A DNA stretch of 32,000 nt, from assembly GCA_963677765.1 (NCBI GenBank), contig OY782392.1, positions 180,001 to 212,000 of the forward strand, read 5' to 3'. Below, piece by piece: positions 1 through 32,000 of this stretch. How positions within the stretch are numbered: position 1 is the stretch's first letter; the number at the start of each line of letters is the position of its first letter. The notes under the pieces were generated by a model. It was not told where the DNA came from, made no database searches, and saw only the letters and a program-made list of their open reading frames with translations. The stretch is from Candidatus Saccharimonadota bacterium. Lineage in GTDB: Bacteria; Patescibacteriota; Gracilibacteria; BD1-5; UBA6164. The position numbers and the translations under genes were made by a program.

Positions 1-2688
1 AATGCTGATTTATCAACATGAGAAAAAATAAATACAGAAGTAGTTGAATGAATAATTCAAGAAGATATATTTAATAACTTCATAAAAAAAAGTGTAAGTG
101 TTTTTTTGTACTATAAAAAATGAGAAGAAGAAAAGCTTTTTAAGAGGGTTTTTGATGAAAACACTTCATGAGTAGTAACTATTAATGCTGTTATAAATGA
201 AACAAAAACTATAACAAAACAAATAAAAGTTATTAGAATAAACAAACAAGCTCCTACTTGAGTATTAAAATATTCTCCTTCAAACAATACTTGGGTTAAT
301 TCTTCAAAAACTGTAACTCTAGAATGAGCTGCTGCATGAGAAGACTGGTTAGTATGAAACTCTAAACCAAGTTATAAGTGTGAAGAACAAGGTTGATGTA
401 TATGAACTTTGAGCATTCAAGACTCAGCTGGTAATGTTTTAGAGCTAGAATATAATATACAAAAAATAGATAAAATAAATCCTACTATACATGTAACTGC
501 ATATCCTGAAATAGCTTCATGAAAACAAAAAATATGATATAGATGTGAAGATAATGGATGAAGTTGATGTAAAAATTGAACTGATGAAAAAATAGATTAT
601 TTACCAACAGGTAGTTCAAAAATTTATTGTATAGAAGATAATGCTTGAAATTCTTCATGTCAAAAAGTAACAGCTGCAAATTCAGATAGAGATTATTCAG
701 ATGATCATCTAGCTCATACAAATGATAAAAGAAAACTATTTTTAAAATGTATAGATAACTTTAGTTGATGTACTAGTCCTGATGTTATAGAATACAAATA
801 CAAAAATATAGCTAGTACAAACCTAACTATAAAAGATAATGCTTGAAATTCATATACAAAAGTTTTTCAAATATCAAAAATAGATAAAGTAGATCCAACT
901 GTAACAATAACTTCTCCAAATAGTTTTAAAGCTACTGATGATTCTAGAATAAATGTTAGTTTCAATGATAATGTTCCAGCAAGCCAAATAAATGATTATT
1001 CTGAAAGTTGAATAAAAGAAGCAAAATACAAATGGAATTCTAGTTGTAAATCATGAACCAATATAACTTGAACAAGTGTTATAAACTGAGAAAATATAAA
1101 CCATACAGTAGCATGAAATCATAAACTATATCTTTGTGCTATAGATAATGCTGGTAATATATGAGAAACTTCAAAAGATATAATTATATACCCTTGAGAC
1201 CTTGATTTATCTCAATCATCTGTATATGCTGATACTACAAATAATAAGTATGCAAATTTTAAAGATTATTACTTATATAATTTACAATTAAAAGACAAAT
1301 ATTGAAACCCAATATTTAACAAAGAAGCAACTGAAGTAAAACAAAAATGTGATGATTCTTCTTGTAAAACATTATTCTTGGATATGGTAGATACAACTCT
1401 AAAAGATGATGCATTAATAGAATATGATTTTGCAAACAAAACAAATACAAGTTGAATTCTAAATTTCAAAATTAAATCCTATACTCCATGAGTTTTCTCT
1501 GATAATTTTTATTTCAAACTAAGAGATTGGAATGATAGTTATGGTGATGTATGATTTCCAAAAGAATACTATTTAGAATCAAATGAAAATAGTTTTCTAA
1601 AACCTATTGAATGAAAAATAGAAATTTTAGAATGATGAAATATCCCAGAAATTTGAAAAGAACAAAAATATAAAATAAATTTAATAAATACTTGAAGTCT
1701 TACTAATTATAACTCTTGAGATTTAAAAGTAGAAAAAGATTCTATAATAAATCAAGTAGAATGACATTTCTGGAATGAGTTTAAGGAAGAAAAATGATAT
1801 TTTTGAAATGATTTATCTACAGATAATATTTGATTTGTATGAAAAATTGATGCAAATAAAAACATATTAAAATGACCTCAAATAAAAGCATATAATTTAG
1901 AAATAAAATATAATCTTTTTGGTCAAAATGTAAGATATTTATTAGATAATTTAGATTCTGGACAAAGCTGTGATTTAGAAACTCTTTGAGCAAAAATATT
2001 TGGACAATTACAATGAGATGGTAAATGAGATATGACATGACAAGAAGAAAATTTTTCTGATTTATCTATATGAGAAACAAGAGCTCAAATAAGAAAAAAT
2101 GCCTATAGTCAAATATCTTCAATGAGACCAAATACTACAGTTAATTGAATAAAATATGTAGAAAACCAAAACTATGTAGTTGAAGAAAATCCTAGCTATG
2201 AAACTTTGGTTGTAAAAAATTGAAATGTTATATTAAACAAAAATAATATAAATTCTGATAATTCTAAATTATGAATAATTGTATTAAAAGACAATTATAA
2301 TGCAAAAAGAGATTTTGATAATACATGAAATGTTTATATAGCAAATAATGTGGAATACATTTGAGCATCTATATATGCAGATGGTACTCTGAGAAGTGCT
2401 AAATCAAATTGAGATAAATATGAAGATTTAGAATTAAATAAAAAATTAGAATTATTTGGTAATTTATTTACAAGAAATACTATTTGAGGTGCAGTACTTG
2501 GTTGAACTGAGTATACTATACCTTGATGACAAATTACTAGTGATTTTGAATTAGCAGAAGTTTATGACTTAAACTATGTAAGAAAAATAGACAAAGTTTG
2601 TAGTGCTAATCCAGAAGATAATTATTCTTTTGTAATTAGATACAATCCATCTATACAAACAAATCCTCCAAAATTATTTAGTAATTAA
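1..2688 (+). CDS. Large secreted/surface repeat protein, C-terminal 895 codons (start lies upstream of window)
   Basis: Frame 1 has no TAA/TAG from nt 1 to TAA at 2686-2688 when TGA is sense (dozens of in-frame TGA). Recurring Ig-like-repeat style signatures SIQDSAGNV / IEDNAGNS / IKDNAGNS / AIDNAGNI, several followed by KIDKxxPT linkers. Paired Cys. C-terminal module ...IYADGTLRS...LFGNLFTRNTIGGAVLGG.... Function inferred only from motif style. Confidence 0.8.
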
Positions 2689-2717
2689 AAAAAAGATGAC
2701 TTAGTCATCTTTTTTTG
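2686..2717. terminator. Bidirectional intrinsic terminator between convergent genes
   Basis: AAGATGAC-tta-GTCATCTT stem (2693-2711) flanked by an A-run (2686-2692) and a T-run (2712-2716). Overlaps the last codons and stop of recG. Confidence 0.65.
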
Positions 2718-4722
2718 TTTGTTTTTCAAAAAGCTCAACAATATCTTCTCTTATTTGAGATATAAGTTCCAAATCAGTTAATTCTGCAACTTTTAAATCT
2801 GGTAATCAACTTTGTCTTATACCATAAACTTCTCATGGTCATCTTAACTCTAAATCTATTTCGGCTAATTCAAATCAATTATTTGTTTTTTCCATTGCTT
2901 TTAATCTATCAGTAGATTTTCAACTAGTTGGAAATAAGTAACAATAAGATTGATGAGCTCATCTACCTACTCTTCATCTAAATTGATGTAATTGAGAAAG
3001 TCAAAATCTTTCTGCTCATTCTATACACATTATAGTTGAATTAGGAACATTTACTCATACTTCAACTACAGAAGTACTAGATAAAACTTGAATTTTATTT
3101 TCTGCAAATTGTTTCATTATTTCATCTTTTTCTTTTGGCCTCATTTTTCAATGTAATAATCAAACCTTAAAAGGATGAAATATAGCTTCTAAGTTTTCAA
3201 AAGTATTTATAGCATTAGCTAAATCTATTTTTTCTGATTCTTCAACCAAAGGACTAATCCAAAAAACTTGCCTTCATTTTTCTAATTCACTTCTAATAAA
3301 TAACTCAATCTGTTGTCTTTCTTCTTCATTCTTTGCTACTTTTGTAAAAATTTCTTTTCTTCATTTTGGGTACTGATTTATAACTGATAAATCTTGATCT
3401 CAATAAAGAGTAAGAGCCAAAGTACGAGGTATTGGAGTAGCTGTCATATTTAGATTATGTGGAATTAATCATGTTTTATTTCAAAATCATTTTTCCAAAA
3501 CTTCTCTTTGTTTTACTCAAAATCTATGTTGCTCATCTACTACCACAAATCATAAGTTATAAAAATTTACATCTTCTTGAACCAAAGCATGAGTTCATAT
3601 AACAATATCTACATTACCTGATACTATATCAGCTTTTACTGCTTTTTTTTGTTTTGCAGTTACACTTCAAACAAGCAAATGAGATGATATTCAAAATTTC
3701 ATCATAAAATCTTGCATTCATTCAAAATGCTGACGAGCCAATATTTCAGTAGGAGCCATTATTGCAGCTTGTATTTTTTCTCAGTATTTTATACTTTCTT
3801 TTATTGCATGAATAGCTGCAACAAAAGCTACTGCTGTTTTTCAAGTACCTACATCTCATTCTAGAAGTCTTTGCATAGAATGCGGTTTTTCCATGTCTTT
3901 TAATATTTGAAACAATACGATTTTTTGATGATCAGTAAATTCAAATGGAAAATATCAAAGTAATTCTTTTATAAAATCTGGATTTAGTTTTATTGCTAAA
4001 CTTCTTCATTCTGTTTCTTTGAATGAATTCATTTTAGATCATATAGCTTTATAGTTTATTTCAAATAGCTCAGAATATGCAAGTCTAAATTTAGCTTGCT
4101 CAATATCATCTTTACTTCTAGGGAAATGAACTCTTAAAATAGCATCTCTTTTGCTAATAAAGTTATATTTTTTTATAATTTCTTGAGGTAAATCTTCTGA
4201 TATATCTTTTATATATTGTTTTAGTAAAGGAATTTTTCATTCTATCCATTTACTTGGAATATAATTTAACTCAGGATAAATTGGAACAATTTCTCATGAT
4301 AATTTATCTAAGTCTGTTTCTACTTCTGGAGATTGAAATGTAACTTTTCAAAAAGCATATTTAACTTTTCATGAAACTATTACTTTTTTTCATTCATATC
4401 ATTTTAATTGAGTAGCTAGATATTTTCTATTAAACCAAACACTTTCACTAAGAAATCAATTTTTATCTTCTAAAGTTGCTTTTGTTAGGAGTTTATTGTT
4501 TGCTGTTTTTTGAGAGTTAATAGATACTAGCTTAACTAATACTGTGTTTTTTTCTTTTATATTTATAAGAGAAAAATTATCTAATACATTGGTTCTATCT
4601 TCATAATCTCTTGGAAAATGATTAAGTAAATCAGACACAGTTAAAACTCAAGCTTTTTCCAAAGCTTTTATATAATTATCTGTTGTTCTAAGAATAGTTT
4701 TATTTAGTCTAGAAGATAGCAT
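2701..4722 (-). CDS. recG: ATP-dependent DNA helicase RecG
   Basis: Table-25 translation, 673 aa. N-term MLSSRLNKTILRTTDNYIKALEKAGVLTVSDLLNHFPRDYEDRT. C-term ...[28 protein letters not shown]...[33 protein letters not shown].... Stop TAA (plus tta 2701-2703). Alternative in-frame ATG at 4740. Confidence 0.93.
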
Positions 4723-4867
4723 AAAATATTTTCATAACATTATATACACTAATTATATACTAGACTCCAAAAAAGCAAAATTTTTATTTTTTATACATAT
4801 TTTTTAAACTTGATTTTTATTGTCTTTATCTTAAAATAAAGCAAAATTAAAAAATAACTTATTATAA

Positions 4868-5554
4868 ATGCAAGAATTATTTAATAAATATAGTATTGAG
4901 CTTGAAAAAGATGAAATGGAAAAATTTGAAAAATTTTTAGAATTATTCAAAGAAACAAATTCTCAAATAAATCTTTCTGCTATAAGAGATGATGAATGAA
5001 TAATAGAAAAACATTTTATTGATTCTATAATGCTTAATATTTTTATAGATTTAGAATGAAAAGTTGCTGATATGTGAACAGGAGGTTGATTTCCATTGAT
5101 TCCATTAGCTATTACTAATCCAGATGTAAATTTTACTTGAATAGATAGTGTTTGAAAAAAATTAAAAGCAATTGAAAAATTTGCTAGTGATTTATGAATT
5201 GATAATGTTTCTACATTAAATGGTAGAGCTGAAGAATTATGACAAAATGTTGATTATAGAGAAAATTTTGATTTTGTTACTAGTAGAGCTACTGCTTATT
5301 TTCCTACATTATTAGAATATGTAATACCTTTATTAAAAGTATGATGAATATTTTGTGCATATAAACTAAATGATAAAGAAGAATTATCTAGTGCAAAAAA
5401 AGCATTATCAAGACTTTGAGCAAAAATATTAAAGGTAAAAAACTATGAATTAGCATGACAAGAAAGAACAATTGTATTTATAGAAAAAATATCTAAAACT
5501 CATGCTAAGTACCCAAGAAAAAACTGAATTCCTTTAGCAAATCCTATAAAATAA
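4868..5554 (+). CDS. rsmG: 16S rRNA (guanine527-N7)-methyltransferase RsmG/GidB
   Basis: 228 aa. MQELFNKYSIELEKDEMEKFEKFLELFKETNSQINLSAIRDDEGIIEKHFIDS...DMGTGGGFPLIPLAI...FDFVTSRA.... Two of the four Gly in the SAM-binding GTGGGFP are TGA. Stop TAA 5552-5554. Confidence 0.9.
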
Positions 5555-5564
5555 TAAATAAAAT

Positions 5565-6131
5565 ATGATATATATATTACCGACTGATACATGTTATTGA
5601 ATTGCTTGTAGTGTAGATGATATAAAAAGCTACAATAAAATATACAAAATAAAAAAAAGAAGTTATGATAAACCATTAGCTGTAATGGTACCTGATTTTG
5701 AATGGTTAGCTCAAAATACTGATTTAACATTAGAACAAATAACTTTTTTAAAAAACTATCCAAAACCATTTACTATACTTACAGATAGTATGCCTATCAG
5801 AGTATGGATAAACTATGTAAATGAAGAAGATGGTTGAGAAGAATTTATAAATAGAGCAAACTATGAAAAAATAGCTATAAGAGTAGCTCACAATAATATA
5901 CAAAAGAGATTATTAAAAGAAACATGACCAATATTTTTAACTAGTGCTAATTTTTCTTGAGAAAAAGAAATGTATACACCAAAAGAAATAAAAGAAAAAT
6001 TTTCTTATTATCTAGAAAAATGAACTATAAAATTCATTTGAGAAAATATGTGACCATTAGAACAAAACCCACCAAGTGAAATATTTGAATTCGACTGAGA
6101 TAGTTTAGAACAAATATTTTTAAGAAAATAA
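5565..6131 (+). CDS. tsaC: YrdC-domain L-threonylcarbamoyladenylate synthase (TsaC/Sua5 family)
   Basis: 188 aa. MIYILPTDTCYGIACSVDDIKSYNKIYKIKKRSYDKPLAVMV...IAIRVAHNNIQKRLLKETGPIFLTSANFSGEKE.... The PTDTxYG, KxRxxxKPL and TSAN motifs fit the YrdC fold. Stop TAA 6129-6131. Confidence 0.85.
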
Positions 6132-6164
6132 AAGAAGTCTTATAAAATAAGACTTCTTTTTTTT
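6131..6164. terminator. Bidirectional intrinsic terminator (tsaC / 134-aa ORF)
   Basis: GAAGTCTTAT-aaa-ATAAGACTTC stem (6134-6156) flanked by an A-run and a T8 run. Lies between the convergent tsaC (+) and 6177-6581 (-). Confidence 0.7.
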
Positions 6165-6176
6165 CGCTCCTTTTTT

Positions 6177-6581
6177 TTAAATACGTTTTACACTTTTTTT
6201 CATTATTGAGGCAGAAAAAGTTTTAATCCTACCATCACGATAGACACGTAAAAATCCATTTTCTGCTCTAGCTCTAGCTCCGCCCTCATAGATAAATCCA
6301 TTATCTGGTATCATCCTAAGAGTAGCTGGTGTTGTCATAGATAATGTATCAGAAATAAGAGAAGAAAAATCTCGCTCAACAGAATCAACATCATAAACAA
6401 CAACAGAAAAATCATCTTCAGTAAGTATCAAAGCCTTCTTAGCATGAACAAGTGCAGAAATAAGGCTAGAATTAAGCTCGAATGTTAATTTTGTTTTATC
6501 AAGCTTATCCTGAAAATGAAAATAAACCAAATTAGGACTATATTTTTTCAAAACAGAGTTAGTATTAATTTCGCTTTTCAC
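6177..6581 (-). CDS. Hypothetical 134-aa protein, compositionally foreign, readable in both code 11 and code 25
   Basis: Intact ORF in the standard-code track. GTG start at 6581 with GAGGA (6589-6593 on plus) 7 nt upstream. No in-frame TGA; all 6 Gly are GGN. Visibly GC-richer than its flanks. TAA stop. No TM segment or signal peptide seen. I do not recognise the family (…IPDNGFIYEGGARARAENGFLRVYRDGRIKTF…). Confidence 0.72.
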   Translation of the reverse strand: MKSEINTNSVLKKYSPNLVYFHFQDKLDKTKLTFELNSSLISALVHAKKALILTEDDFSVVVYDVDSVERDFSSLISDTLSMTTPATLRMIPDNGFIYEGGARARAENGFLRVYRDGRIKTFSASIMKKSVKRI

Positions 6582-6624
6582 AATAATTTCCTCAGTTAAA
6601 ACACTAATAGAAAAGTGTTTTATG

Positions 6625-6652
6625 ATTATAAAACATAATTATTTTAAGTCAA
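6625..6652 (-). promoter_or_regulatory. Candidate sigma70-type promoter of the 134-aa ORF
   Basis: On the minus strand: TTGACT (6652-6647), 16 nt, TATAAT (6630-6625). Followed by a 5'UTR hairpin AAAACACT/AGTGTTTT (6597-6620). An AT-rich background makes -10-like hexamers common. Confidence 0.4.
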
Positions 6653-6675
6653 TTATTTTTAATAATAATATATAA

Positions 6676-6966
6676 TTATAAACCTCAAAGTATATTCAAA
6701 GCATTCCTATATCATAAATTTTCACTATTCAATGATTTTGAAACTTTTGATATAGTAGCAGAACTCATACCAGTCTTTTTTTCTATTCTAGAATAAGATA
6801 TTCATTCTTCTAACATCTTTGCAACTTCTAATTTTCTAGAAAAATCAATCATTTCTTTTTCAGACATCAAATCCAATAAGAACTCAAAAATTCTTTCTTT
6901 TGAGTCTAATCTACTAAATATAGTTAATAAATCCTCCATTTCATAAGCTAATTCATTCTTTTTCAT
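6676..6966 (-). CDS. TrpR-like / YerC-YecD family HTH protein
   Basis: 96 aa. MKKNELAYEMEDLLTIFSRLDSKERIFEFLLDLMSEKEMIDFSRKLEVAKMLEEGISYSRIEKKTGMSSATISKVSKSLNSENLGYRNALNILGGL. The G-x-SY..I...TG.S.ATIS.V HTH signature fits the Trp-repressor-related family. Four in-frame TGA. Confidence 0.78.
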
Positions 6967-7002
6967 AAATTAATTTTAATAAATAAATTAATATAAAAAT
7001 TC

Positions 7003-7169
7003 AATGTTAAAAACTCTTAAAAAATCACTTTAGATAACTAAAGAATTTTGTTATTTACTACTTTAATCAACTAAAGTCAAAAGTCAAAAGATTATTAATT
7101 ACTACTATGTATAATAAGTATTATTCCCTACTTTTAGCCAATAAATCATTGTTAAAAACTTTTAACAAT
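7003..7169 (-). promoter_or_regulatory. Cluster of palindromes/repeats upstream of the TrpR-like gene (candidate operators)
   Basis: Perfect palindrome ATTGTTAAAA-AC-TTTTAACAAT (7148-7169). Related AATGTTAAAAACTCTTAA (7003-7020). Inverted repeats CTTTAG-ataa-CTAAAG (7028-7043) and ACTTTA-atcaac-TAAAGT (7060-7077). Tandem AGTCAAA x2 (7075-7088). Confidence 0.3.
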
Positions 7170-7205
7170 AAAAAAAAGAGATAGTTTAAATCCATCTCTT
7201 TTTTA
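7170..7205 (-). terminator. Intrinsic terminator of trpS
   Basis: AGAGAT (7177-7182) / ATCTCT (7194-7199) stem. On the minus strand it is followed by a T8 run (plus-strand A-run 7170-7177). Lies 20 nt after the trpS stop. Confidence 0.6.
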
Positions 7206-7223
7206 ACATTATTAATTTTATAA

Positions 7224-8198
7224 TTATTTTCATAATCATACTATTTCCATCATATCATTGTATTTTTTAGTTGCCATATTATTCATTTCATCATTTCATT
7301 TTTTCAATCTTTCTTCTATATAAGACATATTATTTTCAAAACTATTAAATCTTTCTCTAGCTTCAGAAAAATAATCCAAAATAATATCTAATAACTCTAG
7401 TTTTGCATGACCATATCAATAACCTCATTCTCTATACTTAGAAGCTATTTCATCTTGTTTTTCTTGTGATGCAAATAATTTTATAAGTGCAAATACATTA
7501 CAAGATTCAGGATCTTTTGGGTCATCAAGACCTTCACTACCTGTTACTATAGACATTATTTTCTTTTTTAGAGTTTTTTCATCATCAAATATACCTATAA
7601 AATTATCATAGCTTTTACTCATTTTTCTACCATCAGTTCAAGGTATAGTCATAACTTCTTCTTGAACATATTGCTCAGGCAACTTAAATAAATCCACTCA
7701 ATATGTTTTATTGAAATTCCCTGCTATATCACGAGCAAACTCCAAATGCTGTATTTGATCTTTTCATACAGGAACTATATCAGTATCATAAGTAATAATA
7801 TCACTAGCCATAAGTATAGGATAATTAAAAGTAGCCATATTTATATCACTGTTTTTATTTTGACTATCTTTGAAACTATGAGCTCTAAGCATCAAACTAT
7901 ATGGAGTAACACTTGATAATACCCAAGTAATATTGTTTATATGAGTTATTTTTGATTGTTCATATACAACTATATCAGCATCTTCAGGTAACAAAGCAAA
8001 ATATTCTTTTAACATTCTAAGTTTATTTCTTTCCATAATTTCTTTATCATGAACAGAAGTCAAAGAGTGATAATCAGCTACAAAAATATAAGCTTTTTTT
8101 CATTTTGCTAAATCTAAAAAAGGTTTAAATGCACCAAAATAGTTTCATATATGCATACCATTTCATGTTGGTTTTATTCAAGTTAATACTTTTTTCAT
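7224..8198 (-). CDS. trpS: Tryptophan--tRNA ligase
   Basis: 324 aa. [53 protein letters not shown]...[39 protein letters not shown]...KMSKSY.... Class I HIGN-type and KMSKS motifs present. Stop TAA (plus tta 7224-7226). Confidence 0.93.
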
Positions 8199-8258
8199 TT
8201 TTTATTAATTGGTTAAATACTAAATCAATAGTAACAGAAAATATTTTTTTTCAAAGTT

Positions 8259-9119
8259 TTATATAGTTTTTTTAAACAAAAATCAAGCTGATTCTCAATA
8301 TTTTATATTTTTTGAACATAATCATATATAAACATCAAATCAATAATTATTTATATAGTTATAATCATTATCAATAGCATAAGCTTCTCATTTTTTTATT
8401 TTTATAAATCAATTATAATCATCTAAAAATTTAAAGTTATCAGATTTTGGATATATTTCATATATAAACTTATACTTATCAATTTCAGAACTAGTTTTTA
8501 TTCAAAAATCTATAAATCAATAATAAGATAAAAAATTTAAAACATTATTATATCATACAATAAAAGAATCTTTAGAATTATGATTTCAACACTCAATTCA
8601 AAAAGCTTTTTTATTTTTTCTTATAAGATAAGATATCAAAGCTCATGAATTTGATAAATCATCATATAAAATTGTTTTTATATCAAAAAAATTTAAAGAT
8701 TCATCTATTAAATACTCATCACATATTCATATATTTAAATCTCATTTAGAAACACTATGCAAATCAATAACATAATCTAACTCATCCAAAATATTAGTTA
8801 ACTCTTTAAATCTAGAAAATTCATAAGAATTATCTAAAGATTGTTTATCACTAATTCTATTTAAATCATCATCTATAAATCTAAGTCATTTTTTATATGA
8901 TTCTATATTTGCTGATATAAAATATATCTTTCATGATTTTAATTTATTTTTAATATCAAAATCCTTTAAAAGCTTATAAAAAACTTCTAATCATACAATT
9001 TCATTTCAATGAGTTATAGCTATTATTCAAATATTTTTTCATGGCTTTCATGAATCTATAACAGTAATTCAATCAACTCACTTATAATTATTTTCTAAAA
9101 AAGTTTTATATCTTATCAT
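8259..9119 (-). CDS. Succinylglutamate desuccinylase/aspartoacylase (AstE/AspA, M14-like) family protein
   Basis: 286 aa. ...GKNIGIIAITHGNEIVGLEVFYKLL...GKIYFISANIESYKKGLRFIDDDLNRIS...LDYVIDLHSVSKG.... The HGNE Zn-ligand motif, DLNR and DLHS fit this family. Its ATG (9119-9117) overlaps the upstream gene's last codons. Confidence 0.72.
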
Positions 9120-9952
9120 AAAATATCATTTACTAAATTATAAATTTTTGTTGTATTAAGAATTAAGTCATCCCTATTTCATACACCATCTACAGTTCTT
9201 ATCTCAGTTGTATAACTAATTCATGGCTTCTTTAATCATACATAATTGTAACTAAATCTTGGATTATCTCAATCCAACAAAATATTTTTTATATCTGACT
9301 TTGTTAATCAAATAATTCCAGAAAAATTTATAGGATCTAACTCTGAAATAAGTTCATTTGGATCTAAAAATTCTAATTTTAAAAGAGCTTCAATTACCAA
9401 AGATACCATTTCATGCCTTTTATCTGACAACAACAACAAAGACTTATCTTTTTTATATATTTCACTAATAGCATTAGATAAAAAAACATGTCTATCAAAA
9501 TTATTATCTGTATCTATATGAAAATGTATACCTCAAATATTAGTAGCCTTTCTATAATTATTTCCTATACTTCTAAGTAAAGAATCTATTTTAGAGTATT
9601 TCTCTACTCATCAACTAACAACAGCATCAAAATTTTGATTAGGAACAGATCAATTAAGAAAAAACAATCACATTTCATTGTATACAATATCATAAACCAT
9701 TTCATAAAGTTTAACTAGCTCAGATTGTGCATCTTCTATAGAACACTTAGGTCATCCATTTCTTATTTCTATTTGAGAAGCATCTAACTCTCTTCATATC
9801 ATATTCTTGATAATATTTTTAGAATATTTTCTTTCTAATAAATTCATAACATATTCACTAGTTTGAACTCAATTATAATAATTCATAACATTCTCATTAT
9901 TATCAACTATTATAAATTCAGCTTCAAAAGATATTCAATTAGATTTATTCAT
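9113..9952 (-). CDS. Putative carboxylate-amine ligase (GCS2/YbdK-like), assignment tentative
   Basis: 279 aa. MNKSNGISFEAEFIIVDNN...GRELDASQIEIRNGGPKCSIEDAQSELVKLYEMV...ATNIGGIHFHIDTDNNFDRH.... The E-x-E ... ELxxxQIEI ... GxHxH pattern resembles glutamate-cysteine ligase family 2, but the protein is shorter than YbdK. Stop TAA (9113-9115) overlaps the next gene's start (ATGATAA). Confidence 0.5.
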
Positions 9953-10150
9953 ATTTAATTTTTTACAAAATAAAAGCATTATTTCAATAATCTGAAATAA
10001 CGCTTAGAAATTCAAAATGTTTTTTAACACCTGAAAAAACTAGAAACTGATACTCCAGACTCTAGATTTTTTCCAAGATGCATTTTTTGAAAACATTTTC
10101 ATTATCATTTTTTTAATTTTTATATAAATATTTTATAACAATTTTTAATA

Positions 10151-11278
10151 TTATTGCAAATTATTATTTATATTTAAGGCTGCAACATATCAACTAGACC
10201 AAGCCCATTGAAGATTAAATCATCAAGTTTTACCTGTAACATCAACTACTTCTCATATAAAATATAATCATTGATATTTTTTAGATTGCATATGATTATC
10301 CAACTCATCTGTATCTATTCAAGCTCAAGTAGCTTTTGCTTCTTTCCAGCTTCTCCAATTTTGTAATTCTAAATTAACATAATTATTTTCTTCATTTAAA
10401 TCAAAAAATTTTATCAATCTTTTAGGAGTATTATCTATATCAAATTCTAAATCCAAAGATAGATTATTAATTATATATTTTTCAAAATCATCTTCTTTTA
10501 ATTTTATAGAATTTAGATACTCTCATATAGAGTTTGATAAATTATGAACTATAGGTCAACTAATACCAAAATGCGTAAAAAGCATTGGTCAGTTTTCAAA
10601 ATATATAGATTTTTTATTATTTTTATCTATTAATTTCATTTTTAAATTACAACTAACTCAACTAACTTCGCTTAAATCTTTTTTAGTAGCCATTCAACAA
10701 AGAGTCCTATAAGGTGGGATTATCTTTAATCATAAATTAGATGCTATATTATAGCCTTCTCCTGTAGTTCAAATATGAGAAAAACTTTTTCATCAACTAG
10801 ATATTATAACATTTTTAGATATATATTTTTTTCATCATTCTATAGAAATTTCATAATTTCAATCTTCTAATAATACAACATTTTTTACATCTTGATTTAT
10901 TTTTAGTTCACAATTATTTTTTCTAGTATTATCAAGTAAACAATTTAATAATTCCTTACTATCTCAACTTTCTAAAATAAGTCTAGACCTATCTTCTTCT
11001 ACTATATTTATTCAATTTTCAGCAAAAAAACTCATTATATCCCAATTTGTATAACGAGAAAAAATACTATGAAGAAATTTTTTATTTTGAGTAAAATAAT
11101 CTCTTACAGGTTCTATATCCATATTTGAAACATTAGCTCTTTCTCAACCAGAAAGCAACACCTTCATACCTGGTTTAGCTGTTTTTTCAAGGATTAATTT
11201 TTTATATTTTTTATCTAAGTTAATTCAAGCAAATAATCATGCAGCTCATGCTCAAACTATAACAACATCATAAATCAT
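10151..11278 (-). CDS. HI0933/YhiN-family FAD-dependent oxidoreductase
   Basis: 375 aa. MIYDVVIVGAGAAGLFAGINL...KVLLSGGERANVSN...IISSGGKSFSHIGTTGEGYNIA...LFTHFGISGP...[29 protein letters not shown]. Dinucleotide-binding GxGxxG, with both Gly of GAGAAG encoded by TGA. Confidence 0.85.
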
Positions 11279-11353
11279 CTATATTTATTTATTTTTTATT
11301 TATTAAGCTTATTATACATATTTTAAAAAAATAATAAAATCATATTAAAAAGA

Positions 11354-11387
11354 AATAAACCAACAAGAATTAACTTGTTGGTTTATT
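11354..11387 (-). terminator. Intrinsic terminator downstream of dapD
   Basis: AATAAACCAACAAG-aattaa-CTTGTTGGTTTATT, a perfect 14-bp stem. A T-rich tract follows on the minus strand. Confidence 0.7.
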
Positions 11388-11401
11388 ATTATCCACCTTT
11401 T

Positions 11402-12445
11402 TTAATTTTTATGAAGTTCTTCATTCAAAGTAACTTCGTTAACTTTTTTGATAACTTCGATTGCACCGCTCTGAGAGTTTCTTCTAAAAAGAAGATCACT
11501 AACTCCGCTAAGCTCTGATGCTTTCATAACTGTTGGAAAATTATCATCACCAAGATAGGTAACCTTTGATCCTGCTGTAATATACAGACCAGCTTCAATA
11601 ACACAATTATCACCCAGAGGAATCCCTACACCGGCATTTGCACCAATAAGACAGTTTTCACCAACTGAAATACGGACATTATTACCACCACTAAGAGTAC
11701 CCATAGTTGAGCAACCACCTCCAAGATCACTACCATCACCTACAACAACACCAGCAGAAATTCGACCTTCAATCATTCCTTTTCCAAGAGTACCTGCATT
11801 GAAGTTTACAAAACCTTCATGCATTACAGTAGTACCCTCACCAAGGTAAGCACCTAGACGAATACGAGCACCATCACCTACACGAACACCTGAAGGAACT
11901 ATATGATTAAGCATCTTTGGAAACTTATCCACACTATAAACTTCAAGATTAATACCCTGCACACGAGCATCAAGTTGTTTTTGACTATAGTCTTCAATAG
12001 TCATAGCACCTTGACTTGTCCAAACAAGGTTTGGTAAATTAGCAAAGATACCATTCAAATCGATACAGTTAGGTTTAACCGCTCTAGTAGAAAGCAGTGA
12101 AAGCTTAAGATAAGATTCAAATATATCTTTTGGCGGCTCATCTTTTTCAAGAATAGTTACATAGGCTCTCGATTGAGCTGAACGAACAGTATCAAGAAAA
12201 CTGATAGTTCCAGAATGACCATCGAAGATTTTAATAAGATGGTCAATATTCATTTCCGAAATAGAAAAAGTAGAATTACCACCATCATAAGAAAAAATAT
12301 CAGAACAGATTTTGACAAAATCAGAAACTGCTCCATGATTTTTTTCAGTTTGCAAAAAAGATTTTGCAAAAAAAACTTCAATAACCTCACCTTTGCTATC
12401 AGTTGTAGCAATACCAAGACCAGCTGCGAAAATATTTTTAGACAT
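11402..12445 (-). CDS. dapD: 2,3,4,5-tetrahydropyridine-2,6-dicarboxylate N-succinyltransferase, long gammaproteobacterial-type (compositionally foreign)
   Basis: 347 aa, open in both code 11 and code 25; zero in-frame TGA and every Gly is GGN. ATG 12445 is preceded by AAGGAG (plus ctcctt 12453-12458). The track's longer start at 12517 has no RBS. Hexapeptide beta-helix ...GVRVGDGARIRLGAYLGEGTTVMHEGFVNFNAGTLGKGMIEGRISAGVVVGDGSDLGGGCSTMGTLSGG... and LLFRRNSQSGAIE. From memory these match the ~340-aa Pseudomonas-type DapD closely. Confidence 0.92.
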   Translation of the reverse strand: MSKNIFAAGLGIATTDSKGEVIEVFFAKSFLQTEKNHGAVSDFVKICSDIFSYDGGNSTFSISEMNIDHLIKIFDGHSGTISFLDTVRSAQSRAYVTILEKDEPPKDIFESYLKLSLLSTRAVKPNCIDLNGIFANLPNLVWTSQGAMTIEDYSQKQLDARVQGINLEVYSVDKFPKMLNHIVPSGVRVGDGARIRLGAYLGEGTTVMHEGFVNFNAGTLGKGMIEGRISAGVVVGDGSDLGGGCSTMGTLSGGNNVRISVGENCLIGANAGVGIPLGDNCVIEAGLYITAGSKVTYLGDDNFPTVMKASELSGVSDLLFRRNSQSGAIEVIKKVNEVTLNEELHKN

Positions 12446-12499
12446 TGTATGTCTCCTTTTGTTTTGATTTTTTACACACAAAAAAATTTGGTGAATTTT

Positions 12500-12527
12500 A
12501 TTATAAAAACAAAACAAGATAAGTCAA
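12500..12527 (-). promoter_or_regulatory. Candidate sigma70-type promoter of dapD
   Basis: On the minus strand: TTGACT (12527-12522), 16 nt, TATAAT (12505-12500), about 55 nt upstream of the dapD ATG. Confidence 0.45.
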
Positions 12528-12531
12528 TATT

Positions 12532-12565
12532 AAAAAAATAAGTCTATGAATAGACTTATTTTTTT
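12532..12565 (-). terminator. Intrinsic terminator of the aldehyde dehydrogenase gene
   Basis: AATAAGTCTA-tgaa-TAGACTTATT stem (12537-12560) with flanking A and T runs. Immediately after (and overlapping) the stop at 12564-12566. Confidence 0.7.
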
Positions 12566-13928
12566 AATCAATTATGACTTTTTTATTTGTAAAAGCTTTT
12601 AATCAATCAGGTCAATTTTCTTTACCATATCATGATTTCTTTACTCAACCAAAAGGTAAACTAGCTCTAGATCAAGCAATATTATTTATAAAAATCATAC
12701 CTCAATCAAGTTTTCTAGCAACTGTTTTTGCCTCATCTAAATCATTTCATACAACAACTGCAGATAATCAAAAGTCACTACCGTTAGCAAGTTCTATTGC
12801 TTCATCAATAGTAGAATATTTCATAACAGAAGCAACTGGTCAAAATATCTCTTCATTAAAACTACTAGTTTCTTTTGTAACATCAGCCAATACTGTTGGT
12901 GGGAAAAAATATCACTTTCTATCAATTATTTTTCATCAAGTTACAAGCCTTGCTCAAGTATCAATAGCTTTTTGTACTTGAGATTCTATTTCTAGTATTG
13001 CTTTTTTACTAGATAAAGGCTGAACTTGAGTTTTTTCATCCATTGGATCTCAAATAACTAAAGAAGACATAGCTTCTCAATATTTTTGAACAAATAAATC
13101 ATATTTAGATTCAGGAATCAAAAATCTTTTTGAAGAGTTACAAGCTTGTCAACCATTTCTCATTCTTCAATTAATAGCTAAATCAATAACTTTATCTAAG
13201 TCACTATTTTCTAAAACTACAAAAGCATCATTACCTCATAATTCTAAAACACTAGGTTTCAAATATTTTCAAGCTAAAGATCATACTGCACTACCCGCTC
13301 ATTCACTTCAAGTAAGATTAACTCATGCTATATATTTATTTGATATAATATGTTCACTTAAGCTACTAGAAACGAAAACATTTGTATAAACACCCTCTGG
13401 AAAACCAGCTTTTACAAATAATTCTTCTATTTTTATAGCTGTCATTGGAACATTAGAAGAATGTTTATATATTTGAGTATTACCAGCCAAAATATTTGGA
13501 ACTGCTGCCCTTAATAATTGATTAAAAGGAAAATTCCATGGAGCTACTCAAAATATAACACCGATTGGATCGTATACTTCTTTTACATTAAGTCATTCAG
13601 ATTGGTATTCTTTTTCTTTTAAAATTTCTTCAAAATTATTAGCAAACCATCTTATAAGGTTAGCTGTTTTTTCTAGTCATGCTTTTGAAACATGATTAAG
13701 CATTCACATTTCTACAGTTTCCAATCTAGAACATTCTTCAATATCTTCTTCTAATAAATCAGCTAATTTTAAAAATAATTCTTTTTTATATGAACTACTT
13801 GTTTCCTTCCATGATAAAAAAGCATTATGTGCTTTTTCTATAGCTTGATTAACTTGTTCTTCATCAAGAGTTTCAAATTCTCAATTTAATTCTTCTGTAT
13901 ATGGATCTATTGATTTTAAAATAGACAT
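12564..13928 (-). CDS. NAD(P)-dependent aldehyde dehydrogenase (succinate-semialdehyde dehydrogenase-like)
   Basis: 454 aa. ...[41 protein letters not shown]...[34 protein letters not shown]...RNGGQACNSSKRFLI...EEIFGPVASVMKY...ANGSDFGLSAVV.... Catalytic Cys and the ELGG motif present. The antisense track ORF 12574-12981(+) is a shadow. Confidence 0.88.
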
Positions 13929-13966
13929 AATAATATAGTTATTTTTATAAAATTTATATAGATATA

Positions 13967-15583
13967 CTAATTAATATCTTTTGGATAGTCAAATAAAACA
14001 TCAATTATTTTTAATCATTTTTCTTTATTTGCTTTTTCTAAAGTAGATTTAAAATCATTTTTATTTTCTACTTTATATCAAATTCAACCAAAGCTTTCTG
14101 CTAATTTTATAAAGTCTGGATTTCAAAAATCCATTCACCACATAGGCATATTTCATCATACTTGCTTCCATTTTATCATTCAATAACTTCAGTTATTCAA
14201 AACAACAACAGTTAAGTCAACTCATAACCTTACAACTGTCTCTAAATCACCTAAATTCATTACCAATCAACCATCTCAAGTAACAACCACTACATTTTTA
14301 TCTGGGTTAATTCTTTTTGCTTCTAATCATGATGCAACTCAAGCCCCCATAGTTGCAAGTGCATTATCAAGTAAAAGTGTATTAGCTTCATAAGTAGTAT
14401 AATTTCTAGCAAACCATACTTTATACAATCCATTATCCAAAGCTACAATATCATCTTTATTTAAAACTTCTCTAACATCTTTTACTAACTTTCTTGGTCA
14501 TAAAATATTATTTCACATATCTTCAGATTCTATATTTTTATTTATTAGTTCAAAATAAGAATCTCTTGTTTTATAAATATCAGAAAAATCCCAAGATTGG
14601 TTAATTTGTGCTTCATATAATTGCCAAAAAGTATTTCAAATATCTCAAACTATTTCTAAATAAGGACTATATGTAGAATCAGAGTTAGTTTCATAAAAAT
14701 TAACATGTATTGTTTTTATTAATCATGCTCATATCAAATGAGTTGGTTTTTCTACTGGATCATATCAAACTGATATAATTAAGTCAGATTTTTTTATAGC
14801 ATCATGTAGATAATCTCAGCTAGAAACAGCTGCCGTTCAAAGATATTGAGTTTTTGATTCATCAACTACTCATTTTCACATTTGTGAATTAAAAAATGGA
14901 ATATTATATTTCTCTATAAAAAGAGATAAGTATTTAGTTATTCTTTTTCTATTTGCTCATGCTCATATAAGAATAATTGGAGATTTAGCTTTTTCTAATT
15001 CTCATACCAAAGTTTTTATAGATTTTTCATCTATAACTGGTCTTCTAACTCTACTAGTTATAAAGTTTATTCATTCATCTCAAGCTTCTTCTGCAGCAAT
15101 ATCTTCAGGTAATTCTATAGCTACAGCTCATGGTCTTTCTCAAATAGCTAAATCAATTGCATTATTCAATATAAAAGGTATTCTTTCAGGACCAATTATA
15201 GATTTTGAACATTTTACTATAGGTCTCATCATAGCTACAACATCGATAATTTGAAAAAATCATTGTTTTGATTTTTTTATTGGTTTTTGACCAGTAATAA
15301 CCATTATAGGAAAACCTCATAATTGAGCATAAGCAACTCAAGTAACCATATTAGTAGCACCAGGTCATAGAGTAGCTAAAGCAACACCAATTTCTCAAGT
15401 TAGTCTACCATAAGTAGCAGCCATAAAAACAGCAGTTTGCTCATTTCTAGTAAGTATAAGTTCTATTTTTCAAGATTTTCTTATGCTATCAACTAAATCC
15501 AAATTTTCTTCTCAAGGAACTCAATATATAACTTTAACTCATCTATTTATAAGAGTTTTAACAAATAAATCACTTGCTTTCAT
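13967..15583 (-). CDS. Thiamine-diphosphate-dependent enzyme, acetolactate synthase-like
   Basis: 538 aa. MKASDLFVKTLINRGVKVIYGVPGEENLDLVDS...LTRNEQTAVFMAATYGRLTGEIGVALATLGPGATNMVTGVAYAQLGGFPIMVITGQ...VVVVTGDGGLVMNLGDLETVVRLGVDLTVVVLNNGSYGMIKW.... The ThDP GDG-(x)n-NN motif is present. Stop TAG (plus cta 13967-13969). Only 38 nt before the ALDH start, so likely an operon. Confidence 0.87.
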
Positions 15584-15664
15584 TTTTTTTATTTATAAAT
15601 TTAAATTTATTAGTGCTATATTTTATATAGTAAAATAAAAAAATCAAATTTAATTTATAATTAT

Positions 15665-15701
15665 AAAAAACATAGTGTATTTTAAATACACTATGTTTTT
15701 T
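15665..15701 (-). terminator. Intrinsic terminator of ppk2
   Basis: CATAGTGTAT-tttaa-ATACACTATG stem (15671-15695), extended by A6/T6 runs. Confidence 0.7.
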
Positions 15702-15705
15702 TATT

Positions 15706-16698
15706 TTATTTTTTAGTATAACTATAAGATTCTTCATCAAAAATCATATTTTCTTTCATAGAATCAATTTCTTCTTGTTCTTCACTAGTTAATTCTTTGA
15801 AATTAAATTCACTTTTCATTTTATCTAAATATCATTTTTCATTCATTCTTTTTAACTCTTCTGTAGCTGTTCTAGATATATCTCTATTTGGTGATAAGTC
15901 TATAGATAAATCTTTTTGTACTATTTTTGCAACCTCATCTGTTGTATTAATTATAGATTTTATGATTTCTATAGAAGATAACCATTTTTCATTTGAATCA
16001 AGAACTGTCCAAGGAGCATGCTCACTATCTGTTAATTCTAGTATTTTAGCTTTTGCCAAAGTATAGTAATTCCATTTTTCTTGAGCTACTTTATCAATTG
16101 GACTTGATTTCCATCTTTTTCTAGCTGATTCTCTTTTTCTTAGTCTTTCTTTTTGAGTTTCTTTTGTTACTGATAAATAAACTTTTATAAATTTAATTCA
16201 TTCATCTATTATTTGTGATTTTTCAAATTCGTTTACATTAGCCATAAACCAATCATACTCTTCTTGTGTACAAAATCACATTGCAGCTTCAACTCAAGCT
16301 CTGTTATACCAAGATCTATCAAAAAATGCTACTTCTCATTCTTTTGGAAAATGATCCATATATCTTCTAAACCAATTATGTTCAAATTTTTGTTCAGCAC
16401 TTGGAATTCAAAATGCTATTTCGCTATATCTTTTTATATCAAAATATTCAGTTACTCTTTTTATATTACTCCCCTTTCAAGCAGTATCTCTACCATCAAG
16501 AGTTACTATAACTTTTTGTTTTGTATCATTTGTATGTTCTGCCCATAAAGATAATGCTCATCTATATTCATTCAATACTTGTAATTGGTCATCTTGTTCA
16601 GCTAAATGCATCAACTCTCAAAGACTTCTTCATGTTAGTTTTCTAAGTAATAATTCTGCTTCACTATCAATTAATCAAGAATTTTTATGTATATTCAT
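15706..16698 (-). CDS. ppk2: Polyphosphate kinase 2 family protein
   Basis: 330 aa. ...VIVTLDGRDTAGKGSNIKRVTEYF...[27 protein letters not shown]...GIKFIKVYLSVTKETQKERLRKRESARKRWKSSPID...EHAPWTVLDSNEKW.... Walker-A-like DGRDxAGKG and the FDRSWYNR motif present. C-terminal acidic tail. Confidence 0.9.
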
Positions 16699-16804
16699 AT
16701 ATTTATATAAGAATTTAAATTATATATTTTTAAAGACAAAAAAGACTATACATATATTTTTATATTTGTCAATACTTTTAATATAAAAATTATAATAGTC
16801 AATA

Positions 16805-16834
16805 ATAAAAGTCCTTATATATAAGGACTTTTAT
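16805..16834 (-). terminator. Intrinsic terminator of thrS
   Basis: ATAAAAGTCCTTATAT/ATATAAGGACTTTTAT palindromic hairpin directly after the thrS stop (16843-16845). A T-rich tract follows on the minus strand. Confidence 0.7.
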
Positions 16835-16842
16835 TATTTTTA

Positions 16843-18717
16843 TTAAAGAGCTTTATTTTCAATCTCTTCTAATATTCTAGATTTAAAATCAGATAATTTT
16901 TCAACTGTTTGTTCTTTTGTTTTATAATTTCTAACTGAAACAGTTCAATCTGTTTCTTCTTGTTCACCTATAACTAATATATAATTGTTATGCATTTTTT
17001 CAGCATTTCTAACTTTTTTATTAAGTCAATCAGTAGAAAAGTCTCATGAAGCTCTTATTCAAGAATTTCTTAATTCTTTTAATACAGATTCTGCATAATC
17101 ATCAAATTTTGGTAAAACAGGAATTATAGTTACTTGTCTTGGAGATAACCATAAAGGAAATACTCAAGCAAAATGTTCAATTAATACTCACATTCATCTT
17201 TCTAAACTACCAGAAATAGCTCTATGAATTACTACAGGCCTTTCTTGTTCGTTTTTTTCATTTGTAAAACTCAAATCAAATCTATTTGGTAGATTAAAGT
17301 CACATTGAATTGTTGCTAATTGCCATTCTCTTCATATAGCATCTTTGAACATAAAATCCAATTTAGGACCATAAAAAGCTGCTTCTCATTCTACTCTCTT
17401 GTAAGGTAATTCATTTTCAATACTAGCTTGTTCTAATGCAGTTTCTGCTTGTTGCCAAACTTCTTCACCTCATAAATATTTTGATTTATCTTCACCTCTA
17501 ACAGATAAAGAAACCCAATATTCATCAGTCATACCCAAAGTAGTATAATATTCTTTTATAATATCAGTAATTGCCTTAACTTCGTCTTTTATTTGATTTA
17601 CTCTACAAAATAAATGTCCATCATCTTGAGTAATTGCTCTTACCCTAGTAAGACCTGAAAGTTGACCAGATTTTTCATCTCTATATACAGTTGCTGGTTC
17701 AAAATATCTTACTGGCATGTCTCTGTAACTAAATTGATTATCAGCGAATAATTGCATATGATGAGGACAGTTCATTGGTTTTAAGAAAAATGTTTCTTTA
17801 CTTGTACCTCCAAAAACTTTGAACATATCTTCTAAATAATGACCTGCATGTCATGAAGTTTCATATAAAGATTCTTTTGCTAAGTGTGGAGTCCATACTC
17901 TTTCATATCATCTATTTTTATGTAAATCCCATAAATATTTTTCTATTTCTTGTCTGATAATCATACCAGCTGGTTGCATAAGAGGTAAACCAGGACCTAT
18001 CAAATCAGAAATAGTAAATAACTTAAGTTTTTGACCTATTATTCTATGATCTCTTTTTTTAGCTTCTTCCAACATTTTTAGATGTGAATCTAACTCATCT
18101 TTTGTATCAAAAGCATAAGCATATATTCTAGTTAATTGTTTATTTTCAGCATTTCATAACCAATAAGCTCAAGCTACTCTAGCTAGTTTGAAACTATTTG
18201 GATCTAACTCTTTTGTATTAGATACATGAGGACCAGTACACATATCTATAAATTTTAAAGTTTTTTGTTGATCTCAATCTAGTTCTTCGAATTTTTCAAA
18301 ATTATTATTTATTAAAAAACTTTGTAATTCTTCATTTGAAGATTTTCATTTAGATACATTAAAATAAAAACTAATTTTATCAGATAATTTTTCTGAATTT
18401 TTAAATTCTCAACTTTCAAATCTATCTATTAATTCAGTTTTGAATTCTTCATCCATAGCAGTTAATATTTTTCTAGCAGAAGAATAATCAGTTTCAAATT
18501 TTTTGAATTCTTGATTTTGAGTTATTATTTTTTTCATAGATTTTTCTATTTTTTTCAAGTCTTTATCTGAAAACTCTATATCTCAAAAATCAAAATCATA
18601 ATAAAAACCATCTTCTGTATCTGGTCAAGTAGCTATTTTTGCACTTGGAAAATTTTGTTTAACAGCCTGAGCCATTATATGAGCAAGAGAATGCCTTTTT
18701 GTAGATAAATTAGTCAT
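16843..18717 (-). CDS. thrS: Threonine--tRNA ligase (no N-terminal TGS domain)
   Basis: 624 aa. Starts [24 protein letters not shown] (the HxxxH editing-domain entry, so the ~60-aa TGS domain is absent). ...[13 protein letters not shown]...[27 protein letters not shown]...KSKYLGGEEVW...FYGPKLDF...[14 protein letters not shown]...[23 protein letters not shown].... TGA falls on conserved Gly positions. Confidence 0.95.
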
Positions 18718-18761
18718 AAATACTGATATTTTTATAAATTAAATTTTTTTTAAGCAAAATA

Positions 18762-18793
18762 AAAGCTCTTATTTATTTCTAAATAAGAGCTTT
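18762..18793 (-). promoter_or_regulatory. Terminator-like hairpin inside the thrS 5' leader (possible attenuator)
   Basis: On the minus strand: AAAGCTCTTATTTA-gaaa-TAAATAAGAGCTTT followed by TATTTTGCTT, about 45 nt upstream of the thrS ATG. No upstream minus-strand gene for it to terminate. Candidate promoter TTGACA (18953-18948), N16, TATATT (18931-18926). Confidence 0.4.
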
Positions 18794-19085
18794 GCTATTA
18801 GTATATTTTTATATTATTCCTTATACACAACAAAAATCCCCTATTTAATATAGAAGTAATTAGTTGCAGTTATGGTTACAAGTCATGCTAGGTTCACAAT
18901 GCCTTATTAAGAAATAATTAACATTAATATATATATTATAAAAAAAATGTCAAAAAAGTATTTCAAAAAATAGCAAAAAACATTATAAAAAAATGTCAAA
19001 ATGTTTTTTTATTAAAATTATATAAAAAATACTTTTTTTAGTATAATAATGGCACTTTTTTTGTTTTATAATATTAAACTGGCTT

Positions 19086-21596
19086 ATGAATAAAAAAGCT
19101 TTTTCTTTTGTAGAAATAATTATAAGTATTTCTATACTTGTTGTTCTAGCTATAGTAGCTACTACAGCAACAAGCAATATAAAAAATAACTCTAATAATT
19201 CTAGAGTTATAGCTGACTTGGCTACTATTAAAAATGGTTTCATTTCATATAGTAATGAAGGAGCTACTCTTGCTGATCCACAAGGTAATAAAAACTTCTA
19301 TACTCAAGATTGAAGTTATGCTCATGATAGATCTGAAGCTTTTTGAGTTTACTGAAAAGTAACTGAAAATACTATAGAAAATAGATATTTAAATATTGTT
19401 CCTTTAGATCCAAGAACTAACCAATATTATAGTTATTGAGTTGCTATTGATTCTAATCAATTTGAAGTTGCTTGAGTTCTTTTTAACGAAGAATGACATA
19501 GAGCAAAAGTTGAAGGTAACTATTCTGCTGAAAACTGAATCTACAATCTTATAAGAGAACATAATTGAAATAACTTTGTTATTGATAAATGACCTTATCT
19601 TCCTTATAACCCAGAAGAAAGAATTCTTACTGCTAGAGACTGAGATTGAAATGTTTATTATGTTTGAGATGAAATAGTAAATAATAGTTCATATAATATG
19701 GAAATTTACTTTTCTGATTGATCTACATCTGTTATCACTCCAAGTACTAGTATAGTTCTTGCTGAAATGGACTTCCCTAAAGATAACAATCTAGTTTCTA
19801 AGGTAAAAATATTTTTAGAAGCTGGTAGTATATGGACTCAAGCTACTTCTCTTGATAATGAATCTAGTTTTGATATATTTACTAGTGATACTACAGCATC
19901 TGTTAGATGAACTATTTTTGCAGTTAATACTGATGGTACAAATACAGAAGTATTAGTTGAAAAATGAGAAGTTGAAGTTAAGAAAAATCCTATACTTTTT
20001 ATAAAAGAAGATATATTAGTTAAACCTTCTATAATATCTAATCAAGTAGAATCTATTAAAACTGATATATCTATAGATCCATTTCAAATTATAAAAGATG
20101 ATACTGATTTCACAAAGGTTAAAAAAATCAATATGACTAATCCTAATTCTATTATAGAATCAGAAATAGAAGAAGTAAAAAATGTATACTTCTCAAATTG
20201 ATCATTTAATACAAATATATTAGATAATAACTTAATAAGCAATATTGATAATAGCTTTATTGCTGAAAATAATATAAATAATATATGAAAAAGTTGTTAT
20301 TTAGAATGAGTAAAAATAGAAGATTGAGAAACATGAACTGGATTCTTATATAAAGAAGATGATACTTGTACAGATTATATTACTAGAACATGTAATAACT
20401 GAATTCTTGAATGAGATAGTAACTATAAATTTTTCTGATGTAAAAAACCTGAAAAATGTAGCACATCTTATACTAATTCTTTGAATATATGATTAGAAAC
20501 TTATAATTTTAATTTATGATTTTGAGAATTAAATACAAATAAATGAGACTTAACATCATGAGTATTATCAGAACCTAAATTCAATATATCAAATTGACAT
20601 AAAAGATTACAAATGGATTTAGAATGTGCTAATGATTTAACTTATACTCCAATATGAGCTCCTACTGAAATAATTTATTGTGATACTTGATATGAAGAAG
20701 ATGATTGAGCATGTGTTTCTGTTTGTAATTGATTACAATTATGATTATGAGCTTTATGATCTGTATGTATACAACCAATACAATTATTTCATGATAATTG
20801 ATATGATTTAGTTAGTTATATCTGATATGACAATTTCAATGAAAATACAGCAAATAATAATGATTGATTTAATTCATCTTTTAATATAATTTGAGATTGA
20901 AGTTTATATAACTGAACTCAAGTTATGTATTGATCAAATAGATGGATTCCAGAATATACTTGAATATTTAATACACCTAACTGATGATGTTCACATCATT
21001 GTTGAATATGAATAAAACCTAGTTCAATAAACTGACTTTCATTTAATAATAAAAATCATATTATAAAAGATACTAATCCTTCAAATTGACCAGTATATTG
21101 AGTATATTTAGATAGGGCTGGTAATGATAGTTATCTTAAATATGAATGATTAAATTTATGAAATACAGATGTAGATGATTTTAAAATTGAGATATCTACT
21201 AGATGAAGATCTTTAAAAAGTAATAATGCTAATAAATATTATTTATTTTCAAATGATAGTTGAAATGTAAATCTATTCTTAAAAGATTGAAGACTATATT
21301 ACTATGATGGAATATCACATAATATGATAACTAATAGCTTATCTATTGATAATCATGAATATTACAAAGTTGTATTTGAAAGATATTATAACCAACAGGC
21401 TCATAATAATAGCCATTATACAAAATTAAGTATTTTAGATAAAGATAATAATGTAATTGCTAGTCAAAACAACTCATGAGTTAACAGTTGAACAAATAGA
21501 TTTTGAAGTAAAATATATATAGCTAGTGATAAAAATAAATCTAATCAATGGGAAGATATTATTGATTATGTAAAAATATATAAAAAAGATATGTAA
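19086..21596 (+). CDS. Type IV pilin/pseudopilin-headed giant protein with Cys-rich middle and LamG/ConA-like C-terminal region
   Basis: 836 aa. N-term MNKKAFSFVEIIISISILVVLAIVATTA is a class III (prepilin) signal: short basic leader, cleavage before F, Glu at +5, hydrophobic helix. Middle region has many Cys. C-term ...KYYLFSNDSGNVNLFLKDGRLYYYDGISHNMITNSLSIDNHEYYKVVFER...IYIASD... resembles a LamG-type beta-sandwich (tentative). Checked codon by codon: no in-frame TAA/TAG. Stop TAA 21594-21596. Confidence 0.85.
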
Positions 21597-21626
21597 AAAT
21601 ATATACAAAATAATTTTGTTTTTTAT

Positions 21627-21666
21627 AAAAAAGATAGTAAAGTAATAAAAACTTACTATCTTTTTA
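21627..21666 (+). terminator. Intrinsic terminator after the pilin-like gene
   Basis: AAGATAGTAA (21631-21640) / TTACTATCTT (21653-21662) 10-bp stem followed by TTTATTTATT. Confidence 0.6.
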
Positions 21667-21678
21667 TTTATTAGAATA

Positions 21679-22296
21679 ATGGAAAACAAACAAATCTTTG
21701 ATATAATAGTAAAATCAAATATTGTAAACTTAGAAAAAGTACTAAAAAATATAAAAAATGATAAACAAAAAGAACAAATAAAAAATATGTTTGAGAAGCA
21801 TATGCAAGAAATAGCAAAATATTGTATAGAAAACTTTTATAACAAAGACTTATTAGATGAAAAATTTATAAAATGACTACACTTAATTCATTATCCAAAA
21901 TGATATATAGAAAAACAAAAAACTATATCTTGAGATGCAGAAATAGTTACAATGATACCATGAAATTATAAAACATTAAAAAATTTTGACTGGGTATTAG
22001 TAAAAGATGTAAAAGAAGAAATGAATAAATTAATAAATAATTATAATTTATCGGATAAAAAAGAAGATGATATTTATGATTTTTTATTAAACTTTTTAAG
22101 AATACATCCTTTTTGAAACTGAAATGCAAGAGTATTATCTATAATAGTAGATTTGATGCTTATTAAAAATAATTATCCTGAGTTAAACTTTAATTTAAAA
22201 CAATACAAAGATAAGGAAAATATAAAAAATTTGATTGTAGAATGAATTAAAGAAAGAAATCATAAAGAAATAATAAAAAAAATAAAAGAGCTTTAA
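21679..22296 (+). CDS. Fic/DOC family protein with degenerate active-site motif
   Basis: 205 aa. Motif IHPFGNGNARVLS at 22105-22131 (canonical HxFx[D/E]GNGRxxR); both Gly flanking the first Asn are TGA codons. Stop TAA 22294-22296. Confidence 0.78.
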
Positions 22297-22310
22297 GCTC
22301 TTTTATTTTT
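22282..22310. terminator. Bidirectional terminator between Fic gene and convergent adhesin gene
   Basis: AAAAGAGC-tttaa-GCTCTTTT hairpin (22284-22304) overlapping the Fic stop. T-run on plus, A-run on minus. Confidence 0.65.
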
Positions 22311-24689
22311 TTAGAAGAAATCTTTAATAGTAACATTAAAGTTATTTGATAAAACGACATTATTATTTGGTTCTGTAAGTCTTAATCTATATGTATATGT
22401 AACATCAACATCATATTCTGGTCAACTTCAACTTATATGAACTAATCTATTTCAATCAAGTTGAACTTCTCAAGAAATAGGACCTCAACTAACTGTTTCT
22501 AAAACTATTGTAGAACCTACTTTATAATTACTTATAAGAGTAGTAACATCAGCTATTAATTCTGTTTGAGTTCATGATCATTCATTAGTTTCAAAATTTC
22601 AAATAGCCATCCAACTAGCAGCAACTGCTTCTACTTCATAGTTAACTGTAATTGCAGTACTATCTAAATTACCATCATTTGCAACAACTTGAAAACTACC
22701 ACTTTGTATAGTATTTGTAGTTCATGATAATGTACCATTTGAGTTAAATGTTGTTCATGCTGGTATAGTTCATGATACAACTCTATATGTTAAACTGTTT
22801 CATTCTGCATCTGTTGATGAAAATGTTAGGCTCATTGCATCTCATACAGTAACTGTTGAATCTCCACTAACATTTGGTTGAGTTGGTGCTGTATTAACAA
22901 CAGGAGCTGCTTCTACTTCATAGTTAACTGTAATTGCAGTACTATCTAAATTACCATCATTTGCAACAACTTGAAAACTACCACTTTGTACAGTATTTGT
23001 AGTTCATGATAATGTACCATTTGAGTTAAATGTTGTTCATGCTGGTATAGTTCATGATACAACTCTATATGTTAAACTGTTTCATTCTGCATCTGTTGAT
23101 GAAAATGTTAGGTTCATTGCATCTCATACAGTAACTGTTGAATCCCCACTAACATTTGGTTGAGTTGGTGCTGTATTAGCTCATTCTAATCATGAAATAG
23201 CTGATTGTAAGTTTGTATTAGCTTGATCAACTTGAGCTTGACTAGAATTAGAGTCATCTCTAATTTGTATAGCATTAGTTAAAGCTGTTTGAAGATTAGA
23301 CCAACTAGAAGTAGTATAATCTGATTGATTTAATCATTGAGCTGTTGTTATAGTAGAATTCAAAGTTGAAAAATCAGCAACTTCTGATAATTGGTCTATA
23401 GCAGAATTTAAGTTATTAAAAGCTGTTTTAACTTGCTCCAAAGTTGAATTATCATCATTATTAACAATTATAGCAGCAGCTAATGCTGAAGATAAAGCTG
23501 CCCAACTACTAGAAGTATAATCATTACTATCTAAAGATCATACTTCATTTATTTTTGAGTTAAGTGCTGATTTATCCAAGATAAATTCAGTTGTTACTTT
23601 TGTTTCTTTTTGTCAGTATAAAGTAGACATAGCTTCTCTTGCTCAAGTAGTATGAGTAAGATTTAGATGATTATATTTTCTAGAATTAGTATATGATTTT
23701 AATCCTGGAGTATAAGTAAATGTAAGCATAAATCTATTATCATCCATAGAGCTAGAGTTTACTCTTTCATAAGCTGCTCAAACAGATAATCAATCACTAA
23801 TAATATAATCTACTTTTCATCTATATATTTCTGAATCAAATGAATCACCATCTAATCTAGAATATTCTATACTAGGTCTAATTTTTCATCAATTATAAGT
23901 ATATCAAAATCAATAATTATTAGCTCAATTTCAAATATTAGTATGTCAAAAATTAGCATCAAAACTACTATTTCAATAATCATATTCAAAAGTAAATCAT
24001 GCAGATCTAGTATCTTCTCATTCAAAACTAGTAGTAGTTGTAGTTATTTCTTTTCCCCATTCAACATCTCTTGAAACTTGAGTAACTGATAAAGTTTTAG
24101 AGTCAGTAAAAGTTGCATTAGCATATACTCAAGCTCTAAAATTTTCTACTATATTTGAAAAATCTTTTAAAAATTCAGCTCAAACATATTTTTGACCAAT
24201 ATCTACTCATTCAAAATCTTGTTTTAAGTATCATGCAGTAGCTTTTGCTGAAAAATCAACTCATTTATATAATCAAGTAACTAAATATGATTGTCTTTCA
24301 TCTCAAAAATTAGTTGTGATTAATGTTCCCCATTTTTCTCATACATTTGCATATTCTATAGATGTAACTAATCACATTGATTCTGAATCTTGTAATCAAA
24401 TTTCTAATCTAGAGTTTTGATTAGAAATTTGTAAATTTCAGCTTTGAGTATCAGGATTTCAATTTAATACAATATTTGCTTTATTTGTATCAGTATATGA
24501 TGGAGAGCCTAAATCTGGTAAATTTTTAGTTGAAACTCTAGGAGGAGTTAAATCGTCATGGTTAACAGACATTACATCATTAACTCTATTACTTGTAGAA
24601 GCACATCATTGCATTAATGCTCATGCTACAAATAATGCAGTTCAATTTTTATAAATTTTTGAAGCTAAAGAATTAGACGAATTTTTCAT
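22311..24689 (-). CDS. Surface lipoprotein-like adhesin: N-terminal beta-rich domain, 2 FIVAR-like repeats, 2 Ig-like (He_PIG/cadherin-like) repeats, C-terminal domain
   Basis: 792 aa. N-term MKNSSNSLASKIYKNGTALFVAGALMQGCASTS (signal peptide with a lipobox-like LMQG-C). Two repeats of the type DYTSSSWAALSSALAAA...LEQVKTAFNNLNSAIDQL (FIVAR-like). Two 94-aa repeats ...LTYRVVSGTIPAGTTFNSNGTLSGTTNTIQSGSFQVVANDGNLDSTAITVNYEV.... Length is an exact multiple of 3. Stop TAA (plus tta 22311-22313). Confidence 0.85.
22625..23178. repeat. Near-identical 282-bp tandem duplication inside the adhesin gene
   Basis: 22625-22896 and 22907-23178 are identical except for 3 transitions, by direct visual alignment of the printed lines. 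The period of 282 bp (94 codons) keeps the reading frame. Confidence 0.95.
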
Positions 24690-24767
24690 ATTTTTTTATT
24701 AATTAATATCTAAAACAGGTTAAAATATAGTATAAAAAAATAAATTGTCAATATTATTTTAAAAATA

Positions 24768-24806
24768 AAATAAAAACCAGACATTTTTAGACTGGTTTTT
24801 ATTTTA
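24768..24806 (-). terminator. Intrinsic terminator of the muralytic-protein gene
   Basis: AAAAACCAG (24772-24780) / CTGGTTTTT (24792-24800) stem with an 11-nt loop, just downstream (minus sense) of the stop at 24808-24810. Confidence 0.55.
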
Positions 24807-24807
24807 T

Positions 24808-26457
24808 TTAAGCATTTAATCAAGACTCTCTCATATTTGATAAATATCATCTTAATTGAGCACTTCATAAATGTGCTTTATTTAATCAATCTCAAGCATA
24901 ATAACTTCTACCTGACATATCTTTTGGTAAAGAAGCCCATTCTTTTGATAAGTTTAACTGAAATTGTTCAATACTCATTGAACCATTCATAAATGAATCC
25001 AATCATCTTATTTTCAAAAGATAAAGTCCCATCTTATCTTGATTTTCAGGAGAAAATTTTGCATTCATTCATAATCAAGTAGCTTCTGCTGCAGCTCTAA
25101 GTGTTCATTGTATAAATTGATATTTACCTATAGCTGAAGAAGGTTGTCATGAATTAACAAATTGTCTTTGATATTGTTGTACTTCTCAAATAGTCATACT
25201 TGTAAAATCAATTCTAGATTGATCAGAGTTTCAATATATAGAATTATAATTTCATCATGATTCAAAAATAGATATCAAATCTAAAAGTCATTTTTCTCAT
25301 TCTCTAAGTTCAATATTAGAAAAATCAATTTTATTATTAAATCTTGAATAAGCATCTATTTGTCAATCTCAATCAGTATCAGCAATAGCATCTTTTAATA
25401 ATTCACTATTATTATCTAATCAATAATCTCATCTAATTCTTTCAACTTGAGTAAATAATTCTTCAAGACTTAATTCATATTTATCTTCAGGAGTATCAGA
25501 TAATATAGATTCAAAAGTCTCCATTACTAAATCTGGTTCTATTCATCTACTAAGAGCTTCTTTAGCAATCATAATTTGTAATTTTCATTCGTATCATTCA
25601 AGTAATTGTTCATTTCTATTTGAGATTTTTGTTAATTCCTCAGGAGTTCTTAATTTAGATATATCAACACTTGTAGATTCATGAATAGTAAGCCTCTTAT
25701 TTCAATTAAAAAATTCTCATTTTAGATTACTTCTAGTATATTCAACTCATCCGGAAGTAACTGTTCATACTTCTTCTGGAAGAACTTGTCATGCTGTAGT
25801 TTCTAAATATAATTCTCTATTATATTCTCATTCAAAAGTAAAAGAAAATTCCAATGAATCTATATTTCAGTTAGCTACATCACTAGAATCAATATTATTT
25901 TTAGTTATATACTGTAATCTTGCTTCAGGAGATAAAGCTAAAAACTCTTTATTATTTAATGTTTTTAGTTCTTCATTATTTATATCTAGTTCTTTTATTT
26001 CTCAAGTTTCTTCATTATAATCAACTCATGCTTCATGCTCTAATGTATTAGAAGCTTGTGTTAATCTATTTTTTAATTCATTAATTGTAGTTGATAAATC
26101 ATTTGATTGTTTTGTTGCTTCAAGATACTGATTTCTATAATGATTAAACATTTCGATTGTTGGTCTTGCTTCAGGATCATTTCTAATTTCAGGATCACTA
26201 GTAAGACCTTGTCTTAATCTTTCTGATATTTGACTTGTTATTTTTCAAGTATTTTGTAATGAATCATATTTTTGTTCCAAAGCATCAATTTGTTCCATAA
26301 GCTCTTGTTGTTCTGGAGTCAAATTTTGCCTTTCTAATCTTTCATTTGGAGCTTGTGTTTCATTATTATTTTCAGGAGTTCAAATAGGTCAAGATTCTTG
26401 AAAAGAAGAATACAATAAACTAGAAAAACTTTGTTTAAGATTTTTTATAAATAACAT
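24808..26457 (-). CDS. Coiled-coil protein with C-terminal lambda-lysozyme-like (GH104-type) lytic transglycosylase domain
   Basis: 549 aa. C-term ...LISIFESGGNYNSIYGNSDQ...SSAIGKYQFIQGTLRAAAEATGLGMNAKFSPENQDKMGLYLLKIRGLDSFMNGSMSIEQFQLNLSKEWASLPKDMSGRSYYAGDG.... From memory this parallels phage lambda R: SEGT...GAGRYQLL...FSPKSQDAVALQQIKERGAL...IWASLPGAGYGQ. The N-terminal ~380 aa is E/Q/L-rich and probably coiled coil. No obvious Sec signal peptide. Confidence 0.78.
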
Positions 26458-26512
26458 ATATAAATAATTAAGTTATATTTATATATATATTATCATATAG
26501 GTTTGAAATAAA

Positions 26513-26543
26513 CAAAAAAACACCAATATTGGTGTTTTTTTTT
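26513..26543. terminator. Bidirectional terminator (downstream of rnr)
   Basis: AAAAAAACACCAAT/ATTGGTGTTTTTTT perfect palindrome, 4 nt from the rnr stop. Confidence 0.7.
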
Positions 26544-26546
26544 ATT

Positions 26547-28709
26547 TTATGAATGTACAACTTCAAAGTTTAATCTTAATAAAACTTCATCAGCTTCAAT
26601 TAATTTAACTCTAATATTATCTCAAAGAGTATATTTATTACCTAATTTATCTCTATGAGTTTGCATTTTTTCATCAAAATTTGAAGATTCAACTTCAACA
26701 AAACCTTCTGCAGTATCAGGTAAAGCAACAAAGAATCATTTTGAAATTACTCATGTAATTACTCAGTCAAATTCTTCACCTACTTTATTTTTATAATATT
26801 TAACCAAGAAGTAATCTCTAACTTTGTATTCAAGTTTTTCACTCATTCTTTCTCTTTCACTACATTGTTTAGAAACTTTTGATAATATAGAACCATAATG
26901 ATTTTGTCTTTTTGCATCAAGTTTTTGATTTAGATATTCTTTTATAATTCTATGTATTTGTAAATCAGGATATCTTCTAATTGGAGAAGTAAAATGACTA
27001 TAAAATTGTAAACCTAATCAAAAATGACCAAAATTTATATGAGAGTAACTAGCTTGAGTCAAAGTTCTCAGAGTCATTCTTTCTAAAAATCTTCTTTTAG
27101 CATCATCTAAATCTTTGTATTTATCTAATAATTGACCGAATTCAACAGTATTAGCCTCATCAAATCTAAATTTTATACCAAATAATTGTAATTTATCTTG
27201 TAAATCTAAAATATCATTTTCTTTTGGTTTTTCATGTATTCTATAAACAAATGGGAATTGAGACATCTCTTTGGCAACAGCTTCATTTGCTGATACCATA
27301 AATACTTCAATTAATTTATTTGAGTTATATTTTGGATATTCTTTTACTCAGATTGGATCACCATTTTCATCAAATTCAACAACAGTTTCTGGGAAATCAA
27401 AATCAAGAGTACCAGTTTTTTCTCTATGCTTCATGATTAATTCTTTTAAATCATTAGCATCTTTAATTGTATCTAATAATTGTTTAGTAGCTTCTCATCT
27501 AAACATTAATTCATCTCAAACATTTACATGTCTTTTTTCAATTTCATCTACATCTTTATAAGTTAATCTAAAATCACTTTTAATAACAGATTCATATAGT
27601 TTTGATTTTATTAAATGACCAGTTTTACCTCAAATAGTCATTTCACAAGTCATTGTTAATTTGTCTGTATAAGGATTTAGACTACAAAGATTATTAGATA
27701 ATTTTTCTGGTAACATAGGTATAACTCTATCAGCCAAATAGATAGAAGTACCTCTTTCTAATGCCTCTTTATCTAAAGCAGATCTTTCAGTTACATAATT
27801 AGTAACATCAGCTATATGAACATAAAGTTTATAATCTCAGTTATCCATTTTTTCTAAAGAGATTGCATCATCTAAGTCCTTTGCATCAGCACCATCAATA
27901 GTAAATGTAAATAAATCTCTAAAATCTTTTCTTCTAGATATTTCATTTTTATCTACATTTTCTGAAATTCAAGATAATTGTTCTTGAACATCGTCTCAAA
28001 AAGTAATTCTAGCACCTCATTCAACAGCCAAAGTTAAGATTTCTTCTTCTCTTTTATCTAAACTACCTTTGCTAGAAATAATTTCTTTAATAACTCATTC
28101 TGGATTTTTCTTAGACCACTTCGTAATTTCTACTCAAACTATATCTCAAGAATGAGCTCACATTGCATTAGTACTAGCAACAAATATATCATTTTTGAGA
28201 TTTTTATCTTTTGGAATAACAAATCAAAAATTATTTTTACCAGTTTTATATGTTCAAACAACCAATCATTTTTTTCTTTCAATTACTCTAACTATTTCTG
28301 CTTCTTCTTTTCATTTAAAAACTTTTACACTAGCTTCAACTAAATCTCAGTCCATAGCTGTTTGTTTGTTTCTAGAAAAAACAAAATATCATTTTTTTTC
28401 TTTTCATTCAGGAGTTTCGATTATAGTATCAACAAAACCAAAATCTCAATTTCCTTGAGAGTAAGTTCATACTATATTTGTTTCATTTAATTTATGTTCA
28501 CTTGATTCTTTTAATACACTAATAATTTTAGCTTCTTTACTTTTTCATCATTTTTTATCTAAAACTTCAACTTCAACTAAGTCTCAGTTTGAAGCTCAAT
28601 TAATATTTGGTCCAGCTATGAAGAAATCACTGCTATGAAGCGATTTATCTGTAGGAACAACAAAACCATAACCGTCTTGTTCTTGAAAAACTCATACTGC
28701 TTTTTCCAT
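26547..28709 (-). CDS. rnr: Ribonuclease R with three N-terminal OB/cold-shock-like modules
   Basis: 720 aa. RNB core ...[21 protein letters not shown]...[11 protein letters not shown]...[24 protein letters not shown]...[28 protein letters not shown].... C-terminal S1-like [28 protein letters not shown]. The N-terminus carries three G-x-F/Y...GFGFV...GDLVE modules. Confidence 0.93.
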
Positions 28710-28777
28710 TTGTTTTTGTTTAAAAAATATATTTATAATAATTGTAACATATAAAACAAAAAAATAAAAACAAAAGT

Positions 28778-28805
28778 TTGCAAAAAGATTGACTTTTTAT
28801 ATAAT
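28778..28805 (+). promoter_or_regulatory. Candidate promoter of the microhelix/tRNA-Leu transcript
   Basis: TTGCAA (28778-28783), 16 nt, TATAAT (28800-28805). Lies 15 nt upstream of the GGGGCCG hairpin and 49 nt upstream of tRNA-Leu. Confidence 0.4.
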
Positions 28806-28820
28806 AGCATCACTCTTTAT

Positions 28821-28848
28821 GGGGCCGTGTTAATTTGCGGCTCCACCA
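28821..28848 (+). ncRNA. tRNA-Ala/tmRNA-like acceptor microhelix ending in ACCA (function unknown)
   Basis: GGGGCCG-tgttaatttg-CGGCTCC-ACCA. The 7-bp stem has a G.U pair at the third position (as G3:U70), then single-stranded A + CCA. It is a GC-rich island in an AT-rich spacer, 6 nt upstream of tRNA-Leu. No D, anticodon or T arms. Confidence 0.35.
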
Positions 28849-28854
28849 TATTAA

Positions 28855-28939
28855 GCCCAGATGATGGAATTGGTAGACATGGGGGACTCAAAATCCCCTG
28901 CTTTCGAGCGTAAGGGTTCAAGTCCCTTTCTGGGTACCA
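28855..28939 (+). tRNA. tRNA-Leu (anticodon CAA), class II, CCA encoded
   Basis: Acceptor GCCCAGA/TCTGGGT (G1.U72). Anticodon stem GGGGA/TCCCC with loop CTCAAAA (CAA at 28889-28891). Long variable arm GCT-ttcg-AGC. T arm AAGGG-TTCAAGT-CCCTT. Discriminator A, then CCA. Confidence 0.92.
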
Positions 28940-29199
28940 TAAAAGTTATTAAATATTATTTAGTTTTCTAGATTGTATTTGATAGCTTTTATTTTTTGGA
29001 CTTGAATAGAGAAAAGGAATCATTAAATGCAAAAATTTTTACGATGAATAAGAGTAAAATATTTTTAGTATTTAATAGATTATCTTTCGAATGTCCGACC
29101 CAAAGGGCGACAAGTCCCTTTCTCTAGTACCATAAAAGTTATTAAATATTATTTAGTTTTCTAGATTATATTTGATAGCTTTTATTTTTTGGACTTGAA
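28919..29199. repeat. Direct duplication (~88 nt x2, period ~193 nt) of the tRNA-Leu 3' end plus 67 nt of downstream spacer
   Basis: 28919-29006 versus 29111-29199: CAAGTCCCTTTCT...ACCATAAAAGTTATTAAATATTATTTAGTTTTCTAGATT[G/A]TATTTGATAGCTTTTATTTTTTGGACTTGAA. They differ only in the acceptor 3' strand (CTGGGT vs CTCTAGT) and at one spacer base. Confidence 0.9.
29103..29132 (+). pseudogene. Degenerate 3' fragment of tRNA-Leu (T arm + acceptor 3' strand + CCA)
   Basis: AAAGGG-CGACAAGT-CCCTT-TCTCTAGT-ACCA. It retains the T stem and CCA, but the T loop is 8 nt and altered. Upstream CTTTCGA echoes the variable arm. No matching 5' half could be folded. Confidence 0.5.
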
Positions 29200-29216
29200 G
29201 ATTTATTTTATATTAA

Positions 29217-29256
29217 TAAAAAGTAAAAGAGAGAGTTTTTTAGAAACTCTCTCTTA
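29217..29256 (-). terminator. Intrinsic terminator of the 71-aa ORF
   Basis: AAGAGAGAGTTT (29227-29238) / AAACTCTCTCTT (29244-29255), a 12-bp stem. TTTACTTTTT follows on the minus strand. Confidence 0.7.
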
Positions 29257-29270
29257 ATTTTTCTCCTTTT

Positions 29271-29486
29271 TTATGCGTATGCCCTGGCAATCATATTAAG
29301 TTGTTTGGTGTCAGAGCTAGAGTAAGTAGTGACATAATCACTGCTTGCTTTTGCCATTTGCTCACTTTCAAGCTCACCATCAGAAACAGCCTTCTGAATG
29401 AACTTGAAAACCTTTGCTCTGGCTTTTCTAGCCGATTTTTTAACCGCTTTTCGTCGATCTCCGTGCTCCAAACTATTAAGTGACAT
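29271..29486 (-). CDS. Hypothetical 71-aa protein, compositionally foreign, readable in both code 11 and code 25
   Basis: Intact in the standard-code track. ATG 29486 is preceded by AAGGAGGTG (plus cacctcctt 29491-29499). No in-frame TGA. GC-richer than its flanks. TAA stop. Basic N-half (DRRKAVKKSARKARAKVFKF), acidic/Ser-rich C-half. Family not recognised. Confidence 0.68.
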   Translation of the reverse strand: MSLNSLEHGDRRKAVKKSARKARAKVFKFIQKAVSDGELESEQMAKASSDYVTTYSSSDTKQLNMIARAYA

Positions 29487-29520
29487 AATACACCTCCTTA
29501 TTTACTTTGATTGGGATTTC

Positions 29521-29548
29521 ATAATAAAAGTAATATAATAAAAGTCAA
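29521..29548 (-). promoter_or_regulatory. Candidate promoter of the 71-aa ORF
   Basis: On the minus strand: TTGACT (29548-29543), 16 nt, TATTAT (29526-29521). The -35 lies inside the 42-bp palindrome. Confidence 0.4.
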
Positions 29549-29578
29549 TAATATTTTAAAATATTATTGACTTTTATT
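29537..29578 (-). terminator. Perfect 42-bp palindrome (21-bp arms), terminator of the triple-OB gene
   Basis: AATAAAAGTCAATAATATTTT|AAAATATTATTGACTTTTATT, one nt from the stop codon at 29580-29582. It carries TTGACT on both strands. Confidence 0.6.
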
Positions 29579-29579
29579 A

Positions 29580-30194
29580 TTAATCTAAGATTTTTACTAC
29601 AAAACCTTCTGGATTTTTTCATCATTTTTTTATAATTTTTGCTTCAACTATATCTCAATCTCTAGCTCAATTTTTTCTTGGACCTGGAATAAAAACATCA
29701 TTATTAGTTCATTCATCTGGTATAACAAAACCAAATCTATCACTATCTTTGAATCTACCTACTACTGTTTCAAATTCGTCTTGAAATATTTTAACAACAA
29801 CAGCTTCTTTTTTTCATTTGAATTCTACTATTTGAGCTTTTACTTTATCTCAATCTTTTGCTCAATTTTTTTTGTTTCAATATACAAAATAACCTTTTTC
29901 TAATCATTCTACATCAATAAATCAAAAATTACCATCTCAAGAACTATATATTCATTCTACAAATTCTTGCTTTATGGGTGCTTCTTTTCAAAAAACTCTA
30001 ACAATTTTTACTTCAGGTTTTTTTCATTTTGTTTTAATTTCTACTCACTCTACCCTATCTCAATCTTCTGCTAATCAAAAATTATTTTTGTTTACATAAA
30101 AATCTCATCAATAGTATTCTCTATCTTCTGGAATTAAAAAACCAAAATTAGATCATCCTTGAAATTTTCAAACTATTTTATCATTATTTTTCAT
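29580..30194 (-). CDS. Stand-alone triple OB-fold (RNase R N-terminal cold-shock-like) repeat protein
   Basis: 204 aa. Three modules: IVGKFQGGSNFGFLIPED...FGLAEDGDRVEGVEI...; VEGIYSSGDGNFGFIDVEG...NGAKDGDKVKAQIVEF...; VVGRFKDSDRFGFVIPDEG...NGARDGDIVEAKIIKK.... No nuclease domain. Frame checked triplet by triplet. Confidence 0.8.
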
Positions 30195-30323
30195 GATTTT
30201 TATATTATTTAACTTTAAAATTTAAAGAATTGTAACTAAATATTTTTTTTTAGCAAAACAATTTGATTTTTTATACACAAATTATATACTTATATAAAAT
30301 AAAATATCCTTAATTATAAAAAT

Positions 30324-31643
30324 ATGTATATTTGTAGTAGTTGTTGAAACGAAAGCCTAAAATGGCAATGACAATGTGGTTTTTGTAAAGAATGGAACAC
30401 ACTAAAAGAGTTTAAAGAAGCAAAAATAACCAGTAATTGAGGAGAAAAATGAGAAGCAAAAGAACTATCAAACTTGAATGATGTAGTTGCTGAAAATAAA
30501 GAAATAAAAATAAAAACAAGCTCTGGAGAGCTAAATAATGTTTTATGATGATGAATTGTTCCATGATGAATTGTATTATTATCTTGAGAGCCAGGTATAT
30601 GAAAATCTACTATAACTATACAATTATCAAATTTTGTAAAAGAAAATAATATAGTATATGTATCTTGAGAAGAAACTAGTTACCAAATAGCAGATAGAGC
30701 AAAAAGACTAGGTATAAAATGAGATAATATGAAGCTTTTAGCTGAAAGCTGTATAGAAGATATTTTAGAAACATTAAGCAAAAATCCATGTGATATACTT
30801 ATTATAGATTCTATTTCTGTAATGCATTCTAAAAATATATCTTGAGTAGCCTGAAGTATAAGCCAAGTAAGATTTATAACTGAATTATTGGTAGCTTATG
30901 CAAAAAAAACTAATACTTCTGTATTTATAATATGACATATAAACAAAGACTGAAATCTAGCATGACCTAAAACTTTGGAACATATGGTAGATACAGTATT
31001 ATATTTTGAATGAGATAAATATGATAATTTAAGAATGCTAAGAGCCTTAAAAAATAGATTTTGAGCTACTAGTGAAGTTTGATTATTTACTATGTGAGAA
31101 AAATGACTAACTGACTTACAAAACCCTTGAATGGAATTTGTAAATTCAACTGATGCAGCTGTTTGATCAAGCCTATCTATAACTATAGAATGAACAAGAC
31201 CTCTTATAGTAGAAACAGAAAGTTTAACTACATATACTAAATTTTGATATCCTAAAAGAAGTGCTAGATGAATAAATAGCTCAAAACTTGATTTGATAGT
31301 AGCAGTATTATGAAAATATACCAATGTAAAACTTGAAGCTTATGATGTTTACACAAATATTGCTAGATGATTAAAAATAGAAGAACCCTGAATAGATTTA
31401 TCTTTGGCTGTATCAATAATATCTAGTAAAACAAATAAAGCATTACCTAAAGACTCTATTTTTATAGGAGAAATTTCACTTACTGGAAAAATAAAAAAAC
31501 CAATTCATCTAGAAAAAAGAATAAAAGAAGCTGAAAAAATGTGATTTAAAAATGTATATATTCCTGATTGTGAAATAAGTTCTAAAAAAACTAATTTAAT
31601 AAAACTAAAAACAGTTTCTGATTTAATAAAAAACACTAATTAA
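30324..31643 (+). CDS. radA: DNA repair protein RadA/Sms
   Basis: 439 aa. MYICSSCGNESLKWQGQCGFCKEWNTL (zinc finger). [27 protein letters not shown] (Walker A at ~30585-30611, two Gly as TGA). KNRFGATSEVGLF. Lon-like C-terminal domain. The antisense track ORF 30896-31324(-) is a shadow. Confidence 0.95.
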
Positions 31644-31659
31644 AAATTAGTGTTTTTTT
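31628..31659. terminator. Bidirectional terminator (radA / convergent transporter gene)
   Basis: ACACTAATT-aaa-AATTAGTGT stem (31633-31653) with A-run and T-run. Overlaps the radA stop. Confidence 0.65.
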
Positions 31660-31662
31660 ATT

Positions 31663-32000
31663 TTAAAATAATTTAAATACATAAAACTGTAAATAAAAAA
31701 CTCAAATAGATACTATATATCATAAAAATATTATTGGAAAATATCTCATATGTGCTCAAAATGTATAAAATCATCTCATTTTTGACATAACTCATATTCA
31801 AGCTGCACTTCAAAAACTTATTAAGGAACCTCATATTCACACACACAAAGTAAGAAGTAACCATCATGCAGTATCAATATCTATAGGTGATTTTAAAACA
31901 GCACTCATGACAGGTATATTATCTACAATAGAAGATAAAAATCATATAATTATACTAGAATTGATAACTCAAAAATATTCATAAAAATTTGCTATATAAT
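31663..32000 (-). CDS. Membrane transporter, C-terminal ~111 codons (ArsB/NhaD-type ion transporter-like); start outside window
   Basis: Minus frame with stop TAA (plus tta 31663-31665) is open to the window edge under table 25. Translation: ...SSIVDNIPVMSAVLKSPIDIDTAGWLLLTLCVGIGGSLISFGSAAGIGVMSKMRGFYTFGAHMRYFPIILGYIVSIGVFYLQFYVFKLF. Hydrophobic, with an NhaD/ArsB-like DNxP...GGSxxxxGSAAG pattern. Confidence 0.55.

Follow-up and report, generated by a model that had tools for sequence, protein, structure and literature searches.

In the SD-scarce Flavobacteriia, rpsU is a gene that retains its Shine-Dalgarno (SD) sequence; the STAB-SD of Bacillus is an SD-like site in the 5'UTR that binds 30S subunits without initiating and blocks 5'-3' decay, and phage 'morons' are autonomous promoter-ORF-terminator cassettes. 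SR1 falls within class iv of the SD-scarce bacteria, which keep SD sequences on few genes (PMC10783764), and code-11-compatible phages, lacking in-frame TGA within a UGA=Gly host, are reported for Gracilibacteria/Absconditabacteria, integrated prophages being TGA-rich (PMC10746230). Here we analyze a window of 32,000 nucleotides (contig OY782392.1, positions 180,001 to 212,000) in which three genes, orf134, dapD and orf71, share some properties with these systems.

As in the SD-scarce bacteria, the genome here is essentially without SD sequences apart from a handful of strong ones, but the SD-led genes are also UGA-free and have a further SD-like site behind the stop codon; they differ from Flavobacteriia rpsU in that no logic like bS21 autoregulation is known for them. 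This further site is exposed and has no start codon behind it, as with a STAB-SD, although it is a putative element and lies between stop codon and terminator. Like morons, these are lone ORFs of deviant composition with their own promoter and terminator, set between unrelated genes and showing presence/absence variation in one slot, but they lie outside any prophage, have (dapD and orf134) a long vertical inheritance and use promoters identical in type to native ones. They share the lack of in-frame TGA with the code-11-compatible phages, but are single chromosomal genes at conserved positions, with no phage genes or phage homologues. There is also a likeness to expression-linked codon bias, in which an AT-favoured codon dominant in bulk genes is purged from a minority including ribosomal-protein genes; here, however, it is a reassigned stop that is purged, and its exclusion is absolute over long times.

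The genome has about 25% GC and reads UGA as Gly, and long ORFs emerge only with TGA taken as a sense codon. Native genes in the window form an ordinary cellular set (RecG, RsmG, Sua5, TrpRS, ThrRS, RNase R, RadA and others) and contain 58.8 TGA per 1000 codons, or about 1 in 17. The fraction of Gly encoded by TGA is graded in native housekeeping genes (0.51 in ThrRS, 0.57 in TrpRS, 0.58 in RNase R, 0.8–1.0 in others), and orf134, dapD and orf71, all on the minus strand, are the only genes in the window without TGA and with every Gly as GGN, as codon counts confirm. Their features are as follows.

6177–6581, minus strand: orf134, 134-aa protein of a fast-evolving Gracilibacteria-restricted family; GTG start, 0 TGA, 5 GGN, TAA stop
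6625–6652, minus strand: orf134 promoter, TTGACT-N16-TATAAT, 11/12 consensus match
6589–6593, minus strand: orf134 SD, CTGAGGAAA, 7 nt before GTG
6167–6171, minus strand: orf134 post-stop SD-like site, TAA-AAAAAA-GGAGCG, single-stranded by fold prediction
6130–6160, bidirectional: terminator common to orf134 and the convergent Sua5 gene, fold -17.9 kcal/mol, z -4.2
11402–12445, minus strand: dapD, tetrahydrodipicolinate N-succinyltransferase, long three-domain form, 347 aa; 0 TGA, 41 GGN, 7 CGN, TAA stop
12500–12527, minus strand: dapD promoter, TTGACT-N16-TATAAT, 11/12 consensus match; -35 and -10 boxes kept in relatives L001 and L168
12453–12457, minus strand: dapD SD, AAAGGAGAC, 7 nt before ATG
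11393–11397, minus strand: dapD post-stop SD-like site, TAA-AAAA-GGTGG, predicted single-stranded
11354–11387, minus strand: dapD intrinsic terminator, 14-bp stem and T-run, fold -19.1 kcal/mol, z -4.5
29271–29486, minus strand: orf71, 71-aa orphan with basic N-terminal helix; 0 TGA, 2 GGN, 41% GC, TAA stop
29521–29548, minus strand: orf71 promoter, TTGACT-N16-TATTAT, -35 box within a perfect 23+23-nt palindrome (29535–29580)
29490–29498, minus strand: orf71 SD, AAGGAGGTG, 9-nt match to the canonical anti-SD complement
29263–29267, minus strand: orf71 post-stop SD-like site, TAA-AAAA-GGAGAA, single-stranded by fold prediction
29227–29255, minus strand: orf71 intrinsic terminator, 12-bp stem and T-run, fold -16.3 kcal/mol, z -4.4

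A first-pass annotation had described these as the only long ORFs intact in the standard code. Four further table-11 ORFs of at least 100 aa are present (12215–12541, 12574–12981, 17470–17826 and 30896–31324), although from their positions antisense to or within longer code-25 ORFs we take them not to be separate genes, and the only genuine genes so intact are the three listed. These are true outliers in codons, SD and architecture. Their GC contents of 31.9% (orf134), 36.4% (dapD) and 41.2% (orf71) exceed the 17.6–28.6% of native genes but fall short of the 38–47% first estimated; GC3 is 0.18, 0.17 and 0.36 respectively, against 0.05–0.13, and CGT/CGA, CTT and ATT are preferred where native genes prefer AGA, TTA and ATA.

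The same unit recurs at each gene: a promoter, a strong SD, a TAA stop, an A-run with GGAG or GGTGG, and a hairpin terminator recognized by its fold. The promoters (at 12527, 6652 and 29548) are present at all three genes as the annotation stated, but promoters of this type are also found ahead of three native genes (16772, 18953 and 24751), so the element cannot be called foreign. The roughly 20 native starts inspected in the annotation were described as having no SD. The whole 2746 nt of intergenic DNA, read on both strands, has SD-like pentamers at just seven places, six of which are the 5' SD and post-stop sites of the three genes, the seventh adjoining tRNA-Leu. We note that the 16S rRNA of two SR1 genomes lacks a canonical anti-SD (PMC10783764, supplementary table), an observation that may count against a role for SD pairing here.

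These elements are retained in relatives. All seven dapD lineages are SD-led, despite differing surrounding 5'UTR sequence, and have a GGAG-type motif after the stop (GGAG/GGAGG in L001, L168, L170, L169, L004 and L173). The orf134 SD is AAGGAG in L001, AGGA in L171 and GAGGGGGA in L174, and for orf71 GGAGGTG is retained in L172 while the flanking UTR differs. The orf134 stop region reads TGA-TAA-AAAAAA-GGAGG in L001 and TAA-AAAA-GGGG in L171, and the stem sequence of the orf134/Sua5 terminator is kept in both. The post-stop motif persists where adjoining terminators have been completely replaced, which makes it unlikely that this GGAG is the next ribosome-binding site of a donor operon, as had been suggested.

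We compared conserved Gly sites between the window and L001. In native genes, 147 sites are TGA in both, 40 are GGN in both and 58 are discordant, whereas in dapD 39 of 39 are GGN in both, with 15 of the 39 changed within GGN; from the native discordance rate of 0.42 per GGN codon, the chance of the dapD pattern is estimated at P ~6e-10. The dS for dapD is 1.1 in this comparison, with synonymous sites near saturation, and native orthologues at the same divergence exchange TGA and GGN freely. In L004, 24 of 42 dapD Gly codons are GGA, one synonymous step from TGA, yet none is TGA. At the level of these codon comparisons, the pattern shows a UGA-free state kept by purifying selection, and not a residue of recent transfer.

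Native genes with the same profile would, by the first-pass annotation's own reasoning, argue against recent acquisition, and in part such genes exist. In code-25 metagenome loci of other code-25 lineages than that of the window, the ribosomal-protein genes bL32, uL10, bL12 (two copies), uS2, bS6, uS12 and uS7 have 0 TGA and 87 GGN where their neighbours are 40–75% TGA, but SD, CGN codons and post-stop motif are all missing from them. What the two groups have in common is the avoidance of UGA and, weakly, of ATA and TTA; their non-Gly codon biases are uncorrelated (r = 0.06), which, with the missing signals, counts against a high-expression reading. The same is true of a native surface-protein gene, which has an equally good promoter (24751) but 52 TGA and no SD.

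We give a probability of about 0.55 to the joint explanation that orf134, dapD and orf71 truly belong to the chromosome of a BD1-5-type Gracilibacterium and form part of a limited set of monocistronic units, under selection and strongly or robustly translated, from which UGA(Gly) has been purged. Such a unit would comprise a native-type sigma-70 promoter, a 5'UTR with canonical SD, and a UGA-free ORF ending in UAA or UAG, followed by an SD-like purine motif that is exposed and by an intrinsic terminator.

A possible but doubtful alternative is that high expression is not the point, and that SD-led, UGA-free mRNAs constitute a regulon translated via SD/anti-SD pairing independently of tRNA-Gly(UCA), at some life stage, in starvation or under phage attack on the recoding machinery, with the post-stop site as part of the device. 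The restriction of SD and post-stop motif to this class, their absence from TGA-avoiding ribosomal-protein genes and the dissimilar codon bias outside Gly are all consistent with this; so is the character of the small members, orphans that evolve fast and are amplified in tandem within one slot, as is common among arms-race genes, and so are the reported code-11-compatible phages of Gracilibacteria (PMC10746230). However, no condition that removes tRNA-Gly(UCA) is in evidence, dapD encodes a metabolic enzyme with no obvious stress or defence link, there are no PADLOC or PHROG matches, and the sequence data do not by themselves separate such a regulon from simple high expression.

The first-pass annotation favoured recent, unameliorated acquisition from standard-code bacteria, with TGA absence, SD, GC and the post-stop GGAG as passive donor relics, and we regard this as unlikely. 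Its proposal of a foreign origin stands for dapD, which has THDPS_N, THDPS_M and Hexapep_2 domains (Pfam), matches P. aeruginosa DapD (3R5A) over its full three-domain length (E 4e-108), and has its nearest relatives outside Gracilibacteria among gammaproteobacterial DapD of Oceanospirillales, Pseudomonadales and Cellvibrionales (50–57% identity). Unlike a recent xenologue, however, dapD belongs to a single Gracilibacteria clade next to the gammaproteobacterial enzymes, is found in seven lineages with protein identities as low as about 55%, all with 0 TGA against 37–43 GGN, and keeps its gene neighbours in L001 and L168, with a tree congruent with those of the neighbour genes. By this phylogeny and synteny dapD is inherited vertically in Gracilibacteria, which contradicts recent transfer. 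Among lineages CGN/AGR grades from 16/0 to 3/10 and GC from 44% to 36%, as amelioration predicts; GC3 has already reached native level in L004 and L169, so that composition is largely ameliorated with TGA still excluded. The DapD and orf134 proteins evolve faster than those of neighbour genes, behaviour that highly expressed genes seldom show.

Recent acquisition fares no better for orf134. Searches of 5.8 billion proteins and 1.84 billion representatives found homologues only within a narrow group of Gracilibacteria, there is no match in Pfam, PHROG, PADLOC or NCBIfam, and the slot between TrpR and Sua5 is also occupied in L001, L171 and L174 (50%, 35% and 29% identity), with dN/dS ~0.18 against the L001 orthologue. 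By synteny and congruence with neighbour genes orf134 is vertically inherited, although its absence from the same slot in L168 would fit acquisition. In L174 the slot holds three tandem cassettes, all TGA-free and each provided with TTGACT promoter, SD and separate terminator, at native GC (25–29%; GC3 0.12–0.21); SD and TGA-free coding are therefore not by-products of foreign composition. Other acquired genes in a Gracilibacterium do show alternative coding (PMC6851277). For dapD and orf134 recent acquisition is refuted by the comparative data.

It could still apply to orf71 alone, which has GC3 0.36, a single homologue (99% identical, in the same context) and a neighbouring tRNA gene with a 73-nt duplication. 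Like orf134, orf71 has no homologue in any standard-code organism, phage or plasmid searched; its AF2 model has three helices (pLDDT 68), with no significant fold or family match (Pfam, PHROG, PADLOC, NCBIfam, fold search). The absence of TGA from its two Gly codons is by itself not significant.

It is very improbable that the cassettes are selected to stay decodable by standard-code, SD-using ribosomes, through exchange with or expression in standard-code hosts or prey, or on elements shuttling between code-11 and code-25 cells; the first-pass idea of decoding in a host or prey cell has no support. A TGA-free ORF with TAA/TAG stops, a canonical SD (a perfect anti-SD complement at orf71) and a sigma-70 promoter would work in a gammaproteobacterium, the L001 orf134 orthologue has the TGA-TAA 'backup stop' layout of code-11-compatible phages (PMC10746230), and transposase fragments flank the L173 dapD. 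Yet the genes are chromosomal and syntenic, with vertical inheritance for dapD and orf134, the promoters are native in type, the small genes lack standard-code homologues, the cassettes have no associated DNA-transfer machinery, and ribosomal-protein genes, with no reason for dual coding, are also TGA-free. A chimeric assembly or binning artefact joining standard-code fragments into a code-25 contig, suggested by local GC steps at the gene borders, has a negligible probability given the native-type promoters, the terminator shared with native Sua5, and the same junctions and neighbours in the independent NCBI assembly GCA_041694155.1, in Logan SRR34859076, SRR25400237, SRR24947117 and SRR33871314, and in JGI 3300001592.

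Under the preferred reading of a selected class of robustly translated units, AT-biased mutation would push bulk genes to TGA, and selection for fast or accurate decoding would hold GGN in the mRNAs of highest ribosome flux. The TGA-free ribosomal-protein genes and the graded TGA fraction in housekeeping genes are in line with this reading. To judge from these signals, an SD, a consensus promoter and a strong terminator in an SD-less genome probably mark high-output or robustly translated mRNAs. The dapD gene would have come from a gammaproteobacterium in the distant past and been passed on vertically ever since, its leftover GC and CGT/CGA codons reflecting slow amelioration while TGA stayed excluded; orf134 would belong to a rapidly diversifying family of small proteins that occupies a hot-spot between TrpR and Sua5, and orf71 probably a species-level orphan. 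The conserved post-stop SD-like site presumably binds the anti-SD of the 30S subunit, and may serve in ribosome retention, recycling or protection of the 3' end.

The window is a code-25 Gracilibacteria-type chromosome, in which UGA is read as glycine. GC averages about 25%, and long open reading frames appear only when TGA is read as sense; 20 such frames contain 58.8 TGA per 1000 codons versus 16.5 GGN, so that about 78% of the glycine codons are TGA. These native genes encode ordinary cellular proteins, namely RecG, RsmG, Sua5/TsaC, TrpRS, a Trp-repressor-like protein, an HI0933-type flavoprotein, an aldehyde dehydrogenase, a TPP enzyme, PPK2, ThrRS, RNase R, RadA, a Fic protein and large surface proteins. 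The closest assembly found, GCA_041694155.1 (locus L001), is collinear with the window. Three genes were singled out in the first-pass annotation as outliers in codon use, Shine-Dalgarno (SD) sites and architecture, and the TGA and GGN counts, GC, GC3, codon usage and signal counts confirm this.

Composition of the three exceptional genes and of the native genes.
6177-6581, minus strand, orf134: TGA/GGN 0/5; GC 31.9%; GC3 0.18
11402-12445, minus strand, dapD: TGA/GGN 0/41; GC 36.4%; GC3 0.17
29271-29486, minus strand, orf71: TGA/GGN 0/2; GC 41.2%; GC3 0.36
Native genes: TGA 58.8 per 1000 codons; GC 17.6-28.6%; GC3 0.05-0.13

The earlier estimate of about 38-47% GC for the three genes was too high (31.9-41.2% measured). 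In place of the AGA, TTA and ATA of native genes they have CGT/CGA, CTT and ATT. Each starts 7 nt after an SD and ends in TAA, which is followed by an A-run with GGAG or GGTGG (the post-stop site) and by a strong hairpin terminator. The clearest single result is the confinement of these signals: SD-like pentamers occur at only 7 places in 2746 nt of intergenic DNA, both strands included, and six of these are the 5' SDs and post-stop sites of the three genes. A near-consensus promoter, TTGACT-N16-TATAAT, lies upstream of orf134 and dapD, with a TATTAT variant for orf71. The TTGACT-N16 element thus precedes all three genes as had been noted, but it is not peculiar to them; promoters of the same type and 16-nt spacer precede native PPK2, the ThrRS leader and a surface-protein gene, and the cassette promoters are therefore native in kind. 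An Rfam gathering scan of the window returned tRNA-Leu only, with no riboswitch or leader at the three cassettes. Separately, a consensus promoter about 200 nt upstream of ThrRS (18738-18953, minus strand) predicts a long leader with no Rfam match, which may be a divergent T-box or other leader.

The dapD product is a full-length, three-domain DapD of the long form (PF14790, PF14789, PF14602 and PF00132; THDPS N-terminal and middle domains, C-terminal left-handed beta-helix and hexapeptide repeats) that can be aligned with P. aeruginosa DapD 3R5A from one end to the other (E 4e-108), the catalytic region being nearly identical. We read the DNA of six further members (L001, L004 in closed genome CP042461.1, L168, L169, L170 and L173). 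In all seven lineages dapD has no TGA versus 37-43 GGN, an SD, and a GGAG-type motif shortly 3' of the stop; its neighbours in the six relatives are TGA-rich and lack an SD, except that several native genes of L170 have one.

The absence of TGA from dapD is not matched by a shortage of synonymous change, as dS between the window and L001 is 1.1, no lower than the 0.7-0.97 of neighbouring genes. At conserved glycine positions of native orthologues in this pair we counted 147 TGA/TGA, 40 GGN/GGN and 58 discordant codons, showing that TGA and GGN interchange freely at this distance, whereas dapD has GGN in both at 39 of 39 conserved glycines, 15 of which changed codon within GGN. At the native rate (0.42 per GGN codon) the chance of this is estimated at about 6e-10. 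The comparison with L168 gives GGN at 34 of 34 conserved glycines, and the 42 glycine codons of L004 dapD include 24 GGA, which a single synonymous transversion would turn into TGA, and no TGA. These comparisons indicate that TGA is kept out of dapD by selection. Other foreign marks decay: CGN/AGR counts across lineages run 16/0, 11/4, 9/4, 7/4, 7/7 and 3/10, GC falls from 44% to 36%, and GC3 equals that of native genes in L004 and L169. The SD and post-stop site are retained although the flanks differ among lineages. The specific, durable constraints are thus to have no TGA, to keep the SD and to keep the post-stop site. Every CGN codon in native genes is CGT and falls at an arginine position, so the host can decode the CGT codons of dapD.

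Avoidance of TGA extends to other genes. Code-25 fragments were collected by a metagenome scan for the invariant RpoC motif NADFDGDQM with its glycine written TGA (83 stretches, 80 analysed). Twelve ribosomal-protein genes of code-25 loci (bL32, uL10, bL12 twice, uS2, bS6, uS12 and uS7 among them), from lineages other than that of the window, contain 0 TGA and 87 GGN, and their neighbours, including rpoB and rpoC, have 40-75% TGA; a partial uL1 has 2 TGA. Within the window the TGA fraction is 0.51-0.58 for ThrRS, TrpRS and RNase R and 0.8-1.0 for other genes. UGA avoidance therefore appears to scale with expected expression and to be complete in the top tier. The first-pass annotation had named a TGA-free, SD-bearing and GC-rich profile in many native genes, such as highly expressed ones, as evidence against its own reading; the ribosomal-protein genes share the first property, and in that part they count against it. 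They differ from the three genes in that their GC is not raised and that they lack CGN codons, the post-stop motif and (outside L153, a locus of 41% GC) an SD. Codon-bias log-ratio vectors of the three genes and the ribosomal-protein genes correlate at r = 0.35 with glycine and 0.06 without it in this small, cross-lineage sample. The three genes thus resemble a highly expressed class in avoiding TGA and differ from it in overall synonymous preferences. A Gracilibacteria metaproteome paper makes no mention of DapD or the orf134 and orf71 proteins. Locus L153 (metagenome contig Ga0194137_10016953) is itself a code-25-type rpoC fragment with 1 TGA in 79 glycine codons and SD sites before rpsL and rpsG; this lineage appears to make marginal use of UGA as glycine and to have retained SD-led initiation.

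Among 444 complete ORFs from all code-25 loci, being SD-led and TGA-free is strongly associated with GGAG or GGTGG within 18 nt of the stop (Fisher P 3e-9, inflated by orthologues). The dapD terminators are wholly replaced among the window, L001 and L168, and the motif remains, unpaired in folds of all three; it lies in a small hairpin loop in the L173 fold and, by sequence inspection, in L169. Two explanations were set aside: no consistent start codon follows that would make it the RBS of a small ORF, and a terminator stem is at odds with its unpaired state in the window, L001 and L168. For a 124-aa gene of L004 and two cassettes of L174, a relative considered below, the G-rich element is the terminator stem itself, so that independent support comes from dapD, orf134 and orf71 only. 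On these alignments and predicted folds we regard the post-stop site as a conserved, exposed SD-like element. We conjecture that it might bind 30S subunits for ribosome retention, recycling or 3'-end protection, a role modelled loosely on STAB-SD elements, from which the 30S-binding analogy is drawn. The canonical 16S rRNA 3' end with its anti-SD is CACCUCCUU; the first 171 sequences collected, the window among them, contain no 16S gene. Conservation of the SD through sequence turnover gives indirect support to pairing with a 16S anti-SD. SR1 is among the SD-scarce bacteria with altered 16S 3' ends, two SR1 genomes having non-canonical ends (PMC10783764 and its supplement), and bS21 is often lost in this clade (PMC9297842).

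The reading we favour, at odds slightly better than even (about 0.55), is that the three genes belong to a small class of monocistronic units, self-contained and translated strongly or robustly, in which selection purges UGA(Gly) and keeps the SD in an otherwise SD-less genome. UGA(Gly) would be a mutation-favoured but apparently costly codon; dapD would have entered the class after it was captured in ancient times from a gammaproteobacterium, these bacteria being plausible hosts, and orf134 would be one member of a diversifying hot-spot family. A less probable alternative, which we consider doubtful, is a conditional channel in which these mRNAs are translated in an SD-dependent manner without tRNA-Gly(UCA). 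A broader form of this idea is similarly tentative and rather unlikely: Gracilibacteria may keep a small mRNA set in a separate translation regime. These mRNAs would be SD-led and UGA-free, would have another exposed SD-like site just behind the stop codon, and would need anti-SD pairing but not tRNA-Gly(UCA). Among them would be the anciently captured host gene dapD, selected to be standard-code-compatible, and a hot-spot of rapidly diversifying small proteins, and the post-stop site would act as a novel cis-element in ribosome retention, ribosome recycling or 3'-end protection.

The first-pass annotation had read all three genes as recent, unameliorated acquisitions from standard-code bacteria. 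As passive relics of recent transfer they would be expected to deviate from the host, and they do so in GC, GC3, CGN, CTT and ATT usage and the lack of TGA. Other findings speak against this for dapD, whose neighbours in L001 and L168 are those of the window (conserved synteny) and which occurs in seven lineages. The best DapD outside Gracilibacteria has 50-58% identity, the small genes have no homologue outside the lineage, and in place of little synonymous divergence and neutral decay we find dS of 1.1 to 2.4 between the window and L001. DapD database relatives have graded identities of 94, 78, 76, 71, about 63 and 57%, followed by gammaproteobacterial enzymes at 50-57%, and a search of GTDB genomes for dapD, which gave one Gracilibacterium and 79 Gammaproteobacteria, helped to identify the donor type. 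Neighbour joining places the window together with P0001-P0009, P0012 and P0013 in one clade separate from Gammaproteobacteria, and the topology ((window, L001), L168) is common to dapD, PPK2, HI0933, TrpRS, Sua5, RsmG and RecG. With GC3 also at native level in two lineages, dapD is an old acquisition, not a recent one. Two further candidates for CPR dapD genes, P0010 and P0014, were rejected, P0014 lying in a proteobacterial glnD-dapC-dapD-dapE context.

No other dap gene for a succinylase diaminopimelate pathway (dapA/B/C/E/F) was found in the 10-kb flanks of the relatives. Two nearly identical Transposase_mut (IS256-type) fragments flank dapD in L173 (49-375 and 2859-3092), which suggests relocation by a composite-transposon-like event. 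Directly downstream of dapD in L169 are two 144-aa ORFs (5491-5925 and 6127-6561, with 0 and 1 TGA respectively), the first resembling the DapD N-terminal domain (IGLGIK...SYLKLYL). Between HI0933 and TrpRS the window has two very AT-rich minus-strand genes (8259-10003; GC 17.6% and 23.5%) that are absent from this position in L001 and L168; one encodes an AstE/AspA-type desuccinylase (Pfam E 3e-15) and the other has no family match. The desuccinylase gene is 2 kb from the succinyltransferase gene dapD and may be functionally linked to it.

Recent transfer of orf134 is not borne out either. Four homologues were found by word search and three more distant representatives by HMMER, all of 127-143 aa, and dN/dS of about 0.18 against the L001 orthologue identifies orf134 as a real coding gene. 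It evolves fast, with 50% identity where neighbours have 83-92%. Orthologues occupy the same slot between the Trp-repressor-family gene and Sua5 at 50, 35 and 29% identity in L001, L171 and L174, all of them TGA-free and SD-led, and the slot is empty in L168; this gap is a hot-spot with 0, 1 or 3 small SD-led genes depending on the relative. The most informative relative is L174, where the slot contains three small genes in tandem. All three have 0 TGA (4, 4 and 6 GGN), and each has a TTGACT promoter, an SD and a terminator of its own. Their GC (25-29%; GC3 0.12-0.21) is native, so the link between SD and lack of TGA is not due to foreign composition. There is no match to orf134 in Pfam, PHROGs, PADLOC, NCBIfam or the phage (INPHARED), plasmid (PLSDB) and IMG/VR collections, and a phage, plasmid or defence origin of orf134 or orf71 found no match in PHROGs, PADLOC, INPHARED, PLSDB or IMG/VR. 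An AF2 model of orf134 from 5 sequences was unusable (pLDDT 40). The L001 orthologue ends KRI-TGA-TAA (14296-14308) and that of the window KRI-TAA, giving one extra glycine in code 25 and the same end residue in the standard code. The Trp-repressor-family gene (6677-6967, minus strand) adjoins TrpRS and is kept in L001, L168, L171 and L174; upstream of it, at 7020-7100, is a repeated TTTTGACTTTTGACTTTAGTTGA element, nearly identical in L001.

Recent transfer is an improbable explanation overall and could realistically apply to orf71 only. This gene has only one homologue, 99% identical and in the same context, and with two glycines its TGA-free state is uninformative. The predicted structure has three helices with a basic N-terminal helix and no Foldseek match below E = 3; a divergent bS20 was considered from a weak Foldseek match to ribosomal chain 8buu_t, which we take to be bS20, and rejected (BLASTP E = 15, no Pfam or NCBIfam match). 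Nearby, tRNA-Leu(CAA) (28855-28939) is associated with a 73-nt direct repeat (28934-29006 and 29127-29199, 99% identical, 193 nt apart) that begins in the last bases of the tRNA; a degenerate tRNA 3' half (about 29090-29130) precedes the second copy. This repeat beside the cassette resembles a tandem duplication or else an att-like scar of some age. The segment at 28790-28850 (plus strand) lies immediately upstream of tRNA-Leu, with the same orientation, and has a TTGACT...TATAAT promoter followed by GGGGCCG-TGTTAATTTG-CGGCTCC-ACCA, a 7-bp minihelix ending in ACCA that resembles a tRNA acceptor/T-arm mimic or tRNA remnant and was not called by ARAGORN or Rfam. A perfect 23+23-nt palindrome at 29535-29580 has two divergent TTGACT boxes, including the -35 box of orf71, and sits at the stop of an upstream gene; it may double as terminator and promoter. 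That gene (29580-30221, minus strand) encodes a stand-alone protein with three OB_RNB/CSD2 repeats, like the N-terminus of RNase R. The full RNase R gene is separate (26547-28796, minus strand), with tRNA-Leu and orf71 between the two.

Selected compatibility with both codes, such that standard-code cells could read these genes, is highly improbable. A code-11-compatible mobile element or phage (PMC10746230) would be expected to lack in-frame TGA over its whole length and to carry phage or mobility genes; here single genes are TGA-free and stand between TGA-rich ones. The cassettes have no phage, plasmid or IMG/VR homologues, and transposase fragments flank dapD in L173 only. A chimeric assembly, raised as a concern at the outset, is contradicted by six independent assemblies and can be dismissed.

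Codon bias against a mutation-favoured codon is already familiar, as are ancient xenologues. The literature searched contained no statement on TGA-free genes of code-25 bacteria, and in it we found three observations undescribed: that a reassigned stop codon is excluded absolutely and in the long term from ribosomal-protein genes, that it is likewise excluded from a discrete set of SD-led genes, and that an SD-like site is conserved after the stop. In code-25 MAGs, standard-code-compatible, GC-richer, SD-bearing genes should not automatically be taken for contamination or recent transfer. The conserved SD-like site between stop and terminator lends itself to inexpensive tests. It is common to regard reassigned stop codons as fully naturalised sense codons, and in ordinary genes here about 78% of the glycine codons are UGA; yet over long evolutionary periods selection appears to have barred UGA from ribosomal-protein genes and from a few stand-alone genes led by an SD. 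This exclusion opens to direct test what decoding a reassigned codon costs, whether in speed, accuracy or tRNA supply, and bears on how an SD-poor bacterium uses its few remaining SD sites.

Follow-up and report, generated by a model that had tools for sequence, protein, structure and literature searches.

A conserved, recombination-prone locus of predicted cell-surface proteins between thrS and rnr in a code-25 Gracilibacteria genome

In a tiny Gracilibacteria genome that uses genetic code 25, three independently transcribed genes between the housekeeping genes thrS and rnr make up a cell-surface locus that is conserved yet prone to recombination. These encode a modular type IV pilin (P1), an exported surface protein (P3) and a putative wall-cutting enzyme (P4). 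We give an even chance to the explanation that P1, P3 and P4 form a conserved, fast-recombining surface-attachment locus, to which a fourth gene lying among them, encoding a Fic-domain protein (P2, hereafter Fic), is an outsider. The window, that is the whole stretch of 32,000 nucleotides that was analysed, contains the following features.

19086-21596, plus strand: P1, modular type IV pilin of 836 aa (ORF, Pfam, AF2, Foldseek), with class III signal MNKKA/FSFVE, pilin module (aa 1-145), FecR-like part (aa ~183-300), Cys-rich beta region (aa ~400-640) and LamG/ConA-like beta-sandwich (aa ~670-836)
19986-21596, plus strand: hypervariable distal part of P1, aa 301-836 (identity and dN/dS)
20051-22619, no strand: replaced cassette of distal P1, Fic and the P3 C-terminal tail, with convergent 3' ends (blastn)
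21628-21665, plus strand: AT-rich terminator-like hairpin, then a U-run, between P1 and Fic (z = -3.2)
21679-22296, plus strand: Fic (P2), Fic-domain protein of 205 aa without signal peptide, strain-specific insertion (ORF, Pfam, synteny)
22276-22312, no strand: perfect 18-bp palindrome, bidirectional terminator common to Fic and P3 (z = -4.9 and -4.7)
22311-24689, minus strand: P3, exported surface protein of 792 aa (ORF, Pfam, signal prediction), with signal and lipobox-like LMQGC (aa 1-29), linker, orphan N-domain, two FIVAR (aa ~368-501), two He_PIG Ig repeats (aa ~505-695) and variable tail (aa ~696-792)
22625-23178, minus strand: tandem duplication of a 282-bp unit encoding a 94-aa He_PIG Ig-like repeat (2.0 copies, 98% identity)
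23712-24479, minus strand: P3 N-domain, aa ~71-326, predicted 18-strand antiparallel beta-meander (homologue model, Foldseek)
24724-24807, minus strand: P4/P3 intergenic region, with a terminator-like hairpin 3' of the P4 stop (24765-24807) and a near-consensus promoter-like site for P3, TTGACA-16-TATATT (24751-24724, sequence pattern)
24808-26457, minus strand: P4, 549 aa, without signal peptide (ORF, profiles), with conserved amphipathic N-terminus (aa 1-20), coiled coil (aa ~40-170), orphan conserved core (aa ~164-262) and DxDxDG loop (aa 360-368) before a lambda-R/GH104-like lytic transglycosylase domain
24811-25305, minus strand: P4 catalytic domain, aa 385-549, with the Glu399 codon at 25261-25263 (profile and hhalign)
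26514-26541, no strand: bidirectional terminator-like hairpin between RNase R and P4 (hairpin search)

The gene calls are right only with genetic code 25 (TGA = glycine), because reading TGA as a sense codon raised long-ORF coverage from 7.7 kb to 44.9 kb and because TGA encodes the invariant glycines of the Walker A (RecG, RadA), FAD GxGxxG, SAM and TPP motifs. TGA accounts for 513 of 707 glycine codons, and homologues in databases carry the name Candidatus Gracilibacteria. With these calls, the recomputed coordinates of P1, Fic, P3 and P4 (19086-26457) match those of an earlier sequence-only reading, and domain searches recovered the domains that it had listed. It had also placed the genes on both strands with terminators between them; indeed, a terminator-like hairpin was computed between every pair of neighbouring genes.

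P1 is a conserved pilin and FecR carrier fused to a hypervariable distal part, which is Cys-rich and LamG-lectin-like. A class III signal was defined as a short polar leader with Gly or Ala as its last residue, Phe at +1, Glu at +5 and about 20 hydrophobic residues forming alpha1-N, and the N-terminus MNKKA/FSFVEIIISISILVVLAIVATTA has this form. F6 and E10, which are the +1 and +5 residues of the processed pilin, are invariant in 44 family members, and the AF2 model displays a 50-residue alpha1 helix (residues 8-57) followed by beta-sheet. The N_methyl profile (PF07963) matched P1 weakly, at 16.3 bits, under the Pfam cut-off of 21.2; it is present in several family members, and source names are PulG or prepilin-type. 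As in other modular pilins, the pilin module is followed by grafted parts, here a FecR domain (45.7 bits in Pfam; the entry IPR006860 is presumably that of FecR) and a predicted lectin-like C-terminal sandwich. Twelve cysteines lie in residues 404-639. A Pfam search of aa 620-836 returned no match to a LamG-like domain at E <= 10; PF13385 was found in one family member (P0106). The model of the C-terminus (pLDDT 75-89) resembles LamG/ConA-like folds, with Foldseek matches to perlecan LG3, agrin, neurexin, PTX3, BoNT Hc, CBM40 and PHA-L (E 3e-4 to 3e-3, TMt 0.38-0.50); PupR/BDI_1681 also appears among the P1 matches. The invariant F6/E10, the cysteines and the lectin-like model thus bear out the earlier description of a type-IV-pilin signal fused to a Cys-rich/LamG-like body.

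In close relatives, identity to P1 is 72-97% over aa 1-300 and 18-49% over the distal aa 301-836, with an abrupt drop at aa ~300-455. The dN/dS ratio is ~0.75 in the distal part (dN = 0.68) versus 0.11 in the proximal part. Across the family, aa 1-300 are kept and the remainder varies, and P1 is a singleton at 90% identity clustering. At the DNA level, the cassette that runs from distal P1 to the P3 tail has no similarity to the corresponding locus L007 by blastn, and the gap relative to locus L021 is 20450-22619 (L-numbers denote the loci of relatives that were compared). Genomes with ~98% identical housekeeping proteins have no DNA similarity to one another in this cassette. The hypervariability of the distal domains of P1 and P3 is as expected for host-recognition determinants.

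Modular type IV pilins that carry lectin- or FecR-type modules form a recognised class of tip-located adhesins, and PilB and PilC of Streptococcus sanguinis are such modular pilins (Raynaud 2021, PMC8179133; Shahin 2023, PMC9934059). PilC ends in an Ig-like module plus a ConA-like lectin module and is predicted to be located at the tip; PF13385, PF05345 and IPR006860 figure among the grafted modules in the published survey, which includes CPR examples (PMC8179133, PMC9934059). P1 resembles PilB and PilC in its class III signal with Glu5 and in its small pilin module bearing grafted adhesive modules. However, P1 unites FecR, Cys-rich and LamG-like parts in a single pilin of 836 aa, genomes that are otherwise nearly identical are hypervariable in its distal half, and its gene lies beside thrS, away from any pil operon. 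P1 is a credible pilus-presented adhesin, and could equally belong to a competence/twitching pilus or a T2SS-like pseudopilus. Gracilibacteria genomes code for numerous large pseudopilins as well as for PilB/C/D/T (PMC6851277).

P3 has an anchor-stalk-tip build, in which the N-domain is an orphan, the FIVAR/Ig stalk varies in length and the tail can be swapped; its signal and domains predict that it is exported and adhesin-like. Pfam detected two FIVAR, two He_PIG and a Big_9 domain. The signal ALFVAGALMQG/C has Gly at -1, Gln at -2 and Met at -3, to be compared with the lipobox pattern [LVI][ASTVI][GAS]C that follows a signal h-region. LMQGC is kept in close relatives, distant paralogues have non-lipoprotein signals, and every family member carries a signal or a lipobox. 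The stalk differs by member (none, FIVAR, He_PIG, G5 or Ig-like), and at least three tail types occur in the family. The FIVAR domains and duplicated Ig repeats of the earlier description stand, and the signal is lipobox-like. The active repeat expansion that went with them is less certain: the 282-bp unit is present once in L007 and twice in L021, and since the duplication is common to L021, expansion is not necessarily ongoing.

The N-domain of P3 is an orphan family with 15 representatives in 1.84e9 sequences. Its profile had no match among PDB sequences, and no inverse-autotransporter barrel was matched in Pfam or NCBIfam. Structures were predicted from database sequences mistranslated with Trp for Gly; the model of a 65%-identical homologue (P0128), built on a 12-sequence alignment, is an 18-strand meander of the outer-membrane-barrel type (pLDDT 80-93) with amphipathic predicted strands. 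The top Foldseek matches were all outer-membrane barrels or porins, with TM-scores of only 0.2-0.4. The yardstick for this class is a closed antiparallel barrel that turns a hydrophobic belt towards the lipid. Inverse autotransporters such as intimin and invasin consist of a signal, an N-terminal beta-barrel, an Ig-like stalk and a variable distal binding domain. P3, with its predicted barrel, shows the same order of parts, but it has no Pfam barrel match, ~18 predicted strands versus 12 and no LysM, and it comes from a lineage in which an outer membrane is not known (PMC8080830, PMC12102498).

P4 is predicted to be a peptidoglycan glycan-strand-cleaving enzyme, namely a lambda-type lytic transglycosylase on an orphan N-terminal module. 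Its C-terminus matches the phrog_90 endolysin (E = 7e-25) and its profile matches lambda lysozyme 1am7 (E = 1.2e-8). Using hhalign, P4 aligned to lambda lysozyme with 96.4% probability, placing Glu399 opposite the catalytic Glu19; the lambda R sequence used agrees with the portion shown in a database match. Glu399 is invariant in 18 family members. The coiled-coil protein ending in a GH104-like domain, as first read from the letters, was in this way recovered. P4 resembles lambda R (GH104; PDB 1am7, 3d3d) by profile homology over lambda residues 6-134, by the Glu19 equivalent and by the GxYQ, FSPxxQD and WASLP motifs. It differs by ~385 extra N-terminal residues (amphipathic head, coiled coil, orphan core and Ca-loop-like DxDxDG). 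Its gene is chromosomal and kept throughout a lineage of cells, and orthologues have PF11860 or SLT in place of its catalytic domain. Across the family, the C-terminal domain is PF11860, PF01464 (SLT), PF18896 or GH104-like. Lytic transglycosylases of the GH104/lambda-lysozyme type yield 1,6-anhydro-MurNAc products. No signal peptide or TM segment was found in P4 or any P4 orthologue; its location outside the membrane is therefore assumed from its substrate.

The gene order ThrRS, P1, P3, P4, RNase R, or an expanded form of it, is found in the genome of the window and in L007, L021, L002, L008 and L022-L024. Most of the related Gracilibacteria examined have P1, P3 and P4 as a group flanked by ThrRS and RNase R. 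In L007 and L002 the P4/P3 intergenic region contains an additional gene of 117 aa. The HOT-871-like lineage has arrays of two P3 plus two P4 genes; the orphan N-modules of P3 and P4 co-occur and duplicate together. A tract of low dS also spans P3-P4 (0.21-0.25 versus a background of 0.7-1.1). Conservation of the neighbourhood, proposed at the outset as a way to check a contact-dependent module of all four genes, thus holds for P1-P3-P4 and fails for Fic, which is missing from all relatives.

P4 is the most widely conserved member of the locus, is under purifying selection (dN/dS 0.16; 93% identity to L007) and has a housekeeping context. It adjoins RNase R in at least 8 genomes, some of which lack P1 or P3 (L015 and L003 have P4 without P1 or P3), and the P4 homologue in L003/L013 has a PilT-type ATPase 18 bp upstream. 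A housekeeping autolysin therefore fits. On such a reading there would be no host attack: P4 would open the cell's own wall, as an autolysin in the manner of PcsB/CwlO/EnvC or as a pilus- or secretion-associated transglycosylase, P1 would be a minor pilin of a DNA-uptake/motility pilus and P3 a surface-layer protein. The alternative catalytic domains of the P4 family all cut the same glycan bond, which is in keeping with this. FtsEX-controlled PcsB, CwlO, EnvC and RipC have an N-terminal coiled coil and then a C-terminal wall-cleaving domain of the CHAP, NlpC/P60 or LytM type, and carry signal peptides. P4 shares the coiled coil before a wall-cleaving C-terminus, but has no signal peptide, none of these three domains and no detectable sequence relation to the group. 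This missing signal peptide counts against the housekeeping reading. So do two further points: the N-modules of P3 and P4 are limited to this lineage, unlike core division proteins, and the hypervariable lectin-like P1 tip and the swappable P3 tails are hard to square with purely internal functions. In its favour, the literature credits CPR type IV pili with both DNA uptake and adhesion (PMC11452946, PMC8080830), which would suit a housekeeping P1. We consider this reading of the locus as a whole somewhat unlikely; for P4 taken by itself, we rate a self-directed role (in pilus passage or in separating cells) and an assault on the wall of a host as roughly equally likely.

Another possibility, which we hold to be improbable, is that P3 and P4 work as an export or penetration pair, the P3 barrel being the conduit or membrane anchor by which signal-less P4 reaches peptidoglycan, with P1 functionally independent. 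The adjacency and co-duplication of the two N-modules, the predicted barrel and the conserved amphipathic N-terminus of a P4 devoid of Sec signal are consistent with it. However, the lineage is without a known outer membrane, the TM-scores against real barrels are low, and P4 occurs without P3 in some genomes.

Fic belongs to its family as first described, with PF02661 at 29 bits above a cut-off of 24 and matches to Fic proteins in the PDB. Its degenerate motif HPFGNGNARVLS (aa 143-154) departs from the canonical AMPylating motif HxFx(D/E)GNGRxxR by D/E to N, second G to A and last R to S. No inhibitory helix motif (S/T)xxxE(G/N) was found by regex search, and no signal peptide was predicted. 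The gene is missing from every relative examined, including one with 98% identical flanking proteins, and forms a singleton cluster among ~15 billion proteins. All seven glycine codons are TGA, and Fic is therefore native to a code-25 background. Its top family match is the candidate phage-defence PDC-S04 (E = 2.7e-12). With PDC-S04/SoFic (PADLOC) and Doc-type toxins it has in common a small stand-alone Fic fold, and its HxFx(D/N)(A/G)N.R is closer to the Doc pattern than to the AMPylator pattern; however, the Doc Lys is replaced by Ala and no antitoxin or partner gene adjoins. Fic does not belong to the surface system; it is a recent strain-specific insertion in the variable cassette and, in all likelihood, an intracellular enzyme of the defence or toxin type. 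An attack module of all four genes that delivers Fic as a host-modifying enzyme, as initially proposed, is barely tenable: the genes are physical neighbours in the window and Fic carries a genuine Fic domain, but synteny largely refutes the grouping, terminators flank Fic, and the protein has no export signal, a non-canonical motif and a phage-defence family as its nearest kin.

In the surface-attachment explanation that we prefer, prepilin peptidase would cleave P1, which would end up on a type IV pilus, at the tip or close to it. There its lectin-like end could recognise, on the surface of another cell, a glycan or protein specific to the strain. As the pilus retracts, the cells would be drawn together, and P3 would provide short-range adhesion. 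P4, with P3 at the envelope, would cleave glycan strands locally; the target would be the wall of the partner or that of the bacterium itself, the latter to make way for surface machinery. Several points count against this explanation: no pilus machinery or assembly genes (pilB/pilC/pilD) lie inside the window, P1 fits other kinds of pilus equally well, P4 has no recognisable export signal and its conservation fits a housekeeping autolysin, the structural models come from mistranslated sequences, and P1, P3 and P4 are separate transcription units. Most documented cases of epibiosis and predation come from the sister class of Gracilibacteria (PMC8080830).

The replacement pattern of the distal P1/P3 cassette is typical of receptor-binding tips. 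A bolder and, in our judgement, highly improbable extension is that the P3 N-domain forms a genuine porin-like transmembrane beta-barrel, made by a bacterium that itself lacks an outer membrane, and inserts in the outer membrane of a Gram-negative host. After the P1 pilus had pulled the cells together, this barrel might serve as anchor or pore, and P4, its co-evolving partner and a lambda-type transglycosylase without signal, could reach and cut the host peptidoglycan. If true, the P3 barrel and P4 would constitute a new kind of epibiont-to-host penetration device.

Across the region, the standard bacterial code (table 11) gave only short ORFs or fragments, and all proteins were therefore re-derived with code 25. 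Long-ORF coverage rose from 7.7 to 44.9 kb once TGA was read as a sense codon. TGA was found at invariant glycines (Walker A motifs of RecG and RadA, FAD GxGxxG, a SAM-binding motif and TPP GDGG), and is the main glycine codon of the window (513/707). The genome uses genetic code 25; GC content stands at about 25%, and homologues carry the names Candidatus Gracilibacteria or Altimarinota. The features discussed here are as follows.

Features of the window
1-2688, + strand: C-terminal 895 aa of a larger protein running off the window, with repeated Cys-containing Ig-like segments
19086-21596, + strand: P1, 836-aa modular type IV pilin
21679-22296, + strand: P2, 205-aa Fic-family protein
22311-24689, - strand: P3, 792-aa surface protein
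24808-26457, - strand: P4, 549-aa lytic transglycosylase
28855-28939, + strand: tRNA-Leu(CAA) gene, between RNase R and the OB-fold gene
29580-30194, - strand: stand-alone 204-aa protein with three OB_RNB/CSD2 repeats, adjoining rnr

Code-25 ORFs placed the four genes P1 to P4 exactly where the sequence-only reading had put them, and its domain call for each of them held. As it had also noted, terminator-like hairpins separate all neighbours; P3 has a near-consensus promoter. The locus is flanked by housekeeping genes, namely RecG, RsmG, TrpRS, a DapD-like protein, aldehyde dehydrogenase, an ALS-like protein, PPK2 and ThrRS on one side, and RNase R, the OB-fold paralogue and RadA on the other. 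The 204-aa OB-fold protein shares about 40% identity with the N-terminal part of RNase R, its neighbour, and is kept beside rnr in relatives. Pfam gave nothing for the 895-aa fragment at the window edge, which probably belongs to a further large surface protein.

Public protein collections mistranslate such genomes, with Trp instead of Gly at TGA. The P1 of the window is itself present in such a form, on a 1,048,296-bp contig. Word-based homology searches were visibly weakened by these entries. A word-indexed search with the N-domain of P3 (P3-N) returned only 2 proteins, probably as a result of this mistranslation. A pattern scan of genome contigs recovered only 11 loci, because the patterns held glycines that are TGA-encoded here. 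Structures were modelled from database surrogates, P0056 (the P1 of the window, Trp for Gly) and P0128 (a 65%-identical homologue of P3), and model quality was therefore lower.

Conservation of the neighbourhood was assayed on 25 related loci, which were fetched and scored by code-25 ORFs and HMMs.

Gene order in related genome loci
L021, L007, L002 (as far as the contig allows): ThrRS, P1, P3, P4, RNase R
HOT-871-like lineage (L008, L022-L024): ThrRS, P1, P3, P3, P4, P4, RNase R
At least 8 genomes: P4 adjoins RNase R
GN02-872 (L015): two P4 genes, without P1 or P3
L003/L013: P4 homologue directly downstream of a PilT-type ATPase

The four genes had been proposed to form one host-attachment and attack module. 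Conservation in related genomes was found for P1-P3-P4, between ThrRS and RNase R, but not for Fic, which was absent from all 25 loci. The earlier observation is confirmed, and its interpretation is partly supported. Between P4 and P3, L007 (14726-15079) and L002 (3631-3984) carry an additional 117-aa gene with no Pfam or PHROG match; it is missing from the window, where 118 bp with a terminator and a promoter (24690-24807) are found instead. In L009 (12255-17924), the P1 homologue is accompanied not by P3 and P4 but by a FIVAR protein of 975 aa, whose beta-rich N-domain (about 690 aa) is of another kind, and by a protein of 905 aa. The P3/P4 slot seems to take alternative surface proteins.

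The P1 prepilin signal is Ala-1/Phe+1/Glu+5, and the Phe+1 and Glu+5 residues (F6 and E10) do not vary across 44 family members. In Pfam searches the N_methyl match was sub-threshold and FecR was clear (45.7 bits); residues 404-639 contain 12 Cys. In the AF2 model (mean pLDDT 69.9), a 50-residue alpha1 helix leads into the pilin sheet; the FecR domain was modelled at pLDDT 80-93 and a C-terminal sandwich at 75-89. In structure comparison the model matched FecR-type anti-sigma domains and LamG/ConA-like lectin folds; this comparison is the sole source of the LamG-like call, Pfam giving no LamG match in the P1 of the window. Within the modular-pilin class P1 is new; its cargo of three modules is unusual, and it is hypervariable at the level of strains.

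Between the window and L007, whose flanks share about 80% DNA identity, DNA similarity is nil across 20051-22619. With L021 (98.7% amino-acid identity for ThrRS and 97.5% for RNase R), the gap spans 20450-22619. It covers distal P1, Fic and the P3 tail, that is, the convergent 3' ends. Among relatives, P1 residues 1-300 are 72-97% identical and the remainder 18-49%; the distal part keeps its architecture and a terminal IDYV.IY.K motif. The dN/dS ratio is about 0.11 in proximal P1 and about 0.75 in distal P1 (distal dN 0.68), with 0.07-0.36 in flanking genes. On the other side of the gap, dS between the window and L007 is 0.21-0.25 for P3 and P4, and 0.21-0.48 over 22619-28877, where RNase R is included in part; all the remaining genes that the two have in common give 0.7-1.1. 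These low values suggest a recent recombination tract common to the two lineages. Such a pattern of variation is expected for surface receptor-binding determinants. A polymorphic-toxin or CDI-like reading, with a variable C-terminus and a small downstream immunity gene, was rejected, since the variable part resembles a lectin and no gene follows downstream in relatives.

The Fic protein (Pfam Fic, 29 bits) carries a non-canonical motif, HPFGNGNARVLS. The inhibitory-helix motif was absent in a motif search of P2, and an export signal was not found. The best family match was PDC-S04, a candidate defence family of PADLOC (E=2.7e-12); SoFic matched weakly. The gene has a GC content of 18.8%, all 7 of its glycine codons are TGA, terminators lie on both sides, and at 90% identity the protein clusters with no other in a set of about 15 billion. 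No transposon-like terminal repeats surround it, and the sole feature is a 23-bp tandem duplication (TATGTAAAAATATATAAAAAAGA twice) spanning the P1 stop codon (21567-21610), which recombination may have left behind at the border of the variable cassette. Most simply, Fic is a strain-specific, intracellular gene of defence or toxin type that landed in a recombination-prone cassette. With no counterpart at the locus in any relative, no export signal and a defence-type best match, it should be dropped from attack models of the locus.

P3 contains a lipobox-like LMQGC, and Pfam detected two FIVAR, two He_PIG (Ig-like) and one Big_9 domains; a 282-bp tandem duplication is 98% identical. Across the family the stalk ranges from none to FIVAR plus Ig repeats, and at least three unrelated types of tail occur. 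For P3-N, 1.84 billion clusters yielded only 15 representatives (E<=1e-3), and there were no Pfam relatives and no meaningful PDB sequence matches by profile search. Modelled from P0128 with an alignment of 12 sequences, the domain was predicted as a confident run of 18 antiparallel strands (pLDDT 80-93). The top PDB and viral matches were all outer-membrane barrels (TamA, FimD/PapC, Tom40, LptD, Occ and OmpT porins), at low TM-scores of 0.2-0.4; strand amphipathicity and composition are OMP-like. TEM of relatives of the lineage reveals one membrane only (PMC8080830), and Patescibacteria are considered to have no outer membrane (PMC12102498, PMC6851277), which leaves the predicted barrel without an obvious membrane to sit in. 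This predicted barrel is the one truly odd element of the locus. Should it prove genuine, it would call into question either the envelope model or the assumption that barrels of this type work solely in the membrane of the cell that makes them. The order of parts in P3 is like that of inverse autotransporters, but its sequence falls outside that family.

The wall-cleaving C-terminus of P4 matches the phrog_90 endolysin (E=7e-25), and the family profile matches lambda lysozyme (E=1.2e-8). The hhalign probability with lambda lysozyme is 96.4%, the family-invariant Glu399 aligning to the catalytic Glu19. The best solved-structure match to the catalytic domain, slightly ahead of lambda lysozyme, was PDB 11mn_A ('66 kDa protein', E=8.5e-9). 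The N-module (P4-N) comprises a conserved amphipathic head, a coiled coil and the core RLQYITKN...LYLETTAGQVLPKEVG...GEFF...RLTIHE. As judged from sequence, it is an orphan module, with no meaningful PDB match in a profile search; a phage origin was rejected for want of a PHROG match. Signal peptides and TM segments are missing from all P4 orthologues. The family swaps its catalytic domain (PF11860 muramidase, SLT, PF18896 or lambda type), and the activity required appears to be glycan-strand cleavage. P4 is a new architecture built around a known catalytic fold. In the more distant Gracilibacteria L003/L013 (8940-11542), the gene of a 347-aa T2SSE/PilT-type ATPase ends 18 bp upstream of the homologue, which has a PF11860 domain; this arrangement may connect the P4 family with pilus dynamics.

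The analysis shows which domains the proteins carry, which of them have export signals, how the genes are arranged in relatives and where the sequences are hypervariable; the mechanism beyond that we infer. By analogy with the modular pilins PilB and PilC of S. sanguinis (PMC8179133, PMC9934059), P1 would be a tip-type modular pilin adhesin. P3 would serve as a second, short-range adhesin, and P4 would act together with P3 at the envelope, cutting glycan strands. Host-directed and self-directed cutting have roughly equal odds. The literature searched treats Gracilibacteria pili and large pseudopilins in general terms only, and the P1-P3-P4 locus is undescribed there.

Altogether, two leads are the most valuable. 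One is the lectin-like P1 tip, a candidate host-range determinant that differs between otherwise near-identical strains; the other is the lineage-restricted orphan pair of P3-N and P4-N, which is tied to a wall-cleaving enzyme. Host recognition and breaching are poorly understood across CPR/Patescibacteria, and for Gracilibacteria there are almost no experimentally tractable candidates; the locus gives specific ones.

Follow-up and report, generated by a model that had tools for sequence, protein, structure and literature searches.

The locus raises the question of why the leader of a tRNA-Leu(CAA) gene contains a short hairpin that resembles the acceptor end of a tRNA-Ala. The hairpin occupies positions 28821-28848 (+) of the window, i.e. 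of the whole stretch of 32,000 nucleotides that was analysed, and reads exactly GGGGCCGTGTTAATTTGCGGCTCCACCA (28 nt; GGGGCCG-tgttaatttg-CGGCUCC-ACCA). A previous sequence-only reading had offered three options: a functional mini-RNA, a tRNA-Ala or ssrA gene reduced by deletion to a relic and tied to an att-like duplication, or coincidence. The first of these gained support, whereas coincidence had to be discarded and a plain relic found no support as the present state of the element. The features of the locus are as follows.

26547-28709, minus strand: RNase R gene, upstream and divergent; the nearest homologues carry the annotation Candidatus Gracilibacteria
28778-28805, plus strand: sigma-70-type promoter TTGCAA-N16-TATAAT (TTGCAA at 28778-28783, TATAAT at 28800-28805; 10 of 12 matches in the promoter scan)
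28806-28820, plus strand: 5' leader with the conserved CACTyTTTAT block and U at -1; transcription would start near 28812-28813
28821-28828, plus strand: 5' arm of the microhelix (G1 G2 G3 G4 C5 C6 G7 U8); no variation at positions 1-6 among 9 distinct sequences, G, C, U or A at position 7, U or C at position 8
28829-28836, plus strand: loop GUUAAUUU; length (4-10 nt) and sequence vary among relatives
28837-28844, plus strand: 3' arm of the microhelix (G65 C66 G67 G68 C69 U70 C71 C72); 98.6% of cells in standard pairs, G3·U70 in 9/9
28845-28848, plus strand: discriminator A73 and encoded CCA; the same in all intact versions and unpaired in every MFE fold
28849-28854, plus strand: spacer UAUUAA (6 nt) between the microhelix and tRNA-Leu
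28855-28939, plus strand: tRNA-Leu(CAA) with encoded CCA (ARAGORN; Rfam tRNA model, 53.1 bits)

The sequence, the 7-bp pairing with G3·U70 and the ACCA end had been described correctly in every detail. The pairs are G1-C72, G2-C71, G3·U70, G4-C69, C5-G68, C6-G67 and G7-C66; the helix is lengthened by U8·G65, RNAfold gives a further G9·U64, and the ACCA that follows is unpaired. The MFE is -15.5 kcal/mol, and an equally good fold was found for 1 of 200 shuffled sequences. A scan of both strands identified this as the sole 7-bp hairpin with at least five G-C pairs in the 32-kb window. The GC content of the window is 25.4%; that of the 28 nt is 0.61, which is joint rank 1 among 31,973 windows of this length, so that what had been called the most GC-rich spot of the spacer is unsurpassed in the whole window. 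None of 300 windows simulated by means of a first-order Markov model contained a 7-bp stem with at least five G-C pairs followed by NCCA; the hairpin is thus far beyond chance expectation. After relaxing the cut-off to at least three G-C pairs plus NCCA, the mean number was 0.07 per simulated window.

With respect to the surroundings, promoter scan and gap count bear out the earlier statement that a TTGCAA-N16-TATAAT element lies 15 nt before the hairpin; the gap of 6 nt to the tRNA is likewise correct, as ACCA ends at 28848 and tRNA-Leu starts at 28855. In all 8 RNase R-linked lineages with the element, both promoter hexamers are identical, whereas the identity in the spacer between them is 64%. 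The CACTT that follows the -10 box occurs also in lineages lacking the hairpin. TGA encodes glycine here: VVIVGAGAAGLFAG appears in the FAD-binding motif of the ORF at 10151-11278 under code 25 only. With the RNase R homologues, this assigns the source to a genome of Gracilibacteria (CPR/Patescibacteria). As a separate observation, the locus bears a rearrangement scar, namely a 73-nt direct repeat including a degenerate tRNA-Leu 3' half, and insertions bearing duplicated tRNA-Leu 5' ends were seen at the locus of some relatives.

A search for known families gave no assignment. Rfam has no family that matched the hairpin, neither when the whole window was searched at the gathering threshold nor when positions 28760-28860 were searched permissively (E<=10). 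ARAGORN and Rfam called no tRNA at 28821-28848; the only call was tRNA-Leu at 28855-28939. The hairpin possesses the features of a tRNA acceptor, i.e. a 7-bp stem, a discriminator base and a 3' CCA; it was rejected as a tRNA (RF00005), as the D, anticodon and T arms are missing and only 8-10 nt separate the acceptor strands. With tmRNA it shares an alanine-type acceptor stem with G3·U70 that ends in ACCA. This identity was rejected too: there is no T-arm, pseudoknot or tag frame in an element of 24-29 nt, and a tmRNA was detected neither by ARAGORN in the window or the related loci nor by Rfam. In 71 low-GC loci, ARAGORN found no tRNA-Ala or tmRNA, only Leu, Arg, Asn and Val tRNAs.

Several other candidates were considered and rejected. 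An intrinsic terminator does not fit, since the hairpin is followed by ACCAUAUUAA and not by a U-run; in this region, the terminator scan listed 29227-29255 and 29420-29434 and nothing else. The small ORF ATG-GGG-CCG-TGT-TAA (MGPC) was dismissed because it is not conserved: the stop has no counterpart in L004, L010 and other relatives, and the loop lengths differ by non-multiples of three. A T-loop remnant was inconsistent, as GTTCA is present in the loop of some versions only. In viral contigs, the pattern GGGGCC-N6-20-GGCTCCACCA had at least 120 matches. Among the matches listed, nearly all were located in GC-rich coding DNA or represented a recurrent arrangement of terminator arm, T-run and tRNA/tmRNA 3' core; matches with extra pairs were about as frequent as expected by chance, and in the best one (L259) the hairpin is longer and ACCA itself takes part in the pairing. 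A tRNA is not located nearby. These matches were not accepted as a related family. With a covariance model deduced from the intact copies, the orthologous sites scored 39-50 bits and two decayed ones 12-14 bits. Neither this model nor a regular expression detected further copies beyond the orthologous sites in about 0.5 Mb of low-GC loci plus the window, which characterizes the element as single-copy and locus-specific. The literature searched offered no precedent for a natural microhelix, nor for tRNA-like hairpins in Patescibacteria. Judged by sequence comparison, the hairpin is a previously undescribed mimic of a tRNA-Ala acceptor stem in the leader of tRNA-Leu(CAA), and it is real and conserved.

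Three kinds of material supplied the orthologous loci: contigs with a gene for an RNase R homologue (63-93% identity), species-representative genomes scanned with the tRNA-Leu anticodon arm as an anchor (matches listed only), and metagenomes scanned with a family-specific tRNA-Leu pattern. The tRNA anchors carry no information on the leader; therefore, the genome and metagenome scans are unbiased toward the hairpin. Note that among the matches listed for the genome scan the tRNA-Leu pattern also hit Treponema, Actinomycetes and Saccharibacteria and that the sampling of Gracilibacteria species is incomplete. Among the loci listed, we found 9 distinct intact versions in at least 10 lineages, down to an RNase R identity of about 71%. 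The state of the element in each locus is given below; each intact version is followed by ACCA.

Window, L001-3 and L145, intact: GGGGCCG-U-GUUAAUUU-G-CGGCUCC
L004 and L042, intact: GGGGCCG-U-UCAC-G-CGGCUCC
L020 and L146, intact: GGGGCCG-U-UAAC-G-CGGCUCC
L267, intact: GGGGCCG-U-UUAC-G-CGGCUCC
L010 and L142, intact: GGGGCCC-U-UUAC-G-GGGCUCC
L138, intact: GGGGCCC-U-UCAC-G-GGGCUCC
L082, intact: GGGGCCC-C-UUAC-G-GGGCUCC
L005, intact: GGGGCC-U-CCA...UGG-GGCUCC
L021, intact: GGGGCC-A-CCA...UGG-GGCUCC
L014, decayed: GAGGAAGAUUUAAAGGCUCCAAUA; GAGGAAG...GGCTCCAATA
L007, decayed: GGGGGUAGCUAAUAAAGCUAAACCA
L128, decayed: GGGAUCGCUAAUAUGGCUCAACCA
L139, decayed: GGAGCAGCUCAUAUAGCUCAACCA
Absent: L006/L041, L120/L136/L144, L140, L106, and the outgroup L012/L101 and L013/L016

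Intact copies always lie 3' of the promoter and the CACTyTTTAT block, and in every lineage the element is found on the transcript side of tRNA-Leu. The length of the spacer between microhelix and tRNA-Leu is 3, 6, 13, 21 or 128-135 nt in the relatives, with an unchanged helix; the largest values are due to an insertion in L020, L042 and L021, where the element is intact. The upstream gene is not RNase R in L138, L082 and L020/L146; here again, the element is intact and still linked to tRNA-Leu. Physically, the element is linked with tRNA-Leu(CAA) and the promoter of the latter rather than with the adjacent protein gene. In a neighbour-joining tree of RNase R, all three ingroup subclades have intact copies and the outgroup is without the element. 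The element is orthologous across one Gracilibacteria family. It is deleted in L006, L120 and L136, and at least four independent losses can be placed on the RNase R tree, a count that depends on a rough distance tree. This repeated loss indicates that the element is dispensable and not essential.

The sequence-only reading had proposed that orthologous tRNA-Leu leaders be checked for compensatory changes. When aligned, these leaders proved to have conserved the helix and ACCA in at least 10 lineages, with a switch between G-C, C-G and U·G at pair 7:66 and an invariant G3·U70, and both the conservation and the switch back its option of a functional mini-RNA. Among intact versions, the mean pairwise identity of positions 1-6, 67-72 and ACCA is 100%; for comparison, it is 74% from the -10 box to G1, 64% in the promoter spacer, and 38% in the inner part (7 to 66). 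In the alignment of 9 distinct intact sequences, 98.6% of the cells are in standard pairs versus 35-63% if the 3' strand is slid. For these nine, pair 7:66 is GC four times, CG three times, UG once and another combination once, and pair 8:65 is UG six times and CG three times. G3·U70 occurs in all nine counted sequences and in L267; in intact copies, it is never replaced by G-C or A-U. The folding energies are -14.7 to -17.7 kcal/mol for intact versions, in which ACCA is free, and -1 to -8.8 kcal/mol for the decayed ones. A full double change is seen at one pair only (7:66) and the lineages are related, which makes the covariation statistics weak; the shuffle control gave 3/500, a figure that is not to be read as a probability.

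How much of this identity is due to shared descent can be judged from neighbouring sites. Beyond the closest strain, the four-fold sites of RNase R are 0.53-0.63 identical, which is saturation for this composition, and third-position G/C in the window is almost never kept (0-33%, with 2-4 informative sites in each comparison). Neutral sites are thus saturated and under AT pressure, yet 14 G/C positions of the stem and CCA are identical in at least 10 lineages, a state that requires purifying selection. The decayed copies, which differ from the intact ones mostly by G/C to A/T changes, are an internal control showing the neutral course at this locus; C72A is a change seen in these copies. On the opposite strand, the G·U pair would be an A/C mismatch; the constraint concerns the RNA of the plus strand. 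The comparison shows strong purifying selection on the first six pairs and ACCA, with covariation at 7:66 and drift in the loop. As read from the alignment, the six pairs nearest the 3' end are constrained in their sequence, pairs 7 and 8 only in their ability to form a helix. What this pattern describes is a selected but dispensable element acting at the RNA level, and its interpretation as a functional RNA is well supported by these data.

As an explanation we propose, with about even confidence, that the element is a co-transcribed mimic of the acceptor end alone of tRNA-Ala, which is maintained by selection, released by tRNA processing and probably recognised by AlaRS. Its architecture is that of an 8-bp helix (with N7-N66 and, innermost, U/C8-G65), a short loop, A73 and an encoded CCA, comparable to a body-less tRNA gene that stands first in a two-gene tRNA operon. 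Presumably, a single promoter gives rise to a transcript consisting of a short leader, the hairpin, the spacer and tRNA-Leu. Transcription would start about 7 nt past the -10 box, which leaves a leader of about 8-9 nt before G1. RNase P would then cut 5' of tRNA-Leu (+1), and in the hairpin probably also between U-1 and G1. For bacterial RNase P, a helix of 7 bp or more with RCCA behind it suffices, as model substrates and external guide sequences have shown; the sequence features of such a substrate (a helix of this length, RCCA, a single-stranded 5' leader and U-1) are all present, and U at -1 is found in 9 of 10 lineages. Trimming of the spacer by 3' exonucleases up to the encoded CCA would finally leave a stable microhelix of 24-29 nt. 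Alternatively, RNase R-type enzymes could degrade the hairpin instead of trimming it, as its 3' overhang comprises 10 nt (the 6-nt trailer plus ACCA).

The part of the proposal that concerns AlaRS is suggested by the bases that do not vary. In E. coli, A73 and neighbouring pairs contribute to the identity of tRNA-Ala. The major determinant of AlaRS is G3·U70 (PMC9976931). Besides this pair, the alanine identity features A73, G1-C72, G2-C71, G4-C69 and a free CCA end are invariant in the hairpin. As the full alanine identity set is present, AlaRS would be expected to recognise the microhelix and probably to charge it. The pattern of constraint fits the way AlaRS reads tRNA-Ala rather than a generic stabilising hairpin, and charging by AlaRS is plausible on these grounds. 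The invariance of pairs 1-6 could instead be due to another sequence-specific reader, or to selection for stability at 25% GC. The charged product would be an alanine acceptor which lacks an anticodon and is unable to decode. Its role might be that of an alanine donor for non-ribosomal aminoacyl transfer, or of a decoy or buffer for factors binding to tRNA-Ala's acceptor stem; these two, donor outside translation and acceptor-stem decoy or buffer, are the options that we think most likely. In its most specific form the proposal is tentative and, in our view, somewhat improbable: the element would be the first known natural, genomically encoded microhelix that can be aminoacylated, 24-29 nt in length, without an anticodon, released from a tRNA operon, charged by AlaRS via nothing but the 'operational code' of the acceptor stem, and serving these reduced CPR bacteria as a dedicated carrier of alanine for some non-ribosomal reaction or as a regulator or decoy of acceptor-stem binders. 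Candidate reactions for such a carrier would be the synthesis of cell-wall side chains by a Fem-type transferase and the alanylation of lipids.

The main rival, which we judge to be unlikely, is a purely cis-acting leader hairpin that is never charged and has no independent life. It would stabilise the primary transcript or aid the maturation of tRNA-Leu(CAA), either by binding RNase P via RCCA or by stopping 3' exonucleases. A stem and RCCA with U at -1 are what bacterial RNase P recognises, and these are present. The position agrees with such a role as well, because the element always resides in the tRNA-Leu leader near the inferred 5' end, and in 7 of the 8 RNase R-linked lineages G1 follows the -10 box at the same distance of 15 nt; in L138 and L082, however, this distance is 29 nt. 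Its dispensability would suit an accessory processing aid. On the other hand, the hairpin is intact where it lies 128-135 nt away from the tRNA (L020, L042, L021), and from there it could hardly guide the cleavage at +1 of the tRNA. With about 8-9 unpaired nucleotides in front of it, it would be a poor protector of the 5' end. Neither a role in stability nor one in RNase P binding needs G3·U70 or six invariant pairs, and a constraint on the helix alone predicts covariation throughout, not just at 7:66 and 8:65, which lie far from the acceptor end.

The view that the hairpin is a remnant without function, left over from a tRNA-Ala or ssrA gene that lost its interior, e.g. by integration or excision at a hot spot, and kept by inertia, is very improbable and as a present state largely refuted. 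The hairpin does resemble the acceptor stem of a bacterial tRNA-Ala or tmRNA with encoded CCA, the rnr-smpB-ssrA linkage exists in other bacteria, the above-mentioned repeat and the insertions in relatives mark the locus as rearranged, and decay is visible in several lineages. The decayed copies, however, display what the neutral course looks like here, i.e. GC to AT decay where the constraint has been lost; at 25% GC and with saturated synonymous sites, free G/C is not kept, whereas the stem is invariant across three subclades. In addition, there is a compensatory switch at 7:66, and among the relatives examined none has an intact tRNA-Ala or tmRNA (ssrA) gene at the orthologous site. These results contradict the second option of the sequence-only reading. 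An ancient origin of the hairpin from a tRNA-Ala or ssrA gene is possible.

A site that acts at the level of DNA, namely an inverted repeat for recombination or attachment, or one for a dimeric regulator of the divergent promoters of tRNA-Leu and RNase R, is very improbable and effectively excluded. In its favour, the element is an inverted repeat flanked by divergent genes, and the region bears integration scars. The spacing of the arms, however, varies between 4 and 10 nt, which argues against a binding site on duplex DNA and is unsuited to a fixed dimeric site; moreover, the repeat is imperfect exactly as an RNA G·U pair allows, this imperfection is invariant, the unpaired ACCA is equally conserved, and the element stays with tRNA-Leu where a gene other than RNase R is adjacent. 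Finally, a chance hairpin, for which its short length alone would speak, is refuted by the 300 simulated windows and by its conservation at the orthologous position of at least 10 lineages, and with it the option of coincidence.

For more than 30 years, microhelices with G3·U70 have been the textbook proof that no anticodon is needed for a synthetase to read an acceptor stem, and they underpin ideas of an "operational RNA code" that preceded the anticodon. To our knowledge, such microhelices have so far been synthetic molecules only. The element described here may be the first natural tRNA "microhelix". If the proposed co-transcribed acceptor mimic is real, its conserved gene in a minimal-genome bacterium with a reassigned stop codon would show that cells are able to use a microhelix; a natural system would become available for asking what an anticodon-less aminoacyl carrier serves, and a new class of tRNA mimics would be at hand which is invisible to present annotation pipelines. 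Even if the hairpin only acts in cis, it would be a tRNA leader element of a type that has not been reported.

A comparison with known systems helps to place the proposed acceptor mimic. With tRNA-Ala genes (RF00005) it has in common the GGGGC...GCUCC type of stem, G3·U70, the discriminator A and the encoded CCA, as well as the position in a tRNA operon and a tRNA-like spacing to the next gene. In contrast to these, it lacks the D, anticodon and T arms, cannot decode, and is missed by ARAGORN and the Rfam tRNA model. The tRNA-like domain of tmRNA (ssrA), which is a substrate of RNase P and charged by AlaRS, likewise presents an alanine-type acceptor stem with G3·U70 and ACCA on a non-decoding RNA; tmRNA, however, is about 350 nt long compared to 24-29 nt, and the T-arm, the pseudoknots and the tag frame have no equivalent in the element. 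Hairpin substrates of RNase P and small RNAs from tRNA precursors are represented by 3'ETS-leuZ, the 4.5S RNA precursor and the C4 RNA of phages P1/P7. As proposed for the element, enzymes of tRNA processing cut a small RNA out of a longer transcript in these cases, and a hairpin with a 3' CCA-like end can be a substrate of RNase P, but these RNAs are not known to mimic an aminoacylation identity set and their functions are related to base-pairing or SRP. Viral 3' TLS and mascRNA are non-tRNA molecules that borrow the enzymes of tRNA (RNase P and the CCA enzyme, and in the case of viral TLS an aaRS); they mimic the whole L-shape, whereas the hairpin mimics the acceptor helix only, and the permissive Rfam search of 28760-28860 gave no match to mascRNA.

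The closest counterpart is synthetic microhelix-Ala. In work of 1995, Hipps and Schimmel reportedly expressed minihelices in E. coli. Synthetic microhelix-Ala and minihelix-Ala are substrates of AlaRS (Francklyn and Schimmel 1989, as cited in PMC9976931). A tRNA-Ala microhelix of 24 nt, which consists of the acceptor stem and a 6-nt loop, is alanylated by AlaRS and used in vitro by the alanyl-transferase FemX; this peptidoglycan transferase needs C71 and C72 (PMC2175331). Six of the 10 natural versions are exactly 24 nt long (overall range 24-29 nt), and C71 and C72 are kept. The natural and the synthetic RNA are similar in size and share a tRNA-Ala acceptor stem of 7-8 bp, a short loop, G3·U70, A73 and CCA. 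They differ in that microhelix-Ala is a laboratory construct for which charging has been demonstrated, whereas the natural element is encoded in a genome, has a promoter context of its own, is conserved among species, and is predicted to be co-transcribed with a tRNA.

The surroundings of tRNA-Leu(CAA) were compared with those in L001, a 97.5%-identical strain which also carries the intact microhelix. The 145-nt intergenic region of the window contains only a single substitution relative to L001, despite a difference of 14% at the 4-fold sites of the divergent RNase R gene. Within tRNA-Leu, the variable arm (28899-28909) shows a compensatory double change: gctttcgagcg in the window vs gccttcgggcg in L001. 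One subclade of the relatives (L020, L042, L007, L139, L146, and L126) shares a conserved AT-rich insertion of about 135 nt, containing …aaaatttttcaaaaacgataaattagaggaagat…, which separates tRNA-Leu from the microhelix or from its decayed remnant.

On the 3' side of tRNA-Leu lies a direct repeat of 73 nt, whose two copies (28934-29006 and 29127-29199) are 99% identical; the unit consists of the final 6 nt of tRNA-Leu and a 67-nt trailer. A degenerate version of the tRNA-Leu variable and T arms (29084-29133) leads into the second copy. Together, the repeat and this degenerate tRNA-Leu part resemble an att-like scar left by an integration or excision. They are followed downstream by a strong bidirectional terminator hairpin (29227-29255).

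Among the matches listed, at least about 25 viral contigs (e.g. L150, L166, L171, L219, with GC contents of 0.55-0.61) contain the recurrent motif GGGGCCTTTTCGTTTTCGGCTCCACCA. The motif, which combines a terminator arm and a T-run with a tRNA/tmRNA 3' core, probably represents an attP region. In viral contig L259 (2043-2074), a G3.U70 hairpin of 12 bp has a UUCG loop, and its ACCA is paired to an upstream UGGU.

The GC content of the window is 25.4%, and TGA encodes glycine (code 25) throughout, for example in the ORF at 10151-11278 (-) and in RNase R (26547-28709, -); standard table-11 ORF calling breaks every gene into fragments. The source is thereby recognised as a member of Gracilibacteria/BD1-5. 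Between tRNA-Leu and RadA, most relatives have kept a gene (29580-30194, - in the window) for a 204-aa protein. This protein contains nothing but OB/cold-shock domains of the RNase R N-terminal type (Pfam OB_RNB and CSD2, with three stretches of each), as a free-standing paralogue of the N-terminus of RNase R. Further away, a predicted surface protein of 792 aa (22311-24689, -) with two near-identical repeats of about 85 aa (NTAPTQPNVSGDSTVTVGDAM...VNYEVEA) is adjoined by the gene of a 205-aa Fic/DOC-domain protein (21679-22296, +).

In other Gracilibacteria, tRNA-Leu(CAA) leaders harbor a second passenger, a structured element of about 100-115 nt, at the following loci.

Second passenger element (locus, positions, strand)
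L005, 1129-1291, -
L021, 4312-4474, -
L128, 1094-1256, -
L013, 3571-3876, -, two tandem copies
L016, 3712-3875, -
L094, 4655-4842, +
L129, 7708-7899, -

Its core reads CCAUAC-NNNN-CGAG...GAG-NNNN-U-GCAYGG, with compensatory changes between ACUCC/GGAGU, ACUAC/GUAGU, and ACCCC/GGGGU. A duplicate of the first ~22 nt of tRNA-Leu often sits 5' of the element. The element has no matching family in Rfam. It may represent a small mobile element or else an unknown RNA class with the D-arm region as its target.
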